Shown: positions 1-64,000 of the stretch, one piece after another
Numbering within the stretch: position 1 is the stretch's first letter
Layout: the number at the start of each line of letters is the position of its first letter
Assembly (NCBI GenBank): GCA_965227145.1
Contig: OZ245730.1
Coordinates: 2,467,374 to 2,531,373 of the forward strand
DNA: 64,000 nucleotides
Source: Calditrichia bacterium
Lineage (GTDB): Bacteria; Calditrichota; Calditrichia; RBG-13-44-9; J075
Reading direction: 5' to 3'
Notes under the pieces: generated by a model
Seen by the model: the letters and a program-made list of their open reading frames with translations, nothing else
What the model was told of the DNA's origin: nothing
Database searches by the model: none
Position numbers and translations under genes: made by a program

Positions 1-165
1 TGCTTTCGCGTGCTGCAACAGCGCGGCAAAATGTATCACTACACCGGCGACCCCAATCGCGAAACGCGCAAACGCGGATTGCCGGAGCGCACCGCGGAAC
101 GGCTCAAAAAAGCGGGATTCAGTAAGGTAAAATTGGCATATCAGGGCGTTTGGGCAATAAAATAG
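1..165 (+). CDS. C-terminal fragment of a probable SAM-dependent methyltransferase (truncated by window start)
   Basis: My frame-1 translation is open from base 1: CFRVLQQRGKMYHYTGDPNRETRKRGLPERTAERLKKAGFSKVKLAYQGVWAIK, TAG at 163-165. It resembles the C-terminus of class I methyltransferases (RVL..G...HY.G.P ... RL..AGF). Confidence 0.5.
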   Translation, partial: CFRVLQQRGKMYHYTGDPNRETRKRGLPERTAERLKKAGFSKVKLAYQGVWAIK

Positions 166-182
166 GAGATATATCTGCGCCA

Positions 183-1061
183 TTAAAAATGGCGAGTGAT
201 GCCAAATCCCAATCGCAAATGATCGATTTCGGCTGATTTATCCGAGCCCACAATAAATTGCGAGGGATTGATCCGGCTGTTATTCGTGACAAACAAATGA
301 AAAACGTGCCCGCCGGTTTCGATATCGAGCCCGGTTGCAAAATGATTGTGCGATTTCGTGCCCAGTTCATCTGCCCGGACAAATCCCTGATATCCCGAAA
401 TAATGGGATTAAGCTCCAGCCAAAAGCTCCACATTTGGTTCAGATAAAATTGGTAATAATTCCCGAGCGTAAACGTGTACTGATTCTCAACCGTGAAAAT
501 ATTGCTATTGTATAAATACGATGGCACAATGCCGATCCCGAATTTGTTATTAAACACCATCGTGTTGTAAACCAGTTGGGCATAATATTGGAAATTTTCG
601 CTGGCGAGGCTGCCGCGATTTAGCGATTCCGGCACTTCCGTATTTACCGCAACGCCACAGCGAATCGCAATCACAGCGGGGAGCGTTTCGCTGCGAATCT
701 GGAATAATTTTAGCTTTAGCTGTAAATCCATATTGTCCAACAAATTGCTGTGACCGAGCGAAACCATCATTTTGTCAGTGATACCATAGCTGATCGCCGT
801 GCGAATTTGCGCCGGACCGTCGATGCCCCAAAATGCACGAAAGCCTTCCGTTATCGCAGGCAAAAACCGGTGGGATATTTCATACATAAAATCGCCTTTT
901 CCCAACGATTCGGTTGTCGGGAAATTTGCGGTCATCGTTGAATGGAATAGTGCCAGATCCACTGTTTTTGGCGGTTCGCTGCGCTGCCATTTCGGCTGCG
1001 CGATACATTCTATTGAAAGCAAAAAGATGCTGACGCAGATTAACATCGTTATTTTTCGCAA
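183..1061 (-). CDS. DUF5777-family outer-membrane beta-barrel protein
   Basis: Signal peptide; N-P-T...ISHRF...G.DG motif; amphipathic strands; ends LGFGITRHF with terminal Phe. Clear paralog of the barrel part of 2357..3616. Confidence 0.8.
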   Translation of the reverse strand: MRKITMLICVSIFLLSIECIAQPKWQRSEPPKTVDLALFHSTMTANFPTTESLGKGDFMYEISHRFLPAITEGFRAFWGIDGPAQIRTAISYGITDKMMVSLGHSNLLDNMDLQLKLKLFQIRSETLPAVIAIRCGVAVNTEVPESLNRGSLASENFQYYAQLVYNTMVFNNKFGIGIVPSYLYNSNIFTVENQYTFTLGNYYQFYLNQMWSFWLELNPIISGYQGFVRADELGTKSHNHFATGLDIETGGHVFHLFVTNNSRINPSQFIVGSDKSAEIDHLRLGFGITRHF

Positions 1062-1106
1062 TTGATTTTCCTCCGGTTTAAGCTCACAAGTGTCGCGGTA
1101 AATTGT

Positions 1107-1685
1107 TTATTTACTTTCTGTCAGATAAAAATCGAGATGCAATTTTATCGCATTGCTCACTTTCACAAACGCGGCCAGCGACGGCGCTTCGATGTTGAAA
1201 TCGGAGAGCAACACCACGAAATCGCAAACGATGCGCATACGCCCGTCAGCTTCGATGGTAACCATTCCCGGTATTTCCATTTCGCGGGATACGCCGTGGA
1301 TGAACATGTTGCCGGTCGTCCAAATATGAAAAGCGGTCACCGTGGAATCAATTTTTTCAACAGACGAAACTGTGCCATCGAATGAGGTAAACTGCCATTG
1401 CTGGGTTTCCAGAACATCGCGCATATCGCGGTCGCGTTTGCTCATTCCGGTTTCGAGCGTGTTCAAATCTACCTCAAAATAGAGCTTGCTGTTTGTTTGA
1501 AACATCGAATCGCCTTCCCAATACAGGTAGCCGTCGATGTTTTCGGTAACGCCGTCAAAGGTCAGCACAACTACTTCGGATGTAAATTTAACCTGATTGT
1601 CTGCTGATTTATCCACATGCCATTCTGTAGAAAAAATGGTCTGCGGTTGGAGCGCGATGAGAATAATGAGTAATGCCAGTCGCAT
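1107..1685 (-). CDS. YceI-family polyisoprenoid-binding periplasmic protein
   Basis: Signal peptide; W.VD...V.F, F.VDL.TL.TG...RD..M, G...IHGV.RE, V.L.DFNI..P motifs typical of YceI. Confidence 0.85.
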   Translation of the reverse strand: MRLALLIILIALQPQTIFSTEWHVDKSADNQVKFTSEVVVLTFDGVTENIDGYLYWEGDSMFQTNSKLYFEVDLNTLETGMSKRDRDMRDVLETQQWQFTSFDGTVSSVEKIDSTVTAFHIWTTGNMFIHGVSREMEIPGMVTIEADGRMRIVCDFVVLLSDFNIEAPSLAAFVKVSNAIKLHLDFYLTESK

Positions 1686-1712
1686 TTATTTTCCTTTTTT
1701 AGGTAGGAGCAA

Positions 1713-2144
1713 TTAATCCGGAAGTGCGCCATTTTCAATCCACACCCGGATGGAATCGATAACAGGTTGGGAAATTGGCGGCAAACCGAGCGGCATCCGG
1801 GTACCGAGAATGTTTTCGCCGGATATTTTTAGCAGCAGATAACTGCCCGCCGGATTGCTGGGTTCTATTCTGTCCAATCCCGGGTTTTGCGAATTGGGAA
1901 TATTGACAATTTGAGAATATGCATCGCCGACAGTCAGTTGCGGTCGAACGGCGCCGCCGTGGCAGTTTCCCGATGCACACAGCGGTGTAAACACCGAATC
2001 CTGAATTGAGGAAAATTTCGCCTGTATCGACTGAACACCGCTGCCATTATCAAATACCGTATCAGCGCTTTCTGTGATGTGTTCGGAACAACCTGTCATC
2101 GTAAGAAATATTGCAGTAAACACCCGGAAAATTATTTGTTTCAT
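1713..2144 (-). CDS. Lipoprotein with monoheme c-type cytochrome domain (CX4CH; planctomycete-cytochrome-C-like)
   Basis: Lipobox MTGC; heme motif CASGNCH; RIEP..P..SYL..KI.G; RMP candidate distal Met; WIENGA ending. Confidence 0.75.
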   Translation of the reverse strand: MKQIIFRVFTAIFLTMTGCSEHITESADTVFDNGSGVQSIQAKFSSIQDSVFTPLCASGNCHGGAVRPQLTVGDAYSQIVNIPNSQNPGLDRIEPSNPAGSYLLLKISGENILGTRMPLGLPPISQPVIDSIRVWIENGALPD

Positions 2145-2356
2145 TAACCATTCTCCATTATCATTCCTTTATCGCGAGCAGAAAACCAAAATAAATAGGA
2201 CAGACAACATACACAAATCAATCTGAAAATACGGTCACAATAAATGCTAAAATAAATGGAATGGTTTTTGCTAATTGACAGTTGTTTAATTGCTAATTTT
2301 TTACCGCACCAATTAATCGCCGCTGCATTTTTTAACACACAACTGGAGGAGATCCT

Positions 2357-3616
2357 ATGCTTTTAAGTCTTCGATTAAAAAGATGCCGACGTTCATCATG
2401 GCATTTTGTTTTGAGCAGTTTGATGGCTTTTATGTTTATCGGCGAGCTTGCCGCAGAAACCGGTTTTGCGAATCAAACCGCAGAGCAACAGCAAACCGGT
2501 GATCTGGAAAATCAGGTGATCAATATTTTTGCAGAAAACTGCGCGTTAGCGGGTTGTCATGCCGGCACACCGCCGATGATGAACTTAAAACTAACCGAAG
2601 ATGAATTTTTGCAGCGCACCGTAAATCAGCCCAGTATCGAAAACCCAAAGATGCTTCGGATCAAACCGGGCGAGCCGGACAGCAGTTATCTCGTCCAAAA
2701 AATAATGGGTGCTGAAGGCATTATCGGTCAAAAAATGCCCTTTGGCCGTGATCCATTGAGCAGTGCCCAAATCGCAACGATTATTGAATGGATAAAGCAG
2801 ATGAAAGCGGCAGATGTCGCCAATCTGGAAGCGCCCAGCCCCGATCCGGTGCTGCCATTCAACGCCTGGAAAGTCGTGAATATCCCAACCGCGCGGATGG
2901 TTGATCGCGGAAATTATCTGTTTTTGATCAGCCACCGCTTCTTCCCGAAGTTGGACACCGGATACGATACCTTTTTCGGACTCGATGGCTCGGGCATCAT
3001 TTTCCTGAATTTGGGATACGCATTTACGAATAACCTGTTTGTCAATTTGGGGCGCAGCAATGCCGCAGATAACGTTCAACTGGATGTAAAATATGGCTTA
3101 AAACAGCAATATCCCGGTGATAAATTTCCGGTTGCCGCGGCAATTCAAACGTCAGTTAACTGGCAAAGTGAGAAAAGACCTGGGTTGGATCGCATGCGAT
3201 CGGAAGCTTTCAAATACAGTTTTCAGGCGATTTTATCCAGCCAACTGCATGAAAATGTTGGACTTACCGTATCACCCGGAATATTGCTCAATCAGGATAG
3301 CGAAACCGATGGCGAAGATGCGCTGATTACCATCGGCGTCGGTGGACGGGCGCATGTCTGGAAATCCATTTCCCTGATTGGCGAATGGGTACCGATCATC
3401 AGCGGATACACGCCAACCGCAACTTTTGGCGAAATCAACCGGTTTGACACATGGGGCGGCGGTATCGAATTATCGGTCGGTGCGCACGCTTTCCAGATTA
3501 TTGTCACCAATTCTGCCGGTCTCACCACGGATCAATACATGCGTGGTGGCGGACTGGATCTCAGCGACGGCGATTTCCGGCTGGGTTTCAACATTTTTAG
3601 ACCGCTACAATTCTAA
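2357..3616 (+). CDS. Fusion of an N-terminal CX4CH cytochrome c domain and a C-terminal DUF5777 beta-barrel
   Basis: CALAGCH...RIKPGEPDSSYLVQKIMG...KMPFG...WI domain, then a Pro-rich linker, then NIPT..ISHRFF..GLDG barrel ending in Phe. RBS GGGAGAG upstream. Confidence 0.8.
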   Translation: MLLSLRLKRCRRSSWHFVLSSLMAFMFIGELAAETGFANQTAEQQQTGDLENQVINIFAENCALAGCHAGTPPMMNLKLTEDEFLQRTVNQPSIENPKMLRIKPGEPDSSYLVQKIMGAEGIIGQKMPFGRDPLSSAQIATIIEWIKQMKAADVANLEAPSPDPVLPFNAWKVVNIPTARMVDRGNYLFLISHRFFPKLDTGYDTFFGLDGSGIIFLNLGYAFTNNLFVNLGRSNAADNVQLDVKYGLKQQYPGDKFPVAAAIQTSVNWQSEKRPGLDRMRSEAFKYSFQAILSSQLHENVGLTVSPGILLNQDSETDGEDALITIGVGGRAHVWKSISLIGEWVPIISGYTPTATFGEINRFDTWGGGIELSVGAHAFQIIVTNSAGLTTDQYMRGGGLDLSDGDFRLGFNIFRPLQF

Positions 3617-3628
3617 AGGAGAACATTT

Positions 3629-4093
3629 ATGCGACGTTTGAAATTATATGCACGTTTTTTGAAGCTGCTTGGCTTTTGTTTCATGTTACATCTTGTGTTG
3701 AGCGGTTGTGAGCACCTGGCGCTCACGGAGCCGCAACCCATTCCGCCGGGCTCTAACGAAGTGGATACGTTGGCAACGTTTAGCGCGATTCAACGCAATA
3801 TTCTAGATACGAAATGCGCGTTGTCCGGCTGTCATGTTGGCGGTTCCTCCCAGTTGCCGGGTGTGCTGGATTTAAGTGATGGCGTAGCCTATCAAAATTT
3901 GGTGAATGTGCCCAGCATCGAAAAACCGGAATTAAACCGGATAGAACCCGGTCAACCGGACAGCAGCTATCTTTTCCTCAAAATTGTCGGCACCAATATT
4001 GTCGGTCAGCGAATGCCTTTCGGGCGTGATCCGTTGACCCAAAGGGAAATTGACGCTGTCCGGAAATGGATCAGCGGCGCTGCAAATAACTAA
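3629..4093 (+). CDS. Lipoprotein with monoheme c-type cytochrome domain (CX4CH)
   Basis: Lipobox LSGC; CALSGCH; RIEPGQPDSSYLFLKIVG; RMPFG; RBS AAGGAG. Confidence 0.78.
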   Translation: MRRLKLYARFLKLLGFCFMLHLVLSGCEHLALTEPQPIPPGSNEVDTLATFSAIQRNILDTKCALSGCHVGGSSQLPGVLDLSDGVAYQNLVNVPSIEKPELNRIEPGQPDSSYLFLKIVGTNIVGQRMPFGRDPLTQREIDAVRKWISGAANN

Positions 4094-4167
4094 TTGTATT
4101 TAAATGATTTACGAACATTATTATAATTCGCAAATCTATCAATAAACCCAAATCGAGGATAATATTT

Positions 4168-4662
4168 ATGAATAGATTTTCAATAATTAAAATAGTTGCA
4201 ATCGGGTGGTTTGCAATTGTGTTCGCTGTGGGGCAAACTGGCTTTGGGCAAGATGCAGAAAAGGAAAAGGTTGATCTGGAAATTGTCATCAAACCTGTTG
4301 GCGATCAAATGTTATACGAAACCACAGAATTTACGGTAACTGCCGGCAGCAAAATCCGGATTATTATGGAAAATACGGCAACTTCGGAAGCAATGCTGCA
4401 CAATGTGGTTATCCTGAAACCGGAAACAGACAAAGCTAAAATCGGGATTGCAGCCATTCAGGCTGGTGCGGACAAAGGATATATCCCCGATGATCCGGCG
4501 GTATTGTTTTACACAGAAATCACAAAACCCGGCGAGAAAAATGAGGTTGTTTTTACCGCGCCAGAACCGGGCGATTATCCATATATTTGCAGCTTTCCGG
4601 GGCATTATTTGATGATGCAAGGTGTGATGCATTCTGTTGCCAAAAAGGATGCGGCGAAATAA
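4168..4662 (+). CDS. Periplasmic blue (type-1) copper protein, azurin/auracyanin/plastocyanin family
   Basis: Signal peptide; HN motif (MLHNVVIL); C-x4-H-x4-M ligand loop (YICSFPGHYLMMQG); RBS GAGGA. Confidence 0.88.
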   Translation: MNRFSIIKIVAIGWFAIVFAVGQTGFGQDAEKEKVDLEIVIKPVGDQMLYETTEFTVTAGSKIRIIMENTATSEAMLHNVVILKPETDKAKIGIAAIQAGADKGYIPDDPAVLFYTEITKPGEKNEVVFTAPEPGDYPYICSFPGHYLMMQGVMHSVAKKDAAK

Positions 4663-4688
4663 TTCTATCAACACAATATTGAAATGAC

Positions 4689-4720
4689 AAAAAAAGCGAG
4701 CAACTCTGTTCGCTTTTTTT
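4689..4720. terminator. Bidirectional intrinsic terminator between convergent cupredoxin gene and comEA
   Basis: AAAAAAAGCGA-gcaactctgt-TCGCTTTTTTT inverted repeat with A and T tracts. Confidence 0.7.
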
Positions 4721-4837
4721 GTTTTTTGACATTATTTCTGAACTTGTTTTTTGGGGGGGCGATTTGTGGAGCGCCACTTAAGTCACTGAATTTATTAATG
4801 TTTATCCTACTGATTATTTCGACAGAAAACAGCCATT

Positions 4838-5320
4838 TTATTTTACATCGATCAAATGTCTCAGATTTTCAAACGTTTTTGCACCGATTCCTTTAACCGA
4901 TTTCAATTCCTCAATGTTCGAAAAATTACCGTTTTCTTTGCGATATGCAATGATTCGTGCAGCAATTGTTGGCCCGATTCGCGGCAATGTTTCCAGTTCC
5001 GCGAGAGTTGCAGTATTGATATTAATTATGCCAATCGTTTTTTTGCTTCGGGATGTTTTGTTTGATTTTGGTCGCGGTTGCGGAAGCAATGGCTGCGCAT
5101 GTGATGTGTTTGTGGAATCGGCAAAAAATGAGTTGTCCGTCGCACTTTTTGATTGTGATAATTGTTGCTGCTGCTTTCGGAATTCAGTTTCAAATTCGCT
5201 AAAATCGTACGGCTCTGTGGGATAAATCAGGCTCGCGAGATTCTCACCACCCATAAACAGAATGGCGATAGCTGCAATATACAGCATCGCCGAAAGTTGG
5301 CCTTTTGAAAATTTCATCAA
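4838..5320 (-). CDS. comEA: ComEA-family helix-hairpin-helix DNA-binding protein
   Basis: N-terminal TM segment; ININTAT..ELETLPRIG and ELKSVKGIG HhH repeats. Confidence 0.85.
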   Translation of the reverse strand: MMKFSKGQLSAMLYIAAIAILFMGGENLASLIYPTEPYDFSEFETEFRKQQQQLSQSKSATDNSFFADSTNTSHAQPLLPQPRPKSNKTSRSKKTIGIININTATLAELETLPRIGPTIAARIIAYRKENGNFSNIEELKSVKGIGAKTFENLRHLIDVK

Positions 5321-5398
5321 TTTACTGCGTTTTTTGAGGGAAAATCAGGTGCATGTTGTGCACATTAGTGCAGATTTTTCACTGCGAAAAACCTGCGT

Positions 5399-6580
5399 TT
5401 ATTCAAAATTCAATACTTCTTTCAATCGCTGGAAAAACCCTTTTTCCTTTTTGGGCGCCTGAATATTTTCTGATTTGAGCAAATCCGCCAATAATTCTTT
5501 ATCTCTGGCGCTCAATTTTGTGGGAATCCAGACCTTAATCTGAACCAGAAAATCGCCTTTGCTGTGGCTGCGCAACTCGGGAATACCTTTTCCGCGCAAC
5601 CGGAAAACCTTGCCAACCTGCGTTCCCGCCGGAATGGTTATTTCCACTTTTTTGTAGCGATCCGGGTTTTCGTGTGGCAGTTCTTTATCAGCAACTTCTA
5701 AAGTGGGAATTTCCACGGAACCGCCCATCGCCAGTTCCGGAAAGCTGGCGTAATAATCAAATACGACGCTGTTTTCGTGCCGGACAAACAGCGGGTGATC
5801 TTTTTCCTGAATCACGACAATCAAATCTCCGTTGGGTCCGCTGTTGGGTCCCGCATTTCCTTTGCCCTGCACCGAGAGATAATTTCCGCTCATCACACCG
5901 GCAGGAATGTTGACCTCGACAGTTTCTTCACCGCGAATGCGACCTTCGCCCCGGCAGGTTTCGCAGGGATTGGTGATAATTGTTCCTTTGCCACGGCATT
6001 GCGAACAGGCGCTTACGTTCACAAATCGTCCAAAAATTGATTGGGAAACCTGACGCACTTCGCCGGCGCCCTGGCAGGTCGGGCAGGTTGTCGCTTTTGA
6101 GCCGGGACGACTGCCTTCGCCGTTACAGGTGTTGCATTGAACCTGTTTATTAATTTTCAATCGTTTTTTTACACCGGCGGCAATTTCTTCCAAATCGAGT
6201 TCGAGGCTAATTTGTAAATCACGTCCGCGTTCCCGGCGATCGCCACGGCGCTGTCCGCCGCCAAAAATATCGCCAAATCCGAACCCGAAACCTTCTTCCA
6301 TAAATGTCCGTAATGCGTCGGATAAATCAAAGTTCGGGTCGTATCCCTGAGCACCTTTTACGCCATCGTGTCCGAATCTGTCGTATCGTTGCCGCTTTTC
6401 CGAATGGCTCAGCACCTCGTATGCTTCGCCAACTTCTTTAAATTTTTCTTCTGCTTCCGGATTATCCTGATTACGATCCGGGTGATATTTCATCGCTAAT
6501 TTTCGATATGCGCTTTTGACTTCCTCCGGAGAGGCATCTCGCGAAACACCCAAAATTTCGTAATAATCACGTTTCGACAT
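5399..6580 (-). CDS. dnaJ: Molecular chaperone DnaJ
   Basis: J-domain ([12 protein letters not shown]), G/F region, four CxxCxGxG repeats, C-terminal domain. Start placed at MSKRDYY (ATG at 6580). Confidence 0.97.
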
Positions 6581-6591
6581 CCCAAACCCCA

Positions 6592-7620
6592 CTAATTTTT
6601 GCCATAAATTTCTGAAATTTTGCGTGCTGTAAATTCAACAATCGAGAGAAATTTACTGTAATTCATTCGTTTTGGTCCAATAATTCCGACAACGCCGCTC
6701 ACGTCGCCAATTTGATAGCGAGCGGTAATAATGCTGCATGCAGCCATTTTTTGTTCATCAATTTCTTCGCCGATTTTGATGCTGGTGGGTTGCTCGTTAT
6801 CCGCTTCTGCCAAAATTTTCACCAAATCACGGCGTGTTTCCAGCATTTCCATCACCGATGTCAGTGTGCTGACATCCTGAAAATCCGGTGATTGCAAAAT
6901 ATTTTGCGTGCCTTTAAAATACAAATCGATATCTTCGCTGAAATTGAACAATCTGTCCACACGTTGCGAAAACATTCGCACCAAACCAGTGTCTTCATGT
7001 TGAATATCTTTCACCACAGCTGAAAATGTGCGTTTGATTTCGGAGATTTTCATCCCCTGCAAACGTTCGTTCAATATCTGGCTGACCAGATTTAATTTGT
7101 CCGGCGAAACCAGTTGCGAAATTTCCAGCGTAATTGTTCGCACAAATCCGGATTTTACGGTGATGACAACCAGTAATTTTTCGGATGACAATGGGATTAA
7201 CTCCATCCGTTCAAAAATGCCCTGCTCAATCCGGGGCGACATCATGATCCCTATTTGTTTGGACAAATGCGCTAAAATCCGGGTCACTTCGTTTAATACA
7301 TCTTCCAAATCGTAATTTTCGAGCGGATTGATGGTCACGGATATCTGCTCCTTTTCATCGATCGAGAGGCGGCTTTTTTTCATCAGCATATCCACATATG
7401 CCCGGTATGCGGGTGTTTGCGGCACTCTCCCGGAAGAAGTGTGCGGTTGATAAATAAATCCGCGCGATTCCAGCATTGCCATAATATTGCGGATCGACGC
7501 CGGGCTGATGTTCAGACGGCTGGTTTGCGCAATTAATGACGAGCTAACCGGCATGGCTGTATCGATAAAATTTTTAACCAATTCGCCCAAAACAAGTTTT
7601 TCTTTTGTAGAAAGAACCAT
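6592..7620 (-). CDS. hrcA: Heat-inducible transcription repressor HrcA
   Basis: [29 protein letters not shown] winged helix; [11 protein letters not shown]-terminal motif. Start placed at MVLSTKEK (7620); the ORF-track extension to 7785 looks non-coding. Confidence 0.93.
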
Positions 7621-7801
7621 TTCCGACAAACTACCTTTCGAAAAAAACTGATTTTTTATGTTAACCGGCGGTGACTGAGGCGTAAAAAATTGCCGAACAT
7701 TCAACCACCGCAGATGAAAAATAATATTACCCAAATTATATAATCGACACAAGTTTAGGGTATTAAAGATCACCATTGTAAGCAATTAATTTTCAATTGC
7801 C

Positions 7802-7810
7802 GAGTGCAAT
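7802..7810 (-). promoter_or_regulatory. CIRCE-like half-site upstream of hrcA
   Basis: ATTGCACTC on the minus strand resembles the TTAGCACTC arm; the second arm is missing at N9 spacing. Confidence 0.25.
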
Positions 7811-7912
7811 TATATAAAAAAAATATCAGCGAAACAAGTAACGCGCATACATTTTTGAAATTCGCAATTGCACTTATCAAGCTGACCGAATATCATTACT
7901 GAAAGCCTGGAG

Positions 7913-7932
7913 ATTCCTGCATTTGCAGGAAT
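7913..7932. repeat. 20-bp REP/dRS3-like palindrome
   Basis: ATTCCT-GCATTTGC-AGGAAT has the 6-8-6 architecture of ATTCCC-N8-GGGAAT repeats. Single copy seen in this window. Confidence 0.4.
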
Positions 7933-8148
7933 GGCCGGACAGGTGTTTTTCCTGTGAATGCAGACATCTCCGGTTTATTGTCACAAAAGTGACATATTGC
8001 CTCCCGAATACTTGCATTTTATTCGATGGTTTACAAATTTTGAGTGATCTTTTTGGCGTGTTTAATCTGCGACATTAATAAAATAAAATGTGCAAATACC
8101 GTAAACAGGGTAGGCTATTTTACATTATTGTGTAAAATGAGCCCGTTT

Positions 8149-10398
8149 TTATTGCCGCATTGCCCGTAATGTCTGGTTGCTGTTATTCACCCGTTCACCC
8201 AAAATTCCCACAATAAACCGATGAAACAATGCGGCAAGTTCGGGATGTTCCACTTCCATTAACCGTAATTTTTGGGTGGCCAAAAATAGCACCGTGCAAG
8301 CTTCATTGGTGACAACAGACGCCGTTGCCGGTCGCTGAAGATATACGCTCAATTCACCGATGACGGTGCCGGGTTGCATTTTTCGCAATCGAATAATCGT
8401 GCCGTTTTTTAGCTCCAGTTGCGCTGTAACTTTGCCGGATTCCAGAATATATAAACCAACCGGTTCTGCACCCTGAATGATGAGATATTCATTTTCCGGA
8501 ATCGTTTTATGAACAAAATACGGGTGCATTTGTTTCGCAAAATTACGTAAGGTTGCTTGCGGCAAATCGCGGTGCAGTGCGCCGGAAACAATCGATTCCA
8601 GGATCGAGATATCCGCAAATTCCCCATCCGATTTTTCATCCGGAAAATGTTGCAGCATTTGCTCTTCAACCCATTCCATCCCGTAATCGAGATCGTCAAA
8701 ATAGATGACTGTCTGATCATCAGCCGCGATATTGGCGGCGGCCAGCTGCCGTTTCATGATTTCAGAAAGATTGGTGAAAATCAACGTAAACGATTGCGAT
8801 AGCGCCAGCATTTTCAGCTTTTCGAAACTGTTTAATGCGGATGAATCGAGCCCCGTAACCAGCCGGAAATCGAGCAAGACATATCTGAGGCTGGGCAAAG
8901 GCGCGTTCAGGGCGCGAACCCGGACGGTTGCCAATATATTGTTTGCAGTGCCAAAAAAGAGAAAACCCTGCAATTGCATGACATACAAAGTGTTGCCATG
9001 CTTTTTCAACAATTGTGCATCCGGGCTGGGGCGATCCACATTGCTTTGGAAATTCTCGCCGGTGAGCACATGTTTTACCACATCAATGCGGCTGTAGTTG
9101 ATCACAAACAGGACAATTGCCACAGCTGTGCCTACGGCCATTCCGGGCAAAAATCCAAAAATAATAATCACCATCAAAATGAGGATCACCAGCACATATT
9201 CAATTCGCGGCAATTTGAACCAGGCATTGTAAAGCCATTCCACCAAAAATGTCAGTCCGAGATAAATCAGCAATCCGGCGAGCAGCGGACGGGGAAAATA
9301 GGACGGCAGCGCCCAGCCGAACAACAGTGTCGCACCGCAAATTCCGGCGGATACAAGTCCGGAAATCCGGCTTCGCGAACCGATACGGTGGCTGAGCGCC
9401 GTTAAACTGAGCGACATATATCCGACAGAACTGCCGCCGATCGCGCTGGCAAGATTCGCCAAACCGGATGCACGCAACTCCCGATTGAGATCGATTTCCC
9501 GGCGGGCGATCAGCTCCAATCCGCTGGCGTTTAATAATAATGAGATAATACTGATGATTGTAATCGAGCCGAGATCGCCATATTGTTGCCAGATGGCATC
9601 CCAGTGAATTTGGGTTGTATCCTGCGTCATCAGCGGCGAAAATACAGCGCCGCCACGGAATTGATCCATTAGCCAGCCTGCTTCACCGGCATGCGAAATC
9701 GGCGTTCCGGTCAGCAATAAAACGAGGTAAAATGAAACAAATGCGACCAAAATGGCGCCGGGCATCGTAAAAAAATGCCGGAATTTTCGCATCAAAACCA
9801 ATAATAGCACGGCAAAAAATAGACCGGGCAACCATTTCAACAACATATGTGTTTGGAGGAAAACCGGAATGCTTTTAATCGTCAGCTTCTCGCCGGCGAT
9901 GATGCCGAGCGCCCCTTTTACCAAAACCCAACCTGTGCCCGCCAAAAAGCCGCCGACAACAGGGTAGGGGATAAATCGAACCAAATTTCCGAGCTGGAAC
10001 CAGCCCAACAACAAAAAACTGATTCCGGTAACTAACGCGGTTAACGCAATGGCTGCGACAACCGTAACAAACAGCGATTCACCTGCAAGTCCCACGCCAC
10101 TTCCGGCAATGCTGCCGGCAACTATCGCGAGAATAGCGGTTGGTGCATCCTGCGGTGCGGTTACGGTGCTTTGAAATGCGCTGGTTAGTGCGATAATCGA
10201 ACCCATCGCAAAAGCGCCGAACAGCATCACACCCATCCCGCGAGCAGCAAATTCGGATAGCGGCCCCGAAAAAATCAGCGCCGCATAAGCACTCTGAAAA
10301 ATGACTATTAATATCCCATTCACCAAACCCGCGGTGATGCTTGGCAGCAAAATGCCCAAATCCTTTGAAAACGATTCCCTCAAGGAAATTTTACCCAT
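8149..10398 (-). CDS. SulP/SLC26 anion permease with STAS and cyclic-nucleotide-binding domains
   Basis: Multi-TM SulP core (PYPVVGGFLAG); STAS (LQGFLFFGTA, LDSSA); C-terminal cNMP fold (GLYILESGKV...GELS). Confidence 0.9.
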   Translation of the reverse strand: MGKISLRESFSKDLGILLPSITAGLVNGILIVIFQSAYAALIFSGPLSEFAARGMGVMLFGAFAMGSIIALTSAFQSTVTAPQDAPTAILAIVAGSIAGSGVGLAGESLFVTVVAAIALTALVTGISFLLLGWFQLGNLVRFIPYPVVGGFLAGTGWVLVKGALGIIAGEKLTIKSIPVFLQTHMLLKWLPGLFFAVLLLVLMRKFRHFFTMPGAILVAFVSFYLVLLLTGTPISHAGEAGWLMDQFRGGAVFSPLMTQDTTQIHWDAIWQQYGDLGSITIISIISLLLNASGLELIARREIDLNRELRASGLANLASAIGGSSVGYMSLSLTALSHRIGSRSRISGLVSAGICGATLLFGWALPSYFPRPLLAGLLIYLGLTFLVEWLYNAWFKLPRIEYVLVILILMVIIIFGFLPGMAVGTAVAIVLFVINYSRIDVVKHVLTGENFQSNVDRPSPDAQLLKKHGNTLYVMQLQGFLFFGTANNILATVRVRALNAPLPSLRYVLLDFRLVTGLDSSALNSFEKLKMLALSQSFTLIFTNLSEIMKRQLAAANIAADDQTVIYFDDLDYGMEWVEEQMLQHFPDEKSDGEFADISILESIVSGALHRDLPQATLRNFAKQMHPYFVHKTIPENEYLIIQGAEPVGLYILESGKVTAQLELKNGTIIRLRKMQPGTVIGELSVYLQRPATASVVTNEACTVLFLATQKLRLMEVEHPELAALFHRFIVGILGERVNNSNQTLRAMRQ

Positions 10399-10401
10399 AT
10401 T

Positions 10402-11922
10402 CTATTCGCTGATAAACTTTTGATAATCCTGGTATCGTGCTAAAATTTCCGTTACGTAATTTACCGGCTCCTCGCCGCGACAATATCCGAATTGAACCAC
10501 TTCGTCGTTAAAATATTTTTCCTGCGATTTATTGAGCAAATATTCGGCGACATTATCTTCCCACAAATCGGGGCTTTTATTGTATTTGATGGCCAACCGG
10601 CGGGCATCTTCCACATGCCCCTGTCCGGTGTTGTAGGATGCCAGCACAAATTTGATGCGATCCGTTGAATCCGGAATATCTTTCCAATAATTTAGCAACC
10701 ATTCCAGATATTTGGCACCGGCAGTCAAATTTTGCTCCGGATTTGCGCGGTCTTTTGCGCCGAATTGTTTGGCGGTTGCGGGCATCAACTGCATCAACCC
10801 TTTGGCGCCGGCCCACGAACTCGCTTCCGGATCGAACTGTGACTCCTGAAAAACCAACGCGGCCATCAGTCGCCAGTCCCAACCAACTTCAACCGATTTT
10901 GCCTTCAACATTTCGTCGTATGGTGAAATTTTATCGCCGGTCATCGAGAAAAATTCGCTGCGAACCCTTTGGCTGTAAAAGCGTTTGTTTTGATGATATT
11001 TTGCATAAAGCACATTATATGTCGGTTCCGTGCGCATTTGATCCAGCCATTTGTTGATGTTCTCGCGCAGTTTTGGCGAGTTGCGGCGGATTGCCCATGC
11101 AATGCGTTGGGGCAGGCTGATTGCCAGCCCGATATCAATATTCTGATGATACGCTGCGTTAATTTGAGCAATATTTTCATCCGCAACCGTGTAATCGATT
11201 TCGCCGTTGGCAACCTGGGCAATCAGCGATTCGGTAGAAATATCGCCGGGAACTTCAACAATTTCGATATCCCCGCCAATTTCATCGGATAAATTGACCA
11301 GCCGGAGGTAATACGACGAACCTTTCCGGACATGAATCCGTTTGCCGATCAGATCGACCGGATTGGTAATCAGCGTTTTATCGATTTCGTGGCGCTTCAT
11401 TTGCCGCCAGTTATCCGGCATTCGCTGGATTAGCACTTGCCGGATCAGCGTGTGGTGATCCGAAAAATCAACCCGTTTCAACCGGCTTTTGGTGACCGTC
11501 ATATTGTAAGCCACCAAATCGCCTTCACCCGCGTTCAGGTTGTCAAAAATATGATCCAAATCTTTGACGACAACGATATCCAATGCAACATTCAAATAAT
11601 CCGCGAGCATATGGAGCAGTTCATATTCAAACCCCATGGGTTGCCCTTTGTAAACGAAATAGCTGCTGGCGCTGTATCCGGTCAGCGCAACCAACCTGCC
11701 TCGCTTTTTGATTTCTTGCATGTCGATATCAACAATTGGCTCGGGCACTTCTGTTACGATTTTTTCGGACGCGGGTGAGATCGTCCCGGTTGTTAATTCT
11801 GCCGCATCCTTGACTATTTGCGATGTATTTTGTTGCGCTTTTTGTTGCTCGCAACTATTTGAAAATATTACACTTAATATCACAAGTAACGGGATTGCGA
11901 AATTTCTGATCGCTAAAAACAT
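10402..11922 (-). CDS. mltF: MltF-like membrane-bound lytic murein transglycosylase (SBP family 3 + SLT)
   Basis: Lipobox-like SNSC; GFEYELL SBP domain; SLT motifs FQESQFDP, GAKGLMQLMP, LASYNTG. Confidence 0.85.
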   Translation of the reverse strand: MFLAIRNFAIPLLVILSVIFSNSCEQQKAQQNTSQIVKDAAELTTGTISPASEKIVTEVPEPIVDIDMQEIKKRGRLVALTGYSASSYFVYKGQPMGFEYELLHMLADYLNVALDIVVVKDLDHIFDNLNAGEGDLVAYNMTVTKSRLKRVDFSDHHTLIRQVLIQRMPDNWRQMKRHEIDKTLITNPVDLIGKRIHVRKGSSYYLRLVNLSDEIGGDIEIVEVPGDISTESLIAQVANGEIDYTVADENIAQINAAYHQNIDIGLAISLPQRIAWAIRRNSPKLRENINKWLDQMRTEPTYNVLYAKYHQNKRFYSQRVRSEFFSMTGDKISPYDEMLKAKSVEVGWDWRLMAALVFQESQFDPEASSWAGAKGLMQLMPATAKQFGAKDRANPEQNLTAGAKYLEWLLNYWKDIPDSTDRIKFVLASYNTGQGHVEDARRLAIKYNKSPDLWEDNVAEYLLNKSQEKYFNDEVVQFGYCRGEEPVNYVTEILARYQDYQKFISE

Positions 11923-12083
11923 TCCAAATCCCCCTTAATTCATTTAACAATGATGCTCAGCACATTTGTGCTAATAAGCCAAGATAGCGCATTCCTTAAT
12001 AATATCAAAAAATTTTGATTGGGATGAACATAATTATTGGTGAACAAATGTTGCCAATAATTGGTGGGGTTGGACACTACTTT

Positions 12084-14663
12084 TCAAAATGAAAACCCGC
12101 TGATGAGGTGAAAACGCAGTCCTTCATCTGTATTTGCAGCAACCAGCGAGAACGCCATTTCGCCGACGGCCGGAATCAGCCAAATGCCGCCGCCAAAGCT
12201 GTCGTGCCAGTTTTCGCTGGATTCGTTTTCGATCCAAACGTGCCCGATATCCGTAAAGCCCAATATTCCAAAATCTACGGGAATCAAAAATGAACCGCGA
12301 ACAATTTTAATGCGGATTTCCGAATTGCCGAGCACGGCAGAATCACCGCCGTATCGCTGAAAAAGGAAGCCCCGCAACGATGTCGGACCGCCGAGAAATG
12401 CAGCTTCGTAATAGGGATAACTGCCCCAGATTTTTTGCCCATATGCCCGCAACGCCACGGTAATTCGGGAGAATGGGGAAAAATATCCGCGCAAATCCAG
12501 AATACCGCGCACAAATGCACTATCATTGTCGAGCGCTTGCGGCGCAACTTCTGCGCCGATCGTTGCGTACCAACCGTTTGATGGCGAATAGCTGAGATCG
12601 CGAAAATCGCTCGTGATCCCGGCTGAAAATTTTGCAAGGGTGTTCAGATCAAATCCGTATGGTTTTGTTTGCGTGATCAGCCGTTCGCCAGAGGGGATGC
12701 TGGTATCAAAATGTTGCACGGCTGCACCAAAATGGATGGTTGTTTGCGAATTCAACCGGCGAAGCAGGCTCGCTTTTGCCCAATATTGATTGGATTGTAA
12801 TTTGTAAAAATCGTTTCGCTCCAACGATTTATCCGGTTCGGCGCTGTTGCCCAACCCATAAAAATTGCTGACATCTTTGGGATAATAGCCCAAATCCAGC
12901 ACGGTGCTAAAACCGAAAAACGCCTGCGGAATTTCCAGATTTCCGCCAAACCGAACAGCAGATGTTTTCGTTGCAAAACTGCCGTTTAAGCGCAATTTGG
13001 CGGCGTACGGCTCGCGCCGGAAGCCGTAAAATTCCGTTTTGTGGCGCAAACCCAAAATAAATCCGTCGTCTGCGTTATAGGCAATTTGCGGAAAAAACTC
13101 GCCCATTTGCCCGCGCGAAAGCGTTAACGGTTGATATTCGTGACGATTGATAACCGAATCGATCGAACCGGAAATGAATTTTGGCGAATGCGTGCCGCTG
13201 ATTGTCGTGGTTCCGGCGTGATCGTAAATCTGCAGATTTCCCGGCGCATCATTTCGGACAATATCCGCACCACCGCCACCGATCACCCGAATGCGAATGC
13301 GTTTTTCCGCATCGCCTGTGGTGATAATTTTGTCATCGCCGCCAAACAGAAAAATGCGAATTTCGCCGGTTTCGCCCGGAAAAAATGTGCGTTCGTAAAC
13401 GGTTGTTTCTGTTGAATTTGACGTGCTGATTTTTAACGTAATTTCGCCAGATGTGCTGCGATCAATTACCAATGTTTCCGGCAAATCATGCCCGGTGATT
13501 TCCGGCGTTTTCGCCAGATTTTTGTAGAAATATGCCGCAGCTTCCGGGATCATTTTGCGCCGCTTTTTCAGCGTTTCAATCAATGCCGGACCGGAAATTT
13601 GATAGATTTCCGGCGGTAAGTTCTGAACGGCCGTTTCGATTACGGAATCCGTCATCGCAGCGACAAAACCGGCGGCACTTTCGCGAAAATCAGCGGCGGT
13701 CAGCGTGTTCAAAAATAACCTGTCCGTGTGCCGCGCCTGAAAAGTGATGCTCCAGTAATCCGTTTTCTTTTTATTGATGCCTTCCAATTGCGGAACAACC
13801 GTACGCCGTTCGGCAAATGAGGGCAGCAATCCGTCGAATTTTACAAATGCCTGATCGCGATCGATAGGAATCGGTTGCCAAACGCCGTGCGAGCCACCGG
13901 AAACCTTCGCCCAACGCCATTGGTCAAAATGGCGATCCCAATCGCTGATGAAAATATCCAGCAAACGGGCAGTGAGATAATTTTTCTGATCGACCGATTG
14001 CCCGAAATCATTTTCCAACAATTCCAGCAACTCCGGCGTTCCCAAAATGTGGTTGAATCCGCCAAAACCCGGGGAATTGTTGTCGCCATTTGCTGCAAAT
14101 TCCTCAATAAACCCGACGATACCGCCAAAATCCGATTGAAATTCGCCCAACGTTGGCTCATCCGGCAACACCACAACTTTGGGGTTTGTGTGTAAAATTC
14201 CAGCGGCTTTTGCCAAAACCGGCACAATTGCCGGACCGTACGGATGCGCGGAGCTGTTTTGGTCCCGCACAATTCCGGTGATAAATGTATCGCGGAGTTC
14301 TTCCGGTAAAATCCGGGAGGGATCTTTATCGATCGATCGAAATTGAAATTTGCTGCCGTCCGCCGCCACAAAACTGAGCGATTTCGACTGAAATCCTCCG
14401 CTGCGTTTGTGCGGGCGCAATCCGCCGGCGGATGTTTGCATACTGAGCACCGGTGCGTTGATAGGTGTCAGCCATTCCTGCCGGTAATGTTTGCCCAACA
14501 ACCATTGTTTAATGAAACCTGCATGAAAATTTTCGCCCGCAGTAATTGATTTTTGCCCGTCATAGCGCAAAACTTCCGTGCCGGATTGCGCAAAAAGGTT
14601 GAAAAATACAAACAGGGCAGAGAAAATCAGGACATTTTTCAGTGGTGCGGTACGCATCGGCAC
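12084..14663 (-). CDS. Omp85/BamA-TamA-family outer-membrane protein with an N-terminal kinase-like domain
   Basis: Signal peptide; GGFQSKSL, FRSIDK, DWDRHFDQW and PIDRDQAF motifs; C-terminal barrel with LRGF motif and terminal GFSF. Confidence 0.75.
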   Translation of the reverse strand: MPMRTAPLKNVLIFSALFVFFNLFAQSGTEVLRYDGQKSITAGENFHAGFIKQWLLGKHYRQEWLTPINAPVLSMQTSAGGLRPHKRSGGFQSKSLSFVAADGSKFQFRSIDKDPSRILPEELRDTFITGIVRDQNSSAHPYGPAIVPVLAKAAGILHTNPKVVVLPDEPTLGEFQSDFGGIVGFIEEFAANGDNNSPGFGGFNHILGTPELLELLENDFGQSVDQKNYLTARLLDIFISDWDRHFDQWRWAKVSGGSHGVWQPIPIDRDQAFVKFDGLLPSFAERRTVVPQLEGINKKKTDYWSITFQARHTDRLFLNTLTAADFRESAAGFVAAMTDSVIETAVQNLPPEIYQISGPALIETLKKRRKMIPEAAAYFYKNLAKTPEITGHDLPETLVIDRSTSGEITLKISTSNSTETTVYERTFFPGETGEIRIFLFGGDDKIITTGDAEKRIRIRVIGGGGADIVRNDAPGNLQIYDHAGTTTISGTHSPKFISGSIDSVINRHEYQPLTLSRGQMGEFFPQIAYNADDGFILGLRHKTEFYGFRREPYAAKLRLNGSFATKTSAVRFGGNLEIPQAFFGFSTVLDLGYYPKDVSNFYGLGNSAEPDKSLERNDFYKLQSNQYWAKASLLRRLNSQTTIHFGAAVQHFDTSIPSGERLITQTKPYGFDLNTLAKFSAGITSDFRDLSYSPSNGWYATIGAEVAPQALDNDSAFVRGILDLRGYFSPFSRITVALRAYGQKIWGSYPYYEAAFLGGPTSLRGFLFQRYGGDSAVLGNSEIRIKIVRGSFLIPVDFGILGFTDIGHVWIENESSENWHDSFGGGIWLIPAVGEMAFSLVAANTDEGLRFHLISGFSF

Positions 14664-14775
14664 CTCGTTATGTTTTTTAATTTCAAAAATTACACATTAT
14701 TGGCGTTGGGTGAATTTGATAGCGTTTGAAAATAACACATCACAAATTAATTGTCAAATTGTTGAAAAATTGAGA

Positions 14776-16242
14776 TCAGCGGGATTCCGGAATAATCGCG
14801 TCCGCTTCAATTTCGACGAGATACTGATCACCCACGAGCGCAGCCTGAACCAGCGTATTTGCCGGTTGGATTTCGCCAAAGCGTTCGCCGTGGGCACGGG
14901 CAACGGCTTCCCATTGATCAATATTTTTGACGAAAATCCGGGTGCGAACCACATCCGCCAAACTACCGCCGAGCGATTGAATCGCGCCCTCGATTTTGTC
15001 GATAGCGAAGTGCGCCTGCGCGGCGGGATCGCTGCCGCCGATCACCCGGTCACCGTGGGTTGCCGTCGTCCCCGAAACGGTGATGTGATTGCCGTGACGA
15101 ACTGCGCGGCTGTATCCGGCAAATTTTTCCCAAACGGTGCCGCTCAAAACGCGAGTGCGTCCGTCTGATCCGATTTTTGTGGGATACGGCTGTGGCATAC
15201 TTTCGATGTGATGACTTAAATCGCCTGAAGCGGTGAGATAGGGTGGTTTTCGGTATTCGTCCCCGCTGTCGCCGGGAATGGGGGAGAGCTGCGATTGGGC
15301 TGCCGCGATCGCCGATTTATCCGCCGCATCCAGCGAAAAATCGAACAATCGCAGATTTTCGGAAACGTGTTCGCTGGCACCGAGCCGTGCGCCGATGATC
15401 ACGCCGCCAACTGCCGGCTGTTCCAAAATGCATCGGCTGGCAACGTTGGCAATCGAAACACCGTGTTTTTTCGCGATGCCGGAAAGCGTTTCCAGCAATT
15501 GTTGAAACGGCTGCCAGCCACCGGCGGCGTCGATAAATCGTTTGTATTTCATTCGCGACCAGGTTCCGGCATTGGGTGCGGTTGGCTCGGTTTTGCCGAT
15601 CCATTTTTCGGTTAGAAATCCGCCGGCGACTGTTCCGTATGCCAACAATTTAATGTTGTGTCGCAGACACAATTCCGTCATTTTTGCGGCGGGACGCTGG
15701 TCGATCAGCGAAAAACAGACCTGATTCGACACAATTTCGATGCCGCTGTTCACCACAATTTGCAGATGGGCTGTATCGAAATTGGTCAATCCGAGATGGC
15801 GGATAAGTCCCTGTTTTTTCAACGCTTGCAGATGGAATAAACCGTCCAGCCATGCCGGATCGGGATAATTCCAGGCGTGAAATTGGAGCAAATCGATGCG
15901 GTCGGTTTTCATCCGGTCGAGCGCACGTTCCACCGCTTCGCGAACATCGGATTCGCTGATTGCGCCGGGTTTCGGCACCCATTTGGTAAACAATTGGACG
16001 CGATTCGGCTCGCCGGTTTGCCGCAAAAATTCCCCGGAAATAATCTCCGCAGAGCCGTAATGATCCGCCATATCAAATGTGGTGAATCCGGCATTTGCGT
16101 AAGCGTGCATATGTTTGGCAGTCGCAACGGGATCCAGCGGTTTGCCATCGCGTTCCATATCGGCAATCTGCCAAAGCCCGGTGAGCACCCGGGAAATGTT
16201 TAAATCCGGCGCAAGTTCGATGCGTTCAACAGTATTTTTCAT
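14776..16242 (-). CDS. Aldo/keto reductase fused to a C-terminal Rid (YjgF/YER057c/UK114) domain
   Basis: AKR tetrad D-x4-Y (FDMADHYG), K (LFTKW), H (QFHAW); Rid domain SGTVWE..GYSRAVR.G...VSGT...LVEIEADA. Confidence 0.85.
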   Translation of the reverse strand: MKNTVERIELAPDLNISRVLTGLWQIADMERDGKPLDPVATAKHMHAYANAGFTTFDMADHYGSAEIISGEFLRQTGEPNRVQLFTKWVPKPGAISESDVREAVERALDRMKTDRIDLLQFHAWNYPDPAWLDGLFHLQALKKQGLIRHLGLTNFDTAHLQIVVNSGIEIVSNQVCFSLIDQRPAAKMTELCLRHNIKLLAYGTVAGGFLTEKWIGKTEPTAPNAGTWSRMKYKRFIDAAGGWQPFQQLLETLSGIAKKHGVSIANVASRCILEQPAVGGVIIGARLGASEHVSENLRLFDFSLDAADKSAIAAAQSQLSPIPGDSGDEYRKPPYLTASGDLSHHIESMPQPYPTKIGSDGRTRVLSGTVWEKFAGYSRAVRHGNHITVSGTTATHGDRVIGGSDPAAQAHFAIDKIEGAIQSLGGSLADVVRTRIFVKNIDQWEAVARAHGERFGEIQPANTLVQAALVGDQYLVEIEADAIIPESR

Positions 16243-16271
16243 CGATAAATCCTGATGGTTTTTGTGATTTT

Positions 16272-17765
16272 CTATTCCGGCGGCAGGTTGGCAAAAATGT
16301 TATCCACATCCGCACCGGATGTTTTGAGTTTGTGCATTTCGCGAAAATAAATGACGCTGGCGATCGCCATCACTGCCAGCCAAATTGGCGTCGAGTGAAA
16401 ATACCATGCGCTGACTTCCGCGTTGATATCTTTCCAAATGTGCACGCCGAGAAATCCGCCGAGTGTTAAAATGCCCAAAATGCCCAACGGAATCTGAATT
16501 TTTCGCGATTTCAAAACAGTAATTCCAGATGCGATGGCCGGGTTTTTACGGTGCAAAAACAGAATGGAAACAGACATCAACAGGAAGTTGACGAGCATCG
16601 ATGTAACCAAAATGTCCACGCCGAGAAAAAAGTCTCCGGCAAAATGGCTGCCCAAAATTCCGACGGATGCCATGCAGGCGCTGAGCACAATCGCCAATTG
16701 CGGTGTGTGGAATTTCGGGTGAACTTTCGCAACGGATTTTGGGAAAATGCCATCTTCCGCCCATGCGAACATCAACCGCGAAACGGACAACAGCATCGCG
16801 GGCAAATCGTTGATCAACGCGATAGCTGCGCCGGAAACGATCAGCACCGTCCAGCCAACCGGCAGCAAAACGCCGAGCAATCCGGGCGCTGTTAAATCGC
16901 GCAATTGCGCTTCCTGTGAAATATATTGCCACGGCACCGCATGATAAACTGCACCGGTGAACAGCAAATCAAACAGCCCGACAGTGAGGATCGCGATGCC
17001 GATTGCCAGCGGCAACGTTCGTCCCGGATTTTTGGCTTCGCCGCCGGCCTGCGCTATCGAATCAAACCCGATAAAACTGGAAAACAGTATCGCCGAAGCA
17101 GCCAAAAACGCACCGAAATTGAAAGAAAACGGTTCCGCTGGCGGGATGATTTGCCCGGTTTTTTGGGCTGTCGCAGCGATGAAATCCTGTTGGTTGAAAT
17201 AAAATCCGGCGATAATCAGCACAAATCCGGTGATAAACATCAGCACCATCAACGGAATGAGCGTGCGTTCGTACAACCGTAAACCGCGTAAATTTACCCA
17301 AACAAACACCCATAAAAATGCCAGCGCCAATAGCAGCCGGATGTTGGGAATTTCCAGAAATACGACAACGCCCGTCCAGCCGAGCGCATCAAAAATATCG
17401 CGCACAAACGGCACAATAACATACGAAACCACGCCAATCGCAATAGACAACCCGAACCATTGGGAAAAACTGGCCACAAATCCGAGATAGGGATTGAGCG
17501 CACGGCTGGCATACACATAACTGCCGCCCGCCCGTGGCATTGCGGATGCCAAAATTGCGTATGGCAACGCAGCCAGCACTGCCGGAATGATTGCAAATAA
17601 ATAGGCATAAACCACATTCGGGCCGATTTCCGGCACGTTGCGTTGCAGCATAAACGGCACAATATTGATGGATGCGCCCATCATCGAACAAATGCCGGTT
17701 GCCGCGAGACCCAATAATCCCATCTGCCGCGTTAGTCCGGTCCGGCGTTGCGTTGACTCATTCAT
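16272..17765 (-). CDS. APC-family amino acid/polyamine permease
   Basis: About 12 TM segments; MMGASI TM1; ASAMPRAGGSYVY; SFIGFDS TM6; SRLMFAWAEDG motif. Confidence 0.9.
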   Translation of the reverse strand: MNESTQRRTGLTRQMGLLGLAATGICSMMGASINIVPFMLQRNVPEIGPNVVYAYLFAIIPAVLAALPYAILASAMPRAGGSYVYASRALNPYLGFVASFSQWFGLSIAIGVVSYVIVPFVRDIFDALGWTGVVVFLEIPNIRLLLALAFLWVFVWVNLRGLRLYERTLIPLMVLMFITGFVLIIAGFYFNQQDFIAATAQKTGQIIPPAEPFSFNFGAFLAASAILFSSFIGFDSIAQAGGEAKNPGRTLPLAIGIAILTVGLFDLLFTGAVYHAVPWQYISQEAQLRDLTAPGLLGVLLPVGWTVLIVSGAAIALINDLPAMLLSVSRLMFAWAEDGIFPKSVAKVHPKFHTPQLAIVLSACMASVGILGSHFAGDFFLGVDILVTSMLVNFLLMSVSILFLHRKNPAIASGITVLKSRKIQIPLGILGILTLGGFLGVHIWKDINAEVSAWYFHSTPIWLAVMAIASVIYFREMHKLKTSGADVDNIFANLPPE

Positions 17766-17780
17766 AGATTCGTTTCCGTG

Positions 17781-19466
17781 CTATTCTGATTCAAAAAATT
17801 GCTGTATTTCGTCATCCAAACCGAGGTATTCCCAACGCAACAGCGCGATCGGGACGTTCCCATTGAGCATCAGGTAATCGTGGAATTTGCGCAGCTCAAA
17901 ATTCTCTTTTTTGAGAATTTTTGCATCGCTTAATAGTTTGATTATTTGCAACTTACCAATCTGATATGTAATTGCCTGTCCGGGATTATATGCAAAAAAT
18001 CCGGCTTCCTGCACCGCGGTTGCCATATCCATCGGAACGGTTTTCGCGAGATATTCGCCGGCTTGCAGAATAGAAAAAGTGCCCAAAGCCAGCCGGATAT
18101 CAACCTCAACCCGCAGTGCCCGCAGGCGCATAAAATTGTAGATAATTTCACGGGTTTTCGGGCGATCGTCAAATAATCCGAATTGGTGCATCATTTCTTC
18201 GACATAAAATCCGATGCCTTCGTTTGCGCCGGAATCGATATACGCCCGGCGGATCGGGCGGGGATTTTTCCACGAAATCGCCATTTGGAAATAGTGTCCC
18301 GGAACGCCTTCGTGAACAATCAGCGGACGCGGATCAATCGCACGGGACAAATTAAAATAGGACAAATCGCGACTCGGTTCGGGAATGTAGCTGATGCCGT
18401 TTTCATCCAACCGCGTTTCCGAAGTGAGGTCGTCGACAACGCCCATGTTGGTAAACGGTGCGAGATATTCCGGCACCGGACGGTTGAGATAATGCTGCAG
18501 CCAATCCGGCACACTCATGATATTTTTGGATTCCATAAAATCACGGATCGCCTGCTCATCTTTTTTAGCCTGCTCAATTTGCGATTCGGTACCCGGAAAA
18601 ATAGGCGGTTCCGGCAACGCTGAATTGCGCAATTTTTCGAACGTTTCGAAAGCGACTGAGCGCTGCCATTCCTGTTGACCCTGTGCCAACAGCGTCTCGG
18701 GCGAGTAGGGGATGAGGGCAACATTTTTCAGAAAATAAACATAGTTTTCGCGCCCAACGCTGAATTTGTCGCTCATTTTCAACCGGTTTTTTTTCAGCCA
18801 ACTGGTGTAACTGAGCAATGCGGCGGCGGCGTTGTCGGTCGCTTTCAATAATTTTGAGCGATATTTATTTGAGGTGATGTCACTGAGTTTTGTGAATAAT
18901 ACATCCATTTTTGTCATCACATCGCCGATGTTATCCAACGCTATTTCAGCAAATGGACGGACGCCCTCGGTGAGGTTCGTTTTTGCGGCTTCCACCGTTT
19001 TGTGAAAACTGTTGAGCCGGATAATAATTTCGTTGACACGTTCGTCCGTCATGGGAGAGCTGATCAGCAGCAACTCGAAAACCGATCCCAGCGTTTGGTG
19101 AACATAAAAATCGGGATTCCGGTGCGGTTGCCGCAACACGTTCAATTCCCAATTGACCCGTTCGATCATCGCGCTGAGGCAGAGAAAATCCACGCTGTCT
19201 TCGCGTGTCCATCCGGTTTTCGGTAGCTCATCCAGTTTTTTGCGAAATTCGCTGTATTTCCCGCGATTGTTTTCCAACGCAGCCGGGGAGAAATCCGGCG
19301 TCCATCCGGCGGGGCGTTCAACCCGTGGAATATCGTCGCCTGCAACCGGCTGTGTGACTAATCGCCAATCGCGAAAGTCCTCATAAAGTTTTAATAAATC
19401 CGGGTTTGTTTGTGCAAAAATATTCGCAGAAATGAACAACAAAAAAATCCAGATTAAAAATCGCAT
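17781..19466 (-). CDS. DUF885-family secreted protein (probable zinc metallopeptidase)
   Basis: Signal peptide after MRFLIW (RBS GAGGGG); HEGVPGHYFQ, NEGIGFYVE, PGQAITYQIG and G.VP..LL motifs of DUF885. Confidence 0.85.
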   Translation of the reverse strand: MRFLIWIFLLFISANIFAQTNPDLLKLYEDFRDWRLVTQPVAGDDIPRVERPAGWTPDFSPAALENNRGKYSEFRKKLDELPKTGWTREDSVDFLCLSAMIERVNWELNVLRQPHRNPDFYVHQTLGSVFELLLISSPMTDERVNEIIIRLNSFHKTVEAAKTNLTEGVRPFAEIALDNIGDVMTKMDVLFTKLSDITSNKYRSKLLKATDNAAAALLSYTSWLKKNRLKMSDKFSVGRENYVYFLKNVALIPYSPETLLAQGQQEWQRSVAFETFEKLRNSALPEPPIFPGTESQIEQAKKDEQAIRDFMESKNIMSVPDWLQHYLNRPVPEYLAPFTNMGVVDDLTSETRLDENGISYIPEPSRDLSYFNLSRAIDPRPLIVHEGVPGHYFQMAISWKNPRPIRRAYIDSGANEGIGFYVEEMMHQFGLFDDRPKTREIIYNFMRLRALRVEVDIRLALGTFSILQAGEYLAKTVPMDMATAVQEAGFFAYNPGQAITYQIGKLQIIKLLSDAKILKKENFELRKFHDYLMLNGNVPIALLRWEYLGLDDEIQQFFESE

Positions 19467-19532
19467 AATTCCCCTCAAAAAATTTACGGTGTTGCGCAAT
19501 AGCAGAAAAATTGTGGTAATTGATTACATCAA

Positions 19533-19577
19533 AAACCGGAGTTTGACATGAGCATTTTTTCAGTCAAACTCCGGTTT
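19533..19577 (-). terminator. Intrinsic terminator after nagB
   Basis: 15-bp perfect inverted repeat AAACCGGAGTTTGAC / GTCAAACTCCGGTTT, followed by a T tract on the minus strand. Confidence 0.7.
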
Positions 19578-19651
19578 AATGTATTTCCAACTCAACTTAT
19601 GATATTCGATTGAATTATCCAACCCGGCATTGATGATGCGCGGAAAAAATA

Positions 19652-22006
19652 TCAGCGGTTTTCAACAGCGCGCATGAGTTCGCGGCTGCTGGCGTAAAAT
19701 TCCGGCAAATCCATTTCTTTGATGAACACCAAACCACGGGTTGCCCGGATAAGCGGGCTGGCGTTTTCGTAAAACCATTCGCGCCCGAGGCAAATTTTCA
19801 TCTTTTGGTATTGCTCAACCTGGATGCGCTGTGCCAGCTCAGAGAACGGACCGTCGTGCTCATAACTGGGGAAGGAAGCCGCTTTTTGCGAGCTGAACGA
19901 ATTCAAAAATGAGGTTTGCATCACAGCAAACATGTTCAGCGAAACCGGCACAAAAATATTCGCTTCCGACGGGTGAAACCGATACCAGACGTTGCGATAT
20001 CCCCACACTTTGATATCCGATCGACCGGAGCTTTTTTCATATTTTTTCAACGCTTCGGTAACGGCTTGCAGCACTTTGTAATGGGTGTCCGGGCCGCTGG
20101 CTTCCGGGTCGAACGCCACGGTCACGATATCCGGGTTTACTTCTTCCAGCAACCGGACAATCGGCACCACATCGCGCTCGATGGTCGGCTCCTCTGTAAA
20201 AATATCGCCGGTGTAAAACCCGAGCCGCAGGTGCTTCACATAATCGCAATTCCAGCCGAAATAGCCCCACAAACATTCCGCTTCCCATTCGCGGCTCATT
20301 GCTTTCAGGCTTTGGATATGCGGCAAATCTTTTTTTCCGGGATACTCGGTTTTGAAATAATGCATCAATTCGGAGATGCGATTTTTGATGCCTTTGAGAT
20401 CATCTTCATCATAAACTTCGATGAGATTGCGGAGCAGCCGCCGGGCTTCGCCCTCATTTTTGATGGTGCGGCTTTTCATCGCCACGCCGTCGAGGTATTG
20501 CCAAACATCGCGATTGCGTCCGTTGAGATTATCTTTCGCGAAATAACCGGTGTCGTGCAACCCCTCAAATTCTGGTGAATCGAGCACTTCCAGCAATTTT
20601 TCCAACTGCCCGATCATAAATTGATTGGACACGGAAGTAAACCCACCGGTGAAACAACTGAAATAATGGGTGTTGCTGGCATCGCGAATGTGACGCACCA
20701 CATGCGGCAAATAGCCGAGCATGATATCGTCGTGATGCGGCTCGGTGTGTAAAAAGCGTTTGTTGCTGTGTTTCGAAATACCGCATTCCAGTTTGGTCAT
20801 CAAATCATCGCGGACAGCTTGAAGGGTATCTTTCAAATTTCCGCTGTTTTTTTTGAGCATCACTTTGCCGAGCATGTCTTCACGAAAATCCGACGGGCTG
20901 AGCGCGGTAATCGATTTGCGGGCGTTCACCGCTGTGTCCACCACAATTTTTTCGATAGTTTCCGACGCCAGCGGATCTTCCATTTCGATGAGCGCTTTCT
21001 GACGCTCTTTCATCAGTTTTGCGGCGCCGCGTGTGATGTAAAATCGGGCGTTCGCCAATTGTTGCAACACCGTTGCGGGATACAGAATGTTCGGCGGATT
21101 TTCAATCGCATCGCGGATAACCGACGCTTTTGCTTCACCTGCGGCGATAATGATAGCCACACATTGCGGGTTGTACGCGATGGTTCCTAAACCGATGGTG
21201 ATCACCAGCCGGTTGCGGGAAATCTCGATGCCACCGAGATCCGTCGCCGCCGAAGCTTGCGTTTCGTAGTTGGTCGGCGTCAGCCGGGTTGTCGAATAAT
21301 GATCCGATCCGCTGACATTGAAGCCGATGTGCCCGTCCGGGCCGATCCCGCCGAGGAAGAAACCGATCCCGCCCATTCCGCGAATGATCTCCTCATATTC
21401 CTGGCACCATTGATCGATGCGTGCCAGCATATCGCGCTGGCGGCGTTCTTCGCGGGTTTTGCCGTAGCGGTAGCGCAGCGAGAGGTCAACGGTGTGGTTT
21501 GGCCAGACATCGGACAGCGATTCGCCGGGCTCCAGCCCGATTTTTTCGCAATTAATCAGCATCGCACGATCGCGTGAAAGCCCGAAACTCTCGATATAAA
21601 ATTGCCTGATATACGCGTAAAAACTGTTGTGCTGTTTGGGATTGATCGGATAAAACTCATCGATTTGAACAAATCGCAGCCCGTTCATTTCCGGTTTTTT
21701 GGCGGGATTCAATCCGCTTTCTTCCAGAAATTTGCGCATTTCCGGGTTTTCCCAATTGCGTTGAATATGGGTGACCCATTTGATAAAATGCTCGGGTGTT
21801 TTTCCGGTTGGCAGCGAAATTACGCCTTCGGGATTTTGCTGAACCCATTCCAGAAATCGCATCGCAGCCAGTTTTCCGAGCGCCGGAAAATTGTCAACGA
21901 TGATCGTCGGAATTCGCTCCGTTACCGGGTTAAAATCTTTAAACAATGATTTTTGCAGTGCGGCGTTTTCCACAGGGCTTAACGTCACACGATCTTTGCG
22001 TGGCAT
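19652..22006 (-). CDS. nagB: Glucosamine-6-phosphate deaminase fused to a PIG-L/LmbE-family deacetylase domain
   Basis: NagB motifs SLPTGKTP, DEFY, GGIGPDGHIGFN; PIG-L motifs TEPHHDD and GPDTH. Confidence 0.88.
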   Translation of the reverse strand: MPRKDRVTLSPVENAALQKSLFKDFNPVTERIPTIIVDNFPALGKLAAMRFLEWVQQNPEGVISLPTGKTPEHFIKWVTHIQRNWENPEMRKFLEESGLNPAKKPEMNGLRFVQIDEFYPINPKQHNSFYAYIRQFYIESFGLSRDRAMLINCEKIGLEPGESLSDVWPNHTVDLSLRYRYGKTREERRQRDMLARIDQWCQEYEEIIRGMGGIGFFLGGIGPDGHIGFNVSGSDHYSTTRLTPTNYETQASAATDLGGIEISRNRLVITIGLGTIAYNPQCVAIIIAAGEAKASVIRDAIENPPNILYPATVLQQLANARFYITRGAAKLMKERQKALIEMEDPLASETIEKIVVDTAVNARKSITALSPSDFREDMLGKVMLKKNSGNLKDTLQAVRDDLMTKLECGISKHSNKRFLHTEPHHDDIMLGYLPHVVRHIRDASNTHYFSCFTGGFTSVSNQFMIGQLEKLLEVLDSPEFEGLHDTGYFAKDNLNGRNRDVWQYLDGVAMKSRTIKNEGEARRLLRNLIEVYDEDDLKGIKNRISELMHYFKTEYPGKKDLPHIQSLKAMSREWEAECLWGYFGWNCDYVKHLRLGFYTGDIFTEEPTIERDVVPIVRLLEEVNPDIVTVAFDPEASGPDTHYKVLQAVTEALKKYEKSSGRSDIKVWGYRNVWYRFHPSEANIFVPVSLNMFAVMQTSFLNSFSSQKAASFPSYEHDGPFSELAQRIQVEQYQKMKICLGREWFYENASPLIRATRGLVFIKEMDLPEFYASSRELMRAVENR

Positions 22007-22055
22007 GATAAACTCACTCTTTTTTGTTTTAATAAATAGTCATCTAAACATCAAA

Positions 22056-22976
22056 CTATACTGAAGTTATCTCCAATGCTTTTCGGACAAAACCGTTGCT
22101 TTGAACCAACCGTTGCCGGGCGGTTTCGGCATCCACATCAGCAAGAATCATCACCAATGCCGTTTTGACATGCCCTTTCGCTTTCGCCAATACAGTAACG
22201 GCGGTTTCGTAATCGACGCCGGTAACCATCATCACCGTACGTTTGGAACGCTCTTCCAGTTTGCGGGAAGTCATCATCAAATCGACCATCATATTGCCGA
22301 ATACTTTTCCCATGCGAATCATCGATGCGGTGGTGAGCATGTTCAGCACCAATTTGGTGGCGGTGCCGGCTTTCATCCGGGTGGAACCCATCACCACTTC
22401 CGGCCCGACAACCACACAAATGGCGATATCCACCGGAAAGGTAATTCGTTCGCGCGGGTTGCAGGTGACAAAAAGGGTTTTCGCGCCCATTTCGTGGGCT
22501 TTTTCCAACGCACCGAGCACATACGGCGTACGGTAGCTGGCGGCAATGCCGCAGAGCACATCGTTTTCGGTGAATCCGCGGGCGAGCAAATCTTTTTGCC
22601 CCTGCTCATGTTTATCCTCGCTGCCTTCCTGCGCGCTGATCAACGCTTTTTCGCCACCGGCGATAATGCCCTGAACCATTTCCGGCGATGTGCCAAAAGT
22701 AGGTGGGCATTCTGCCGCATCGAGCACGCCCAGCCGTCCGCTGGTTCCCGCGCCGATATAAAATAAACGCCCGTTATTTTTGAACGTTTCGACGAGCAAA
22801 TCCACCGCTTTCGCGATATAGGGAATTTCCTGCTCAACGATTCCGGGAATTTTTTGATCTTCTGTATTGATAATCCTGAGGATTTCCTCGGTTGTCTTGC
22901 TGTCAATTTCTTCCGATGCGGGGTTTCTTGCCTCCGTCACAAGATTTTCAATTTCTTTAAAAACACCATCTTGCAT
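22056..22976 (-). CDS. murQ: N-acetylmuramic acid 6-phosphate etherase
   Basis: TEARNP, GAGTSGRLGVLDAAECPPTF, GPEVVMGSTRMKAGTATKLVLNM, VFGNMMVD. Confidence 0.96.
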   Translation of the reverse strand: MQDGVFKEIENLVTEARNPASEEIDSKTTEEILRIINTEDQKIPGIVEQEIPYIAKAVDLLVETFKNNGRLFYIGAGTSGRLGVLDAAECPPTFGTSPEMVQGIIAGGEKALISAQEGSEDKHEQGQKDLLARGFTENDVLCGIAASYRTPYVLGALEKAHEMGAKTLFVTCNPRERITFPVDIAICVVVGPEVVMGSTRMKAGTATKLVLNMLTTASMIRMGKVFGNMMVDLMMTSRKLEERSKRTVMMVTGVDYETAVTVLAKAKGHVKTALVMILADVDAETARQRLVQSNGFVRKALEITSV

Positions 22977-22978
22977 GC

Positions 22979-23821
22979 TTATCTCTCCTGATGTGAATCG
23001 CGCTGGTAGAGTATTGGGTTCAGCGCTGTTTGTATGGTTTCACCTTGCTGAACGCCCGGGCAAAACGCATCGCGATCCAACGCCTGATTTTCATTTTCGG
23101 GTGCCTTTAGCTGCATATCAATGTCCATATAAATGATGGTCATTACTTTACGCGGATTTGGCGTTGTGTTCGGTCCGGCCCGGTGGAACGTCCAGCCATA
23201 GTGAAAACTTACTTCACCCGGATCGAAAGATTCCTGAATATATTCAAATTGTTGTTTTTTCAGTGCTTCGGCAATTTCTTTCTCGCTTTCATCGCTGATT
23301 TTGAAATTGCGTCCGCCGGAGAAGGTGTGGCTTTTGGCGGAGAATGCCAACGGCCCCATATCTAATGAGGTGCGCTGCAACGGAATCCAGACCGTGCAAC
23401 ATTTTTCGGTAGCCAACGGCCAATAATATTGATCGGCGTGCCACGGCGTAAATCCGCCGCCGGGTTCTTTATATAACGCCTGATCGTGATATAGCCGGAC
23501 ACCGCGGGTGCCCAACAGCTCGGCAGCAATGCCGGCCAACCGTTTGCTGAACACAAACGATTTCACAATGTCGCTGTGCTGCCACAGATTGGTAACCTGC
23601 AAAAACGCCTGCTGATAGGTATCCCGTTCTGCCATCGGTTTTTCGTGAAGATTGTTCAGTTCGAATACCTTTTTGGTAATTTCCCGGGCGTAAGTATCCA
23701 GATCAAACGGTGAAAGCACATCGCGAATTTTGATAAAACCGTTGCTCCGGAAAAACTCAATTTGTTTTTCGGAAAGCGGAAACGGTTCGTTTAATTCCCA
23801 ATGATTTGAAATGTCTGACAT
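22979..23821 (-). CDS. Fe(II)/2-oxoglutarate dioxygenase, PhyH family
   Basis: F..NGFI; TPWHAD (HxD); TVWIPL; FHRAGPN.T..PR (distal His and 2OG-binding Arg). Confidence 0.88.
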   Translation of the reverse strand: MSDISNHWELNEPFPLSEKQIEFFRSNGFIKIRDVLSPFDLDTYAREITKKVFELNNLHEKPMAERDTYQQAFLQVTNLWQHSDIVKSFVFSKRLAGIAAELLGTRGVRLYHDQALYKEPGGGFTPWHADQYYWPLATEKCCTVWIPLQRTSLDMGPLAFSAKSHTFSGGRNFKISDESEKEIAEALKKQQFEYIQESFDPGEVSFHYGWTFHRAGPNTTPNPRKVMTIIYMDIDMQLKAPENENQALDRDAFCPGVQQGETIQTALNPILYQRDSHQER

Positions 23822-23837
23822 TGTACATCCAATAGTT

Positions 23838-25586
23838 TTATTTTAATGCTTCCCAATTTCTGGCGCTTAAATCCCACATGATAAAACCGAAACCGAGTGC
23901 AGCAATCAGCAGCAATCCCAGACCCATTAGCGTTTCGCCGAGCAACAATTTACCGAAACCGAACAGCGCGGAATAAATCATGATGATACCGGCGAGCCAG
24001 TCGAGCAAATCGCGACCCAATCCGGTATCCGCTTTCACATCCGGCGCTTTCGCTGCGATGGGTTTCCACATGCTGCCGCCGGGACGTGTTTTGCGATAAA
24101 ATTTGATCAGCGTTTCCTCGGTTTCCGGCGCGGTTAAAAATGTAACCGTCAGCCAGGTTATTGTGCTGATGCCAACCGTAATCAACATGACCATTGCAAA
24201 ACCGTGGGCATCGTTGGTATCCATCCCCAAAACGCTTTGCAACACAATCGAAACAATCAGAGATGCGAGCATCGCCGAAATTTCCGACCATGCGTTAATT
24301 CGCCACCAAAACCAGCGCAAAATATAAACCGATCCGGTGCCCGCGCCGATCGCCAGCAAAAATTTCCACGCGCCGGCGATGGTCTCCATTTGGGAAGTAA
24401 TGAGTGCGCCGGCGATCACCAAAAACACGGTGGAAATTCGAGCGGCCATAACATAATGTTTTTCGGACGCATCCGTTTTTACAAACCGTTTGTAAAAATC
24501 GTTGATCAAATATGAACTGCCCCAGTTGAGCTGAGTGCTGACAGTGGACATAAACGCCGCTGCAAAAGAGGCGAGCATCAGCCCTTTGAAACCGGTCGGC
24601 AGATAATTGAGCATCACCAAAATGTAGCCGGTTTGTTTGTCTTCGACATTCGGAAAAAGCACCAAACTGGTCAGCGCAACCAGCACCCACGGCCACGGGC
24701 GCAACGCATAATGCGCAATATTGAACCATAGCGTCGCCAGCAGCGAATGGCGTTCGTTTTTGGTGGCGAACATCCGTTGGGCAATGTAACCGCCGCCGCC
24801 CGGTTCCGCCCCGGGATACCAGGCTGCCCACCAGTTCACCGCCAGATACACAAAAAATGCGGTCAACGGCATCCAGACAGATCCGATTTCCGGCGTAAAA
24901 TTGAGAATTTGATGATCCGCACCGTATTGGGCAATCAGCCCTGTTTTTAGCCCGTCGATGCCGCCAACGGCATCAACAGCAAAAAACGCCAGCGCAATCG
25001 AGCCAACCATCGCGATGATAAATTGCAGAAAATCGGTGACGACCACGCCCCACAATCCGCTGAGTCCGCTGTATAATAATGTTACCAAAACGCAAATCCC
25101 GACCGCAACCCATTTGTCCACACCGATAGATAATTCGATAATTTTGACCATCGCCAGCGTTACCCAACCGAGAATAATCAGGTTGATCGGAATTGCGAGA
25201 TAGAGCGCCCGGAATCCGCGCAAAATGGCCGCCGGTTTGCCGGAATAACGGATTTCGGTGAACTCGACATCGGTGAGCACCTCCGCCCGTCGCCACAACC
25301 GCGCAAACAGGAAAACGGTGAGCAAACCGCTCATCAACATGTTCCACCAGAGCCAGTTCCCGGCGATGCCGTGATTGGCTACCAGTTCGGTTACCGCCAG
25401 CGGCGTATCTGCAGCGAACGTGGTTGCAACCATGCTGGTGCCGGCCAGCCACCACGGCAGGCTGCGCCCGGATGTAAAATATTCCACAATATCGCCACCG
25501 GCTTTGCGGGAAAAATAAAGCCCGATGCCCAGTGCCAGCACAAAATAAACCGCGACAAATGTCCAGTCCAGAAAACTAACTTGCAT
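23838..25586 (-). CDS. Sodium:solute symporter (SLC5 family)
   Basis: YFTSGRSLPWW, SMVATTFAADT, AQRMFAT, AAFMST..QLNWGSSY motifs; multi-TM. Start placed at MQVSFLD, overlapping the upstream stop. Confidence 0.9.
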   Translation of the reverse strand: MQVSFLDWTFVAVYFVLALGIGLYFSRKAGGDIVEYFTSGRSLPWWLAGTSMVATTFAADTPLAVTELVANHGIAGNWLWWNMLMSGLLTVFLFARLWRRAEVLTDVEFTEIRYSGKPAAILRGFRALYLAIPINLIILGWVTLAMVKIIELSIGVDKWVAVGICVLVTLLYSGLSGLWGVVVTDFLQFIIAMVGSIALAFFAVDAVGGIDGLKTGLIAQYGADHQILNFTPEIGSVWMPLTAFFVYLAVNWWAAWYPGAEPGGGGYIAQRMFATKNERHSLLATLWFNIAHYALRPWPWVLVALTSLVLFPNVEDKQTGYILVMLNYLPTGFKGLMLASFAAAFMSTVSTQLNWGSSYLINDFYKRFVKTDASEKHYVMAARISTVFLVIAGALITSQMETIAGAWKFLLAIGAGTGSVYILRWFWWRINAWSEISAMLASLIVSIVLQSVLGMDTNDAHGFAMVMLITVGISTITWLTVTFLTAPETEETLIKFYRKTRPGGSMWKPIAAKAPDVKADTGLGRDLLDWLAGIIMIYSALFGFGKLLLGETLMGLGLLLIAALGFGFIMWDLSARNWEALK

Positions 25587-27075
25587 CGGCGCCTCCGCGT
25601 AGTGCGTTCGAGATGATGCCAACCACAATAGTGGTCAGGCTGCCGACAACCGTATATAGCGGCCAGGCGATTTGAACCATTTGGATCACGATCGTCATCA
25701 CGATCAGCGCAACGATAAACCCGACGATCGCATCCGTTTCTTTTGCTTTCGCATACACCAGTCCGAGCAGAAAAGTGCCGAGCAGACCGCCGTATGTATA
25801 TGATGCAATACCGAGCGCTACTTCAACGACTGTGCCTTCCAGTCCGATAAAAAGAATGGCAACGCCAACCAAAATCACGCCCCAGATTATTGTCGCCAAT
25901 CGGGACGTTTTGAGTTGCTGCGCCTCTGTTTTGTCCTTTCCGAACAGCGGCAAATAAATATCGAGCACCGCCGCGCTGGACAAGCTGGAAAGGCTGCTGG
26001 AGAGCGTGCTCATCGCCGCGGCAAACAGCGCAGCGACAATCAACCCGCTGATGCCGGGAGGCATTTCTTCCACAATAAATTTGGGAAAAATACCGTCCGA
26101 GCGACTGAGTCCGAGTTCCTGAATACTGGCACCGTTGTAAAACGCAAACAGCATCACACCGATGATCAGGAAAACCAGAAATTGGAGCAATACGGTAAAA
26201 CCGCTGCCGATCATCGCTTTTTTGCTATCCGCGAGATTGCGGCAAGTGAGCACTCGCTGAACAATCAACTGATCGGTTCCGTGCGAAGCCAGACTGAAAA
26301 TTGCGCCGCCGGCAACCGCCGTCAGAAATGTGTAGGAGTTTTTGATGAAATCGGAGAAGCTGAGTTCGAAACCACTGTAAAACCACTGGAATTTGTTGTC
26401 GGGTGCGGCGGCGGCGATAACATCTGAAAATCCGTTGGGTAATTTGTTGAGCATCATCCAACCGGCTAAAATGGCGCCACCCATATAAATTAACCACTGA
26501 ATCATGTCCATCCAAATGACAGATTTAATACCGCCGATATAGGTGTAAACCATTGTCAGCACACCCACCGCGATAATCGCATAAATATAAAATGCCGTGT
26601 TGCTCATTCCGCTGAAAGTGCCGCTGCTTTTCATGATAATTGCCAGCGGAATTGCCGTTGCAAACAGCCGGACGCCGTCGGCTAACAGTCGGGTAATCAT
26701 GAATGTGACGCTGGCGGTGTTGCGCATCCGTTGCCCAAAACGATCGCCCAAAAAGTGATACGCCGTACTCAAATCGCCGCGATAATACGCCGGCAGCAGA
26801 ATCACGGAAACCAGCCCGCGCCCGACCACATAGCCGAACACCAATTGCAGAAACGTCATATTTCCGCCGTAACTCACAGCCGGAATGCCGATAAACGTGA
26901 GCACGCTGGTTTCGGTCGCGACGATGCTGAACATCACTGCGTACCACGGGATCGATCTGCCGCCCAAAAAATAATCGTTGGCAGATTTCTGGTTTCGTCC
27001 GATGTATGCGCCGAATGCCGCAGATGCCGCCATGTAAACAACAACTATAATGATATCAATTGTGGTAAATCCCAT
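25576..27075 (-). CDS. Sodium:solute symporter (SLC5, NIS-like subgroup); candidate MurNAc/amino-sugar importer
   Basis: DYFLGGRSIP, SIVATETS, GTDQLIVQRVL, AAMSTLSSSL; TAATG coupling to the GH3 gene. Confidence 0.9.
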   Translation of the reverse strand: MGFTTIDIIIVVVYMAASAAFGAYIGRNQKSANDYFLGGRSIPWYAVMFSIVATETSVLTFIGIPAVSYGGNMTFLQLVFGYVVGRGLVSVILLPAYYRGDLSTAYHFLGDRFGQRMRNTASVTFMITRLLADGVRLFATAIPLAIIMKSSGTFSGMSNTAFYIYAIIAVGVLTMVYTYIGGIKSVIWMDMIQWLIYMGGAILAGWMMLNKLPNGFSDVIAAAAPDNKFQWFYSGFELSFSDFIKNSYTFLTAVAGGAIFSLASHGTDQLIVQRVLTCRNLADSKKAMIGSGFTVLLQFLVFLIIGVMLFAFYNGASIQELGLSRSDGIFPKFIVEEMPPGISGLIVAALFAAAMSTLSSSLSSLSSAAVLDIYLPLFGKDKTEAQQLKTSRLATIIWGVILVGVAILFIGLEGTVVEVALGIASYTYGGLLGTFLLGLVYAKAKETDAIVGFIVALIVMTIVIQMVQIAWPLYTVVGSLTTIVVGIISNALRGGADAS

Positions 27076-29924
27076 TAGTTATCTGCGACCTCCCCGACGT
27101 TTTCACCCATTTTTTTCAGTATCGCTTTGAGCACCGCATTGTGAAACGCCCGACGAACCGGATAAACGCCGCCACGTTCCCGGGTGGGATAAACGCGGTT
27201 GGTCAGCAAAATCATGGCAATTTTTCGATTCGGATCGACGACAAACGTGGTTCCGGTAAACCCGGAATGTCCGAAGCTGCCTTCGGAAAGCAGATCGCCA
27301 TACATCGATTTTCCTTTGGATGGCGTATCCCAGCCGATTGCGCGGGTGCTGCCTTCGGGTATATTTTGCGGGGTTGTCCAGTATTTTACTGTCGATGGCG
27401 ACATGTATCGTTTGTGGGCGTAAACGCCGCCGTTGATCAGCATTTGACCGATGACCGCCAAATCTTCCGCCGTGGAAAACAATCCGGCATGCGACGAAAC
27501 GCCGTTCAGGAAAAAGGTGTTTTCGTCGTGAACATCGCCGTGAATCAATCCGCGATCCATACTCCCGCCGATTTCGGTCGGCGCAATTCGCGGCAGCAAA
27601 TCGCGGGACGGATTATACATAGTGTTTTTCAAACCGAGCGGTTGGTAAATCAAATCTGCGGAAAGTTCGTCCATTTCTTTCCCGGTGATCGTCCGGAGAA
27701 TTTCACCGGCCATAATCAATCCGAGATCGGAGTAAATCACCGAATCGCCGGGTGTAAAATCGAGCGGCAGTTGATAAATGTAATCCAGCGCTTCGGGTTT
27801 ATTTTTGGCAACCTGCCACAGCGGTGACCACCAATGCGCGCCGGAAGAGTGGGTGAGCAGGTTTCGCACAGTTACGGAATCTTTCAATCCGCCGGTAAAT
27901 TTCGGTAGATAGCTGTGAACCGGAATGTCCAGCTCCAGCCGGCTTTGTTCCCACAGCCGCATCGCGGAAATGGTAGTGGAAACCACTTTGGTTACCGATG
28001 CGAGATCGTATATCGTTTCGGCAGTGACAGCCGGGGAATTGGCATCGTAGGTTTGGCGCCCGAAACTTTTGCTGGCCAACAGTTTTCCGTCGTGAACGAT
28101 GGCAACCTGCGCGCCGGGGAAAACCGAATCTGCAATAGCTTCTTTGAGCACATCGTAAGCTTCGGTGAACAGTTCGTCATCGATAGCACGTTCGATTTGC
28201 ATCGGTCGGGCATCGCGTTGCAGCCCGTCGCCGATCGCATAAAATTCCGGGATGGAAACCGGTAATTTCCCACGAACCGGAATTTCCCCGAACACTGCTT
28301 TTACCGCGGCGTTGACAGCGGTTCCGCCCGTGCCGTACGCACACAGATAACTCGGCGTGTTTGGCATTTTACGAATTTCGTATGGCGAACCGAATGAAAC
28401 CACCGCCATCGGCGTTTCGGTTTCGAACAGTTGATCGAGCAGCATTACCACCGTATCCGGCAGCGAAACGGAGCCTTTGTAGCTGCCCCAGGTCACAAAC
28501 ACACCGGCGACGATGGCATCCACTGAATCGGCCATCGCGACAATTTCCTGCGCTTCGGCAACGGTGGTTCGCGGATCGATCATCGCGATCATCGCTCCGG
28601 GAATCCGGCGTGAAACTTCGCGATTGAGCGCCGCATCGTAACTGCTGTTTTTACGATCGGTGATGGTGAGAACCATCGCTTTTTTGATATTTTCCGCAGC
28701 CAGCGGCAGCACGTTTTTTTCGTCGCGGAGCAGCGTCATTGCGGCTTCGGCGATTTCTGCAGCTTTTTGGCTGTGGGCATTTGTGGCGACAACCTGTTCA
28801 ATTTTCTCGAAATCGATCTTCGGTTTCTGATACAATCCCTGATCAAATTTTGCCTGCAAAATCCGGCGAACCGATGTGTCGATCCGTTCCGCCGGAATCC
28901 GCCCATCTTTGGCAGCTTGCACCACAAAACGATACGTCGATTCAAATTGCGGTGGGATCAAAACCATGTCGATACCGGCATTGATGGCGCGGACAGCCGC
29001 ATCGCCGCCCCAATAATTATTGGTGATGCCGCGCATGTCCATCGCATCGGTGACTGCCAGCCCCTCAAAACCGAGCTGGTTGCGAAGCACTTCGGTGGTA
29101 AAATACGGATCGATCGATGCCGGGCGACCTTCCATTTGCGGAAACGCGCTGTAGGTAATGTGCGAAACCATGACCATTTTTACACCCGCGGCAATCGCTG
29201 CGCGAAACGGTGCAAGTTCTGTATTTTCAATACGTTCGGCAGATGCGCCGATGACCGGCAATCCCAAATGGGAATCCACATCTGTATCACCGTGACCGGG
29301 AAAATGTTTGGCTGTGGCATAAACGCCGCCATCCTGCAATCCGCGAATAAACGCACTGCCCAGTTTTCCGACCATCTCGGGATTTTCGCCAAACGAACGT
29401 GTGTTAATTATAATGTTATCGGGATTGTTGTTGACATCCAACGCCGGAGCATAACCGGCCTGAACCCCAAAAACGCGGGCTTCTTCGGCGGTAATTTTGC
29501 CCATTTGATAAGCGTATTCTTCCGAACCGGTCGCGCCGACAGCCATATTTTGCAGAAAATCCGTGCCTTCGTTGATGCGCATGGTGATGCCCCATTCGAT
29601 ATCCGCCATCATCATCAGGGGAATTTTGGCTTCGTCCTGCAACCGCTGGATATCGCGGGCAACAGCGTACGGATTGGCGCGATAAAACATGGCGCCGCCG
29701 ATGTGATAATCCTTCACCAGCCGAATCATGTGCTGAAAATCCGGGTCGTCTTCATTATAAAATCGAAAAACAAAGGCCGGAGCCATCATTTGCCCGATTT
29801 TCTCCTCCAGCGACATTTGGGATATTGTTGCGCTGACCCAATCTTTGGGTGGTGTTTCGGTCCGTGTGCCTGCGCACTGCCACAAAAAGCAGGCAAGTAG
29901 AAGCGATACGAGTATTTTTTTCAT
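27075..29924 (-). CDS. GH3 beta-N-acetylglucosaminidase (NagZ-type) fused to a serine-hydrolase/beta-lactamase-like (AmiE-like) domain; lipoprotein
   Basis: Lipobox LWQC after MKKIL (29924); KHFPGHG with DSH dyad; TDAM nucleophile; SxxK (ASVTK), YSD and GHSGFTG motifs. Confidence 0.9.
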   Translation of the reverse strand: MKKILVSLLLACFLWQCAGTRTETPPKDWVSATISQMSLEEKIGQMMAPAFVFRFYNEDDPDFQHMIRLVKDYHIGGAMFYRANPYAVARDIQRLQDEAKIPLMMMADIEWGITMRINEGTDFLQNMAVGATGSEEYAYQMGKITAEEARVFGVQAGYAPALDVNNNPDNIIINTRSFGENPEMVGKLGSAFIRGLQDGGVYATAKHFPGHGDTDVDSHLGLPVIGASAERIENTELAPFRAAIAAGVKMVMVSHITYSAFPQMEGRPASIDPYFTTEVLRNQLGFEGLAVTDAMDMRGITNNYWGGDAAVRAINAGIDMVLIPPQFESTYRFVVQAAKDGRIPAERIDTSVRRILQAKFDQGLYQKPKIDFEKIEQVVATNAHSQKAAEIAEAAMTLLRDEKNVLPLAAENIKKAMVLTITDRKNSSYDAALNREVSRRIPGAMIAMIDPRTTVAEAQEIVAMADSVDAIVAGVFVTWGSYKGSVSLPDTVVMLLDQLFETETPMAVVSFGSPYEIRKMPNTPSYLCAYGTGGTAVNAAVKAVFGEIPVRGKLPVSIPEFYAIGDGLQRDARPMQIERAIDDELFTEAYDVLKEAIADSVFPGAQVAIVHDGKLLASKSFGRQTYDANSPAVTAETIYDLASVTKVVSTTISAMRLWEQSRLELDIPVHSYLPKFTGGLKDSVTVRNLLTHSSGAHWWSPLWQVAKNKPEALDYIYQLPLDFTPGDSVIYSDLGLIMAGEILRTITGKEMDELSADLIYQPLGLKNTMYNPSRDLLPRIAPTEIGGSMDRGLIHGDVHDENTFFLNGVSSHAGLFSTAEDLAVIGQMLINGGVYAHKRYMSPSTVKYWTTPQNIPEGSTRAIGWDTPSKGKSMYGDLLSEGSFGHSGFTGTTFVVDPNRKIAMILLTNRVYPTRERGGVYPVRRAFHNAVLKAILKKMGENVGEVADN

Positions 29925-30240
29925 GATATGCCTATGGTTTGCTGAGCGGTAAAATTGTGAAGTCACAAAAAAAATGACCAATGCGGCTGTCGCGAATGTC
30001 TGTGTTTTGCTGACTAAGTTAACACAGTTGGTCAACATTATCAATCATTTACGGTGTAAATATTCCAACTCGAAGTAGAAATTGGCGGATTTTCTGTATC
30101 CGACCGGTTCATATATTCTCTTAAAGTTTAATTTTAAAAATATTTTTTATCTACATTTTTTTTAACTGGAAAACATACTATATTAACTGTATATTATGAT
30201 CAAATAGCAGATGTTGAATAAAAATAGTATCGGTTGCGTT

Positions 30241-31113
30241 ATGATGAAGCCTGTTAATGTAAAACTGACGAATTCTCCGCTCTCCTCATTCAAGTTCAAA
30301 AAGATCCATTTACCCGAGTTTGATTTCAACTGGCACTGCCATCCCGAGTACGAACTGATTTTTATGGTGAACAGTAAAGGCAAGCGCTTTATCGGCGACA
30401 GTATTGCCTATTACGAAACCGGCGATCTGTTCTTTCTCGGACCGAATTTGCCCCACACCTGGTACACCAATTCCGTAAAAAATCAACTTGGACATCACGA
30501 TGCCATCCAGATTCAATTTATGGAAAACGTTGCCGGATTGAACATTCGGGAAGCACCGGAATTTTTGACAGTATCCCAAATTTGCGGATTCGCCAGTCGC
30601 GGTTTGCAAATTGAGGGCGAAACCCGCGCCCAAATCGCTGAAATTATGATACGGATGGAAAGCGAAAAAGGGTTGGAACGGCTGATAAGCCTGATGGAAA
30701 TCCTCAACACGCTCGAAAAAGCGGACACAGAAAAAATGTCATTTTTGTCCAGCGTGGAGCTGGCACAGGAATTCCAGCCGGAGCTACAAAGCCGGATAGA
30801 CAAGGTTTGCACCTACATCAACCAAAATTACAAACAACGCCTCAATCTTGAGCAAGCTGCCAAAATTGCCAATATGAGCGTTACTGCTTTCAGCCGGTTT
30901 TTCAAAAAATCGACCGGAAAAACGTTCGTCCAATACGTAAACGAATTGCGAATTGGCCGAGCCTGCAAGCTGCTCATCGAGAGCCAGCTGTCGATTGCCG
31001 AAATTTGTTACGAGGTTGGGTTCAACAATTTGTCCAATTTCAACCGCCGGTTTTTCGAACGCCATAAAATGAGTCCACGCCAGTACCGGCAGGAATTCAC
31101 CAAAAAATTTTAG
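30241..31113 (+). CDS. AraC-family transcriptional regulator (cupin + HTH)
   Basis: WHCHPEYEL cupin; A..ANMS..AFSRFFKK; GFNNLSNFNR.F....MSP.QYR. Alternative start at 30211. Confidence 0.92.
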   Translation: MMKPVNVKLTNSPLSSFKFKKIHLPEFDFNWHCHPEYELIFMVNSKGKRFIGDSIAYYETGDLFFLGPNLPHTWYTNSVKNQLGHHDAIQIQFMENVAGLNIREAPEFLTVSQICGFASRGLQIEGETRAQIAEIMIRMESEKGLERLISLMEILNTLEKADTEKMSFLSSVELAQEFQPELQSRIDKVCTYINQNYKQRLNLEQAAKIANMSVTAFSRFFKKSTGKTFVQYVNELRIGRACKLLIESQLSIAEICYEVGFNNLSNFNRRFFERHKMSPRQYRQEFTKKF

Positions 31114-31260
31114 TCCGGTCGCCGGTTATTAACAACCGGCGATCTATTTTCGGAAAAAGAAATGCCCGGATAATACTGGCAGCAGAATTCCGGGTTCGCT
31201 ATTTTTTTTCTTTTTGATCGGATCACACGGTTAGGAAATTTTTCTGGAAAGCGGTTGAAT

Positions 31261-32361
31261 ATGAAAGAACGACTCGTTTCATTGGACGCATTTCGCGGCA
31301 TTACGATTGCCGGAATGATTTTGGTGAACAATCCCGGAAGTTGGAGCCACATTTACCCGCCACTGGGGCACGCAGCCTGGCACGGCTGGACACCGACAGA
31401 TTTTATTTTCCCATTTTTCCTGTTTATTGTTGGTGTGGCAATGGCATTTTCTTTTCCCGGACAAATTGAAAAACTTACCACACAGCAAATTTATCTGAAA
31501 ATTTTGCGCAGAACGTTAACCCTTTTCGGGCTCGGATTGCTGCTGACGCTGTTCCCGTTTTTCAATTTTGCAGAAATGCGGATTCCCGGCGTGTTGCAGC
31601 GAATTGCTGTTTGCTACGCCATTACATCGATTATTTATCTCAACAGCAATTTGCGTCAGCAAATCGGCATCACCGGAATATTGCTGTTGGCGTATTGGGC
31701 AATCATGAAATTGATACCGGTTCCCGGCTACGGCGCCGGCGATCTGAGCGTTGAAGGCAACCTCGCCGCATACATCGATTTCAGTTTGCTGAAAGGGCAT
31801 ATGTGGAAGGAAACATGGGACCCGGAAGGTATCCTGAGCACAATTCCGGCAATCGCGACCACGCTTACCGGCGTTTTGGCCGGTCACTGGCTGCGTTCCG
31901 GCAAACCCCGCGAAGAAATTGCCGGCTGGATGTTTGTCGCCGGATGGCTGGCGATTGTGGCAGGATTATTTTGGGGCATCGCTTTCCCGATCAATAAATC
32001 GCTGTGGACAAGCTCGTATGTGGTGTTCACCAGCGGTTGCGCGCTGCAATTTCTGGGATTTTGCTATTGGCTGATCGATGTAAAAGGCATCCAGAAATGG
32101 GCGAAACCTGCCATCATTTACGGCATGAATGCGATTGCCGTTTTTGTGTTATCCGGTTTGCTGGCGCGCGTGTTCATTTTTACAAAAATCAGCGGACCCG
32201 ACGGGCAATCCATCTCGTTAAAACAATGGATTTACGACACGCTGTTCACCAGTTGGCTAAGCCCGCTAAATGCATCGCTTGGCTACGCGATTTTAAATGT
32301 GGTATTCTGGCTGGCGATGATGACAATTCTTTATCGGAAACGTATTTTTATCAAAATTTGA
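31261..32361 (+). CDS. HGSNAT-like / DUF5009 (NagX-like) membrane acyltransferase
   Basis: RLVSLDAFRG, D..FP.FLFIVG, IPGVLQRIA, DPEG.LS.IP, PINKSLWTSSY, YG.NAI motifs. Confidence 0.88.
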   Translation: MKERLVSLDAFRGITIAGMILVNNPGSWSHIYPPLGHAAWHGWTPTDFIFPFFLFIVGVAMAFSFPGQIEKLTTQQIYLKILRRTLTLFGLGLLLTLFPFFNFAEMRIPGVLQRIAVCYAITSIIYLNSNLRQQIGITGILLLAYWAIMKLIPVPGYGAGDLSVEGNLAAYIDFSLLKGHMWKETWDPEGILSTIPAIATTLTGVLAGHWLRSGKPREEIAGWMFVAGWLAIVAGLFWGIAFPINKSLWTSSYVVFTSGCALQFLGFCYWLIDVKGIQKWAKPAIIYGMNAIAVFVLSGLLARVFIFTKISGPDGQSISLKQWIYDTLFTSWLSPLNASLGYAILNVVFWLAMMTILYRKRIFIKI

Positions 32362-32407
32362 GTTCAAAACAACGAAATATTCGTACAAAAATTCCCGGAG
32401 TCTTATA

Positions 32408-33385
32408 ATGCGATATGTTTGGATGTGTTTGTTTTTATTTGGTTTAACGATAAATCTTTCTGCACAGTGGCAATCGGCCGGCGAGCCGGTAAAAGTTGCC
32501 GGAAGTGCAGCGGAAGAATTCACAAATCCGGTGTGGTCGCCAACGGACGGGCAATTGATTGCACTCACCAAACCGGATTACCGCGGCATCTGGCTACTGG
32601 ATTTAGCTGATGGCAGCATTCGCCAAATCAGCGACGAAACCGGCGCCGGATTCGGATTCAGTTGGTCGCATAACGGTGCGGCAATTGTCACCCGCGTTGC
32701 CAAATATGAAGGGCGAATTCCCTTTAACGAAATTCTGGTGTACGACGTGGCAACCGGCGATTACCGGAATTTGACGACCACAAAAACCCGTTTTCGCGAT
32801 GTGCCGCGCTGGAGCAGCGATGACGCGCTGGTTTACGCGTTTGCCAAAAAAGATGTGGTTCAATACGAAACCGGATTTGTTGCCGCCAAAGATTCTGTCA
32901 AAAAAAGTAATGCGCTGGTTTACAATAAAAATGGCAAAATCGCTATCAAAAATAACAGCGAAAACGGCGAAGCGATCGCCAAGGTTTACGATCCCGCAAA
33001 AGGCGCGCGATACATTAATATAGCGGTTTCACCGGACGGTCAGAAAATCGCATTTGAAGTGATGGGCGGCAATCTGCACACGATGAATGTGGATGGCAGC
33101 GAACTGGTGGATTTGGGCGAAGGCTATCGCCCGGCGTGGTCGCCGGATGGCAAATATCTGGCATACATGATCACCGAAGATGACGGTCATCGCTTTACAG
33201 CGTCGGATATTTACATTGTTCCGGCAACCGGCGGAACTGCGGTGAACATCACCAAATCCAACGATCGTATCGAGTTAAACCCATCGTGGTCGCCGGAAGG
33301 TGATCAAATCGCTTTCGACGATTATAACTCCGGCGAAGTTTATATTCTGGCGATTCAGCCGGCCGCCGTTCAGGAAGAAAATTAG
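32408..33385 (+). CDS. TolB-like PD40 beta-propeller protein, exported
   Basis: Signal peptide; repeated P.WSPDG / SWSPEG / SPDGQKIAF motifs. Confidence 0.82.
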   Translation: MRYVWMCLFLFGLTINLSAQWQSAGEPVKVAGSAAEEFTNPVWSPTDGQLIALTKPDYRGIWLLDLADGSIRQISDETGAGFGFSWSHNGAAIVTRVAKYEGRIPFNEILVYDVATGDYRNLTTTKTRFRDVPRWSSDDALVYAFAKKDVVQYETGFVAAKDSVKKSNALVYNKNGKIAIKNNSENGEAIAKVYDPAKGARYINIAVSPDGQKIAFEVMGGNLHTMNVDGSELVDLGEGYRPAWSPDGKYLAYMITEDDGHRFTASDIYIVPATGGTAVNITKSNDRIELNPSWSPEGDQIAFDDYNSGEVYILAIQPAAVQEEN

Positions 33386-33429
33386 TGGTGTAAATTATCG
33401 AGAAAAGATGTAAAACAGGAAATTTAATC

Positions 33430-35946
33430 ATGCGTATATCAAATATAATTATCACCTTAGCGGCGATATTTTCTTTACAGGCAACTGCCCAGGTTACCGG
33501 TTTGTCCGGTTGGGATATTTACCTCGATCCGGGGCATAGCCGTACGGAAAACATGGGTATTTACAATTATTCGGAAGCCGAAAAAAACCTGCGCGTTTCG
33601 TTGCACACACTGGAATTGCTGCTGACAACTACCGATATCGACACGGTTTGGAGCAGTCGCTACGACGACAATGTTCAGGTTTCGCTCAGCCAGCGAACAG
33701 ACGAAGCCAACAGTTTGGGTGCGGCGTGGTATCATTCCATCCACAGCAACGCCGGTTCAGCGACGGCAAATAACACCTTGCTGTTGTGGGGGCAATATCA
33801 AAATGGGCTGGAAAAAGTGCCCAACGGCGGCAAAGACATGAGCCGGGACATGATTCCGTTGCTCACCGCTGCAATGCGTATTCCCACCATTGGCGATTAC
33901 GGCGATTGCAGCTTCTACGGCTGCACGTTTACCGGACCTTATTTGCATGTCAATCGCACCACTTTTATGCCGTCCGAGCTCAGTGAATCCGGATTTCACA
34001 CCAGTCCAACCCAAAATACCCGAAATATGAACGCCGAATGGAAACGGATGGAAGCGTATGCTTTCTACTGGTCGATTTTGAAATATCACGGGCTTGATCG
34101 CCCGACCGTCGGCATTTCTGCGGGGTATATTAATGATATCGAACGGGGGATTCCGCTAAACGGCGCGACTGTTGAACTTGCCGGTCAAACTTACACAACG
34201 GACACTTATCAATCGCTGTTTTACAAATACACCAGCGATCCCGATTTGCTGCACAACGGTTTCTACTTTTTCGAAAATGTAACGCCTGGACCGCACCAAA
34301 TGATCGTTTCTGCGGAAGGTTTTGAGCCGGATACACTTACTGTCACGGTTTCGGATACGTTTATTACGTTTACAGATGTGAACCTGATCGACGCCCGCCC
34401 GCCGCTGATTTTAGAAACCATTCCCGCACAAAACGCCACGGAAATCAGCGTTTTTGACAATATTTCCATTAAATTTAGTCGCCGAATGAGCGCCGGTTCT
34501 GTTCAAAACGCACTCTCTTTTGAGCCGCCGCTAACCTACACAACGCAGTGGCAAAACAGCAATCGCAAGTTGGTTCTCAATCCGTCGGACATGCTGCAGG
34601 GCGTGCAATACACAATGACTATCGACTCGACCGCCCGCGATATTTTCAATCACGAATTGGATGGCAACGGCGATGGCATCGGCGGCGATGCGTTTACCCT
34701 CACATTCACCACCGAGGAAGAAGATTTGCTGCCGCCGCAGGTGAACGGTGCGTTTCCGCCCCAAAACGCGGTTAATGTCATTTTGCAGCCCATTATCAAT
34801 CTCGAATTTGATGAAATTATCGATCCTGCGACCATTCAATCCACCAGCGTCGGGCTGAAAAACAGCGTTACCGGCGATCCGGTTCCGGGTTCGTTGCTCG
34901 AATTTCAGGTCAGCGATCGCACCGTTTTCAGCTTTTTCCCGAACGATGCGCTGGAACCGTTAACCCAATATTCCGCAACCGTTCAGCCCGGATTGAAAGA
35001 TTTGTTCGGCAACGAAATCGATACGGAACAACAGTTTAGCTTTACTACTGGAAACGTTGGATATCAGGTAATTACGATCGATCCGTTCCAAAATGACATT
35101 TTGACCAACTGGTGGGACCCGCAGCAAAGCGGCACCACAACCGGTATTTTGACCAACGAAACATCGCGCGGAAACAACAGCATTTATTACAATTTGCTCA
35201 GTGGCAGCAACCGTTCCATGCGGCTGTCGTATGGCTGGGATGTCAGCGCTGGCAACTGGCTGATTCGCGAATATCTCGGCGGTGGAACGCCCCGCGGTAT
35301 ACTTTTTGACGATACCTACATTTTGCAGGTTTACATTTTTGGCGACGGTAGCGACACCAAATTCCGCTTTGCGATAGACGATAACGCCCCGAACGGCAGC
35401 GCAACTGATCACGAAGTGACCGAATGGATGCCCATCGACTGGATCGGCTGGCGGCTCGTTTCGTGGGATTTGGCCAATGACCCGATCGGGACATGGCTTG
35501 GCAACGGCGTGCTGAACGGCGATCTGCGCTTCGACAGCTTCCAGATTTCGTATGACAACACAACCGGCAGCGCGGTTACCGGCGCGATATATTTTGACGA
35601 CCTGCGATTGGTGAAACCGGTTGTCGTGGGCATCGACGATGGGGGAGTGGCGCAAAACATCCCGACCGAACACGAATTGCTGCAAAATTATCCGAACCCG
35701 TTCAACCCGACGACCGAAATCCGGTATGCGGTTGCCAACAGCAACAGTCCGGTAAAACTAACGATTTATGACATGCTTGGTCGCGAAGTGCGAACGCTGG
35801 TCAACACCAGTCAAACACCCGGAAACTACACTGCGACCTGGGACGGTCGCTCGCAAAACGGAAACCAGGTTGCCAGCGGCACGTATTTATACACGCTCAG
35901 CATCGGCGATTTTCGGCAAACGCGGAAAATGTTGCTGCTAAAATAA
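33430..35946 (+). CDS. Secreted N-acetylmuramoyl-L-alanine amidase (Amidase_3) with Ig-like, carbohydrate-binding-like and T9SS/FlgD-type C-terminal domains
   Basis: LDPGH, E..N, SIHSNA and ELSESGF Zn-amidase motifs; two Big_5-like repeats; IYFDDLRL jelly-roll domain; LQNYPNPFNPTT...KMLLLK CTD. Confidence 0.88.
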   Translation: MRISNIIITLAAIFSLQATAQVTGLSGWDIYLDPGHSRTENMGIYNYSEAEKNLRVSLHTLELLLTTTDIDTVWSSRYDDNVQVSLSQRTDEANSLGAAWYHSIHSNAGSATANNTLLLWGQYQNGLEKVPNGGKDMSRDMIPLLTAAMRIPTIGDYGDCSFYGCTFTGPYLHVNRTTFMPSELSESGFHTSPTQNTRNMNAEWKRMEAYAFYWSILKYHGLDRPTVGISAGYINDIERGIPLNGATVELAGQTYTTDTYQSLFYKYTSDPDLLHNGFYFFENVTPGPHQMIVSAEGFEPDTLTVTVSDTFITFTDVNLIDARPPLILETIPAQNATEISVFDNISIKFSRRMSAGSVQNALSFEPPLTYTTQWQNSNRKLVLNPSDMLQGVQYTMTIDSTARDIFNHELDGNGDGIGGDAFTLTFTTEEEDLLPPQVNGAFPPQNAVNVILQPIINLEFDEIIDPATIQSTSVGLKNSVTGDPVPGSLLEFQVSDRTVFSFFPNDALEPLTQYSATVQPGLKDLFGNEIDTEQQFSFTTGNVGYQVITIDPFQNDILTNWWDPQQSGTTTGILTNETSRGNNSIYYNLLSGSNRSMRLSYGWDVSAGNWLIREYLGGGTPRGILFDDTYILQVYIFGDGSDTKFRFAIDDNAPNGSATDHEVTEWMPIDWIGWRLVSWDLANDPIGTWLGNGVLNGDLRFDSFQISYDNTTGSAVTGAIYFDDLRLVKPVVVGIDDGGVAQNIPTEHELLQNYPNPFNPTTEIRYAVANSNSPVKLTIYDMLGREVRTLVNTSQTPGNYTATWDGRSQNGNQVASGTYLYTLSIGDFRQTRKMLLLK

Positions 35947-36358
35947 TCCGGGTTTATTGACTGATTTTATTCAACTTACGATACTGCGGAAAGCGGGCGG
36001 ATGACCTGTCCGCTCCGCTGATTTGCGATGAACGCAACCGTTAAGCAGCACTTTACACCGGACAAATATTCCCATCTGCGAACATTTTCCCATTTCGATT
36101 ATCCGACCGACAACATCTGCCATTGCTTCATCGTTCCGGTCAAAACAAAGCCATTTGTCAAACTCCCTGTTCGCGCATTCACAAAAATTCCAGAATAATT
36201 TTCCATATTTTATAGAACCTATTTTCCGCTGCAGTGTATGTATTTTCAGTAATTTATAAATGTTGCGGCAATTGGCTCGAATGATTATTCCCTTGCGAAA
36301 ACAGGTTGAATTGGTTAAAATTTGCGATGCTTTTTAATATCAGTATTGTGAGGAAACG

Positions 36359-37492
36359 ATGAACCGGACGGCTGGATTGCCACTGGTGACAATTTTGACG
36401 CTGAATTACAACGGAAAGCGATTTTTAAAGAACCTTTTTGATTCGCTTCGCAGTTGTACCTACCCGAATCTCGAAATTATCATGGCTGATAACGCTTCGA
36501 CAGATGACAGCGTCAATTTTGTGCAATCCGAATATCCGGAGGTGAAAATTCTTCGCAACGCCGAAAATTACATGTTCGCGCGGGGAAATAACGAAGGATT
36601 GAAAATTGCCAATGGAAAATATATTTGTGTAATTAATAATGATGTTGAGGTTGCGCCGGATTTTGTGGAACCGGTGGTTGCCGCGTTCGAGGCGAATCCG
36701 CATTTGGCGGCAGCGCAACCCAAAATTCTGGCAATGCAGCAACGCGATCATCTGGAATATTCCGGCGCCTGCGGCGGATTTATCGATTGGTTTGGCTATC
36801 CGTTTGTCCGGGGACGCCTTTTTCAGGATATCGAAAAAGATAAGGGGCAATACGATCAGCCCTGCGGTTTGTTTTGGGCGAGCGGCGCCTGCATTTTTTT
36901 GCGCAAAACCGCGATCGACACGGTCGGCGTTTTCGACGAAGATTTTATGATGCACATGGAAGAAATCGATTTGTGCTGGCGATTGCGCCTCAACGGATGG
37001 GATATCGGCGCGTTTCCCGCATCCAAAATCTGGCATCATGTCGGTGGTACGTTAAATAAGGATAATCCCCGAAAGATGTATTGGAATTACCGTAACAACT
37101 TGTTTTTATTAATGAAAAACCTGTCACGAAAAAACCTGCTGATCCGCATTCCGATGCGGATGCCGCTCGATTTTCTGGCGCTGGCTGTCGAAACAGCCAA
37201 AGGCCGATTGGGCAATAGCGCCGCCATTTTGCGGGCTTACAAATGGGTTTTTACGCATCTCGGATTAATTTTACGCAAACGCCGGGAAGTCCAGCGCGCC
37301 CGCACCGTTTCGGATGAAACGATTTTTGAGCGCGTTTATTCCGGCAGCATCGTATTCGAATATTTTGTGCTGGGCAAACGCAAATTTTCCGATTTGCGGG
37401 CAGCAGAACCTTTATTGGCTAAAAATCTAAAACCTTTTGAAATCAAATATTCACGCAACATAACCGGAGCAACCTTATCCAATGAACGATAA
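36359..37492 (+). CDS. GT2-family glycosyltransferase (WbbL-like subgroup)
   Basis: LNYNG, DNASTD, N.MFARGNN, NND, SGAC, MEEIDLCWR motifs. Confidence 0.9.
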   Translation: MNRTAGLPLVTILTLNYNGKRFLKNLFDSLRSCTYPNLEIIMADNASTDDSVNFVQSEYPEVKILRNAENYMFARGNNEGLKIANGKYICVINNDVEVAPDFVEPVVAAFEANPHLAAAQPKILAMQQRDHLEYSGACGGFIDWFGYPFVRGRLFQDIEKDKGQYDQPCGLFWASGACIFLRKTAIDTVGVFDEDFMMHMEEIDLCWRLRLNGWDIGAFPASKIWHHVGGTLNKDNPRKMYWNYRNNLFLLMKNLSRKNLLIRIPMRMPLDFLALAVETAKGRLGNSAAILRAYKWVFTHLGLILRKRREVQRARTVSDETIFERVYSGSIVFEYFVLGKRKFSDLRAAEPLLAKNLKPFEIKYSRNITGATLSNER

Positions 37493-40298
37493 ACTCATTC
37501 ATCGCGGCAGTGCCGCAATTGCGTTTCTGGTCAGTTTTTTTGTCTATCTTTCGACAATGGCGCCAACCGTTTCTTTTTGGGATTGTGGCGAATTTATTGC
37601 ATCATCGTATAAACTTGCTGTTCCGCATCCGCCGGGCGCACCGGTTTATTTGCTCATCGGAAGAATTTTTTCGATGCTGCCGATTTTCACCGATATTGCC
37701 GCACGCGTAAATTTTATTTCGGTGATAACTAGCGCATTTACCGTGCTGTTTTTGCATCTGATTATCGTTCATTTCATCAAAGATTATTTGAACAATCCGC
37801 TGGAAGGTCAGAAAAAAGTTGACCCAAATAAAGGATTCATGCGGTTTGTGCCTCATTTTGGCGGCTTGATCGGCTCACTCTGTTTTGCGTTTTCATACAG
37901 TTTCTGGTTCAACGCAGTGGAAGCGGAAGTTTACGCCATTTCAATGTTTTTCACCGCCATTTTTGTGTGGCTGGTTTTGGTCTGGAGCGATCATGCGGAG
38001 GAACGCAGCCGCGACCGCTATTTGCTGGTCATCGCATATTTGATGGGTTTGGCGATGGGTGTGCACATTTTAAATGCGTTGGTTTTGCCAACGCTCGTGA
38101 TGATCGTTTACTACCGCAAATATGAAACAAATATTGTCTCATTTGTTGTGATGGGCATTGTTGGCATTGCGTTGACCGCATTGCTTTATCCCGGCGTTGT
38201 TAAAGAAATTCCCGCAATAATCCAGACAACCGGATTTGCCGGATTCGGCGTTTTTCTGATTTTCCTCACGCTCGCACTGGCATATTTCGTTCAGAAAAAA
38301 ATGGATGTTCCGTCGCTGTTTTTTTCCTCGCTGTTGTTGATTATCATCGGATATTCCTCATTTATGATGGTGTTTATTCGCTCCAATCTCAACCCGAATA
38401 TCGATGAAAACGACCCGGAAACTATCGAAGCGTTTATCAGCTACATCAATCGCGAGCAATATGGCGATCACCATTTTGACCGGGAAAAACGCCGTCAGGA
38501 ATCACCCAATGGCAACCGCTACAAAAGCAGCAGCGATTTTTTCTGGAATTACCAGATCAACGAAATGTATGTGCGCTATTTTTACTGGAATTTTGGCGGC
38601 ATCGAAGATACAAACGATCTGAACCGCGAACGCAAACGCGCAGATGCCAGCCGGTTTTGGTATCTGCCGCTCATTTTGGGGGCGATCGGATTTGCCTATC
38701 ATGCTTTCCGGGACTGGAAAAAAGCGCTGGCTGTCGGTTTGCTCTTTTTCATGACGGGGCTGGCGATTGTGCTCTACCTTAATCAACCGGATCCACAGCC
38801 GCGAGAACGGGATTATAGTTATGTCGGCTCATTTTTCGCGTTTTCGATCTGGATCGGAATTGGCGCAGCCGCCATTTTGGAGATGCTCACCACGGCTTTA
38901 TCCAAGAAAGATTCGGTCAGCAACAGCCCGGTTGTGTGGGTTACGGCAGTGCTGATGTTTGTCATTCCGGCACGGATGTACACCGTGAATATCAATACAC
39001 ACGATCGTTCCGGGAATTTTGTGGCGTCGGATTATTCCTACAATATGCTTATCAATTCCGAAGATAATGCAATCATTTTCACCAATGGTGATAACGATAC
39101 ATTCCCGCTTTGGTATCTGCAGGAAGTGGAAGGCGTGCGGACAGATGTTCGCGTTGCCAACCTCAGCCTGCTGAATACCTCGTGGTATATAAAACAACTG
39201 CGTGACATGGAGCCAAAAGTGCCTATCAGCCTGAGCGATGACCAAATCAAACGCGTTGGTTTGGTGCCGTGGCCGAGCAGCAAAAATTTTGAAGTACCGA
39301 CAATTCCCGACCGGATCCGCGCCGCGGAAAAACGCGAATACCAGCTTTCAACCGGAAAAGATTCGGTAAATATCCCGGAAAAAATCGTATTCGAAGTTCG
39401 CCCGAAACTGGAAGGACCGATGCGCGGTGGAGAACGGCAGGGGTATCTCCGGGTGCAGGATTTCATGATTTTGAACATTCTCGCCAGCAACCGGTTCGAG
39501 AAACCGGTGTATTTCGCCGTTACCAGTTCCGATCAAAACCGGCTGGACGGGTTGCGCCAATATCAGCGGATGGACGGATTGCTGTTCAAAGTGACCACCA
39601 TTCCTGATTGGCAACTGGATGCAAAAACGTTGCACGATAACCTCATCAACCGTTTTCGTTATCGCAACCTCAACAACCCGGATGTGTATTATAATGAGAA
39701 TATCATCGGGCTGTTGCAAAATTACCGCTCCGCATTTTTCCGGTTGGCGACCCATTATTTATCGCAAAACGATAAAGAAAATTTCAAAGTTGTTATCAAT
39801 AAAATGTATGAAGTGATGCCGCCGGAAGTGATTCCGTTTACGAACAGCCAGTTCGAAGAAGTGCTGACAAGTTTGGCAATCATGGCAGATGTAATCCCGA
39901 TCGATACGCTCAAATCCGGTGAGCCGCAGTTGCGGGTATTCCGCGCGCTCGGCGAGGTTGGGTTCAATTACAAAAGTATGGAAGACGCCCGTTTCGGATA
40001 CGAAAATTTGCTGGACGCATTGGAAAATAACGATTCGCAAAGCCCTGTCATTTATGAATATATGCGCTCGCTGTATCCGCGTCCGCAAATTTATGAAAAC
40101 GCGCAGCCCGAACAACGCAAACAGGCGGTAGAAGAAGAAACCCGGCAAATTCGCCGGATGCTGGTTCGCGTTTACCGGGAGCTTGGCGCATACGATGAAG
40201 CAATTGCGCTGCTGGATAAAATTTTGATCGATCAACCCAGCGACAATTTTGCGAAAACCCAGCTCGACCAGATCAAAAAACTGCGTTCGGAACAATAG
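37482..40298 (+). CDS. DUF2723-family GT-C membrane glycosyltransferase (TMEM260-like) with C-terminal helical/TPR region
   Basis: TVSFWDCGEFI, VPHPPGAP, WFNAVEAEVYA, GVHIL, PRERDY.YVGS, FTNGDNDTFPLWY.QEVEG.R.DV motifs. Confidence 0.88.
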   Translation: MNDKLIHRGSAAIAFLVSFFVYLSTMAPTVSFWDCGEFIASSYKLAVPHPPGAPVYLLIGRIFSMLPIFTDIAARVNFISVITSAFTVLFLHLIIVHFIKDYLNNPLEGQKKVDPNKGFMRFVPHFGGLIGSLCFAFSYSFWFNAVEAEVYAISMFFTAIFVWLVLVWSDHAEERSRDRYLLVIAYLMGLAMGVHILNALVLPTLVMIVYYRKYETNIVSFVVMGIVGIALTALLYPGVVKEIPAIIQTTGFAGFGVFLIFLTLALAYFVQKKMDVPSLFFSSLLLIIIGYSSFMMVFIRSNLNPNIDENDPETIEAFISYINREQYGDHHFDREKRRQESPNGNRYKSSSDFFWNYQINEMYVRYFYWNFGGIEDTNDLNRERKRADASRFWYLPLILGAIGFAYHAFRDWKKALAVGLLFFMTGLAIVLYLNQPDPQPRERDYSYVGSFFAFSIWIGIGAAAILEMLTTALSKKDSVSNSPVVWVTAVLMFVIPARMYTVNINTHDRSGNFVASDYSYNMLINSEDNAIIFTNGDNDTFPLWYLQEVEGVRTDVRVANLSLLNTSWYIKQLRDMEPKVPISLSDDQIKRVGLVPWPSSKNFEVPTIPDRIRAAEKREYQLSTGKDSVNIPEKIVFEVRPKLEGPMRGGERQGYLRVQDFMILNILASNRFEKPVYFAVTSSDQNRLDGLRQYQRMDGLLFKVTTIPDWQLDAKTLHDNLINRFRYRNLNNPDVYYNENIIGLLQNYRSAFFRLATHYLSQNDKENFKVVINKMYEVMPPEVIPFTNSQFEEVLTSLAIMADVIPIDTLKSGEPQLRVFRALGEVGFNYKSMEDARFGYENLLDALENNDSQSPVIYEYMRSLYPRPQIYENAQPEQRKQAVEEETRQIRRMLVRVYRELGAYDEAIALLDKILIDQPSDNFAKTQLDQIKKLRSEQ

Positions 40299-40309
40299 TC
40301 AGGCTGCCG

Positions 40310-41287
40310 ATGAAAAAGGTTGTATCAAACATTCTGCGATTTTTGATCAGCTTTGGCGTGCTGGGCGGTTTGGTTTATCTGATCGGTTTGGACCGGATTA
40401 TTGATAATTTTCGTTCGGTTGATCCGGCGCTATTACTGTTCGCCATCGGCATTTTTGTTGTGATTTTGGTGCTGATGGCTTTTCGCTGGCAAATTTTACT
40501 CGTCAGCCAAAACCACTCGCCGGGCTATTGGAAATTGTTGATGTTTTATTTCATCGGCTATTTTTTCAATAATTTTCTGCCGACTGCAATCGGCGGCGAT
40601 GTGAGCCGTGCGTATTATGTCGGACGTGCCAACGGCAACCTGCCGCTCAGCGTCGGTACCGTTTTATTTGAGCGAATTTTGGGCGTACTCGCAACGCTGA
40701 CCCTCGCCACCATTTCCATGATTTGGGTTGCAAAAGAGCTGGATCCTGCAATTATTTTCACAACCGCGGTGGTTTTTGGCATCGTGATGGTTAGCATGAT
40801 CGTTTTGTTAAACCCGGCGCTGTTCTCACTTTGCCAACGTATCTTCAGTAAAATCAGTATCTTCTCAATCGGCGAAAAAATAAACAGCATTCTCGAATCC
40901 ATCCATTTTTATCGCAATGCGAAATTTGCGGTTTTGGGCGGCTATCTGCTGTCGGTAACATTCCAGTTCCTTTTTGTGGCGATGAATTATGTTTTGGCAC
41001 AATCGCTGGGGTTGTCGCAGGTTACCTTTATCCAGCTATTACTGGTGATTCCGATTACGTTTGTGATGGGTTTATTGCCCTCGGTAAACGGATTAGGTGT
41101 GCGGGAATCGGGTTACGTTGTGTTGCTCGCCAATGTTTTTCACAGCGCAACCGCAGGGGAAGCGATTGCGCTTTCGTTGCTGAACACATCCGTCCCGGTT
41201 TTGGTGAGTTTGGCCGGCGGCGTAATGCTGCTGTTTTACAAACACAACCATCCGGCAGCCAGCACGGATTCTCCGCCGGTTCCGTAA
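40310..41287 (+). CDS. LPG-synthase-TM / UPF0104 flippase-like membrane protein
   Basis: RWQILL, GYFFNNFLPTAIGGD..R, ERILG, P.S.NGLGVRE motifs. Confidence 0.85.
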   Translation: MKKVVSNILRFLISFGVLGGLVYLIGLDRIIDNFRSVDPALLLFAIGIFVVILVLMAFRWQILLVSQNHSPGYWKLLMFYFIGYFFNNFLPTAIGGDVSRAYYVGRANGNLPLSVGTVLFERILGVLATLTLATISMIWVAKELDPAIIFTTAVVFGIVMVSMIVLLNPALFSLCQRIFSKISIFSIGEKINSILESIHFYRNAKFAVLGGYLLSVTFQFLFVAMNYVLAQSLGLSQVTFIQLLLVIPITFVMGLLPSVNGLGVRESGYVVLLANVFHSATAGEAIALSLLNTSVPVLVSLAGGVMLLFYKHNHPAASTDSPPVP

Positions 41288-41490
41288 ACAAGTTGTTGCA
41301 ATATTTTGGATGTTGCGATATATTGATTCAATTATCGGTTTTAATTTACTTCTCAAACCATACCTCCTCGCACCCATTTTTCGAAAACCTTTTGTCGAAA
41401 AACCTGACCATTTTATCGATATTTTTTTGATATCTGTTGGGTTTTCCGCAATTTGGAATTATAATGATAACCGTAAACCAGAGGTGAAAA

Positions 41491-42507
41491 ATGATGCGTA
41501 AACTATTGTTTTTGATGATTGTTGTGATGATTGCCGGATGCAAACCGAAACCCAACAGCCTCGGTAAACTGGACGAAATTTATGTATTTGCAGATTCAAC
41601 CGATTGGCAAGATTATCGCGACGCGATACACAGCCATTTTATGAAGGAATACCTCACACCGGTTCCGGAACCGGAATACATTATGAAATGGCGACCCTTT
41701 GAAGATTTCTCAAAATACCATTATCAAAACAACGTTTTCTTTTTAGCCAGATTGAACGCTGATGATCCGGTTTCCAAAGAAATCAACGGTTTACTCGGCG
41801 AGGATGTTGTTCAGGGTGTCAAATCCGGTGATTATTTTTACATCCCCAAAAAGGATGTGTGGGCGTTAAATCAATATGTTGTATTTTTGGTTGCGCCGGA
41901 TAAAGAAGCCATGATCCAGCGGCTTTACGATCTGGGCGAGCTGGTTTACGATGATTTTGAGAAATCCTACTATCAGCGGTTAAAAAAACAAATGTTTGAG
42001 CGCGGGGAAGATGACAATTTAGCGGAATATATTTCCAATAATTTCCCGTTTACTTTGCGTATTCAACACGATTACAAACTGGTTGATGAATCAGAAAGCG
42101 AACACTACCTTTGGCTGCGCCGGATTTATCCCGATCGCGATCGCTCGTTAACCGTTCGCTGGATTCCGGATGCAGATTCGATCACCATCAGCCCAAGCTG
42201 GTTGATCAAAAAACGCAACGAGTTGGCAGCGCAAATCCATTCCGGTGATGTGGTGGTTGAGCAGGAGACCATTGCCGAGCAAGTGCGGTTTCAAAAATGG
42301 CCGGCAATGCGGCTGGAAGGCACCTGGAAAAATCCCAAGCGAATGATCGGCGGACCGTTCAGAACCATCGCTTTCAAAGATTCGGAAAGCAGCACCATTT
42401 ACATCATCGACTTTTATGTTCAGGCAATTGGTGAGCGTAAAAAACCTTATCTCGATCAGTTGGATGTCATCGCACACACGTTCCAGTTGGAAACCGAAAA
42501 AGGTTGA
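41491..42507 (+). CDS. DUF4837-family lipoprotein
   Basis: Lipobox IAGC; TP.PEP.Y, DVWA.NQ, RLEGTW.....GGPF, YLDQLDVIAHT motifs. Confidence 0.7.
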   Translation: MMRKLLFLMIVVMIAGCKPKPNSLGKLDEIYVFADSTDWQDYRDAIHSHFMKEYLTPVPEPEYIMKWRPFEDFSKYHYQNNVFFLARLNADDPVSKEINGLLGEDVVQGVKSGDYFYIPKKDVWALNQYVVFLVAPDKEAMIQRLYDLGELVYDDFEKSYYQRLKKQMFERGEDDNLAEYISNNFPFTLRIQHDYKLVDESESEHYLWLRRIYPDRDRSLTVRWIPDADSITISPSWLIKKRNELAAQIHSGDVVVEQETIAEQVRFQKWPAMRLEGTWKNPKRMIGGPFRTIAFKDSESSTIYIIDFYVQAIGERKKPYLDQLDVIAHTFQLETEKG

Positions 42508-42555
42508 CCGGAAAATTCAACTCATTTAAAAATTGGCAGTTTAAGGAATCTCATT

Positions 42556-43476
42556 ATGAAAATCACTGTTGTCGGCACCATAAATAAAGATTTGATTTTA
42601 CCCTTTAACGATGTGCCCATTGAAAGTTTTGGTGGTATTTTTTATGATATCGGGATTCTTTCACAAATTGCCCAAGGTGTTGAAATTACACCAGTTAGCT
42701 ATGTTGGCGATGATGTCGTAACTACCGTTCTGGCAATTTTGCAGAAACTGCCAAATGTTACAACCGAAGGATTGGTAAAATTGCCCGGAACACACCATAA
42801 AGTGATTCTGGAATACATCTCACCGTCTCAGCGATCCGAAAAAGCATTGTTTCCGTTTCCCTCGTTGGAATGGGAGCACATCGAACCATACACCGATGCC
42901 GATTTCATCATCCTGAACATGATTACCGGCTGGGATATCGAATTGTCAACCTTTCAAAAATTATGCGAAAAATGCGGCGATCGTATGTACATGGATTTCC
43001 ATTTTCTCGCCTGTGGTGTCGATGAACTCGGCAAGCGAATTCGCAGAATACCGGAAAACCTGCAAACCTGGTTAAGCGGACCACGATTTATGCAGATGAA
43101 TGAAGACGAATTTGCGACGCTAAACGACCAAAAAGAGAGTGAAAAAGAGTTTTTTCAGAGATATTTCCGTGACGATCAGGTATTGATTTTGACCAAAGCC
43201 AGTCAGGGAACTTCGTTGATTTATCGAAAAAACGGCATCACCGGCAAAAAAGATTTTCCCGGTAACAAAATCCCGCGATTGATCGATTCCACCGGCTGCG
43301 GCGATGCCTTCGGCGCAGGTTTTGTCACCCATTATCTTGAAAATAACGATATGTTTGAAGCTGCAACATTTGGAAATATTGTGGCTGCGGCAAAAGCAAC
43401 GCTGCGCGGCACCAACGAAATGTATCGATTGAAAGAAAAAATTTCCGACATCAAAGCGTTAAATCGTGTCAAATAA
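42556..43476 (+). CDS. PfkB/ribokinase-family carbohydrate kinase
   Basis: VVGTINKD, MNEDE and DSTGCGDAFGAGF (PfkB signature 2). Confidence 0.88.
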   Translation: MKITVVGTINKDLILPFNDVPIESFGGIFYDIGILSQIAQGVEITPVSYVGDDVVTTVLAILQKLPNVTTEGLVKLPGTHHKVILEYISPSQRSEKALFPFPSLEWEHIEPYTDADFIILNMITGWDIELSTFQKLCEKCGDRMYMDFHFLACGVDELGKRIRRIPENLQTWLSGPRFMQMNEDEFATLNDQKESEKEFFQRYFRDDQVLILTKASQGTSLIYRKNGITGKKDFPGNKIPRLIDSTGCGDAFGAGFVTHYLENNDMFEAATFGNIVAAAKATLRGTNEMYRLKEKISDIKALNRVK

Positions 43477-43515
43477 AAAAACCTCCGGAGAGCAACTACT
43501 TTTCGGAGGTTTTTT
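43476..43515. terminator. Bidirectional intrinsic terminator between pfkB-like gene and TonB receptor
   Basis: AAAAAACCTCCG...CGGAGGTTTTTT inverted repeat. Confidence 0.75.
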
Positions 43516-43550
43516 GTCAATATGGCTTAACAGAACCCTTTTCTCCCCAA

Positions 43551-45815
43551 TCAAAATGTAAATTCTGCGCCGAAAATCCAGTTTCTGCCGGGCATCCGGT
43601 AGCGCGCAAGCTCTTCATATTCCGTATCCAAAATATTGTTTAATGACACCGAAAACTGCACGGTCGGGTTGAGTTTATACAGCAACTTGCTGTTCATCAC
43701 CCAAAACGCGTCGGGTTTTGACGAGGGATAGAGGAACACTTCGTCGATTGCGCTGCGGTAGCGACCGTTCACATTCAGCGTGAGCGTCTGATACCGGAAA
43801 TCCGAGTTGAGGTGCATGCTGTGTTTCGCGCGATACGCCAAAATATCATCCAGCCGGTTGGGTGACTGATCTTTTGCATCCAGATATGTGTAGTTAAACG
43901 AGCCGCGCCAATGGCGTTTCCAATGGGCGCTCAGCGTTATTTCAATACCCTGCATCAATGCCCTGTTTAAATTGCGCACCTGAAAAAATGGAAAGGTGAC
44001 GCCTTTTTCATCTTTGATATCTACCCAATAAATCATGTCATCGTATTGATAGCGGAACAACGCAACATCAAGATCGGCGGATCTGCTGAATTGCCAGCGA
44101 GAACCGATTTCCAGCGAGTATTGCATCTTTTCCGCATCCAGATCCGGGTTGGGTTCAAACAATGTTCCCCCGCCGATTTCCCGCTGGAAAAAGCGCTCCG
44201 CAATGGTCGGCGCACGAAACGCCTGCGCCATGAGCAGGCGGATACTCATATCCTCAGTCGGGCGATAAACAAATGATATTTTTGGACTTAGCTGGCTCAA
44301 TGTTTTGCCGCTGACCAAATGGTTGTGGTCGTATCGAATACCAAAAGTGCTGATCAATTTGGGATGTGGCGTGTATTCATATTGCATAAATCCGGCAATA
44401 TTATTGATCTGGCGATTGCCGTAAAGCACCGTATCCGGCGAAGATTCGACATGATCAACCTGGGTATCAATCCCAGCAATCAGGTAATGTTTCTCATTTA
44501 CAAACCAGTCCAATTGTGAAATATTGCCAAATTTTTGCCCGTCGATGACCGTTTTGGTGCCAAACGGCTCGTTGAAAGGAATCTCGTAATTCGGGTCATC
44601 TTCATTAAAATATGAGCGCGCGGCATTCAAATAATAATAAAATCGCGATGAATATTTCACATTGCCGTTGGGAACCGCCCAATAATGAACATCCGCGTTA
44701 AACTGGCGTTTCACCTGCCGGTCGTCGGTGTATTCATCTTTGACGTTCAGCGGTTTGGCGCCATTCAGCCATGAGTGGGGATAGTCGTTTTCTGCATAAC
44801 CGCCGCCAACGGTAATTTCTACGTTGCGGTTGTATTTTAAACCGAGCATAATTTTGCTGAAAACATCATAAAATTCATAAGCGGTATTTTGGGCGTGACC
44901 GTCCGAATGTTTGCGGCTAACGTTGAACAAATAACTAACCTCGCCGGCTGAGCCGGAATAGCTCAGTTCGGCTTCACTTTGGTAACGGCGCGAATCGTAA
45001 TATTTGATGGCTTCCGGTGCATCTTCCAGAAAACCGCCTTTTAGCGAGATGGAGGTCAGCGATTTATACGATGGCCGTCGCGTAATCACGTTCACCACGC
45101 CACCCATTGCGGTCGAGCCGTAAAGGCTTGAAAATGCGCCTTTTACGACTTCAACTCGTTCGATCAATTTGGTGGGAACGAGGCTCCAGTATGCGCCGCC
45201 GGCATCCGATGTCAGCGCCGGACGACCGTCGATCATCAATAAAACGCGATTGCCAATGCCGCCACCGGCGACATCCGAGCTGCCGCGAATGCCCAGGCTT
45301 TGCACGTTTACGCCGGTTGTCCGGTACACTGAAACGCCCGGAACGGATTCCAGCGCCTGATCAAATGTGGTCACCGGACGGGATTCGAGTTCCTCCGCGC
45401 GGAGAATTACCACGCTGGCAGGTGCCATTTTTGCGGTTTGTTCCTTTCGCGCAGCGGTGACCAGCACGGCTTCACTTTCGATTTCTGTGGGCATGAGCGC
45501 GATATCCCGTGAGAGCAATTTCCCATTGGTGATGGAAATTCTCTCCCGAAACGTCGAATATCCCAATCGCGACACTTCCAGCGTATAATTTCCCGGCGGA
45601 ATATAACGAATAACATAATGACCGTCTGCGCTGGTTTCGCTGCCGAGTAATACGCTATCCAGAAACACATTTGCAAAAGCCAGCGGACTTTTCGTTTGGC
45701 TGTCGAATACTTTTCCGGCAACAATTCCCGTTTGTTTCATCAGCGACTGATTGGTTTGTGCAACCGCGAAAGTAATGGAAAACAGTGCCAGCAATATAGA
45801 TAAATATTTTGTCAT
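43551..45815 (-). CDS. TonB-dependent receptor with N-terminal carboxypeptidase-regulatory-like domain
   Basis: Signal peptide; V.VTA.R, IRG, MIDGRP, IERVEVVKGAFSSLYGS.AMGGVVNVIT plug; NILDTEY..PGR..F C-terminus. Confidence 0.93.
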   Translation of the reverse strand: MTKYLSILLALFSITFAVAQTNQSLMKQTGIVAGKVFDSQTKSPLAFANVFLDSVLLGSETSADGHYVIRYIPPGNYTLEVSRLGYSTFRERISITNGKLLSRDIALMPTEIESEAVLVTAARKEQTAKMAPASVVILRAEELESRPVTTFDQALESVPGVSVYRTTGVNVQSLGIRGSSDVAGGGIGNRVLLMIDGRPALTSDAGGAYWSLVPTKLIERVEVVKGAFSSLYGSTAMGGVVNVITRRPSYKSLTSISLKGGFLEDAPEAIKYYDSRRYQSEAELSYSGSAGEVSYLFNVSRKHSDGHAQNTAYEFYDVFSKIMLGLKYNRNVEITVGGGYAENDYPHSWLNGAKPLNVKDEYTDDRQVKRQFNADVHYWAVPNGNVKYSSRFYYYLNAARSYFNEDDPNYEIPFNEPFGTKTVIDGQKFGNISQLDWFVNEKHYLIAGIDTQVDHVESSPDTVLYGNRQINNIAGFMQYEYTPHPKLISTFGIRYDHNHLVSGKTLSQLSPKISFVYRPTEDMSIRLLMAQAFRAPTIAERFFQREIGGGTLFEPNPDLDAEKMQYSLEIGSRWQFSRSADLDVALFRYQYDDMIYWVDIKDEKGVTFPFFQVRNLNRALMQGIEITLSAHWKRHWRGSFNYTYLDAKDQSPNRLDDILAYRAKHSMHLNSDFRYQTLTLNVNGRYRSAIDEVFLYPSSKPDAFWVMNSKLLYKLNPTVQFSVSLNNILDTEYEELARYRMPGRNWIFGAEFTF

Positions 45816-45929
45816 TCATTCCTCATTCGAAACAGGGCAATCAATTTGCTGATCAATTAACGCAGAATGCCCGAACGTTTATGTGTCCGAGCATTCTATA
45901 ATATTACGATAGCCAGATGTGAAACCGGA

Positions 45930-46433
45930 TCACGGAGAATAATTCAGATTGGCTACAATATTTAATCCGGTCAGGTCAATGTTATCATTATCAATCGTGA
46001 CAGATTTCGGACCAACAGCCTGATCCGGCAAATTACCCTGCGGGGTGGGGAAAACGCCAACGCTATCCGTGAATTGCCAGTACATGCCAATCAACTGGGT
46101 TGCAGCAGGATTTTGCGGGTCGCGGGCGCTCACATAAATTGCAGTATAAGTGCCTTTTTCCAACCCTTCGAGGGTATAATTGTATGTTGTGGTTCCGCTT
46201 GCAATCGGATCGGTGAAGCCGTCCGGTGCTGCCATTGGAATATACGGGGCTGTCAAATCCTTATAAATCGATACCTGAACTTCGCGGGACGCGGGCCAGG
46301 TGCCAACAAACGTAACCGTTCCGGAAACGCTGCCGGTATCCGGTGCAGTCGGATCATCATCGCTGCAACCACTGAAAAAAATAAAACCCACCACCATTCC
46401 AACGCCGATAATACCTCTCAACCAGTTACTCAT
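45930..46433 (-). CDS. Hypothetical lipoprotein upstream of the TonB receptor
   Basis: RBS AAGGAG; lipobox FSGC; beta-rich sequence. Start placed at MSNWLRG. Confidence 0.65.
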   Translation of the reverse strand: MSNWLRGIIGVGMVVGFIFFSGCSDDDPTAPDTGSVSGTVTFVGTWPASREVQVSIYKDLTAPYIPMAAPDGFTDPIASGTTTYNYTLEGLEKGTYTAIYVSARDPQNPAATQLIGMYWQFTDSVGVFPTPQGNLPDQAVGPKSVTIDNDNIDLTGLNIVANLNYSP

Positions 46434-46836
46434 ATTCCTTAACTCCTTTAAATTATATTTTGTGTCGTCGTTTTCGACGCAATTGCGTCCGATTTTCAAA
46501 CGTCAATTAAGCTTGCAAGTCAGGTGCCAAAGTTGAACGATTAAAAGCTCATTGCATTTTCTTGGCGGTATCACATTGTTTATTATACATTTATACACAC
46601 AAACAGCCTAACCTGCGGTTATTTCAAATACCGGTTTCGTTTCACATTGAAATAAAAGCTGTTTCAATTTGGAAATTTTTGGTGATTAGATGCAGTTTTG
46701 TGGCACCTGTTTTGAATTCACGGTAAAAAGATTAGACCATTATTCACTTGCAATGGTTTTCATGGATGGCTTAAATTCGCGGTTTCAAAACAGAAAATAG
46801 AAGCTAAACCATACTATTCAATAAGGAAATTTTTAA

Positions 46837-49314
46837 GTGGATATTCGTGTGCTGAAATTTGGCGGAACCTCCGTCGGGACGCCGGAACGGGTGAAAAATG
46901 TTGTCGATATTTTAATAAAAGGGCAGGAAAAACAGCCGCTTGCGGTGATTGTTTCAGCATTCAGCGGTGTTACGGATCAGCTCATCGAAATGTGCACCGT
47001 TGCCAGCCGTGGTGACGAAAATTATCTGAAAATTTTAGAGCATTTCATCGAAAAACACAACCAGTTTGCGGATGCATTGCTCGGCAGCGAACGACAAACA
47101 ATTGCAAATCTGTTCGACGCAAAAATTGCCAATTTACGGGATTTACTGCACGGCATTTTTTTACTGAAAGAATTATCGCTGAAATCGCTGGATTTTGTGA
47201 TGTGCTTCGGCGAATGGTTTTCCTGCCAGATTATCACCGCAAAAATGCGCGAAGCTGCTGTTTCTGCTGAATTTGTGGATGCCCGAAAATTGGTGCGTAC
47301 CGATGCCCGTTTCGGTAGTGCACGGGTCGATTTCGCAACAACCAGCGTGTTGACAAACAACTATTTTGCAGCGTCCGAAAAACGGGTGCAGGTTATCACG
47401 GGATTTTGCGGCGCCACCGAAAACGGCGAAACCACCACCCTCGGTCGTAGCGGTTCGGATTACAGCGCAGCCATTTTTGGCGCAGCGCTCAACGCACCGG
47501 AAATCGAAATCTGGACAGATGTGGACGGCGTAATGACCGCCGATCCCCGCAAAGTGCCGGAGGCGTTTACCCAACCCGTTTTGTCGTATGAGGAAGCGTT
47601 GGAAATGTCCCATTTTGGCGCAAAAGTAATTCATCCGCCAACCATGCTTCCGGCGATGCGCAAAAATATCCCGATTCGCATTTTAAACACATTCAACCCG
47701 GATTTTTCCGGTACGCTCATCCGGCGAAATTTAGCCGAAAATGGCGGCGAAAAACCCGAATCGCACATCACACAGGCGATCAAAGGGGTTACATCCATTT
47801 CCCGGGTGGGATTACTGCGCATCGAAGGCACAGGAATGATCGGCGTTGCCGGCACATCGATGCGTATTTTCAGCGCGCTGGCAGCAGCGGGAATCAACAT
47901 CATTTTGATTACACAGGCATCATCCGAACATTCGATTTGCCTCGCGGTTGCGCCCGGCGATGCAAAATCCGCCCGCGAACTGCTGCACGAAGAATTTGAG
48001 TTGGAAATTCAGGCGAACCGGATCAATCCGCCGGTTTTGGAAGAAAATTTGAGCATCGTCGCCATCGTCGGCGAAAATATGCGCCACACGCCCGGTATTT
48101 CCGGCAGATTTTTTAATGCGTTGGGCAGCCGTAAAATAAACGTTGTGGCAATCGCGCAGGGCTCATCGGAGTTGAATATTTCTGTTGTGATTTCCGCGGC
48201 GGACGAAACTCGCGCGGTGCGTGCCATTCACGAGGCATTTTTTGGCAGAATATCCCATCGGCTGAATGTGCTGGTTGCCGGAATCGGATTGGTGGGGGGA
48301 ACGTTGCTGCAACAAATCGCCGAAAATCAGGAGCGATTGCGCACGGAAAATGATTCGGAAATCCGGGTTGTCGGCATCGCCAATTCGCGAAAAGCATTGC
48401 TGAATCCCAAAGGAATTTCGCTGGAAAACTGGCGTGCAGATTTCGCGGAATCAGCGGAAAGCGCGTCCATTGAAAATGCCGTTAACAATCTGATTTCACT
48501 AAACTTACCAAATTGTGTTTTTGTGGATTGCAGCGCCAGCGAAACGGTTGTGGCAGAATATGCGACACTGCTGAATCACGAAATTTCTGTGGTCACACCC
48601 AACAAAAAAGCCGCCGCCGGAGCATTTGACGATTTTGCAAATCTGAAAAAAATCTGTGCCCGCAGCGGTGCAAAATTTCTTTACGAAACCAACGTTGGCG
48701 CCGGATTGCCGGTGATCAGCACTTTAAAAGATTTGCGCAACAGCGGCGACCGGATCATCAAAATTGAGGGTGTTTTGTCCGGAACTTTGAGTTACATTTT
48801 TAATCGATTCGACGGATCGACGCCGTTTAGCGCAGTAGTTCGCGAGGCGCAACAACTGGGCTACACGGAGCCCGATCCCCGCGATGATTTGAACGGTTTG
48901 GATGTCGCCCGCAAGTTGCTCATTCTCGCCAGAGAAACCGGACTGCGCATTGAGTTGAGCGATATCGCGCTGGAAAATCTGGTCAGCGACAGCGCCGGAA
49001 AAGCCAAATCTGTCGATGAATTTTTCGAAAAACTTGCCGCAGAAGACGCGCAATTTGCAGAAAAACAATCGGCTGCGCAGCGGGCGAAAAAACGTCTGCG
49101 CTACATTGCCACCCTGGAGAACGGCAACGCGACTGTCCAATTAATTGCGGTTGATGAATCGCACCCGTTTTTCAACCTGAACGGCAGCGACAACATGATC
49201 AGCTTCACCACCGAACGATACCGGGAAAACCCGCTGGTGGTCCGTGGTCCGGGTGCCGGAGCCGCCATTACGGCTGCAGGCGTTTTTGCAGATATTATTC
49301 GTATCATTCAATAA
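46837..49314 (+). CDS. thrA: Bifunctional aspartate kinase/homoserine dehydrogenase I
   Basis: VLKFGGTSV, TTLGRSGSDYSAA, WTDVDG, two ACT domains, YETNVGAGLP, GYTEPDPRDD, GPGAG; GTG start. Confidence 0.96.
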   Translation: MDIRVLKFGGTSVGTPERVKNVVDILIKGQEKQPLAVIVSAFSGVTDQLIEMCTVASRGDENYLKILEHFIEKHNQFADALLGSERQTIANLFDAKIANLRDLLHGIFLLKELSLKSLDFVMCFGEWFSCQIITAKMREAAVSAEFVDARKLVRTDARFGSARVDFATTSVLTNNYFAASEKRVQVITGFCGATENGETTTLGRSGSDYSAAIFGAALNAPEIEIWTDVDGVMTADPRKVPEAFTQPVLSYEEALEMSHFGAKVIHPPTMLPAMRKNIPIRILNTFNPDFSGTLIRRNLAENGGEKPESHITQAIKGVTSISRVGLLRIEGTGMIGVAGTSMRIFSALAAAGINIILITQASSEHSICLAVAPGDAKSARELLHEEFELEIQANRINPPVLEENLSIVAIVGENMRHTPGISGRFFNALGSRKINVVAIAQGSSELNISVVISAADETRAVRAIHEAFFGRISHRLNVLVAGIGLVGGTLLQQIAENQERLRTENDSEIRVVGIANSRKALLNPKGISLENWRADFAESAESASIENAVNNLISLNLPNCVFVDCSASETVVAEYATLLNHEISVVTPNKKAAAGAFDDFANLKKICARSGAKFLYETNVGAGLPVISTLKDLRNSGDRIIKIEGVLSGTLSYIFNRFDGSTPFSAVVREAQQLGYTEPDPRDDLNGLDVARKLLILARETGLRIELSDIALENLVSDSAGKAKSVDEFFEKLAAEDAQFAEKQSAAQRAKKRLRYIATLENGNATVQLIAVDESHPFFNLNGSDNMISFTTERYRENPLVVRGPGAGAAITAAGVFADIIRIIQ

Positions 49315-49328
49315 AATCTGGAACTTAG

Positions 49329-50258
49329 ATGAATAGTGAAATTACTATTTTTGCACCCGCAACGGTCGCCAATGTCGCCTGCGGATTTGATGTGATGGGA
49401 TTCGCCATCGAGCACCTCGGCGACCGGGTGACTGCCCGGCTCAGCGAACAGCCCGGCGTAAAAATCGCCGCCATTCACGGCGACAACGGACGATTGCCGA
49501 TGGAATTGCACAAAAATACCGCCGGCGTTGCAGTCATGAAACTGCTCGAAACCCTCGATCAGGTGACCAATCTCGAAATCGAAATTCACAAAGAAATGCC
49601 ATTGGCCAGCGGAATGGGCTCCAGCGCAGCCAGTGCGGTTGCGGCGGTTGTCGCGGTCAACGAATTGCTGGGCGCACCGTTGAGCTACCGAGAATTGCTG
49701 CCGGTTGCGATGGAAGGCGAAACCGTTGCATCCGGGCTGGCGCATGCGGATAATATCGCTCCGGCGCTGCTCGGCGGCATCATTTTAATTCGCAGCTACG
49801 ATCCGCTGGATGTGCTGCAATTGCCCACTCCGAGGGAATTGCGCTGTGTCATTTTGCATCCCGCAATCGAAATCCGCACGTCCGACACGCGCGGCAAACT
49901 GCCGGAAAAAATCTGCCTGAAAGATGCATTGTCGCAAGTTGGTAATTTCGGCGCGCTCGTTGCAGGATTGTTGCGTGAAGATTACGATTTGATCGGACGC
50001 TCGCTGCACGATGCGATCGCCGAACCCTGCCGGTCGCCGTTGATTCCCGGATTTGCCCAAATCAAACAAGCCGCGCTGGATGCGGGGGCGTTCGGGTGCA
50101 GCATTTCCGGTTCCGGACCGTCCATTTTTGCATTTTGCACAAACGACGACACCGCAATTTCAATCGGTAAAGCAATGCAAAATGCCTGCGCAGCAAATGG
50201 CGTCGAGAGCAACTATTATTGTTCGCGAATTAATCCGGTTGGCGCCGTCCGCGTTTAA
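49329..50258 (+). CDS. thrB: Homoserine kinase
   Basis: PATVANV..GFD, PLASGMGSSAASA (GHMP motif), HADNIAP, ISGSGP. Confidence 0.96.
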   Translation: MNSEITIFAPATVANVACGFDVMGFAIEHLGDRVTARLSEQPGVKIAAIHGDNGRLPMELHKNTAGVAVMKLLETLDQVTNLEIEIHKEMPLASGMGSSAASAVAAVVAVNELLGAPLSYRELLPVAMEGETVASGLAHADNIAPALLGGIILIRSYDPLDVLQLPTPRELRCVILHPAIEIRTSDTRGKLPEKICLKDALSQVGNFGALVAGLLREDYDLIGRSLHDAIAEPCRSPLIPGFAQIKQAALDAGAFGCSISGSGPSIFAFCTNDDTAISIGKAMQNACAANGVESNYYCSRINPVGAVRV

Positions 50259-50293
50259 CAGCAATCTGCTAAACTTTTGAAAATAATAACTTT

Positions 50294-51604
50294 ATGAAAT
50301 TTTACAGCACCAACAATTCTGCCCATCGCGTAAGTTTTCGCGATGCTGTTTTAACCGGATTACCACCGGATAACGGGCTATACATGCCCGAAAACATCCC
50401 GCAAATTCCGGCTGAAAGAATCCACGCTTTTCGGCAAATGTCGTTTCAGGAAATTGCAACCGCGATGGCTGACAACTTGCTTTCAGAAAGCGTCGAACCG
50501 CATGTTTTGCGAAAAGTGATCGAAACGGCCATCAATTTTGACGCGCCGCTGGTTCCGGTCGAACCGGATATTTTTTCGCTGGAATTGTTTCACGGACCAA
50601 CGCTCGCATTCAAAGATTTTGCAGCGCGATTTATGGCGCAATTGATGGGTCATTTTGTGCAAAATGACAACCGCGAACTCACCATTTTGGTGGCAACTTC
50701 CGGCGATACGGGAAGTGCGGTTGCCAACGGTTTTTATCGCGTTCCGGGCATTCGGGTGATTGTGTTGTATCCGTCCGGAAAGGTGAGCCAAATTCAGGAA
50801 AAACAGCTAACTACACTCGCCGAAAATATCACGGCGCTGGAAATTGGCGGCACGTTTGACGATTGTCAGGCATTGGTAAAACAGGCGTTTTTAGATGGCG
50901 AATTGCAGAATAATTTCCGGTTGACATCTGCAAATTCGATCAATATTGCCCGGCTGATTCCGCAATCATTTTATTACGGTTACGCGTGGTCGCGATTGCC
51001 CGATCCATTCGTTGACTCGGTATTTTCGGTGCCGAGTGGCAATTTTGGCAACCTCACCGCAGGATTGATGGCAAAAACAGCGGGCGTGCCAATCACCCGG
51101 TTTGTCGCCGCAACAAATGTGAACGATGTGGTTCCGGCGTATTTGCAAAACGGGGAATTTTTGCCAAAAACTTCGGTTCACACTATTTCGAATGCGATGG
51201 ATGTGGGCAATCCCAGCAATTTTGTGCGAATGCTCGCGTTGTTCGATCACGATTTGGCGCGGATCAGAAAATCGGTTTCCGGTTTCGCATTTACAGATGC
51301 GGAAACCCGCAAAACGATGCTGGAAATTTACGATCGAACAGGCTATGTTTTGGATCCGCACGGCGCGGTCGGGTATTTGGGGCTGAAACAATTTCTCGCC
51401 GGGCAATCCGGGAAGTGGCAGGGCGTTTTTCTGGAAACAGCGCATCCGGTCAAATTTCTCGATGTGGTCGAATCGACTATCGGAATCTCACCGGAAATTC
51501 CGGCACAGTTGACCAAAGCGTTGTCAAAAGAAAAAATCGCTCGCTCGCTGCCAACCGAATTTTCAACATTTAAAAATTATTTGATGGGTGCACTGCGGAA
51601 GTAA
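50294..51604 (+). CDS. thrC: Threonine synthase
   Basis: GLYMP, LELFHGPTLAFKDFAARF, VATSGDTG, SANSINIARL, VPSGNFGN, TAHP.KF. Confidence 0.96.
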   Translation: MKFYSTNNSAHRVSFRDAVLTGLPPDNGLYMPENIPQIPAERIHAFRQMSFQEIATAMADNLLSESVEPHVLRKVIETAINFDAPLVPVEPDIFSLELFHGPTLAFKDFAARFMAQLMGHFVQNDNRELTILVATSGDTGSAVANGFYRVPGIRVIVLYPSGKVSQIQEKQLTTLAENITALEIGGTFDDCQALVKQAFLDGELQNNFRLTSANSINIARLIPQSFYYGYAWSRLPDPFVDSVFSVPSGNFGNLTAGLMAKTAGVPITRFVAATNVNDVVPAYLQNGEFLPKTSVHTISNAMDVGNPSNFVRMLALFDHDLARIRKSVSGFAFTDAETRKTMLEIYDRTGYVLDPHGAVGYLGLKQFLAGQSGKWQGVFLETAHPVKFLDVVESTIGISPEIPAQLTKALSKEKIARSLPTEFSTFKNYLMGALRK

Positions 51605-51609
51605 TCGAC

Positions 51610-51638
51610 AAAAAAAATCCCCGCATTTGGCGGGGATT
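51610..51638. terminator. Intrinsic terminator between convergent thrC and etfA
   Basis: AATCCCCGC-atttg-GCGGGGATT preceded by an A tract. Confidence 0.7.
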
Positions 51639-51668
51639 AAATGGCATATCTAATTAATAATCAACACT

Positions 51669-52643
51669 TTATTCGCCCGATTTAATGTGCTTCACAGCTT
51701 CGGTCATTGCGGGCAGAACTTCAAATAAATCGCCAACGATGCCGTAATCAGCCACTTTGAAAATTGGCGCATCGGCATCTTTGTTGATCGCAACAATGAA
51801 TTTTGAAGACGAAATTCCGGCAATGTGCTGAATGGCTCCGGAAATTCCGGCAGCGATATATAATTGAGGAGAAACCGTTTTTCCAGTTTGACCGACGTGC
51901 TCGCCGTGCGGGCGCCAACCTTCGTCGGAAACGGGTCGGGAACAGCCTGTGGCAGCACCTAACGCGTCCGCCAGCTTTTCGATGAGCTGCCAGTTCTCCG
52001 GACCTTTCAGCCCGCGTCCGCCGCTGACAACAATATCTGCCTGCGTCACGTCAATTTTGCCGCCTTCGCCGGTTGCAACTTCTTCGACAACCGCTTTGGG
52101 ATCGGGCAGGGCAGGGGAGAGTGTTTCAACGGAAACAGCCGTTGCGGATTCTACCGCTTTTACACTTTTGGGGCGAAGGGTTGCCAGTGCGGGTGTTGAA
52201 TTGATGCTGATATCTGCCAGCACTTTTCCGGCATACATCGGACGGGTGAATACAAATTTTCCGCCATCGGCGCGAAAACTGACACAATCCTGCGCTAATC
52301 CGGCATCCAGCAGCATCGATACGCGTGCCAGCAAATCTTTACCGGTAAACGTTGCCGCTGCGATAACCGCATCTGCATCTTTTTCTTTGGCGACTGCGGC
52401 GACTGCTTTTGCCGCAACATCCGGGCTGTATTTTGAAAGCTTGCTATCTTCGATTGCAACGGCATTGGCAATGCCGTATTTGCCGGCTTCATTTGCCAGC
52501 GACGCTGCATCCGGACCGAGCACCACAGCCGTTGCGCTGCCGCCGGTTGCATCTGCCATTTGTTTCGCAGCGGTGAACATTTCGTAACTGACTGCTTTTA
52601 GTTTTCCCGCTGAACTTTCAGCGATTACAACAATGTTTGCCAT
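51669..52643 (-). CDS. etfA: Electron transfer flavoprotein alpha subunit
   Basis: IVVSGGRGL, HVGQTGKTVSPQLYIAAGISGAIQH, AINKDADAPIF. Confidence 0.96.
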   Translation of the reverse strand: MANIVVIAESSAGKLKAVSYEMFTAAKQMADATGGSATAVVLGPDAASLANEAGKYGIANAVAIEDSKLSKYSPDVAAKAVAAVAKEKDADAVIAAATFTGKDLLARVSMLLDAGLAQDCVSFRADGGKFVFTRPMYAGKVLADISINSTPALATLRPKSVKAVESATAVSVETLSPALPDPKAVVEEVATGEGGKIDVTQADIVVSGGRGLKGPENWQLIEKLADALGAATGCSRPVSDEGWRPHGEHVGQTGKTVSPQLYIAAGISGAIQHIAGISSSKFIVAINKDADAPIFKVADYGIVGDLFEVLPAMTEAVKHIKSGE

Positions 52644-52674
52644 TATTTAATCTCCTGTTTTTTCTCGACTTTGG

Positions 52675-53424
52675 TTAAATCACTTTGGCTTCTTCGCGGA
52701 GCAACCGAACAACTTCTGCGGCGTCTTCCGCACCGTTGGTGAATATTTTTCCCGCATCTTTTGCCGGCGGATAGGCAATTTTTTCAACCACCAATTTAGG
52801 TGCGGCGAGCGAAACTTCTTTCACTTCAATAGATTTCTTTTTCGCCTGCATAATGCCTTTTAGTGAACGATATCGCGGTTCGTTCAACTTTCGGTTTGCG
52901 CCGATAACAGCGGGTAAACCAAAGGAAACACGTTCCGAACCACCTTCGATTTCGCGCGTTGCAGTCCCGTTGCTGCCGTCAATTTCCAGTCCGATGACGA
53001 CGGTAACGCAGGGCAAATCGAGTGCGGTTGCAACCAATTGCGGCATCTGTCCGTGGTCGTCATCGATCGCCTGGCGACCGAGAAAAATCAGGTCATAGTT
53101 GCCTTCTTTCAACGTTTCGGCAAGTGCTTTTGCAGTAACCAGCGGATCATCCGGGATTCGCTCAACATTGATTCGTACGGCTTTGTGAGCACCCATCGCC
53201 AATGCTTCGCGAATGGTTTTTTCGGCACTTGCCGAACCCAAAGTGACGATGGTTACTTCGCCACCGCTTTTTTCGGTGAGTTTCAGGGCTTCTTCAATTG
53301 CAAATTCATCGTAGGGATTGATGATCCATTGAATACCGTCATCTGCCACCGATTTCCCATCTCCGGCGATGGTTACTTTTGTCGTCGTATCCGGCGTTTG
53401 TTTTACACACACAGCTATGTTCAC
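52675..53424 (-). CDS. etfB: Electron transfer flavoprotein beta subunit
   Basis: VCVKQTPD, INPYDEFAIEEAL, ALAMGA, GRQAIDDD, PRYRSLKGIMQAKKK. Confidence 0.96.
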   Translation of the reverse strand: MNIAVCVKQTPDTTTKVTIAGDGKSVADDGIQWIINPYDEFAIEEALKLTEKSGGEVTIVTLGSASAEKTIREALAMGAHKAVRINVERIPDDPLVTAKALAETLKEGNYDLIFLGRQAIDDDHGQMPQLVATALDLPCVTVVIGLEIDGSNGTATREIEGGSERVSFGLPAVIGANRKLNEPRYRSLKGIMQAKKKSIEVKEVSLAAPKLVVEKIAYPPAKDAGKIFTNGAEDAAEVVRLLREEAKVI

Positions 53425-53784
53425 GTGATGGACCTCCTTAATTAATTATCTAAACTGTTGTTTGCATGTTAAAATCTGGTTATCGTCTGATGTTTCGTTA
53501 AATTCAGCTTATTATCAGGTTGCAGCGAAATTTTATTCGCAACGGGCGTTATTATTCGCTGCCAAACGGAATCACTTTCGAAACGAATCAAAGTAATAAA
53601 ATTAGGACAGATTGCAATAAAATTTGAAAATTATCCGGTCGATTTCTCGCGTAAATTTGTATTTTAAATGCGCTAAGTCAAGTCCGGTATGAATTTTGTA
53701 TTTGAAAAAATACTTGACATAATTGAAGTGCTCACCTAAATTTGGCGACTTTGTAATTCTCAATGTAAAAGGAGGAAAAATACA

Positions 53785-54219
53785 GTGAGAACTGATTATT
53801 CGAAGCCAGATCAGATAATTGCTGATCAAAAATGGTTTGTGGTGGATGGCGAAGATATTGTATTGGGTCGTCTCGCATCCAATATTGCCCGCATTTTGCA
53901 GGGCAAGCACAAACCGAATTACGCACCGCATCAGGATGTTGGCGATTTTGTCGTTGTTCTGAATGCCAACAAAGTGCGGTTAACCGGCAACAAAGCCGAT
54001 CAAAAAACATATTTTTCCCACTCCGGCTATCCCGGCGGCGGAAAAGAGACGCCTTATAAACGAATGATTGCAAAGCGTCCGGAATATGTGATTGAACATG
54101 CAGTGCGGTTGATGCTCCCCAAAAATGCGCTAGGTCGCAAGATGCTCAAAAAGCTGAAAGTGTATCCCGGAACAAATCATCCGCATGATGCGCAACAACC
54201 CCAAACCCTAACTTTTTAA
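53785..54219 (+). CDS. rplM: 50S ribosomal protein L13
   Basis: WFVVDG, LGRLAS, KHKPNYAPH.DVGD, KLKVY.G..HPH.AQQP; GTG start after AGGAGG. Confidence 0.98.
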   Translation: MRTDYSKPDQIIADQKWFVVDGEDIVLGRLASNIARILQGKHKPNYAPHQDVGDFVVVLNANKVRLTGNKADQKTYFSHSGYPGGGKETPYKRMIAKRPEYVIEHAVRLMLPKNALGRKMLKKLKVYPGTNHPHDAQQPQTLTF

Positions 54220-54230
54220 CGAGGTATTAG

Positions 54231-54617
54231 ATGGAAGTTTATGTCGCAACAGGACGGCGCAAGTCCTCCGTCGCGAGAGTCCGGCTGAAGCCCGGAAGTG
54301 GCAAAATTGTTGTCAATGGTCGCGAAGTTTTGGATTATTTTAAACGCGAAACGCTCAAAATGGTTATTGAACAACCTTTCGAATTTACCAACATGTTGGG
54401 AAAATTTGATATTGATGCCAATATCATTGGCGGTGGACTTGCCGGACAGGCTGGCGCACTGCGTTTGGGCATCTCCCGTGCGATGCTGGAATATGATGTT
54501 AATCTCCGTGGCGAACTGAAAGCCGCCGGATTTTTAACACGCGATTCCCGTGAAGTTGAACGTAAGAAATACGGTCAGCCGAAAGCACGTAAGCGTTTCC
54601 AGTTCTCCAAACGTTAA
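54231..54617 (+). CDS. rpsI: 30S ribosomal protein S9
   Basis: [40 protein letters not shown]. Confidence 0.98.
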
Positions 54618-54640
54618 GTCGTTGGATTTACTTATTTTAT

Positions 54641-54746
54641 CACACACACTGTCCCCAAAGCTCCGGCAGGGTGATCTTCCGATCGGAAGAATGCCGGCGT
54701 TAAAAGGCAGTGGCGGAATAACCCGAATAAAGGAGATTTTTTGTCA
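54641..54746 (+). promoter_or_regulatory. rpsB 5' leader (S2 autoregulatory RNA-like)
   Basis: CACACAC start, GGGT...TAACCC pairing elements, nested hairpin CCGGCA/TGCCGG enclosing TCTTCC-GATC-GGAAGA, then AAGGAG RBS. Confidence 0.6.
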
Positions 54747-55472
54747 ATGAAAGCAACATTAGAAGATTTGCTGAAAAGCGGTGTGCATTTTGGACACCTC
54801 ACCCGCCGCTGGAATCCCAAGATGCGCCCATACATTTTTATGGAGCGTAACAATATTCACATCATCGATCTGAAAAAAACGCTCGAACATTTGCAAACAG
54901 CTTACAATGCGATTAAAGAGACTGTGATGAACGGCGAACCGGTTTTGTTTGTCGGTACCAAACAACAGGCTCAGAATATCATTGTTTCAGAAGCTACCCG
55001 TGCGGGCATGCCTTATATGACCGAACGCTGGCTTGGTGGTACGCTCACAAATTTTTCGACCATCAAGAAAAGCATTCGTAAACTTGAAAATCTGGAAAAG
55101 ATGGTCAGCGACGGCACTGCGGACAAACTCACCAAAAAAGAACGCCTCATGATCGATCGCGAAATCGAGAAAATGAAAAAGGTGTTTGCCGGCATTCAGG
55201 AAATGAAGCGGCTTCCCGGTGCGATTTTTGTCGTTGATACTAAAAAAGAAGAAATTGCCGTGAAAGAAGGACGCAAACTCGGCATACCTATTTTCGCAAT
55301 AGTGGATACAAATTGCGATCCCGATGAAATTGATTTCCCGATTCCCGGAAACGACGATTCAACCAAAGCAATTGGCATTATCACCAAAACGATTGCCGAT
55401 GCCGCAGTTGACGCAACCGCAGAACTGGAAGCACGTCGCTCCGCCGAAAAGGAAGATGTAAAGAAAGATTAA
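54747..55472 (+). CDS. rpsB: 30S ribosomal protein S2
   Basis: [41 protein letters not shown]. Confidence 0.98.
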
Positions 55473-55508
55473 TCGCTTTAAATTTAAAATAAACAGGAGT
55501 TAAACATA

Positions 55509-56108
55509 ATGGCTAACATTACAGCAGCACAGGTAAAGGAGCTGCGCGAACTCACCGGTGCCGGTATGATGGATTGCAAAAATGCACTCACGGAAACTGG
55601 CGGCGATATGGAAAAAGCAGTTGATTTCCTTCGCAAAAAAGGTATTGCCAAAGCAGAAAAAAAAGCCGGACGTGATGCAAAGGACGGACTTGTTGAAGCA
55701 TATATCCACCCGGGTGGAAAGTTAGGCGTTTTGATCGAAGTCAGTTGCGAAACAGACTTCGTGGCTAAAACTGACGATTTCAAAGAATTGGTGAAAAACG
55801 TGGCGATGCAAGTTGCCGCAACCAATCCCATCGCAATTACGCGTGATCAGGTCGATCAAAAATTGATCGATCATGAAATGGATATTTTCAAAGCCCAGGC
55901 AAAAGAATCCGGTAAACCGGATCATATTCTCGAAAAAATTGCCACCGGACGTTTGGAAAAATTCTACACCGAAAATGTTCTGGAAGAACAATCTTTCATC
56001 AAAGATGGCGACAAAACGGTAAAAGATTATGTAACGGAAGTTATCGCCAAATTGGGTGAAAATATTTCTATTCGCAAAATCGCACGCTTTCGTATTGGAG
56101 ACGAATAA
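55509..56108 (+). CDS. tsf: Translation elongation factor Ts (short 199-aa form)
   Basis: [38 protein letters not shown]. Confidence 0.97.
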
Positions 56109-56827
56109 TGACAGGTCGCCCTCATTACAAAAGGATCTTGTTAAAACTGAGCGGTGAGTCATTAGCCGGTGAAGATAAATTTGGTATTCAGTTACCTGTT
56201 TTGCGGCGTTACGCGGAAGAAATTCGCAACGTAGCTGAAACAGGTGTACAGGTTGGCATCGTTGTTGGCGGCGGAAATATCTTTCGGGGTATTTCCGAAG
56301 CCGCTCGCGAAATGGATAGAGTTTCCGCAGATTATATGGGAATGCTCGCCACTGTTATCAACTCTATGGCAATGCAAAATGCATTGGAAAACATTGGGCT
56401 GGATACGCGGGTGCAAACAGCCATCCGGATGAGCCAAATTGCCGAACCATTTATTCGACGCAAAGCAATTAACGATCTTGCAAAAGGGCGCGTTGTTATT
56501 TTTGCTGCAGGTACCGGTAATCCATATTTTACAACCGATACTGCGGCTGTTTTACGTGCTGTGGAAATCAAGGCGGATGTCATTTTAAAAGGAACCCGGG
56601 TCGATGGCGTTTATACTGCCGATCCCGAAAAAGATCCGACCGCAATCAAATTTGACGAATTGCCATATATGCAAGTTGTTAAAGAAGGTTTGAAGGTTAT
56701 GGATGGCACTGCAATTACACTCTCTATGGAGAACCAATTGCCCATAATTGTGTTTAATATGGATGAACCCGGCAATTTAATGCGGGTAGTTATGGGTGAA
56801 CCCATTGGAACAAAGGTAAGAGGTTAA
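56108..56827 (+). CDS. pyrH: Uridylate kinase
   Basis: [42 protein letters not shown]. Confidence 0.98.
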
Positions 56828-56829
56828 GT

Positions 56830-57390
56830 ATGACACTTGACAGCATTTTAATGGATGCCGAAGAGCGCATGTCTAAATCGCTTGAGCATTTACAGCATGA
56901 ACTCGCAACCATTCGCACTGGCAGGGCAACACCGTCATTGTTGGATTCTGTGAAAGTTGAATATTATGGTTCAATAATGCCAATCAATCAGGTTGCCACG
57001 GTTTCAGCACCGGAACCACGGTTAATTGTCGTTCAGCCGTGGGAAAAGCGGTTGATCCCTGAAATCGAAAAAGCGATTCTCAGCTCAGATCTGGGATTAA
57101 ATCCGGGAAACGATGGCAACGTCATCCGTTTGCCGATTCCTGAACTCAGCGAAGAACGCCGGCAAAGCCTGTTGAAACTGGTGAAAAAGTTTTGTGAAGA
57201 TTGCCGCGTTGCCGTAAGAAACGTCCGGCGGGATGCAAATGAAAGCATCAAAAAGCTGGAAAAATCTCACGAAATTTCGGAAGACAACAGCCACGATGGT
57301 CAGGATCAGATCCAGAAATTGACAGACAAATACATACAGGATGTTGACGATTTGTTGGCACAAAAAGAAAAAGAAGTGCTCACAAACTAA
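56830..57390 (+). CDS. frr: Ribosome recycling factor
   Basis: IRTGRA.PSLLD, P.L.EERR, R.AVRNVRRDAN, IQKLTD. Confidence 0.98.
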   Translation: MTLDSILMDAEERMSKSLEHLQHELATIRTGRATPSLLDSVKVEYYGSIMPINQVATVSAPEPRLIVVQPWEKRLIPEIEKAILSSDLGLNPGNDGNVIRLPIPELSEERRQSLLKLVKKFCEDCRVAVRNVRRDANESIKKLEKSHEISEDNSHDGQDQIQKLTDKYIQDVDDLLAQKEKEVLTN

Positions 57391-57418
57391 GCAAAAACAG
57401 TATATTACTTAACATATG

Positions 57419-57447
57419 AAAAGCCGGATGCTATCGTCCGGCTTTTT
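57419..57447 (+). terminator. Intrinsic terminator after frr
   Basis: AAAAGCCGGA-tgctatcg-TCCGGCTTTTT. Confidence 0.75.
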
Positions 57448-57465
57448 GCTTATACATCAGAAAAT

Positions 57466-58596
57466 ATGACAAAAATTTTGATCATTGCAGGCGAAGCCTC
57501 CGGTGACAAACACGCGGCAGACCTGATTCTTGAATTACAAAATATTCATCCGGAAATAGAATTTACCGGCATTGGCGGTGATGATATGCAGCGTACCGGC
57601 GCACATCTGATTTATCACATTCGCCAGCTTGCGGTCCTCGGCATCACCGAAATTATCAAACACCTGCCGTTTATCCGGCAAGTTCAGCGAGATATTGTTG
57701 CGGAAATGAAAAGGGGAGTGGATGCCGTTATTTTGGTGGATTATCCCGGATTTAATTTGCGGATTGCCAAACTCGCCCACGAAGCGGGTATTCCGGTTAT
57801 CTACTATATCAGTCCGCAACTGTGGGCGTGGGGCGAAAAACGGGTTGAGAAAGTCCGGAAATACATTGATTTACTGTTGATACTGTTCCGATTCGAAGTT
57901 GATTTTTATGCCAATCATGGCATAAATGCGAAATTTGTCGGACATCCGCTGGTTGATCAGGTGCAAATTTCCCAATCCGAAGACGACTTCCGGAAGCAAA
58001 CCGGTATTGCACCCGGACAACAAATTCTCGGTTTATTTCCCGGATCGCGGGAGATGGAAGTGCGCAAACTGCTGCCGGTAATGGTTGCGGTTGCGACCAT
58101 CATCAGAGATCAATTTGGAGCAATTCCGGTAATCGGCAAAGCAAGCCAACTGCCGGATGAGCTTTATCAGGAAGTTATCAAATCTAATGATATCAAAATT
58201 GTGGAAGGCAAATCGCATCAATTGATGCGATATTCTCATGCAACAATGGTTGCCAGCGGCACCGCAACGCTGGAAATGGGTTTTCTCCAAACGCCAATGG
58301 CTGTGCTTTACGAGGTATCGCCGATTACATATTGGCTGGGACGATTTTTGGTGAAAATTGATAAAATTGCATTGGCAAACATTGTTGCCGGTGAAAAAGT
58401 TGTCCCCGAATTTATCCAGAAAGAAATTACCACCGATGCCGTAAGTGCTGCAATTGCGCGCTATTTCACTGATCAAAAATATTATGAAGCCGTAAAATCC
58501 CGATTGAGTGTAATCAAAGATGCACTTGGAAAGCCGGGCGCATCTCTCCGGGCTGCCAAACAAATTAGCATGTTTTTAAAAAACATGAACAAATAA
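57466..58596 (+). CDS. lpxB: Lipid-A-disaccharide synthase
   Basis: AGEASGD, VDYPGFNLR, YYISPQLWAW, FVGHPL, PGSR..E, ASGTATLE, LANIVAG. Confidence 0.96.
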   Translation: MTKILIIAGEASGDKHAADLILELQNIHPEIEFTGIGGDDMQRTGAHLIYHIRQLAVLGITEIIKHLPFIRQVQRDIVAEMKRGVDAVILVDYPGFNLRIAKLAHEAGIPVIYYISPQLWAWGEKRVEKVRKYIDLLLILFRFEVDFYANHGINAKFVGHPLVDQVQISQSEDDFRKQTGIAPGQQILGLFPGSREMEVRKLLPVMVAVATIIRDQFGAIPVIGKASQLPDELYQEVIKSNDIKIVEGKSHQLMRYSHATMVASGTATLEMGFLQTPMAVLYEVSPITYWLGRFLVKIDKIALANIVAGEKVVPEFIQKEITTDAVSAAIARYFTDQKYYEAVKSRLSVIKDALGKPGASLRAAKQISMFLKNMNK

Positions 58597-58848
58597 TTAA
58601 TCATATTGCAGTTCTTCTAACTCAGCTTCTTTTGAGTAAACAATTTTGCGAATGGTTTCGTGCGATAGATATGCAAATTCGCGTTGCAATTGATCAATAA
58701 TTACTTTCGGGCGAGTTGCTTCCTTTAGCTTCGAGAATTTTTGACGGATGTAATAATCCCGGATTGCCCGCTCATTTAAAAATCCATTTTCCCAAAGCAG
58801 TTGAAATTGTTCATCCGAAACGTATGCTTTTAATGGGTTACCACGCAT
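58597..58848 (-). CDS. Small hypothetical protein, possible Mor-like helix-turn-helix
   Basis: RBS AGGAGGAG; 83 aa, basic and helical; RDYYIR..F...I.QLQ.EF.YLSHETIRKIVY resembles Mor-type C-terminal HTH. Confidence 0.6.
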   Translation of the reverse strand: MRGNPLKAYVSDEQFQLLWENGFLNERAIRDYYIRQKFSKLKEATRPKVIIDQLQREFAYLSHETIRKIVYSKEAELEELQYD

Positions 58849-59190
58849 GTATCACTCCTCCTAAATAGTTGATTATTCAGAACATAAAACCCCGAAATAC
58901 AGCTCATACATGGTAGCAAATTAGATTCGATGCACCGCTCCTGTTTGGATAAACGAATACCGGAATTGTACATAAACCGGTTATTTTAGCAATTTTGGTA
59001 AATCAATTTTGGCGGGTAACGTTTAGTTCAATCACAACGCTTTGTTTGTATAACATCAGTATTATGTTACATTTAAATATATTCATTCAATAAAAACAAG
59101 GGATTTTTTTCCCCCTTAAATAAAATTAGTCGTTCAAAAATTGCCCGGTTTTCGGTAACATACTGAAATCATGAATGGAGGATAATTTAT

Positions 59191-59523
59191 ATGAATTTCA
59201 TTTTTAAAGTAGCGATATTAAGCGGCATCATCTTTTTGGTAGCTCAGTTTCTTCCCGGTATTCGTTTGAAAAATTACACAACGGCGTTAATTGTTGCCGT
59301 CGTTTATGCGCTATTAAATGCATTATTTTTCTGGGTTTTGTTTATCATTTCACTACCTGCGGTGCTCATTACTTTCGGGTTATTTGTGTTTGTTATCAAC
59401 GCAGGATTGCTGTGGGTTACGGATAAGTTGATCGAAGATTTTGAAATAAAGAACATACCGACGCTCTTTTTAGCAGCTTTATTTATTACCATCGGTTCGC
59501 AAATTGCGCAGTGGCTGTTTTAA
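59191..59523 (+). CDS. 4-TM membrane protein, phage holin superfamily IV (DUF360/YvlD-like)
   Basis: LPGI, A.....LLNA, P..LITFGLF..VINA, F.I motifs; RBS GGAGG. Confidence 0.85.
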   Translation: MNFIFKVAILSGIIFLVAQFLPGIRLKNYTTALIVAVVYALLNALFFWVLFIISLPAVLITFGLFVFVINAGLLWVTDKLIEDFEIKNIPTLFLAALFITIGSQIAQWLF

Positions 59524-59551
59524 AAAATTGCGGTTTCAATTGTATCTTTCT

Positions 59552-59584
59552 AAAGCACCGGGGAAATTTTTCCGGTGCTTTTTT
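59552..59584 (+). terminator. Intrinsic terminator after the holin-family gene
   Basis: AAAGCACCGG...CCGGTGCTTT followed by a T run. Confidence 0.7.
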
Positions 59585-59718
59585 CATTTATTTCATAAAT
59601 GTTGCAATATTATTTCTCCCTTTTTTGCCACCCGATTCATACTAAATTATGAATTCAAAAATATGAGAACTTGTTCAGTTTTTCTTCGTTCTATGTGACA
59701 TTAAGAACAAAGTAACTT

Positions 59719-61980
59719 ATGATTAAAGGAAACCAGATGGCATTTTCTGTTAGATTGTTAGAGCGAATTTGGGTATTACTGTTGCTTCTGAATATTGGAG
59801 TGTTGGCGCAGCCCGGCATAATTACCGGCTATGTTAAAGATGCCACATCCGGCGAAACCCTGATTATGGCGAATGTTTACATCGATGGAACCCAGCAAGG
59901 CACAACCACAAACAATAGCGGTTACTATACGATGCCAGATGTAAAACCGGGCGAATACACTTTGGTTGCCAGCTATATCGGTTTTCTGGATTTCCGTAAA
60001 AAAATCACGATTGCTCCAGGTTCTGCGCTGCGGATTGACATTGAGTTGAGCCCTGCTGTTGTGGAAGGCCAAACGGTTACTGTTGAGGCTGAATATTCTT
60101 TCGAGGAAGAAAAGCAGGTGGGCGTTCTGGATATGCAACCCGCACAAGTGCGCGATTTACCCGCAATTTTGGAAGCAGATTTATTTCGGGCAATTCAACT
60201 GCTGCCGGGTATAAAAGCCAGCTCTGATTTTTCCAGCGGGTTATATATTCGCGGCGGAAGCCAGGATCAAACACTGATTTTATTGGATCGTACCACCGTT
60301 TACAATCCTTCGCACTTTTTTGGGTTTTTCTCAACATTTAATCCAGATGCGATAAAGGATGTGCGAATTTACAAAGGCGGATATCCGGCAGAATATGGCG
60401 GAAGGCTTGGCTCGGTCATCGATATTTTTAATCGAGATGGCAACCGGAAGGAATTTCAGGGGCGATTGAGCGTTGGTTTACTGGCTTCGCGATTAAATCT
60501 GGAAGGACCGATTCCCAAAGGTTCGGTGATGTTTGCGCTGCGCCGCTCGACACTGGAGCCATTGCTGGCAGCTTTGCGCAACTCGATAGACGATGTGCCG
60601 GATGCGTTCTATTTTTACGATCTCAACGGGAAAATCAATTACGATCCCAACGAAAACAACCGGCTGAATTTTGCATTTTACGCCGGAACAGATAACGTCG
60701 AATTCCCGTTTGCAGAAGATGCGGAATTCAACCTGAATTACGGCAACCGAACATTCAGCACCAACTGGACGCACGTTTTCTCAAAAAAGCTGTTTTCGAA
60801 CTTTACGCTAACTGCATCAAATTATTTTAGTTATCCGCGTTTTTTAATCAACTCAACACCTTTTGAGCGAGACAATACAGTTAGCGATTATTCTGTAAAA
60901 GGTGATTTCGAATATATTCCGTCCGGAAAATTTCAGTTTAAAACCGGATTTTGGGCCGGTGCATTGGAGCTTGCCGTTCGGAACAGGTTTGATAATGAAG
61001 AAACGCTCAACGAAACCATCGATGCCAAATATGGCTCAGCTTATGTGGAAAATCAGTGGAAACCGTCCGAACGGATGAGTGTGAAAACCGGGCTTCGCGG
61101 CAGCTACATCGACAGCGGCGATTTTTATCGATTGGAACCGCGCATCTCCGCAGAATATTTTTACCGTACGGATATGCTGTTTCAGGTCGCATACGGGCGA
61201 TATTACCAATATTTAACGCTCATCACCAACGAAGCTTTCACCGGATTTGACACATGGCTAACCACTGACGATGGCGTGCCGCCGGCATGGGGCGATCAAT
61301 TTGTGGTCGCACTGAAAACCAAACCCAGCGAAACCTACAATTTTGATGTCGAGTTGTATTACCGCAACATGCGGGAATTATTCGAACTCGACCCGCGCGT
61401 GCAAGACCCCGCCGGACTGGATTACAACGAACTCTTTCGTTTCGGAAAAGGCTATGCGTACGGGGCGGAATTTTTTCTGCAAAAGCGCAAAGGCAAGCTC
61501 AACGGATTTTTGGGATACACATGGGGAACCAGCCGCCGCCGTTTCCCGGAATACAATAACGATCAGTATTATCCCCCCAAATTTGACCGGATTCACGATG
61601 TAAATTTGGTCATGAATTACCAATTGTCAAAAAAATGGCGTGCAACAGTCGTGTTTAATTACGCCACAGGGCAGGCATACACAGATGTTCTGGGCAGCTA
61701 CGAACTCAATTTCCCGACATCGTCGAACGAGTTGGACCCGTTCATTGTCGGCGGATTGAATGCCTCAAGATTGCCTGCGTATCACCGGCTTGACATTGGG
61801 TTTACCCGAAACGGTAAGCTCTTTAAATTGCCGTATGAATTGCAATTGCAGGTGATCAATTTGTATTCGAGACGCAACATTTGGTTCTATTCATACGACC
61901 TCACCGAAAACCCTATCGTGCGCGAAGACGTGCGAATGTTGCCGATTATCCCCAACATTTCGTTCACTATCGATTTCTAA
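59719..61980 (+). CDS. TonB-dependent receptor with N-terminal carboxypeptidase-regulatory-like domain
   Basis: G.VKDA.SGE.L; QLLPGI; GLYIRGGS.DQ.LILLD; HFFGFFSTFN; KGGYPAEYGGRL plug; LP.YHRLD; terminal Phe. Confidence 0.92.
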   Translation: MIKGNQMAFSVRLLERIWVLLLLLNIGVLAQPGIITGYVKDATSGETLIMANVYIDGTQQGTTTNNSGYYTMPDVKPGEYTLVASYIGFLDFRKKITIAPGSALRIDIELSPAVVEGQTVTVEAEYSFEEEKQVGVLDMQPAQVRDLPAILEADLFRAIQLLPGIKASSDFSSGLYIRGGSQDQTLILLDRTTVYNPSHFFGFFSTFNPDAIKDVRIYKGGYPAEYGGRLGSVIDIFNRDGNRKEFQGRLSVGLLASRLNLEGPIPKGSVMFALRRSTLEPLLAALRNSIDDVPDAFYFYDLNGKINYDPNENNRLNFAFYAGTDNVEFPFAEDAEFNLNYGNRTFSTNWTHVFSKKLFSNFTLTASNYFSYPRFLINSTPFERDNTVSDYSVKGDFEYIPSGKFQFKTGFWAGALELAVRNRFDNEETLNETIDAKYGSAYVENQWKPSERMSVKTGLRGSYIDSGDFYRLEPRISAEYFYRTDMLFQVAYGRYYQYLTLITNEAFTGFDTWLTTDDGVPPAWGDQFVVALKTKPSETYNFDVELYYRNMRELFELDPRVQDPAGLDYNELFRFGKGYAYGAEFFLQKRKGKLNGFLGYTWGTSRRRFPEYNNDQYYPPKFDRIHDVNLVMNYQLSKKWRATVVFNYATGQAYTDVLGSYELNFPTSSNELDPFIVGGLNASRLPAYHRLDIGFTRNGKLFKLPYELQLQVINLYSRRNIWFYSYDLTENPIVREDVRMLPIIPNISFTIDF

Positions 61981-62020
61981 ACTATGATGACTAATTGAAA
62001 AGCTGATAAAAAGGTATCCC

Positions 62021-62923
62021 ATGAAAACATATCGTAAGTTCATTTTATTCAGTGTATTAGCAACAATTTTCGGGTTCACGTTTTCCTGCGATGTGGAGAA
62101 CACCGATCAGTTTGAACCGGAATATGTTGTTGAATCCTACATGTATGCGCTGGAGCCGTTACCGGAAATCCGGCTGTCTCAAACCATCGGTTTTGGCAAA
62201 CCGTATAATTTTGAAGATCTGGCCATCAGCAATGCCAATGTTTCTGTTACTTTAGCCGGAATCAACAGCCCGGATGTCGAATTTCGTTATCAGGAAAGCG
62301 CCGAGCGCGGTGTCTATCTCCCGGAAAATAATACACATCTCGTGCAGCCGCTGCGTAGCTATTCGCTGGAAATAACCTTTCCCGACGACGATGCAATCCT
62401 CCGTTCCACTACGTTGGTGCCGGACACATTTCAGATTTTGACATCAACCGCGGATTCAGTGGTGTTCGGTTCTTCAGCTCAGTTGGAAATAGACCTGTCG
62501 TCCAGTTTTTATCCCGGTCGTCAAAATATTTATGTTTTTTCAACAGAATCTTTCGAACCGACAGTTGAAAATCTCACTCCTTTTTTCAACGATTTTTTTG
62601 ACGAGGAAGAGGATGATATCGAAGATTTTAGAATCAATGAATCGCCACCGTTTAACGAAGAAAATTACGACCGGAATCCGGATGGCTCCCTAACCATCAA
62701 ATTACCGTGGATTGCCATCACTTTTTTCGGTCCAAATCAAATTTCCGCAAATGCATTGGATGATAACATTTATAATTACATTACATCTGCGGTATTGCAA
62801 TCCGGCGGTTCTACGCTTTCGCCCGGCGAAATACCGAATATTATTGATCCGATTGATGGGGGAGTCGGTATCTTTGGCAGCTATGCCAGGGTAACAAAAA
62901 TGCTTTATGTTAAACGGCAATAG
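62021..62923 (+). CDS. DUF4249-family lipoprotein
   Basis: Lipobox TFSC; YVVESY; NA.V; ends NI...GG.GIFG, typical of DUF4249 partners of this TBDR type. Confidence 0.75.
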   Translation: MKTYRKFILFSVLATIFGFTFSCDVENTDQFEPEYVVESYMYALEPLPEIRLSQTIGFGKPYNFEDLAISNANVSVTLAGINSPDVEFRYQESAERGVYLPENNTHLVQPLRSYSLEITFPDDDAILRSTTLVPDTFQILTSTADSVVFGSSAQLEIDLSSSFYPGRQNIYVFSTESFEPTVENLTPFFNDFFDEEEDDIEDFRINESPPFNEENYDRNPDGSLTIKLPWIAITFFGPNQISANALDDNIYNYITSAVLQSGGSTLSPGEIPNIIDPIDGGVGIFGSYARVTKMLYVKRQ

Positions 62924-63052
62924 TGGTTGTGAAAATTCGTACTTTTTTATTAATTTCCTTTAATCAATGGTGATCAGTCATTAAAATATGGCATCTATTT
63001 AGAAATGATGTTATCTTGAAATGATTTTGAGAGGCGATTTGTCCCAATTGGC

Positions 63053-63664
63053 ATGAGAATAACAGCAGACAATATATCGAAATATTTCCAACGCCGGCAG
63101 GTGTTAAAAAACATCCATTTTCAGATCGATTCACCCGGCACACTGGTTGTTACCGGACCGAACGGAAGTGGAAAATCAACGCTTGTGCGGATCATTTGCG
63201 GCTTGATGGGTGCCTCCAATGGCACCGTCAGTTTTATTGAAAACGGGAAAACACTCGATCAGATTGATGCCGCACAGCAAATAGGGCTTGTCAGTCCATA
63301 CCTTCAATTATATAAAGATCTCACTGCCTGGGAAAACCTCAGTTTCTTTGCCAAATCCAGAACAGGACATGTTGAAAAAAAGCGGATTTTGGAATTACTA
63401 ACCGCAGTTGGGCTTCAGAATCGCCTGCACGATCCGCTCAGGGCATATTCATCGGGGATGTTGCAACGTGTAAAATATGCAGCAGCGCTGTATCACCAAC
63501 CGAAAGTCCTCATTTTGGATGAGCCGACGGCAAATCTGGATGAAACAGGGAAACAATGGGTTTACAGCATTATCGAAACTTACAGACAGTCAAACATTGT
63601 CATTATCGCGACCAATGAACCGGAGGAAGTTGTTCTTGCAACGCAGCGTGTGGATGTTACTTAA
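63053..63664 (+). CDS. ccmA: Heme exporter ATP-binding subunit CcmA-like ABC ATPase
   Basis: Walker A GPNGSGKS; LTAWENL; YSSGM.QR signature; LDEPTANLD; immediately upstream of ccmB. Confidence 0.8.
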   Translation: MRITADNISKYFQRRQVLKNIHFQIDSPGTLVVTGPNGSGKSTLVRIICGLMGASNGTVSFIENGKTLDQIDAAQQIGLVSPYLQLYKDLTAWENLSFFAKSRTGHVEKKRILELLTAVGLQNRLHDPLRAYSSGMLQRVKYAAALYHQPKVLILDEPTANLDETGKQWVYSIIETYRQSNIVIIATNEPEEVVLATQRVDVT

Positions 63665-64000
63665 ACAAGGTGGAATGGTTTTCGAAAAAGATTTGCGTTT
63701 GGAATTTCGCACGCGGTATGCATTAAATGCAATTGCCATGTTTGCGGTAATTACTTTAACGGCAGTAAGTTTTTCGATCGGACCGACAAAATTAAGCCCG
63801 GAAGTGCTGGCACCACTTTTTTGGATCATCCTGTTTTTTGCCGCGATGGCCGGGTTATCGCATGTTTTTGTTCGCGAAGAAGAGCAGCAAACCGCCGATA
63901 CACTGCGCCTCGTTTTACCGCCGAATGCAGTTTTGATTGGAAAATGGCTCTTTAATGTGGTATTATTATTCGGCTTGGAACTCATTATAGTGCCACTTTA
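63654..64000 (+). CDS. ccmB: Heme exporter protein CcmB (partial, runs off window end)
   Basis: My translation: MLLKQGGMVFEKDLRLEFRTRYALNAIAMFAVITLTAVSFSIG...LFWIILFFAAMAGLSHVFVREEEQQTADTLRL...GKW. KDLRLEFR and F..E...T...L are CcmB hallmarks; overlaps the ccmA end. Confidence 0.85.
   Translation, partial: MLLKQGGMVFEKDLRLEFRTRYALNAIAMFAVITLTAVSFSIGPTKLSPEVLAPLFWIILFFAAMAGLSHVFVREEEQQTADTLRLVLPPNAVLIGKWLFNVVLLFGLELIIVPL

Follow-up and report, generated by a model that had tools for sequence, protein, structure and literature searches.

CX4CH cytochromes conserved beside DUF5777 beta-barrels in a Calditrichota locus: a candidate outer-membrane electron-transfer station

Cyc2 of Acidithiobacillus and Mariprofundus carries a CXXCH site with an upstream PXFAR[QK][TY] consensus in a very short cytochrome segment, joined to a 16-strand porin (PMC8406198), and in MtrCAB, PioAB and MtoAB barrels of 26 strands sheathe decahaem wires. 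In FoxE, the dihaem Fe(II) oxidase of Rhodobacter ferrooxidans SW2 (PDB 5mab), the RMP methionine of each domain ligates the haem of the other domain (PMC10654088). Cytochromes are also known to accompany YceI lipocalins, the solved examples of which bind a polyisoprenoid or quinone ligand: for BcnA (YceI) and cytochrome b561 LcoA of Burkholderia cenocepacia, and for yceI-yceJ of E. coli, it is proposed that quinone-mediated redox chemistry protects the lipids of the envelope, with detoxification of lipid peroxyls by the BcnA-LcoA pair and ubiquinone-8 as the likely ligand (PMC9113575). In Cbp2D of Cellvibrio japonicus, a YceI-like X158 domain occurs together with c-type cytochrome domains (PMC8981238). 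The gene set described here is unstudied though very widely conserved, and its barrel family, DUF5777, finds no mention in the literature searched.

The window, a stretch of 64,000 nucleotides from a Calditrichia bacterium (Calditrichota), contains six ORFs which the initial annotation had described as exported genes placed around a divergent spacer of about 210 bp. All six were confirmed with the features described, export being judged by eye from the N-terminal sequences, and the spacer measures 212 bp:

183-1061, minus strand: A, stand-alone DUF5777 outer-membrane beta-barrel (predicted), 292 aa; PF19089 E 8e-53, full-length
1107-1685, minus strand: B, YceI-family lipocalin with a cleavable signal peptide and without lipobox, 192 aa; PF04264
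1713-2144, minus strand: C, putative lipoprotein monohaem cytochrome c with a FoxE/PSCyt1-like domain, 143 aa; lipobox MTGC
2145-2356, no strand: divergent intergenic region between modules 1 and 2, 212 bp, AT-rich, 34% G+C
2357-3616, plus strand: D, fusion of a haem domain to a DUF5777 barrel, with signal peptide, 419 aa; PF19089 E 4e-49
3629-4093, plus strand: E, second putative lipoprotein monohaem cytochrome c, 154 aa; lipobox LSGC
4168-4662, plus strand: F, azurin/auracyanin-like type-1 copper protein with signal peptide, 164 aa; PF00127 E 3.5e-13

In module 1, C comes first, B lies in the middle and A is last; A starts with TTG, an ATG following 5 codons further in. A conserved ribosome-binding site, GGAGGAGATCC, precedes D within the 2145-2356 spacer. 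The spacer, which had been taken for a promoter, can be called no more than an intergenic region; a sigma-70 scan found no promoter in it scoring above shuffled controls. Evidence of expression is limited to a few metatranscriptome contigs, from relatives at 93-95% identity, in which the fusion gene is covered. The neighboring genes in the window are housekeeping and heterotrophic; near the modules it shows no respiratory, metal-oxide or electrode-related genes, and the locus itself includes neither foxYZ nor b561 genes. The two modules are paralogous, each combining the same barrel family with a haem domain, as the initial annotation had noted: identity is 30% between barrels A and D (E 2e-33) and 40-49% among the haem domains of C, D and E (C and E 40%, E and the haem domain of D 49%).

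C, D and E contain one haem motif each, namely CASGNCH at nt 1959-1979, CALAGCH at nt 2540-2560 and CALSGCH at nt 3815-3835, respectively. This CX4CH arrangement is a rare attachment motif. The cytochrome c domain of D covers residues ~42-155 (nt 2480-2821) and includes Met127-Pro128; the corresponding axial methionine candidates of C and E belong to RMP triplets (M117, nt 1794-1796, and M129, nt 4013-4015), and in E the lipobox LSGC is followed by a conserved E-H. Residues C62, C67, H68, M127 and P128 of D are invariant in 53 homologues, CX4CH is present in 116 of the 120 fusion homologues examined, and the Met-Pro pair (M127 of D, M117 of C, M129 of E) is likewise invariant and, in the alignment, coincides with the axial RMP methionines of FoxE. 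Calling these proteins cytochromes, as was done at the outset, is backed by homology and by the motif, but not by any direct Pfam match to C, D or E. PSCyt1 (PF07635), the nearest Pfam family, does not match the three proteins at E<=0.1; it matches 12 of 37 relatives below or near the threshold (best E 3.6e-5), and the PSCyt1, Cytochrom_C and CBB3 models match individual members of the family. Pfam has no dedicated family for the CX4CH domain, although the domain family counts about 27,800 cluster representatives. The profile of alignment A2, which includes C, matches the two FoxE (5mab) haem domains at E 2.7e-8, CH and RMP falling in register, and the haem domain of hydrazine synthase alpha (5c2v) at E 0.011. 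The model of E is helical (pLDDT 82); in a Foldseek search with the small-cytochrome model, hydrazine synthase alpha and FoxE were the sole matches, both weak. In some relatives, a canonical CXXCH occupies the CX4CH column, including tandem copies and sister repeats within one protein. Judged by these sequence relationships, the CX4CH domain is a c-type cytochrome domain related to FoxE, hydrazine synthase alpha and PSCyt1, and would bind haem. By analogy with FoxE, the N-terminal domain of D and cytochrome E could pair by swapping axial methionines.

The DUF5777 model PF19089 (cutoff 23.1) matches A with 179.6 bits and D with 167.5 bits, over model positions 1-247 and 1-245 of 247, respectively. 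In D, the barrel comprises residues 168-419 (nt 2858-3613), ends in a C-terminal Phe, and is separated from the haem domain by a Pro-rich linker; among the 394 homologues of A that were found, 79 of the 120 listed end in Phe. The AlphaFold model of D has 12 strands (pLDDT 89, pTM 0.82). The best Foldseek matches of its barrel are NanC, FapF and the COG4313 channel, with a probability of 1.00 to NanC, FapF, OmpG and others, and EstA, AaaA and OMPLA are also among the matches, while a profile search of the PDB sequences with the barrel matched nothing. DUF5777 is, by this modeling, an outer-membrane beta-barrel fold of NanC/FapF size. The two barrel subfamilies, at ~28% identity, have kept 23 invariant columns; the periplasmic turns are short, the long loops are unusually well conserved, and the polar, Gly-rich lumen is conserved too, with conserved charged residues along it and two invariant His at the opposite ends of the barrel, although both the lumen-facing residues and the placement of the haem domain with respect to the barrel were assigned from DSSP and alternation patterns only. 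The polar Gly-rich lumen, the 23 invariant residues and the long conserved loops suit a specific binding or reaction site. A type Va autotransporter would have 12 strands as well, and EstA and AaaA are among the fold matches; the linker of D, however, is a Pro-rich extended segment without a long helix, and the conserved pre-barrel segment is also found in the passenger-less barrel A, so that D is unlikely to be such a protein.

B is a divergent YceI protein (PF04264 E 1.3e-14, 55.2 bits, cutoff 23.7), for which phmmer finds no PDB chain at E<=0.01. F scores 50.2 bits with PF00127 (cutoff 21.2), has the type-1 copper protein 6kol and auracyanin A as its closest solved relatives (E about 1e-18), and retains a ligand set that aligns to 6kol, namely His78 (HN) and Cys141-X4-His146-X3-Met150 (CSFPGH...M). 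Since its score of 61.9 with the azurin equivalog TIGR02695 is below the cutoff of 105.1, F is azurin-like rather than an azurin orthologue.

A survey of the DUF5777 neighborhoods for redox partners, as had been suggested, revealed a gene association far above chance. Among the unfused barrels with intact upstream DNA, 69 of 73 have a CX4CH cytochrome and 72 of 73 have YceI directly upstream, with the order CX4CH lipoprotein, YceI, DUF5777 barrel retained in 68 of the 73 intact loci; module 1 is found in at least 5 phyla, including Calditrichota, Ignavibacteriota, Latescibacterota, Gemmatimonadota and KSB1. Directly downstream of the fusion, a small CX4CH cytochrome is encoded in 44 of 51 loci, and YceI is present in only one of 39 fused loci. 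In 15 of these 39 there are cupredoxins, belonging to two unrelated types, which are absent from all 73 unfused loci. Some fused loci are richer still: one clade has an extra soluble dihaem cytochrome c and further CX4CH cytochromes, and one lies inside an operon for a UbiA prenyltransferase, a glycosyltransferase, a methyltransferase and a B12-radical-SAM protein. In the phylogenetic tree, the fused haem domain forms one clade (support 98/98) and C groups with the cytochromes of YceI-type loci; hence the fusion of haem domain and barrel arose once. The mirror-image cluster does not hold as one unit, modules 1 and 2 being adjacent only in the window and in the relative L089 and apart elsewhere: these are two ancient, separately conserved paralogous modules. 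Nor does the cupredoxin belong to the cluster proper. The closest relative with flanking sequence keeps the mirror layout with the azurin-like gene missing, as it is from the closest relatives with flanks; L089, L090 and L091 lack it, and F-type homologues follow the fusion-cytochrome pair in L093, L149 and L160. F is, accordingly, an accessory gene outside the module core.

The neighborhood survey and the FoxE homology together give good support to a redox module in a new barrel family. However, an outer-membrane electron conduit in the Mtr/Pio sense, which the initial annotation had in mind, does not fit the 12-strand barrel and one haem per chain: with a barrel of NanC/FapF size, such a chain cannot bridge the membrane or hold the ~105-residue cytochrome domain in the lumen. 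A short outer-membrane electron-transfer station, rather than a full conduit, is the most likely function. Barrel size, gene content and synteny, the homologies and the single origin of the fusion are results of the analysis. In this scheme, in which we infer haem binding as well as the topology, the substrate and the way electrons flow, the 12-strand DUF5777 barrel in the outer membrane would not be a wire but would hold a His/Met-ligated monohaem cytochrome at the periplasmic face. In D, the haem domain would be covalently joined to the N-terminus of the barrel, and in module 1 cytochrome C would be kept near the barrel by its lipid anchor, on a tether of ~33 residues. A second one-electron carrier, diffusible or tethered, would connect the station with the rest of the envelope: quinone-loaded YceI in the unfused module, and in the fused module the lipoprotein cytochrome E together with, in many lineages including that of the window, a blue-copper protein.

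Our tentative preference, held at somewhat less than even confidence, is that the modules are an outer-membrane-docked one-electron relay with exchangeable periplasmic carriers and that the substrate or cofactor is lipid-soluble, perhaps a quinone, or else a lipid or lipid radical of the outer membrane; the redox chemistry at the outer membrane would then be an envelope housekeeping function. The housekeeping and heterotrophic neighbors in the window, the clade in the UbiA operon and the YceI-cytochrome precedents were counted toward this lipid/quinone leaning. The UbiA/radical-SAM link, seen in one clade only, may be plain synteny. Since the fused module works without YceI, a quinone carrier is not essential to the core chemistry, and the FoxE similarity would suit a metal-ion substrate just as well.

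A metal-ion substrate is the essence of the strongest rival, which we consider unlikely: a minimal Cyc2/FoxE-like oxidase, where Fe(II) or another small reductant would enter the narrow 12-strand channel and be oxidized by the haem at the periplasmic mouth; a terminal oxidase would finally receive the electrons, relayed by the second cytochrome and the azurin-like protein. A high potential is typical of His/Met haems, FoxE is the closest solved relative of the haem domain, conserved charged residues line the lumen, blue-copper partners recur as rusticyanin does with Cyc2, and the organism was found in sludge, soil and sediment; the single-chain cytochrome-barrel layout, too, resembles that of Cyc2 (PMC8406198). 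However, neither the Cyc2 signature motif PXFAR[QK][TY] nor CXXCH occurs in any of the 120 fusion homologues examined, and there are 12 strands versus 16. Heterotrophic lineages, e.g. Rhodothermales, Salinibacter, Latescibacterota and Gemmatimonadota, are among the carriers, the module lies beside housekeeping genes and never beside oxidases, and the near-obligate YceI of the unfused form would have no role. Besides, the FoxE similarity is common to PSCyt1 and hydrazine synthase, and therefore reflects fold family, not function.

Less probable yet is a true trans-outer-membrane route, the conduit of the initial annotation, on which electrons from periplasmic cytochromes would pass through the barrel, by way of a bound cofactor or quinone or a threaded tether, to lipoprotein cytochromes, T9SS-anchored redox proteins, enzymes or minerals at the cell surface. 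In 10 distinct Ignavibacteriota loci, the trio is adjoined by T9SS-sorted proteins that have a conserved CXXCH (Temptin_C domain), and Calditrichia and KSB1 loci encode further T9SS proteins within the operon, but neither module in the window adjoins such a partner. The lipoprotein cytochromes have acidic residues just past the lipidated Cys (C-E-H, C-S-E), which resemble the Bacteroidota signal for lipoprotein surface export. In addition, Cbp2D is a precedent for YceI-like and cytochrome c domains in the service of extracellular copper enzymes (PMC8981238). Against this route stand the single haem per chain and a 12-strand barrel too narrow for the cytochrome domain. A specific form of it, which we regard as improbable, is a minimal redox system where the barrel itself would bind a cofactor, or an isoprenoid quinone brought by YceI, through which electrons would cross in place of a multihaem wire; the features behind it are the Gly-rich polar lumen, the two invariant His at opposite ends and the conserved long loops. 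If true, this would be a hitherto unrecognized redox system across the FCB superphylum, an outer-membrane counterpart of the YceI-cytochrome b561 pair serving redox proteins at the surface, T9SS-sorted or lipoprotein.

We give still less credence to a function other than electron transfer, with the barrel as an uptake channel or outer-membrane enzyme for a hydrophobic or tetrapyrrole compound and the CX4CH proteins as haem or metal sensors, chaperones, or haem-free proteins. Haem-less copies of the domain do exist (P0284 has seven without CXnCH; in L080 and L083, a lipoprotein devoid of the motif takes the place of the cytochrome), the relatives by 12-strand fold comprise channels and enzymes (NanC, OMPLA and the COG4313 channel, which is for hydrophobic compounds), and YceI proteins are lipid-binding. 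Still, hundreds of members show strict conservation of the Cys, Cys, His and Met-Pro residues, the domain has homologues in the haem-bearing domains of FoxE, and without electron transfer it would be hard to account for the repeated, independent recruitment of cupredoxins and additional c-type cytochromes. That unrelated exported genes came to lie around a generic porin by chance has almost no probability left: the mirror arrangement and F are not conserved outside close relatives, but the synteny survey, with gene order kept in 68/73 and 44/51 loci across phyla, and the physical gene fusion refute it for each module.

How, then, do the modules compare with the described systems? As in MtrCAB, PioAB and MtoAB, the gene for an outer-membrane barrel lies beside those for c-type cytochromes, some of them lipoproteins; but with 12 strands against ~26 and one haem motif per protein, a continuous haem chain is impossible, and a complex of the MtrAB/PioAB type was rejected on this strand number and for want of a multihaem cytochrome. 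BcnA-LcoA and yceI-yceJ share with module 1 a YceI lipocalin next to a membrane-associated cytochrome, in a conserved and sometimes fused pairing (PMC9113575), but LcoA is an inner-membrane dihaem b561; with no b561 gene in the locus, and with a c-type lipoprotein and an outer-membrane barrel as the partners, a system of this type was rejected as well. Cbp2D and Cbp2E of C. japonicus, in which X183/X132 cytochrome c domains accompany the X158 domain (PMC8981238), are multidomain secreted proteins that also carry carbohydrate-binding modules; they lack an outer-membrane barrel, and their cytochromes belong to other families. PSCyt1 ('Planctomycete cytochrome C') differs in having CXXCH and in residing on large PSD1/PSCyt2 proteins. 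NanC, FapF and the COG4313 channel (PDB 2wjq, 5o67, 4rl8), the best structural matches of the barrel, are 10-14% identical to it and none is linked to cytochromes. Cyc2 has the same plan as D, one exported chain in which a monohaem c-type cytochrome at the N-terminus precedes an outer-membrane barrel, with a small periplasmic cytochrome downstream and, in Acidithiobacillus, also a cupredoxin (PMC8406198); D, however, has CX4CH, a FoxE/PSCyt1-like haem domain of ~105 residues and a DUF5777 barrel, shows no sequence relation to Cyc2, and was rejected as a Cyc2 because of its 12 rather than 16 strands and the absent PXFAR. Finally, the best profile match of the haem domain, FoxE, uses CXXCH, binds two haems, is soluble in the periplasm and has FoxY and FoxZ encoded alongside it, whereas the proteins described here are predicted to be monohaem, use CX4CH and appear lipid-anchored or fused to a barrel.

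All six genes of the initial annotation, which had read them as a single mirror-image cluster and a candidate for an undescribed outer-membrane electron conduit, are reproduced exactly in the ORF list; the signal peptides of A, B, D and F and the lipoboxes of C and E were judged by eye rather than with a dedicated predictor:

183-1061, minus strand: A, DUF5777 (PF19089) barrel, Pfam E 8e-53, N-terminus read as signal peptide
1107-1685, minus strand: B, YceI protein (Pfam), N-terminus read as signal peptide
1713-2144, minus strand: C, CX4CH lipoprotein, lipobox MTGC, no Pfam assignment
2357-3616, plus strand: D, CX4CH domain fused to a DUF5777 barrel, Pfam E 4e-49, signal peptide by eye
3629-4093, plus strand: E, CX4CH lipoprotein, lipobox LSGC, no Pfam assignment
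4168-4662, plus strand: F, plastocyanin/azurin family (Pfam), N-terminus read as signal peptide

A spacer of 212 bp (34% G+C) separates the two sets. DUF5777 covers the C-terminal 250 residues of D, and in the Pfam search neither C nor E nor the first 150 residues of D matched a family; NCBIfam yields only sub-threshold azurin and 'SO2930 dihaem' similarities. That each unit pairs a haem domain with the same barrel family, as originally proposed, holds: the barrels of A and D are 30% identical, and the three CX4CH domains show 40-49% identity among themselves. Judged by its best named homologues, the organism belongs to Calditrichota, and the same DNA is found in bioreactor, soil and sludge metagenomes. 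Elsewhere in the 64-kb window lie common genes of heterotrophs (transporters, glycosidases, TonB receptors, a T9SS substrate, dnaJ/hrcA), and no respiratory or metal-redox genes. A scan for sigma-70 promoters and terminators gave no excess over shuffled controls, and a ribosome-binding site is the sole element that the intergenic region shares with the closely related locus L089. Low-depth contigs of a relative from one wastewater metatranscriptome (run X23), 93-95% identical, cover two parts of D (window 2696-2911 and 3188-3394) at about the depth of dnaJ, which is weak evidence that a close relative transcribes the fusion gene.

Judging by sequence, the CX4CH domain belongs to an undescribed family of c-type cytochrome domains, and it very probably binds haem. 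The motif is found in 116 of 120 fusion homologues, and C62, C67, H68, M127 and P128 are invariant in an alignment of 53 sequences. A profile of 37 small CX4CH lipoproteins matches both haem domains of FoxE, an Fe(II) oxidase of solved structure (5mab, E 2.7e-8), with the Cys-His and the methionine of R-M-P in register. Second comes the haem domain at the C-terminus of hydrazine synthase alpha (E 0.011), and after it cytochromes c6, c551 and c552 match weakly. When these lipoproteins were scanned singly, 12 of the 37 touched PSCyt1 and 6 of the 37 general cytochrome c models. Searches of PDB sequences with D, E and the YceI protein gave nothing useful, only the cytochrome profile yielding matches. 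AlphaFold models E as a helical protein (pLDDT 82), and Foldseek retrieved with this model only hydrazine synthase alpha and FoxE, both weakly (best E 0.16), probably because the haem pocket has collapsed in the haem-free model. In FoxE, the RMP methionine of each domain ligates the haem of the other domain (PMC10654088); by analogy, the constant pairing of the N-terminal domain of D with E may reflect a FoxE-like two-haem unit.

Canonical CXXCH occupies the same alignment column in several relatives, and the two motifs are mixed within single proteins, as in P0276, with one CXXCH and three CX4CH. In one unfused module (L085:4958-5365, metagenome chromosome OW818654), a CXXCH (CIGCH) cytochrome stands in the usual first position. 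An exhaustive profile search for the domain returned 27,761 cluster representatives at E<=1e-3 and 11,606 at E<=1e-10; Pfam has no model for this family of about 27,800 cluster representatives. Many of the proteins (P0275-P0422) carry 2-8 tandem copies and reach lengths of up to ~3,500 residues (P0298, of 1830 aa, has 8 copies); such CX4CH/CXXCH arrays would be chains of monohaem domains. In P0284 (3575 aa), all seven domain copies are without CXnCH.

The initial annotation expected DUF5777 barrels to keep company with redox proteins, and the gene neighbourhoods, all from MAGs or metagenomes, bear this out. The two barrel subfamilies were surveyed separately, a joint barrel alignment being too divergent. 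The unfused survey comprised 80 genome loci. Their MAGs are assigned by label to Calditrichota, Ignavibacteriota, Latescibacterota, Gemmatimonadota, KSB1 and Bacteroidota, across which the tight operon is kept, and singly to Planctomycetota and Deltaproteobacteria. The order cytochrome, YceI, barrel is found in 68 of the 73 unfused loci with intact upstream DNA; at one of the 73 the cytochrome lies downstream instead, and in L062 a T9SS-sorted gene stands between YceI and barrel, with cytochrome and YceI upstream. Three of the 73 have no recognisable cytochrome, two of these having a motif-less lipoprotein there. Such a lipoprotein, of 172 aa, replaces the cytochrome in L080:4750-5268 and L083:4822-5340 (Latescibacterota/Gemmatimonadota). 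The remaining neighbours are variable, and no cupredoxin occurs in any unfused locus surveyed.

The fused form is distributed among Calditrichia, Rhodothermales, Salinibacter and many unbinned contigs. A small CX4CH lipoprotein lies directly downstream of the fusion in 44 of 51 loci, whereas YceI occurs at only one of 39, namely as part of the adjacent unfused module of L089. Cupredoxins adjoin the fusion in 15/39 loci and belong to two unrelated kinds at different positions: the azurin/auracyanin-like type of F downstream in the window, L093, L149 and L160, and Cupredoxin_1, which precedes the fusion in 13 loci as well as in L004 and follows it in L088. The presence of two types at this many loci of the metagenome survey speaks against a one-off insertion; F is an accessory gene, repeatedly recruited. 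In the haem-domain tree, all fused domains fall into one clade (support 98/98), so that the fusion has a single, old origin.

In one clade (L004, L005, L113-L140), the fused locus is part of a long operon of co-directional genes, seen among others in the following stretches:

L131:1126-11621
L004:2974-9992
L005:181-9452

The order is UbiA prenyltransferase, GT4 glycosyltransferase, cupredoxin, fusion, small cytochrome, soluble dihaem cytochrome c (CGDCH + CRNCH), several methyltransferases, a further CX4CH cytochrome, B12-binding radical-SAM enzymes and GT87 glycosyltransferase, with a carbamoyltransferase also in the operon; the impression is of a pathway for isoprenoid lipids or glycolipids among which periplasmic redox proteins are interspersed.

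The mirror-image cluster did not survive comparison as one unit. L089 is 76% identical and keeps the mirror layout but lacks a cupredoxin, its counterpart of E directly preceding a ComEA-like gene, dnaJ and hrcA. In L090 and L091, where the unfused module is missing, the fused pair occupies the same place beside dnaJ/hrcA. Thus, two independent modules happen to abut here. The ComEA-like HHH protein, dnaJ and hrcA (window 4838-7785, minus strand) come after the fused pair, in unchanged order, in L089-L093, from which it follows that the chromosomal position of the fused module is fixed in this Calditrichia lineage and that F entered between E and the HHH gene.

The AlphaFold model of D (pLDDT 89, pTM 0.82) has a barrel of 12 strands within residues 187-417, with short periplasmic turns and a C-terminal Phe, and its best Foldseek matches are the 12-strand NanC, FapF and the COG4313 channel; a barrel sequence profile found no solved relative among PDB sequences. 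Across both subfamilies, at ~28% identity, 23 columns are invariant, including two His, several Arg, Asp, Glu, Asn, Gln and many Gly; His193, Arg194, Glu343 and His377 of D are among the invariant residues. A crude inward/outward assignment on the model, made without a dedicated predictor, places conserved R194, E241, K245, Q264, N268, K286, Q290, R331, E343, E371, Q380, R408 and N412, plus nine Gly, in the lumen, and conservation is unusually high in the long loops L1, L5 and L6. This pattern would fit a specific site more readily than a general porin. The cytochrome domain, of ~105 residues, is too large to be enclosed by a barrel of 12 strands. An autotransporter displaying the cytochrome as a surface passenger was judged unlikely, given the Pro-rich extended linker and the presence of the pre-barrel segment also in the passenger-less A.

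The fused form proves that cytochrome and barrel act together. Taken together, homology, tight and ancient gene linkage, physical fusion, barrel size and the repeated, independent recruitment of one-electron carriers (cupredoxins, dihaem cytochrome c, extra CX4CH cytochromes) make electron transfer much the most economical reading of the function. Since one haem and 12 strands cannot bridge the outer membrane, the module is not an Mtr-type wire, and in that sense the electron conduit proposed at first is not borne out. The substrate would have to come to the barrel, either as a small ion passing through the lumen or, as we favour, as a lipid-soluble molecule. Three observations incline us to the latter: YceI is nearly obligate in the unfused form, one fused clade is embedded in the isoprenoid-lipid-type operon, and the contexts are housekeeping ones in heterotrophs of many phyla. 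Characterised YceI relatives bind isoprenoid quinones and work with cytochromes, as BcnA does with LcoA (PMC9113575) and also Cbp2D (PMC8981238). The complementary distribution, YceI with the unfused and cupredoxin with the fused form, suggests that the two would fill the same role of a mobile carrier linking the station at the outer membrane with the remainder of the envelope. A lipid-soluble substrate with YceI and cupredoxin as exchangeable carriers is a tentative proposal, to which we give nearly an even chance.

The small-ion option would follow the logic of Cyc2 and FoxE, the latter being the best match of the haem domain; the module nevertheless lacks every sequence and structure hallmark of Cyc2, and an oxidase of Fe(II) or another small reductant appears rather unlikely. 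A genuine trans-membrane route to surface partners, against which the single haem and the narrow barrel speak, is distinctly unlikely. On the side of possible surface partners, T9SS-sorted Temptin_C (PF24784) proteins with an invariant CXXCH flank the cytochrome-YceI-barrel set at 10 distinct loci of Ignavibacteriota (11 matches, L006 and L020 being the same place), with Temptin_C N-terminal and followed by DUF2141 or Lipoprotein_15 repeats; they include:

L006:3177-4814
L015:584-2293
L017:3197-4837
L021:2279-3916
L023:2659-4299
L024:2874-4322
L078:4747-6168
L081:7110-8534

Such a protein, absent from the window, is a possible cell-surface haem partner of the set. Other T9SS proteins lie inside the operon in Calditrichia and KSB1. 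An 838-aa amidase/Big_5 protein of the window (33430-35946, plus strand) ends in a T9SS C-terminal sorting domain, so that the organism has a type IX secretion system, which bears on any surface-partner hypothesis. Bacteroidota lipoproteins use an acidic surface-export signal. After the lipobox, Cys-Ser/Ala-Asp/Glu is kept in the cytochromes of the unfused module and Cys-Glu-His in the fused-module partner (window 3704-3712, E residues 26-28 G-C-E); by this resemblance, some of the lipoprotein cytochromes may be surface-exposed. Non-redox roles, at odds with the recruitment of one-electron carriers, are very unlikely.

YceI is a very common family, and the complementary pattern yields the testable hypothesis of a role for YceI proteins as redox carriers of the periplasm. 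The window is particularly informative, as it contains the fused form beside the unfused YceI form, plus a blue-copper accessory. If the function is envelope protection, it bears on how abundant heterotrophs of sediment, soil and sludge cope with oxidants; if it is electron supply to surface enzymes, on how they power extracellular chemistry. Full-text literature searches yielded no paper in which DUF5777 or PF19089 is named; a YceI-like gene figures in a study of iron limitation in Riemerella, but its locus could not be linked to the DUF5777 module. To our knowledge, few systems are known that place redox reactions at the outer membrane of Gram-negative bacteria or across it, namely multihaem conduits of the Mtr/Pio type and Cyc2, both known almost entirely from Proteobacteria. 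A barrel with a cytochrome at the outer membrane is thus a known idea, but the parts are unrelated to the known examples, and the locus represents a third, unrelated architecture besides the Mtr/Pio type and Cyc2.

Follow-up and report, generated by a model that had tools for sequence, protein, structure and literature searches.

A divergent Calditrichia locus likely to catabolise soluble peptidoglycan fragments

Organization of the locus

Within a 64-kb window (the whole stretch of Calditrichia genomic DNA that we analysed), a reading made from the sequence alone had described ten genes in two divergent arms. We found all ten where this sequence-only reading had placed them and in the families it had named, as judged by open reading frames, Pfam and NCBIfam, with start codons slightly corrected. 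The minus arm and its flanks comprise the following features.

19531-19577, minus strand: intrinsic terminator closing the six-gene operon (14-bp stem followed by UUUUU; fold -44.1 kcal/mol, z = -4.85)
19652-22006, minus strand: 784-residue bifunctional protein, NagB fold plus PIG-L/LmbE-fold deacetylase (PDB phmmer, AF2 and Foldseek)
22056-22976, minus strand: MurQ, MurNAc-6-phosphate etherase (TIGR00274 equivalog, 384.5 bits, above the cut-off of 302; NF003915, 414 bits)
22979-23821, minus strand: PhyH-family Fe(II)/2-oxoglutarate dioxygenase, cytoplasmic (Pfam PhyH, 2e-27)
23838-25586, minus strand: Na+/solute symporter 2, 582 residues (Pfam SSF, 1.5e-33)
25576-27075, minus strand: Na+/solute symporter 1, 499 residues, candidate MurNAc importer (TIGR00813, 189 bits, above the cut-off of 184)
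27075-29924, minus strand: lipoprotein of 949 residues, NagZ-type GH3 (N and C domains) plus AmiE/PBP4B-like beta-lactamase-fold domain (Pfam, PDB, NCBIfam, motifs)
30150-30180, minus strand: putative promoter/operator element of the GH3 operon, GTTAA..TAGTAT..TC..G..AAAA..GTAGA (conserved spacers)

From the GH3 fusion through symporter 1, symporter 2, PhyH and MurQ to the 784-residue protein, these genes form a single tight operon with a 1-nt overlap, an 11-nt overlap and then gaps of 16, 2 and 49 nt, closed by a strong hairpin and U-run, in keeping with the earlier description of overlapping or near-abutting genes that share one terminator. The plus arm is laid out as follows.

30211-31113, plus strand: AraC-family regulator, divergent from the GH3 operon (HTH_18, 5e-25; AraC_binding weak)
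31117-31144, plus strand: terminator 3' of araC (11-bp stem with 7 GC pairs, T-run; kept in L005 and L006)
31261-32361, plus strand: HGSNAT/NagX-like polytopic membrane protein (NagX NF046061; human HGSNAT, 1.4e-22)
32408-33385, plus strand: exported PD40/TolB-like beta-propeller, 325 residues (PD40, 9e-14; TolB structures, 1e-7; signal peptide)
33430-35946, plus strand: secreted N-acetylmuramoyl-L-alanine amidase (Pfam, NCBIfam, AF2)

The order AraC, HGSNAT/NagX-like protein, PD40 propeller and Amidase_3 is the one listed before, but this arm is not a single unit, as the strong terminator lies directly 3' of AraC. A synteny check across relatives recovered the same gene order in five further contigs (L005, L006, L007, L009 and L010), whose PhyH proteins are 66-93% identical to that of the window, so the arrangement is not due to chance. 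MurQ of three more contigs (L014-L016) is identical to that of the window, and these may represent the same population.

The divergent position of AraC is repeated in L005, L006, L008, L010 and L011. The element at 30150-30180 is kept in the AraC-GH3 or AraC-kinase spacers of L010, L008 and L011, and occurs once in the window, with 0.01 occurrences expected by chance. A search for an operator common to both arms yielded only shared A/T-rich 8-mers, with the conserved 45-bp element present once; it is not repeated before the second plus-arm unit or before the downstream unit led by a DUF885 gene. Metatranscriptome contigs of the operon extend to 30101, just downstream of the element, giving a 5' leader of at least 177 nt, and Rfam returned zero matches for 19400-36400 at E <= 0.1, so the leader carries no known riboswitch. 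Four wastewater metatranscriptomes contain contigs that match genes in both arms at 92-97% identity; these contigs have low depth, come from a related strain and may include DNA carry-over.

A NagZ-AmiE-like lipoprotein and two Na+ symporters

The first gene of the operon encodes a fusion in which Pfam detected a GH3 N domain (3e-86) and a Beta-lactamase domain (3e-62). Its best PDB match is B. subtilis YbbD/NagZ (3BMX, 4e-83), which spans both GH3 domains, and residues 206-219 carry the NagZ signature KHFPGHGDTDVDSH with the Asp-His dyad motif of two-domain GH3 NagZ enzymes. The C-terminal half has the motifs SVTK at residue 643 and HSG at residue 886, with YSD where YxN is expected, and its top NCBIfam match is PBP4B (195 bits, below the cut-off of 385). 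We call this half AmiE-like, a tentative assignment to the AmiE/PBP4B-like amidases based on its fold, its SxxK motif and its proximity to PBP4B. Translation most likely starts at the ATG at 29924 (MKKILV..., 949 residues) and not at the TTG at 30044, because Cys17 then matches the almost universal L-x-G-C/AGT lipobox with which it aligns in the orthologues. Domains, motifs and conserved lipobox cysteine thus uphold the earlier call of a GH3-AmiE-like lipoprotein, with the start codon moved. No obvious surface-export signal follows the lipidated cysteine in the sequence, and the protein most likely works in the periplasm.

Calditrichota and Marinimicrobia-type genomes (L008, L011, L012 and L013) repeat the pairing of the fusion with symporter 1 next in line, surrounded in those loci by genes for a MurK-like kinase, NamZ, NagA, NagB, alanine racemase, DAP decarboxylase, LdcA and Amidase_3; close annotated homologues of the GH3-beta-lactamase fusion are found in Marinimicrobia. 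Orthologues of symporter 1 lie directly 3' of the fusion in all four (78% identity in L008, 67% in L011, 63% in L012 and 56% in L013), and that of L012 is fused to NamZ. Homologues with 36-49% identity in other phyla and groups (Acidobacteriota, Pirellulaceae and WOR-3) are found near MurK-like, MurQ, GH3/NagZ, AmiE-like and NamZ genes. Symporter 1 is most likely a MurNAc-specific importer, since its orthologues are always found 3' of the fusion and one of them forms a single protein with the exo-muramidase NamZ. Symporter 2, which is only 22% identical to symporter 1, starts at 25586 (582 residues), the choice made by gene callers in relatives and a correction to the earlier coordinates. Its orthologues adjoin NamZ in L013 (46%) and an AmiE-like gene and symporter 1 in L088 (53%), and its substrate is possibly GlcNAc or anhydro-MurNAc.

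Strong comparative evidence thus bears out the view that Na+ symporters here take the place of PTS and AmpG. Within the loci sampled, such symporters are the rule in these clusters outside Proteobacteria and Firmicutes. A literature search for an SSS-type MurNAc transporter found none.

Cytoplasmic enzymes

MurQ is bona fide by its equivalog score and represents the etherase of the E. coli and B. subtilis type of MurNAc catabolic pathway. The neighbouring 784-residue protein had been called nagB-PIG-L, which is right though not trivial. Pfam at default thresholds gave zero matches, and the two halves show sub-threshold similarity to PIG-L (19.3 bits against a cut-off of 28.2) and Glucosamine_iso. 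Similarity to NagB was detected by phmmer against the PDB (3e-17) and by TIGR00502 (85.9 bits, below the cut-off of 236.9), and the protein scores below the cut-offs of both NagB and PRK02122. In its confident AF2 model (pLDDT 83.6), Foldseek matched NagB structures (TM 0.77-0.84) and the PIG-L enzymes 5bmo, 8bgo, 4xm2 and MshB. When compared with the NagB catalytic set (Asp72, Asp141, His143 and Glu148), the NagB-like domain has invariant D116, D224 and H226, and Val231 in place of E. coli NagB Glu148. The second domain combines the PIG-L/LmbE fold with the H-x-D-D ... H metal/base motif (H424-H425-D426-D427 ... D640-T641-H642), in which H424, D426, D427 and H642 are invariant. We propose that the protein would turn GlcNAc-6-P into Fru-6-P. 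A literature search for NagB-LmbE fusions found none; the enzyme is widespread, unrecognised by Pfam, and may replace NagA plus NagB.

The PhyH protein has no slot in the known MurNAc pathway. Its residues H128, D130, H207, H213 and R224 are each kept in at least 97% of 121 sequences, and in L008 it likewise lies between a symporter and murQ. Homologues about 60% identical in other phyla are not adjacent to murQ, and use of either PhyH or the 784-residue protein as a general marker of murein loci was rejected, given homologues with 60-65% identity in unrelated contexts (Planctomycetota, Lentisphaerota and others).

MurQ depends on a MurNAc or anhMurNAc kinase, but no MurNAc, anhMurNAc or GlcNAc kinase was found in the 64-kb window or in the loci of the closest relatives. 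Consistent with this, tblastn with the kinase, NagA, NamZ, LdcA and Amidohydro_3 from related loci gave no matches in the window, L005, L009, L010 or L014. A search of genome contigs with the single L008 kinase gave no match, and one with an alignment of three kinases returned, among the matches listed, only generic BadF/BadG kinases with at most 35% identity, none from Calditrichota. The latter search yielded at least 80 loci, which we used for symporter and neighbour context. That PhyH replaces the kinase, as its position might suggest, was rejected: L008 carries, upstream of the fusion, a MurK-like kinase whose closest structure is the MurNAc/GlcNAc kinase 8ZO3 (4e-29), and also PhyH.

TfdA/RdpA-type enzymes hydroxylate aryloxy-alkanoates with loss of the ether. 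By analogy, PhyH might act on a muramic-acid sugar, for example by hydroxylating the lactyl alpha-carbon so that the ether resolves into sugar and pyruvate; we regard this as a long shot, for which only conserved position and intact active site speak. If true, it would be an oxygen-dependent, kinase-independent de-etherification of MurNAc or 1,6-anhydro-MurNAc, and would account for a locus that in this clade has neither kinase nor AnmK.

The second plus-arm unit

The HGSNAT-like gene starts at 31261 (366 residues), again as gene callers chose in relatives and in correction of the earlier start. The protein aligns over its full length with NagX NF046061 (198.4 bits, below the equivalog cut-off of 480), and its His37 aligns with the catalytic His297 of 8VKJ and is kept in orthologues from L008 (75% identity), L010 (77%), L013 (59%) and L012. 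None of the at least 80 kinase loci listed has an HGSNAT-like gene beside it. It is a probable transmembrane N-acetyltransferase, or alternatively may be a MurT-type transporter.

The amidase, which is paired with the propeller in L005, L010 and L014, consists of a signal peptide, Amidase_3, CarboxypepD_reg, two Big_5 domains, a beta-sandwich domain and a T9SS type A tail. All of 55 full-length homologues keep its zinc and catalytic residues H36, E49, H105 and E186. The tail scores 38.4 bits with TIGR04183 (cut-off 23) and contains a QNYPNPFNP motif nearly invariant in the family, so that the protein combines the signal peptide and type A C-terminal sorting domain of T9SS cargo. In the AF2 model (pLDDT 92.8), the catalytic domain superposes best on the compact, non-autoinhibited enzymes 4RN7 (TM 0.86) and CwlV (0.82) and poorly (TM 0.41-0.65) on E. 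coli AmiA and AmiC and the division-type Bartonella enzyme 3NE8. Tail, signal peptide and superposition therefore predict an exported enzyme that is not of the cell-division type, as had been proposed. Homologues fall into 517 representative clusters at E <= 1e-30, and the multidomain architecture is kept in about 70.

NagX-family proteins are known from the utilisation of chitin and glucosamine (PMC9007349), the 784-residue family stands alone in other phyla, and L013 has GH18 genes, all of which would fit a general amino-sugar locus with MurQ as a bystander, directed at chitin or at GlcNAc or GlcN glycans. This reading is highly improbable, as MurQ, the AmiE-like domain and Amidase_3 are all specific to MurNAc-peptide bonds, Pfam and NCBIfam detected no chitinase here, and the partners elsewhere are NamZ, MurK, LdcA, DAP decarboxylase and alanine racemase. 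Given the recurrence of the fusion with symporter 1, and the MurK/MurQ/NagZ/AmiE/NamZ settings of symporter 1 homologues, the locus is instead a peptidoglycan-fragment catabolic module of known kind; strong comparative evidence supports murein-sugar catabolism with NagZ, an AmiE-like amidase, MurQ and a NagB-like enzyme at its core.

Downstream genes and the source of the fragments

Beyond the operon terminator lies a further unit on the same strand.

14776-16242, minus strand: aldo/keto reductase fused to a Rid domain (Aldo_ket_red, 4.5e-59; Ribonuc_L-PSP, 3.5e-22), kept 3' of the permease in relatives
16272-17765, minus strand: APC-family amino-acid permease (AA_permease_2, 8e-40), kept 3' of the DUF885 gene in relatives
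17781-19466, minus strand: exported DUF885 protein, putative metallopeptidase (DUF885, 1e-55; signal peptide)

The DUF885 gene lies directly 3' of the gene for the 784-residue protein in L005, L007, L009 and L014, with a gap of only 17 nt in L009, and the unit that it leads probably handles peptides. Further downstream is an MltF-like lytic transglycosylase (10402-11922), which in L009 is directly 3' of the aldo/keto reductase-Rid gene. The locus itself contains no lysozyme or lytic transglycosylase. NamZ (GH171) was found by neither Pfam nor tblastn in the window, L005, L009, L010 or L014, and is present in L008, L012 and L013. Between 14776 and 36000 there is no SusC/D or TonB-dependent receptor, and thus not the adjacent SusC/SusD pair of a Bacteroidota-type PUL; the nearest TonB-dependent receptor (43551-45815) looks like a haem or B12 receptor.

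The earlier proposal that the locus feeds on other cells' walls survives in part: the secreted amidase argues for an external substrate, but the locus has no glycan-strand cleaver, NamZ, outer-membrane importer or kinase. Dedicated feeding on foreign walls, by use of necromass or predatory lysis and with no self-recycling, would fit the conservation of the amidase architecture across about 70 clusters, the peptide-handling unit downstream, an end point in glycolysis, and the precedent of growth on exogenous muropeptides in neighbouring lineages (PMC11652737, PMC5388701). We nevertheless hold it to be quite unlikely. With no lysozyme, lytic transglycosylase or NamZ, glycan strands would not be shortened past the first GlcNAc; TonB-dependent or SusCD uptake is missing; lysis of Gram-negative prey takes more than an amidase as long as the outer membrane is intact; and self-derived fragments may still serve as substrates.

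The further claim that the locus does not recycle its own wall is not borne out as stated: a periplasm-facing NagZ-AmiE lipoprotein suits own turnover equally well. Proteobacteria recycle through AmpG, AmpD and cytoplasmic NagZ. Here, housekeeping recycling alone would mean that periplasmic turnover products are trimmed to monosaccharides and re-imported, a reading that draws on the lipoprotein's lack of an obvious surface-export signal, the lack of an outer-membrane importer or glycan-cleaving enzyme in the locus, the MltF-like enzyme downstream, and the secreted B. subtilis orthologues of the fusion enzymes, which recycle that cell's own wall (PMC8054146). As the whole explanation it seems unlikely: once exported, a T9SS-tailed, non-autoinhibited amidase has no access to the sacculus of its own cell, and the exported GH18 and NAGPA enzymes of related loci end in the same tail. 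Moreover, own-wall turnover in Gram-negatives yields 1,6-anhydro-MurNAc, for which AnmK is required, and no AnmK gene is linked; the pathway ends in D-lactate and Fru-6-P and is catabolic, not anabolic.

With no strand cleaver, NamZ, importer or kinase, the locus suits soluble muropeptides of any source and is unable to dismantle intact sacculi alone. We consider it likely that it catabolises soluble peptidoglycan fragments, which may come from neighbours or from its own turnover.

Discussion

Peptidoglycan is a large bacterial necromass pool of carbon and nitrogen, and to our knowledge its consumption by uncultured bacteria of the FCB group is poorly documented. In the pathway that we propose, the fusion would act on GlcNAc-MurNAc-peptides outside the cytoplasm, taking off first GlcNAc and then the stem peptide in the NagZ-to-AmiE order of B. 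subtilis, and the two unrelated Na+/solute symporters would import the released monosaccharides. A kinase encoded outside the locus (MurK-type in related loci) would make MurNAc-6-P, which MurQ would convert into GlcNAc-6-P and D-lactate; the PIG-L domain of the 784-residue protein, standing in for NagA, would deacetylate and its NagB domain deaminate to fructose-6-P. The divergent AraC may regulate the operon through the element at 30150-30180. The second plus-arm unit would make more substrates usable. Outside the cell, its T9SS-tailed amidase would remove peptides from murein; on the outer face of the inner membrane, the HGSNAT/NagX-like protein would restore the acetyl group of de-N-acetylated amino sugars and so open them to NagZ and the later steps. 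The DUF885, permease and aldo/keto reductase-Rid unit probably deals with the released peptides.

These comparisons suggest that a compact module, in which a NagZ-AmiE lipoprotein precedes a dedicated Na+ symporter, is the common non-proteobacterial solution; we know of no biochemical study of this module. Experimental targets in the locus are a candidate MurNAc:Na+ symporter family, the 784-residue NagB/PIG-L enzyme and a dioxygenase with a putative part in muramic-acid metabolism.

Among the closest known systems is the murQ-murR-murP-amiE-nagZ-namZ (ybb) operon of B. subtilis, which performs 'muropeptide rescue' by sequential NagZ, AmiE and NamZ digestion (PMC8054146). Both systems have an extracytoplasmic two-domain NagZ of the YbbD type and a beta-lactamase-fold amidase, putative in the Calditrichia locus, that would act in sequence, followed by monosaccharide uptake and cleavage of the lactyl ether by MurQ. 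In the Calditrichia locus, however, NagZ and the AmiE-like domain are joined in one lipoprotein, Na+ symporters would import without phosphorylation in place of the MurP PTS, NamZ is missing from the locus and the regulator is AraC, not MurR (RpiR). PhyH, the NagB/PIG-L fusion, the HGSNAT-like protein, the T9SS amidase and the propeller are additional.

Tannerella forsythia, also of the FCB group, scavenges exogenous muropeptides through the Tanf_08345-08385 cluster (ampG, namZ/ybbC, murT-murK-murQ) under GppX, as has been proven (PMC5388701, PMC5790795, PMC7670621). It shares with the pathway predicted for the Calditrichia locus non-PTS uptake of MurNAc followed by MurQ, and a regulator with an AraC-type DNA-binding domain, but it has MurK in the operon and AmpG for disaccharide fragments and, as a MurNAc auxotroph, uses the pathway mainly for anabolism. 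TfMurT has been described as a sodium-symporter-superfamily protein (PMC5790795) and, by contrast, as a distant relative of NagX (PMC9007349). NagX (SO_3504 family) is a proposed transmembrane glucosamine N-acetyltransferase (PMC9007349); the Calditrichia protein resembles it and human HGSNAT in its full-length alignment to the NagX model and its acetyl-carrying catalytic histidine, but scores 198 against a cut-off of 480 and occurs in a muropeptide context and not in one of chitin or glucosamine utilisation. In the neighbouring phylum, Fidelibacter multiformis IA91 (Fidelibacterota/Marinimicrobia) grows on exogenous muropeptides (PMC11652737) and, like the proposed pathway, derives carbon and energy from them via MurNAc-6-P and D-lactate; IA91 cannot make its own wall, whereas the Calditrichia locus gives no sign of auxotrophy. 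The overall logic is thus already known from Bacillus, Tannerella and Fidelibacter, which makes the finding solid, not surprising, and the parts that look new are PhyH, the PIG-L fusion that would replace NagA, and the amidase/propeller pair.

Organization of the locus

ORF calling placed ten genes at 19652-35946, in two divergent arms flanking a 286-bp spacer, and Pfam and NCBIfam searches confirmed all of the gene families that had been named in a sequence-only reading of this DNA. Outward from the spacer, the minus arm encodes a GH3-beta-lactamase-fold fusion, two sodium:solute symporters, a PhyH dioxygenase, MurQ and a 784-residue protein, with successive junctions of a 1-nt overlap, an 11-nt overlap and gaps of 16, 2 and 49 nt. 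The plus arm consists of at least two transcription units, because a strong terminator lies directly 3' of araC; beyond it are genes for an HGSNAT/NagX-like membrane protein, an exported PD40 propeller and an 838-residue amidase. Three gene starts were corrected, to 29924 (fusion), 25586 (symporter 2) and 31261 (HGSNAT-like gene). The genes directly past the amidase are co-oriented with it and bear no relation to the murein locus; the PfkB kinase among them (42556-43476) has weak ribokinase-type matches only and is no obvious MurNAc kinase.

19531-19577, minus strand, minus-arm terminator (14-bp hairpin and U-run, z = -4.85)
31117-31144, plus strand, strong terminator directly 3' of araC
36359-43476, co-oriented set past the amidase: GT2, TMEM260-like GT-C, flippase-like protein, DUF4837 and PfkB

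Hydrolases and the source of their substrate

The 949-residue fusion has a beta-lactamase-fold domain C-terminal to its GH3 N and C domains. Its GH3 half is closest to B. subtilis YbbD/NagZ across both domains (3BMX, 4e-83) and contains the NagZ signature KHFPGHGDTDVDSH, Asp-His dyad included. In the C-terminal half, which has SVTK and HSG motifs, PBP4B/YfeW was by far the best of the NCBIfam models (195 bits, against 76 for the next beta-lactamase-fold family). In E. coli the gene for PBP4B adjoins murQP, and the protein is related to B. subtilis AmiE. An AmiE-like amidase activity is predicted for this half. The prediction that the fusion is a lipoprotein is sound, because Cys17 aligns with the lipobox cysteine of about 50 orthologues, in which the signal peptide ends L-x-G-C and is followed by AGT.

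The AlphaFold model of the amidase is very confident (pLDDT 92.8). Its catalytic domain fits amidases that are compact and constitutively open (C. difficile 4RN7, TM 0.86; CwlV, 0.82; AmiC2, 0.81), whereas the fit to division-type enzymes is poorer (E. coli AmiA, 0.63-0.65; Bartonella henselae 3NE8, 0.60; E. coli AmiC, 0.41). All 55 full-length homologues retain H36, E49, H105 and E186, and the tail exceeds the T9SS type A threshold. NAGPA (phosphodiester glycosidase) and GH18 proteins occur in more distant related murein loci (L011:5395-7839, L012:7820-9013 and L013:15762-18209), and the C-terminal tails of the L011 NAGPA and L013 GH18 proteins are 38-40% identical to that of the amidase, which marks this tail as a sorting domain common to several exported glycan-degrading enzymes of these lineages.

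An exported amidase that is not autoinhibited is good evidence that some substrate lies outside the cell. There is precedent for external muropeptide use in Tannerella (PMC5388701, PMC7670621), and Fidelibacter lives on the muropeptides of other bacteria (PMC11652737). The sequence-only reading, that the locus feeds on the walls of other cells and does not recycle its own, is supported only in part, and as an exclusive role it needs trimming. The locus has no enzyme that cuts glycan strands, and without NamZ its exo-enzymes would stall past one GlcNAc and one peptide. It also lacks an outer-membrane importer, and a periplasmic lipoprotein would be equally suited to self-derived fragments. What the sequence supports is catabolism of soluble muropeptides, with fragments that may come from either source.

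Comparison with related loci

The whole arrangement, together with DUF885, permease and AKR/Rid genes past the terminator, recurs in the loci of the closest relatives (L005, L006, L007, L009, L010 and L014). In L009 the DUF885 gene lies 17 nt past that for the 784-residue protein, so that the two units are one there, and we therefore extended the locus leftward to 14776. An MltF-like lytic transglycosylase gene (SBP_bac_3 and SLT; 10402-11922) lies downstream on the same strand; its L009 counterpart directly follows AKR/Rid, and in the window an Omp85-family gene (12084-14663) intervenes. In more distant genomes the conserved core is the fusion with a symporter 1 orthologue (56-78% identity) immediately after it, and the other genes vary:

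L008, main arm: AraC, divergent to MurK-like kinase, fusion, symporter, PhyH, MurQ and amidohydrolase
L008, after the amidohydrolase: L-Ala-D/L-Glu epimerase-type and alanine symporter genes
L008, opposite arm: NamZ and HGSNAT-like gene
L011: AraC, divergent to kinase, fusion, symporter and T9SS-tailed NAGPA protein
L012: HGSNAT-like gene, Amidase_3, NagB, kinase, fusion, and symporter fused to NamZ
L013, first part: GH18, NagB, NagA, alanine racemase, HGSNAT-like gene, fusion and symporter
L013, remainder: DAP decarboxylase, T9SS-tailed GH18, NamZ, symporter 2 orthologue and LdcA

The fusion-plus-symporter module occurs widely, with about 7,800 homologues of similar length scored. A single L012 gene (12814-15564) encodes a symporter 1 orthologue (63% identity) with NamZ, an exo-muramidase, at its C terminus. 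As a Rosetta-stone fusion, it ties the transporter to MurNAc release and points to MurNAc as the symporter 1 substrate. The murein-sugar locus of L013 includes a DAP decarboxylase (14485-15750), an alanine racemase (7606-8727) and an LdcA-type LD-carboxypeptidase (21849-22808), pointing to salvage of stem-peptide amino acids there along with the sugars.

We also surveyed the context of 80 loci retrieved with a kinase alignment. Among these, symporter 1 homologues (36-49% identity) adjoin kinase, MurQ, GH3, AmiE-like and NamZ genes in many Acidobacteriota, one Pirellulaceae genome and one WOR-3 genome; the Firmicutes have the Bacillus gene order instead. Judged by gene neighbourhood, symporter 1 belongs to the conserved complement of muramic-acid clusters. 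None of the 80 loci contains PhyH, the 784-residue protein, the HGSNAT-like protein, the propeller, the multidomain amidase or DUF885, and these are thus lineage-specific additions. In the HGSNAT-like protein, His37 pairs with the catalytic His297 of human HGSNAT, and this conservation favours a role as an acetyltransferase. The literature disagrees on Tannerella MurT, which is SSS-type in one account (PMC5790795) but HGSNAT-like in another (PMC9007349), so both symporters and the HGSNAT-like protein stay candidates for the MurT role here.

Cytoplasmic enzymes

MurQ is an equivalog-level match (384.5 bits against a cut-off of 302). The 784-residue protein is unrecognised by Pfam and related by NCBIfam to 'glucosamine-6-phosphate deaminase-like' proteins. 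In its confident AlphaFold model (pLDDT 83.6), the N-terminal half aligns structurally with NagB enzymes (TM 0.77-0.84) and the C-terminal half with the PIG-L/LmbE deacetylases LnmX, archaeal diacetylchitobiose deacetylase and MshB. Across 41 homologues, the PIG-L metal/base motif (H424, D426, D427 ... H642) and the equivalents of NagB Asp72, Asp141 and His143 are invariant, and Val replaces Glu148. Members of this family (19652-22006 in the window; homologues P0241-P0360) share 62-66% identity among Calditrichota, Planctomycetota, KSB1, Latescibacteria and Gemmatimonadota, have a fixed length of about 782-784 residues and are almost never recognised by Pfam; in other phyla the gene stands alone (comparison loci L097 and L098).

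The kinase that the pathway would need is absent from the 64-kb window and from the loci of the closest relatives; the one encoded in L008 most resembles a MurNAc/GlcNAc kinase of known structure (8ZO3). PhyH could be imagined as a positional stand-in, but its position is conserved in two sub-lineages, one of them kinase-bearing, which rules this out and makes PhyH an addition to the pathway. Its iron triad and 2-oxoglutarate arginine are intact, and its nearest solved relatives are SnoK, SnoN, EvdO2, MysH, EctD and PtlH, several of which act on sugar moieties. The PhyH subfamily (22979-23821 in the window; comparison loci L001-L004) shows about 60% identity across phyla, where its neighbours are often AraC regulators, a GH4 or a sulfatase, not murQ.

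Regulation, expression and occurrence

A 45-bp element, GTTAA..TAGTAT..TC..G..AAAA..GTAGA, is conserved in the spacer that separates AraC from the first operon gene (window, L010, L008 and L011), and it occurs only once in the window. Contigs from four wastewater metatranscriptomes match the locus at 92-97% identity and are thus from a related strain. The genes covered are those for the 784-residue protein, MurQ, PhyH, both symporters, the fusion, AraC and the HGSNAT-like protein, and the propeller/amidase region is covered as well. Two contigs run upstream past the fusion ATG and stop at 30021 and 30101, shortly before the element, which fits a promoter there and a GH3 operon leader of at least 177 nt (29925-30101). 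The leader is poorly conserved in L010, and Rfam found no known RNA family in the region, leader included. Both arms are probably transcribed in nature, with DNA carry-over possible and co-induction not implied.

Several locus proteins have their top matches in Calditrichia/Calditrichota MAGs, and matching DNA is present in soil, bioreactor, activated-sludge and algae-associated metagenome runs; copies of 22056-30044 in soil, bioreactor, sludge and algae metagenomes are partial. The runs with this segment complete (X1-X3 and X22-X23) are catalogued under named organisms, not metagenomes, and one has Hi-C libraries, so the bacterium may have been assembled as a cobiont within a eukaryote sequencing project.

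Comparison with known systems

The best-supported reading is that the locus transfers the 'muropeptide rescue' logic of B. subtilis to a diderm cell. NagZ and then the AmiE-like amidase would act outside the cytoplasm, the monosaccharides would be imported, MurQ would act next, and the deacetylase and deaminase would complete the pathway. Unlike in B. subtilis, the two hydrolases are a single fused lipoprotein, the regulator is AraC, a PIG-L domain stands where NagA would be expected, and uptake is by symport instead of a PTS, so that a separate kinase is needed. This is a system of known kind, and its variant features are PhyH, a NagB/PIG-L protein that would replace NagA and NagB, the absence of a linked kinase and NamZ, an attached DUF885 unit and a T9SS amidase with a propeller.

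What the first reader, a model, noticed from the sequence alone, without database searches (positions are those of the whole stretch)
22056..25586. A 2OG dioxygenase sits where a MurNAc kinase is expected
Seen: SSS, PhyH, murQ with gaps of 16 and 2 bp; no anmK/murK/ROK kinase or nagA anywhere in the locus. Established: MurQ needs MurNAc-6-P, and SSS import does not phosphorylate; some Fe/2OG enzymes (RdpA, TauD family) cleave (R)-2-oxypropionate ethers to release pyruvate. Inference: this PhyH enzyme may oxidatively process MurNAc or a modified muramic/amino sugar (e.g. lactyl-ether cleavage or removal of an N- or O-substituent), a step not known in murein catabolism. The kinase may simply lie elsewhere.
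Basis: partly seen in the sequence, partly recalled or inferred. Interest (0 to 1): 0.72.

Follow-up and report, generated by a model that had tools for sequence, protein, structure and literature searches.

The report
Oxygenase gene inside a cell-wall-sugar salvage operon
In a Calditrichota bacterium, an intact iron/2-oxoglutarate oxygenase gene sits between a sodium-coupled transporter gene and the MurNAc-6-phosphate etherase gene of a cell-wall scavenging operon; it is a lineage-specific insertion of a very widespread enzyme of unknown function, and it hints at, but does not prove, an oxygen-dependent step in muramic-acid breakdown.

Summary
SSS2 (23838-25586), PhyH (22979-23821) and murQ (22056-22976) lie on the minus strand with gaps of 16 and 2 nt, and the murQ ribosome-binding site lies inside the PhyH 3' end. 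They belong to a ~25-kb AraC-controlled peptidoglycan-scavenging locus. No BadF, ROK or AnmK-type kinase lies in the 64-kb window.

PhyH has an intact catalytic core (H128-x-D130, H213, R224; AF2 pLDDT 93). It belongs to a large family (~55-65% identity across many phyla). In about 150 other loci the gene stands alone, and in about a third of them it has a divergent AraC that is a full-length homologue of this locus's regulator.

Only a small Calditrichia-like clade has PhyH between an SSS gene and murQ/nagB, in four arrangements. The usual Calditrichota locus is AraC<>MurK-NagZ/PBP-SSS1-SSS2-MurQ without PhyH, and one relative has both MurK and PhyH. PhyH is therefore not a positional or chemical substitute for the kinase, since MurQ, NagB and the GlcNAc released by NagZ all still need an unlinked kinase.

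Best reading (about 0.4): an accessory O2-dependent step on the imported muramic sugar. The substrate is unknown.

The parts
22979..23821 (-). PhyH-family Fe(II)/2-oxoglutarate oxygenase, 280 aa, cytoplasmic. Catalytic residues are H128, D130 and H213, with R224 for 2OG.
   Evidence: Pfam PF05721 at 97 bits. Those four residues are invariant in a 39-sequence alignment. AF2 pLDDT 93.4. Foldseek best matches are SnoK, MysH and SnoN, TM up to 0.74.
22056..22976 (-). MurQ, the MurNAc-6-phosphate etherase, 306 aa, translationally coupled to PhyH.
   Evidence: TIGR00274 at 384 bits against a cut-off of 302. The SD sequence AGGAGA lies inside the PhyH 3' end and the gap is 2 nt.
23838..25586 (-). SSS2, a sodium:solute symporter of 582 aa, immediately upstream of PhyH.
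   Evidence: PF00474. Homologues of 75-82% identity occur in Calditrichota, Marinimicrobia, Ignavibacteria and Bacteroidota.
25576..27075 (-). SSS1, a second sodium:solute symporter of 499 aa; its 3' end overlaps the SSS2 start by 11 nt.
   Evidence: PF00474, and TIGR00813 at 189 bits.
27075..30044 (-). Exported fusion of a GH3 NagZ-like beta-N-acetylglucosaminidase with a PBP4B/AmpH-like serine hydrolase. It is the first gene of the operon.
   Evidence: PF00933, PF01915 and PF00144; NCBIfam PBP4B E 1.7e-57 and NagZ E 1.8e-44, both below their curated cut-offs.
30147..30187 (.). Bipartite operator- or promoter-like motif, GTTAATATAGTAT-N18-AAATGTAGA, in the divergent AraC/GH3 intergenic region.
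   Evidence: It is conserved at the same place in all related peptidoglycan loci. L173 and L174 carry a second copy beside the TonB-receptor gene on the far side of AraC. It is the only copy in the window.
30211..31113 (+). AraC-family regulator, divergent from the operon. The true start is probably near 30241, because orthologues are 284-290 aa.
   Evidence: PF12833 and PF00165. It is 62-82% identical to the regulators of the related loci and 31-44% identical over its full length to the AraC genes next to stand-alone PhyH genes.
19652..22006 (-). 784-aa NagB-like GlcN-6-P deaminase with a probable PIG-L/LmbE deacetylase domain.
   Evidence: The structure model failed.
14776..19499 (-). Downstream sub-operon: exported DUF885 (17781-19499), an APC amino-acid permease (16272-17765) and an aldo-keto reductase-RidA fusion (14776-16242).
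   Evidence: Pfam. It is syntenic in L005, L007 and L009 but absent from the PhyH-bearing L008 and L096.
31255..35946 (+). AraC-side genes: an HGSNAT/DUF5009-like membrane protein (31255-32361), a PD40 propeller protein (32408-33385) and a T9SS-secreted Amidase_3 MurNAc-L-Ala amidase (33430-35946).
   Evidence: Pfam. Syntenic in L005 and L010.
10402..11922 (-). MltF-like lytic transglycosylase (SBP_bac_3 plus SLT), a likely source of 1,6-anhydro-MurNAc products.
   Evidence: Pfam. It is directly adjacent to the locus in L009.

Best explanation
The three genes are part of one AraC-controlled operon for scavenging peptidoglycan. Inferred steps of the pathway are as follows. Secreted amidase and lytic transglycosylase release fragments. 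An exported NagZ/PBP fusion trims them. Two sodium symporters import the products. MurQ and a NagB/PIG-L enzyme feed them into glycolysis. PhyH is an intact cytoplasmic Fe(II)/2-oxoglutarate oxygenase from a very large, strongly conserved family. That family normally occurs as a solitary gene, often with a divergent AraC of the same subfamily as this locus's regulator. In one Calditrichia-like sub-lineage the gene was inserted behind an SSS gene and in front of murQ/nagB, and it has stayed there through several rearrangements. I infer that it performs an O2-dependent accessory step on the imported muramic-type sugar. The most likely chemistry is hydroxylation of a carbon that carries an ether oxygen. 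One option is the lactyl C-alpha: MurNAc + 2OG + O2 -> GlcNAc + pyruvate + succinate + CO2, a route that needs neither MurK nor MurQ. The other is C6 of 1,6-anhydro-MurNAc, which would open the anhydro ring to an aldehyde. PhyH does not replace a kinase, and an unlinked sugar kinase (AnmK, NagK or similar) must still serve MurQ and NagB. Shown here: gene order, coupling, intact catalytic residues, conservation of the linkage, and distribution of the family. Inferred: the substrate and the reaction.
For: Gaps of 16 and 2 nt, with the murQ SD inside the PhyH 3' end. PhyH stays next to SSS and murQ/nagB in four arrangements. These are the window, L005-7, L009, L010 and L091 (SSS1-SSS2-PhyH-MurQ); L008 (MurK-GH3-SSS1-PhyH-MurQ); and L096 (SSS2-PhyH-NagB-MurQ). 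PhyH identity between them is only 61-72%. The window, L010 and L091 form a clade with SH-aLRT 98. The catalytic set is invariant and the model is confident. The peptidoglycan-linked copies keep all 71 columns that are at least 95% conserved in the stand-alone family, apart from scattered conservative replacements in single lineages, so they are true orthologues. The AraC next to stand-alone PhyH genes aligns over residues ~12-296 of the window's regulator at 130-254 bits, while other AraC proteins in the same loci match only the HTH at 47 bits or less. The same regulator subfamily controls the peptidoglycan locus even where PhyH is absent (L173, 65% identity). No MurK-type kinase is in the window. 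None of the 120 best MurK-like proteins sits on the 6,282,912-bp contig that carries the window's own SSS2; this is weak evidence. Literature: MurNAc use by MurQ-less mycobacteria is O2-dependent and relies on an unidentified lactyl etherase (PMC6572805, PMC13041923). T. forsythia uses anhMurNAc without an AnmK (PMC7670621).
Against: About 150 family members at 54-65% identity from Bacteroidota, Planctomycetota, Verrucomicrobiota, Acidobacteriota, Chloroflexota, Actinomycetota and Latescibacterota show no link to murQ or amino-sugar genes. Their 88 operonic neighbours fall into 97 Pfam families, none seen more than three times. Other lineages couple the gene to unrelated partners: GH127-like proteins, or a class-III-like Zn-ADH with an esterase. 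Most Calditrichota peptidoglycan loci work without PhyH. All linked loci could descend from a single insertion. The operator-like motif of the peptidoglycan loci is not found at stand-alone AraC-PhyH loci. The nearest solved structures (SnoK, MysH, SnoN, proline and ectoine hydroxylases; 17-23% identity) do not indicate a substrate. MurQ is retained next to PhyH, so a lactyl-cleaving PhyH would be partly redundant.
Confidence: 0.4

Rival explanations
1. Passenger gene. PhyH acts on a substrate unrelated to peptidoglycan, the same unknown small molecule as in the hundreds of stand-alone loci. It was merely inserted into this operon in one ancestor and inherited from there, perhaps because both units use the same AraC subfamily.
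For: The family is overwhelmingly stand-alone, with random neighbours. The peptidoglycan-linked copies show no active-site change. A Calditrichaceae MAG has an unlinked copy (L016). The peptidoglycan locus is complete without PhyH in L173, L174 and L175. Different lineages show different partners.
Against: The gene stayed between SSS and murQ/nagB through loss of SSS2 (L008), transposition of nagB (L096) and loss of the kinase. Its identity fell to 61-72% over that time. The coupling to murQ is tight. Dispensable inserts inside a tight operon are usually lost.
Confidence: 0.35
2. PhyH hydroxylates a non-sugar product of peptidoglycan breakdown, for example a stem-peptide amino acid (D-Glu, meso-DAP, D-Ala) or a small peptide, as the PhyH-fold amino-acid hydroxylases do.
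For: Foldseek matches include proline hydroxylase H11, leucine hydroxylase GriE and ectoine hydroxylase. The window's locus also holds DUF885, an amino-acid permease and an AKR-RidA fusion. Relatives hold peptide-recycling genes: MR_MLE, NlpC/P60, S13 peptidase and DAP-decarboxylase-like.
Against: PhyH is always flanked by the SSS and murQ/nagB genes, not by the peptide genes. Those peptide-gene sets differ completely between PhyH-bearing loci (the window against L008 and L096). The stand-alone family shows no link to amino-acid genes.
Confidence: 0.1

Closest known systems
Tannerella forsythia murT-murK-murQ operon (PMC5790795, PMC7670621)
   Same: It has a sodium-symporter-type MurNAc importer followed by MurQ in one operon of an FCB-group bacterium. 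Uptake is PTS-independent, so cytoplasmic phosphorylation is required.
   Different: There the gene between the transporter and the etherase is the BadF-type MurNAc kinase MurK. Here it is a PhyH oxygenase and the window holds no kinase. Whether SSS1 or SSS2 is an orthologue of MurT was not tested.
Canonical Calditrichota/Marinimicrobia peptidoglycan locus (L173, L174, L175, L171): AraC<>BadF kinase-GH3/beta-lactamase-SSS1-SSS2-(NagB)-MurQ
   Same: Orthologous regulator (62-65% identical), GH3 fusion, both symporters and MurQ, plus the same operator-like motif.
   Different: Those loci have no PhyH and have the kinase as first gene. They carry a different set of peptide-recycling genes.
RdpA/SdpA/TfdA ether-cleaving Fe/2OG dioxygenases
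   Same: They show the proposed type of chemistry: hydroxylation of the carbon next to an ether oxygen of a 2-oxypropionate or oxyacetate, releasing pyruvate or glyoxylate. This is from established knowledge and was not tested here.
   Different: They belong to the TauD/TfdA family (PF02668). The window protein matches PhyH (PF05721) only and is not a member.
SnoK/SnoN (nogalamycin) and MysH, the nearest solved PhyH-fold structures
   Same: The double-stranded beta-helix fold and the HxD...H triad. SnoK and SnoN act on C-H bonds of an amino sugar.
   Different: Only 17-23% identical. They are biosynthetic enzymes acting on large glycosylated polyketides or mycosporines. No substrate inference is possible.
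Unidentified O2-dependent MurNAc lactyl etherase of mycobacteria (PMC6572805, PMC13041923)
   Same: It is an activity that removes the lactyl group from unphosphorylated MurNAc without MurQ. Growth on MurNAc needs O2, and the activity cleaves 4MU-D-lactate.
   Different: No gene is known for it. The authors assume lactate, not pyruvate, is released. Whether mycobacteria carry a member of this PhyH family could not be tested here.

Membership tests
PhyH-type Fe(II)/2-oxoglutarate oxygenase (PF05721) | Profile match above the curated threshold | tested here: met
   97.1 bits against a cut-off of 22, covering profile positions 1-213.
PhyH-type Fe(II)/2-oxoglutarate oxygenase (PF05721) | HxD...H iron triad and an Arg about 11 residues after the distal His for the 2OG C5 carboxylate | tested here: met
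   H128, D130, H213 and R224 are invariant in 39 diverse homologues. The spacing equals that of human PHYH (H264/R275); the human numbering is from my own knowledge.
PhyH-type Fe(II)/2-oxoglutarate oxygenase (PF05721) | Double-stranded beta-helix fold | tested here: met
   AF2 pLDDT 93.4 and pTM 0.91. Foldseek probability 1.0 to SnoK, SnoN, MysH, EctD and PHYH.
PhyH-type Fe(II)/2-oxoglutarate oxygenase (PF05721) | 2OG-dependent turnover with a defined substrate | not testable with these tools
   Needs an enzyme assay.
MurQ (MurNAc-6-P etherase) | Equivalog-level profile match | tested here: met
   TIGR00274 at 384.5 bits against a cut-off of 302; NF003915 at 414 bits against a cut-off of 168.
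murT-murK-murQ type MurNAc utilisation operon | BadF/BcrAD-type MurNAc kinase encoded in the operon | tested here: not met
   No PF01869 or ROK protein was found in the window. tblastn with three locus kinases gave E of 1.8 or worse.
murT-murK-murQ type MurNAc utilisation operon | Sodium-symporter importer and MurQ co-transcribed | tested here: met
   SSS1, SSS2 and MurQ lie on one strand with gaps of 16 nt or less, apart from the inserted PhyH.
TauD/TfdA-type ether-cleaving dioxygenases (RdpA, SdpA, TfdA) | Membership of PF02668 | tested here: not met
   The only Pfam match at E <= 0.001 is PhyH. NCBIfam hits are PtlH-, PhnY- and EctD-like, and all are far below their cut-offs.
Complete E. 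coli-type MurNAc catabolic pathway in this genome | AnmK, MurK or NagK present somewhere in the genome | not testable with these tools
The indirect check found no close MurK orthologue on the window's 6.28-Mb contig, but the contig column is unreliable.

The most novel reading that the evidence does not exclude
The whole PhyH family (hundreds of species in at least eight phyla, typically a lone gene with its own AraC) is the missing oxygen-dependent, kinase- and MurQ-independent MurNAc lactyl etherase: MurNAc (or anhMurNAc) + 2OG + O2 -> GlcNAc (or anhGlcNAc) + pyruvate + succinate + CO2. The Calditrichia operon would then be the one context that reveals its substrate. The AraC partners would be muramic-acid sensors. 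The O2-dependent MurNAc use seen in MurQ-less bacteria would have a candidate enzyme class.
Probability: 0.12. Interest if true: 0.85.

Novelty: new variant of a known kind. Interest (0 to 1): 0.5.

Why it matters
MurNAc catabolism is thought to have a single ether-cleaving enzyme, MurQ, which needs a phosphorylated substrate. Two gaps in that picture are documented. Mycobacteria lacking MurQ use MurNAc in an O2-dependent way through an unidentified etherase. Tannerella uses anhMurNAc without AnmK. A conserved Fe/2OG oxygenase that is translationally coupled to murQ is a concrete, cheaply testable candidate for an oxidative step in muramic-acid breakdown. The result also gives the first functional lead for a very large uncharacterised PhyH/AraC gene pair. 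If the assays are negative, the case becomes an example of a passenger gene inside a tight operon.

Tried and rejected

2. As an indirect check, I searched a profile of three locus kinases against the protein collection. None of the 120 best hits lies on the 6,282,912-bp contig that carries the window's SSS2. The contig column is unreliable, though: L008's own kinase is listed with a 2,686-bp contig. This is only weak evidence that the kinase is absent.

3. I looked for a hidden kinase in the 784-aa NagB-like protein. Pfam at E <= 10, PDB sequence searches and a PDB profile search found only NagB and a weak PIG-L match. The AF2 model, built from a 4-sequence alignment, failed at pLDDT 40.7 and was not used.

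4. I tested for a shared AraC operator between peptidoglycan loci and stand-alone PhyH loci. An HMM of the peptidoglycan-locus motif finds only peptidoglycan loci. The visual resemblance to Bacteroidota sites (CAATATAGTG) is not significant.

5. I considered coupling of PhyH to the AKR-RidA fusion, with the reductase acting on an aldehyde product. I rejected it as a general feature, because the fusion is absent from the PhyH-bearing L008 and L096.

6. I considered formaldehyde detoxification partners as evidence for a demethylase. The Emticicia Zn-ADH is class-III-like but falls below every equivalog cut-off, and the esterase matches FghA only at E 8e-7. This is suggestive only.

8. Literature searches found no paper linking a dioxygenase to MurQ or MurNAc catabolism.


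Full report
**What is there.** On the minus strand, the ORF listing gives a symporter ORF, PhyH at 22979-23821 and murQ at 22056-22976. The symporter ORF is listed as 23838-25628 from a TTG. The real start is the ATG at 25586, because homologues are 582-583 aa. The gaps are 16 and 2 nt. The last PhyH codons, caGGAGAgaTAA, provide the Shine-Dalgarno sequence for the murQ ATG two bases further on. PhyH and murQ are therefore translationally coupled. Pfam and NCBIfam confirm the identities. The symporter matches SSF. PhyH scores 97 bits against a cut-off of 22. MurQ matches the equivalog TIGR00274 at 384 bits against a cut-off of 302.

**The wider locus.** The three genes lie inside a larger locus.
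- An AraC regulator (30211-31113, + strand) diverges from an operon on the minus strand.
- That operon encodes an exported GH3 NagZ-like/PBP4B-like fusion (27075-30044), SSS1 (25576-27075), SSS2, PhyH, MurQ and a 784-aa NagB-like protein (19652-22006).
- Next come DUF885, an amino-acid permease and an aldo-keto-reductase-RidA fusion (14776-19499).
- Behind AraC lie an HGSNAT-like membrane protein, a PD40 propeller protein and a T9SS-secreted MurNAc-L-Ala amidase (31255-35946).
- An MltF-like lytic transglycosylase lies at 10402-11922.

This is a peptidoglycan-scavenging locus of a Calditrichota-type bacterium. The closest public proteins are labelled Calditrichia or Calditrichota.

**The kinase and nagA statements.** None of the larger ORFs I scanned across the 64-kb window is an AnmK, BadF/BcrAD or ROK protein. 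tblastn with the kinases encoded in related loci finds nothing. A classical NagA is also absent. However, the 784-aa protein has, after its NagB-like part, a weak PIG-L/LmbE match with a PHHDD motif. It may be the deacetylase. A structure model of this protein failed at pLDDT 40.7.

**The PhyH protein.** It is cytoplasmic and looks catalytically competent. H128-x-D130, H213 and R224 are invariant in 39 diverse homologues. The AlphaFold model is confident, with pLDDT 93.4. Its nearest solved relatives are SnoK, MysH, SnoN, a proline hydroxylase, EvdO2 and EctD, at 17-23% identity and TM up to 0.74. That confirms the fold but says nothing about the substrate.

**The family at large.** The family is large and unusually well conserved.
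- At least 8,000 proteins match.
- More than 590 stretches match among species-representative genomes, and the same again in metagenomes.
- Identities to the window protein are 54-65% in Bacteroidota, Planctomycetota, Verrucomicrobiota, Acidobacteriota, Chloroflexota, Actinomycetota, Latescibacterota and Calditrichota.
- The tree largely follows taxonomy.

I compared the window's locus proteins with 160 fetched loci. Outside one small clade, none has murQ, the NagB-like gene, the GH3 fusion or close SSS homologues near PhyH. The 88 same-strand neighbours within 150 nt fall into 97 Pfam families, none seen more than three times. By default, then, the gene stands alone.

Some lineages have their own partners:
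- GH127-like proteins in Chitinophagaceae;
- a class-III-like Zn-ADH plus an esterase in Emticicia (plasmid NC_018744) and two other Bacteroidota;
- distant SSS transporters in about five loci.

**The recurring AraC partner.** About a third of the loci carry a divergent AraC gene 100-300 nt upstream of PhyH. These regulators align with the window's AraC over residues ~12-296, which includes the ligand-binding half. Identities are 31-44% and scores 130-254 bits. Other AraC proteins in the same loci match only the HTH, at 47 bits or less. The window's regulator and the PhyH-associated regulators therefore belong to one subfamily.

**The Calditrichota locus variants.** Contexts of SSS2 homologues show the usual arrangement. 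In L173, L174 and L175 it is AraC<>BadF-type kinase-GH3 fusion-SSS1-SSS2-(NagB)-MurQ followed by peptide-recycling genes, with no PhyH. The AraC of L173 is 65% identical to the window's. Matching contig lengths between searches point to at least seven contigs that carry both SSS2 and the kinase (L173's among them).

PhyH-bearing loci form four arrangements:
- the window, L005-7, L009, L010 and L091: SSS1-SSS2-PhyH-MurQ. In the window, in L005/L006 (the same species) and in L010, AraC is followed directly by GH3 with no kinase;
- L008: kinase-GH3-SSS1-PhyH-MurQ, plus NamZ;
- L096: SSS2-PhyH-NagB-MurQ.

The linked PhyH copies keep every strongly conserved family column. The only changes shared by the whole linked group against the family consensus are M77T and W253F. 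All peptidoglycan loci share a bipartite motif next to araC, at 30147-30187 in the window. L173 and L174 have a second copy on the far side of AraC, beside the TonB-receptor gene. An HMM of this motif does not hit stand-alone PhyH loci.

**Interpretation.** A dispensable insert would not be expected to stay inside a tightly coupled operon while SSS2 is lost, nagB moves, the kinase disappears and its own sequence drifts to 61-72% identity.

The kinase-replacement framing does not hold, for three reasons.
- In this phylum the kinase's place is the first gene after AraC, not between SSS and murQ.
- L008 has both the kinase and PhyH.
- MurQ, the NagB-like enzyme and the GlcNAc released by NagZ all need a kinase, so an unlinked one must exist.

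As an indirect check, no close MurK orthologue appears on the 6.28-Mb contig that carries the window. The contig column is not reliable, so this counts for little.

My best reading, at about 0.4, is an O2-dependent accessory step on the imported muramic sugar. Two chemistries fit a PhyH enzyme, and both are inference.
- Hydroxylation of the lactyl C-alpha, giving GlcNAc plus pyruvate. This would also make sense of a lone gene with its own sensor in many aerobic glycan degraders.
- Hydroxylation at C6 of 1,6-anhydro-MurNAc, opening the ring to an aldehyde. This fits the lytic transglycosylase in the locus and the aldehyde-reducing partners seen elsewhere.

The main rival, at about 0.35, is that PhyH is a passenger with an unrelated substrate. 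The evidence for it is the overwhelmingly unlinked family, the unchanged active site, and the fact that most Calditrichota loci do without the gene.

**Comparison with what is known.** The T. forsythia operon murT (sodium-symporter superfamily)-murK (BadF family)-murQ is the closest described system (PMC5790795). The window differs by having PhyH in the middle position and no kinase. RdpA, SdpA and TfdA show the proposed chemistry but belong to another family (PF02668), and the window protein is not a member. Two open questions give the finding its interest. One is the unidentified, O2-dependent MurNAc lactyl etherase of MurQ-less mycobacteria, which also cleaves 4MU-D-lactate (PMC6572805, PMC13041923). 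The other is the unknown route for anhMurNAc in T. forsythia, which lacks AnmK (PMC7670621). I found no paper that connects a dioxygenase with MurNAc catabolism.

**Verdict.** This is a real, conserved but lineage-restricted variant of a known kind of locus. It contains an uncharacterised oxygenase whose role is a testable hypothesis, not a demonstrated new pathway. The interest is moderate. It would be high if the enzyme assay showed cleavage of MurNAc.

Noticed in passing
window 30147-30187: A bipartite motif, GTTAATATAGTAT-N18-AAATGTAGA, lies next to the araC start. It is conserved in all related peptidoglycan loci. L173 and L174 have a second copy on the far side of AraC, beside a TonB-dependent receptor gene. 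It is probably the regulon's operator, its promoter, or both.
   Followed up: partly
window 27075-30044: A single exported protein fuses a GH3 NagZ-like glycosidase to a PBP4B/AmpH-like beta-lactamase-fold domain. The same fusion heads the peptidoglycan loci of Calditrichota and a Marinimicrobia MAG (L171, L173-L175).
   Followed up: partly
window 19652-22006: A 784-aa NagB-like protein carries a probable PIG-L/LmbE deacetylase domain (PHHDD at residues 423-427) and about 130 unassigned C-terminal residues. It has no Pfam hit above threshold. The AF2 model built from 4 sequences failed.
   Followed up: partly
window 14776-16242: An in-frame fusion of an aldo-keto reductase (residues 20-314) and a RidA/L-PSP domain (375-483). 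It is conserved in L005 and L009 at the end of the peptidoglycan locus.
   Followed up: no
L172 10001-12733: A Bacteroidota MAG has a 77%-identical SSS2 homologue that is not in a peptidoglycan locus. It sits between a glycerate-kinase-like gene (DUF4147/MOFRL) and a D-2-hydroxyacid dehydrogenase. SSS2 may therefore carry a hydroxy-carboxylate, not MurNAc as such.
   Followed up: no
L002, L013, L074, L108, L115, L132, L149 (AraC-PhyH intergenic regions): Stand-alone AraC-PhyH pairs of Planctomycetota and unassigned metagenome contigs share their own bipartite motif, AAAAAGTAyCA-N19-GCGTAGmGC, 15-70 nt (175 nt in L108) from the estimated araC start.
   Followed up: partly
L176 (Emticicia oligotrophica plasmid NC_018744, 22125-24935), L047, L021: In these Bacteroidota a 57-60% identical PhyH is followed by a class-III-like Zn alcohol dehydrogenase. 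In Emticicia the two genes overlap by 4 nt and an esterase-D-like hydrolase follows. This hints that the family's product is an aldehyde.
   Followed up: partly
L033, L048, L145, L153, L054: In Chitinophagaceae-type loci the PhyH gene is followed by a divergent GH127-like (DUF1680) protein. In four of the five loci (not L048) a subfamily AraC also lies within about 2.5 kb upstream.
   Followed up: partly
L005 8236-9983 and 16055-17568: In the same-species MAG GCA_041391305.1 both SSS2 and the amino-acid permease are split into two ORFs. This is either a frameshift or an assembly error.
   Followed up: no
window 30211-30243: The annotated AraC ORF starts 10-11 codons before its orthologues do. 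The real start is probably the Met at 30241 or 30244.
   Followed up: no
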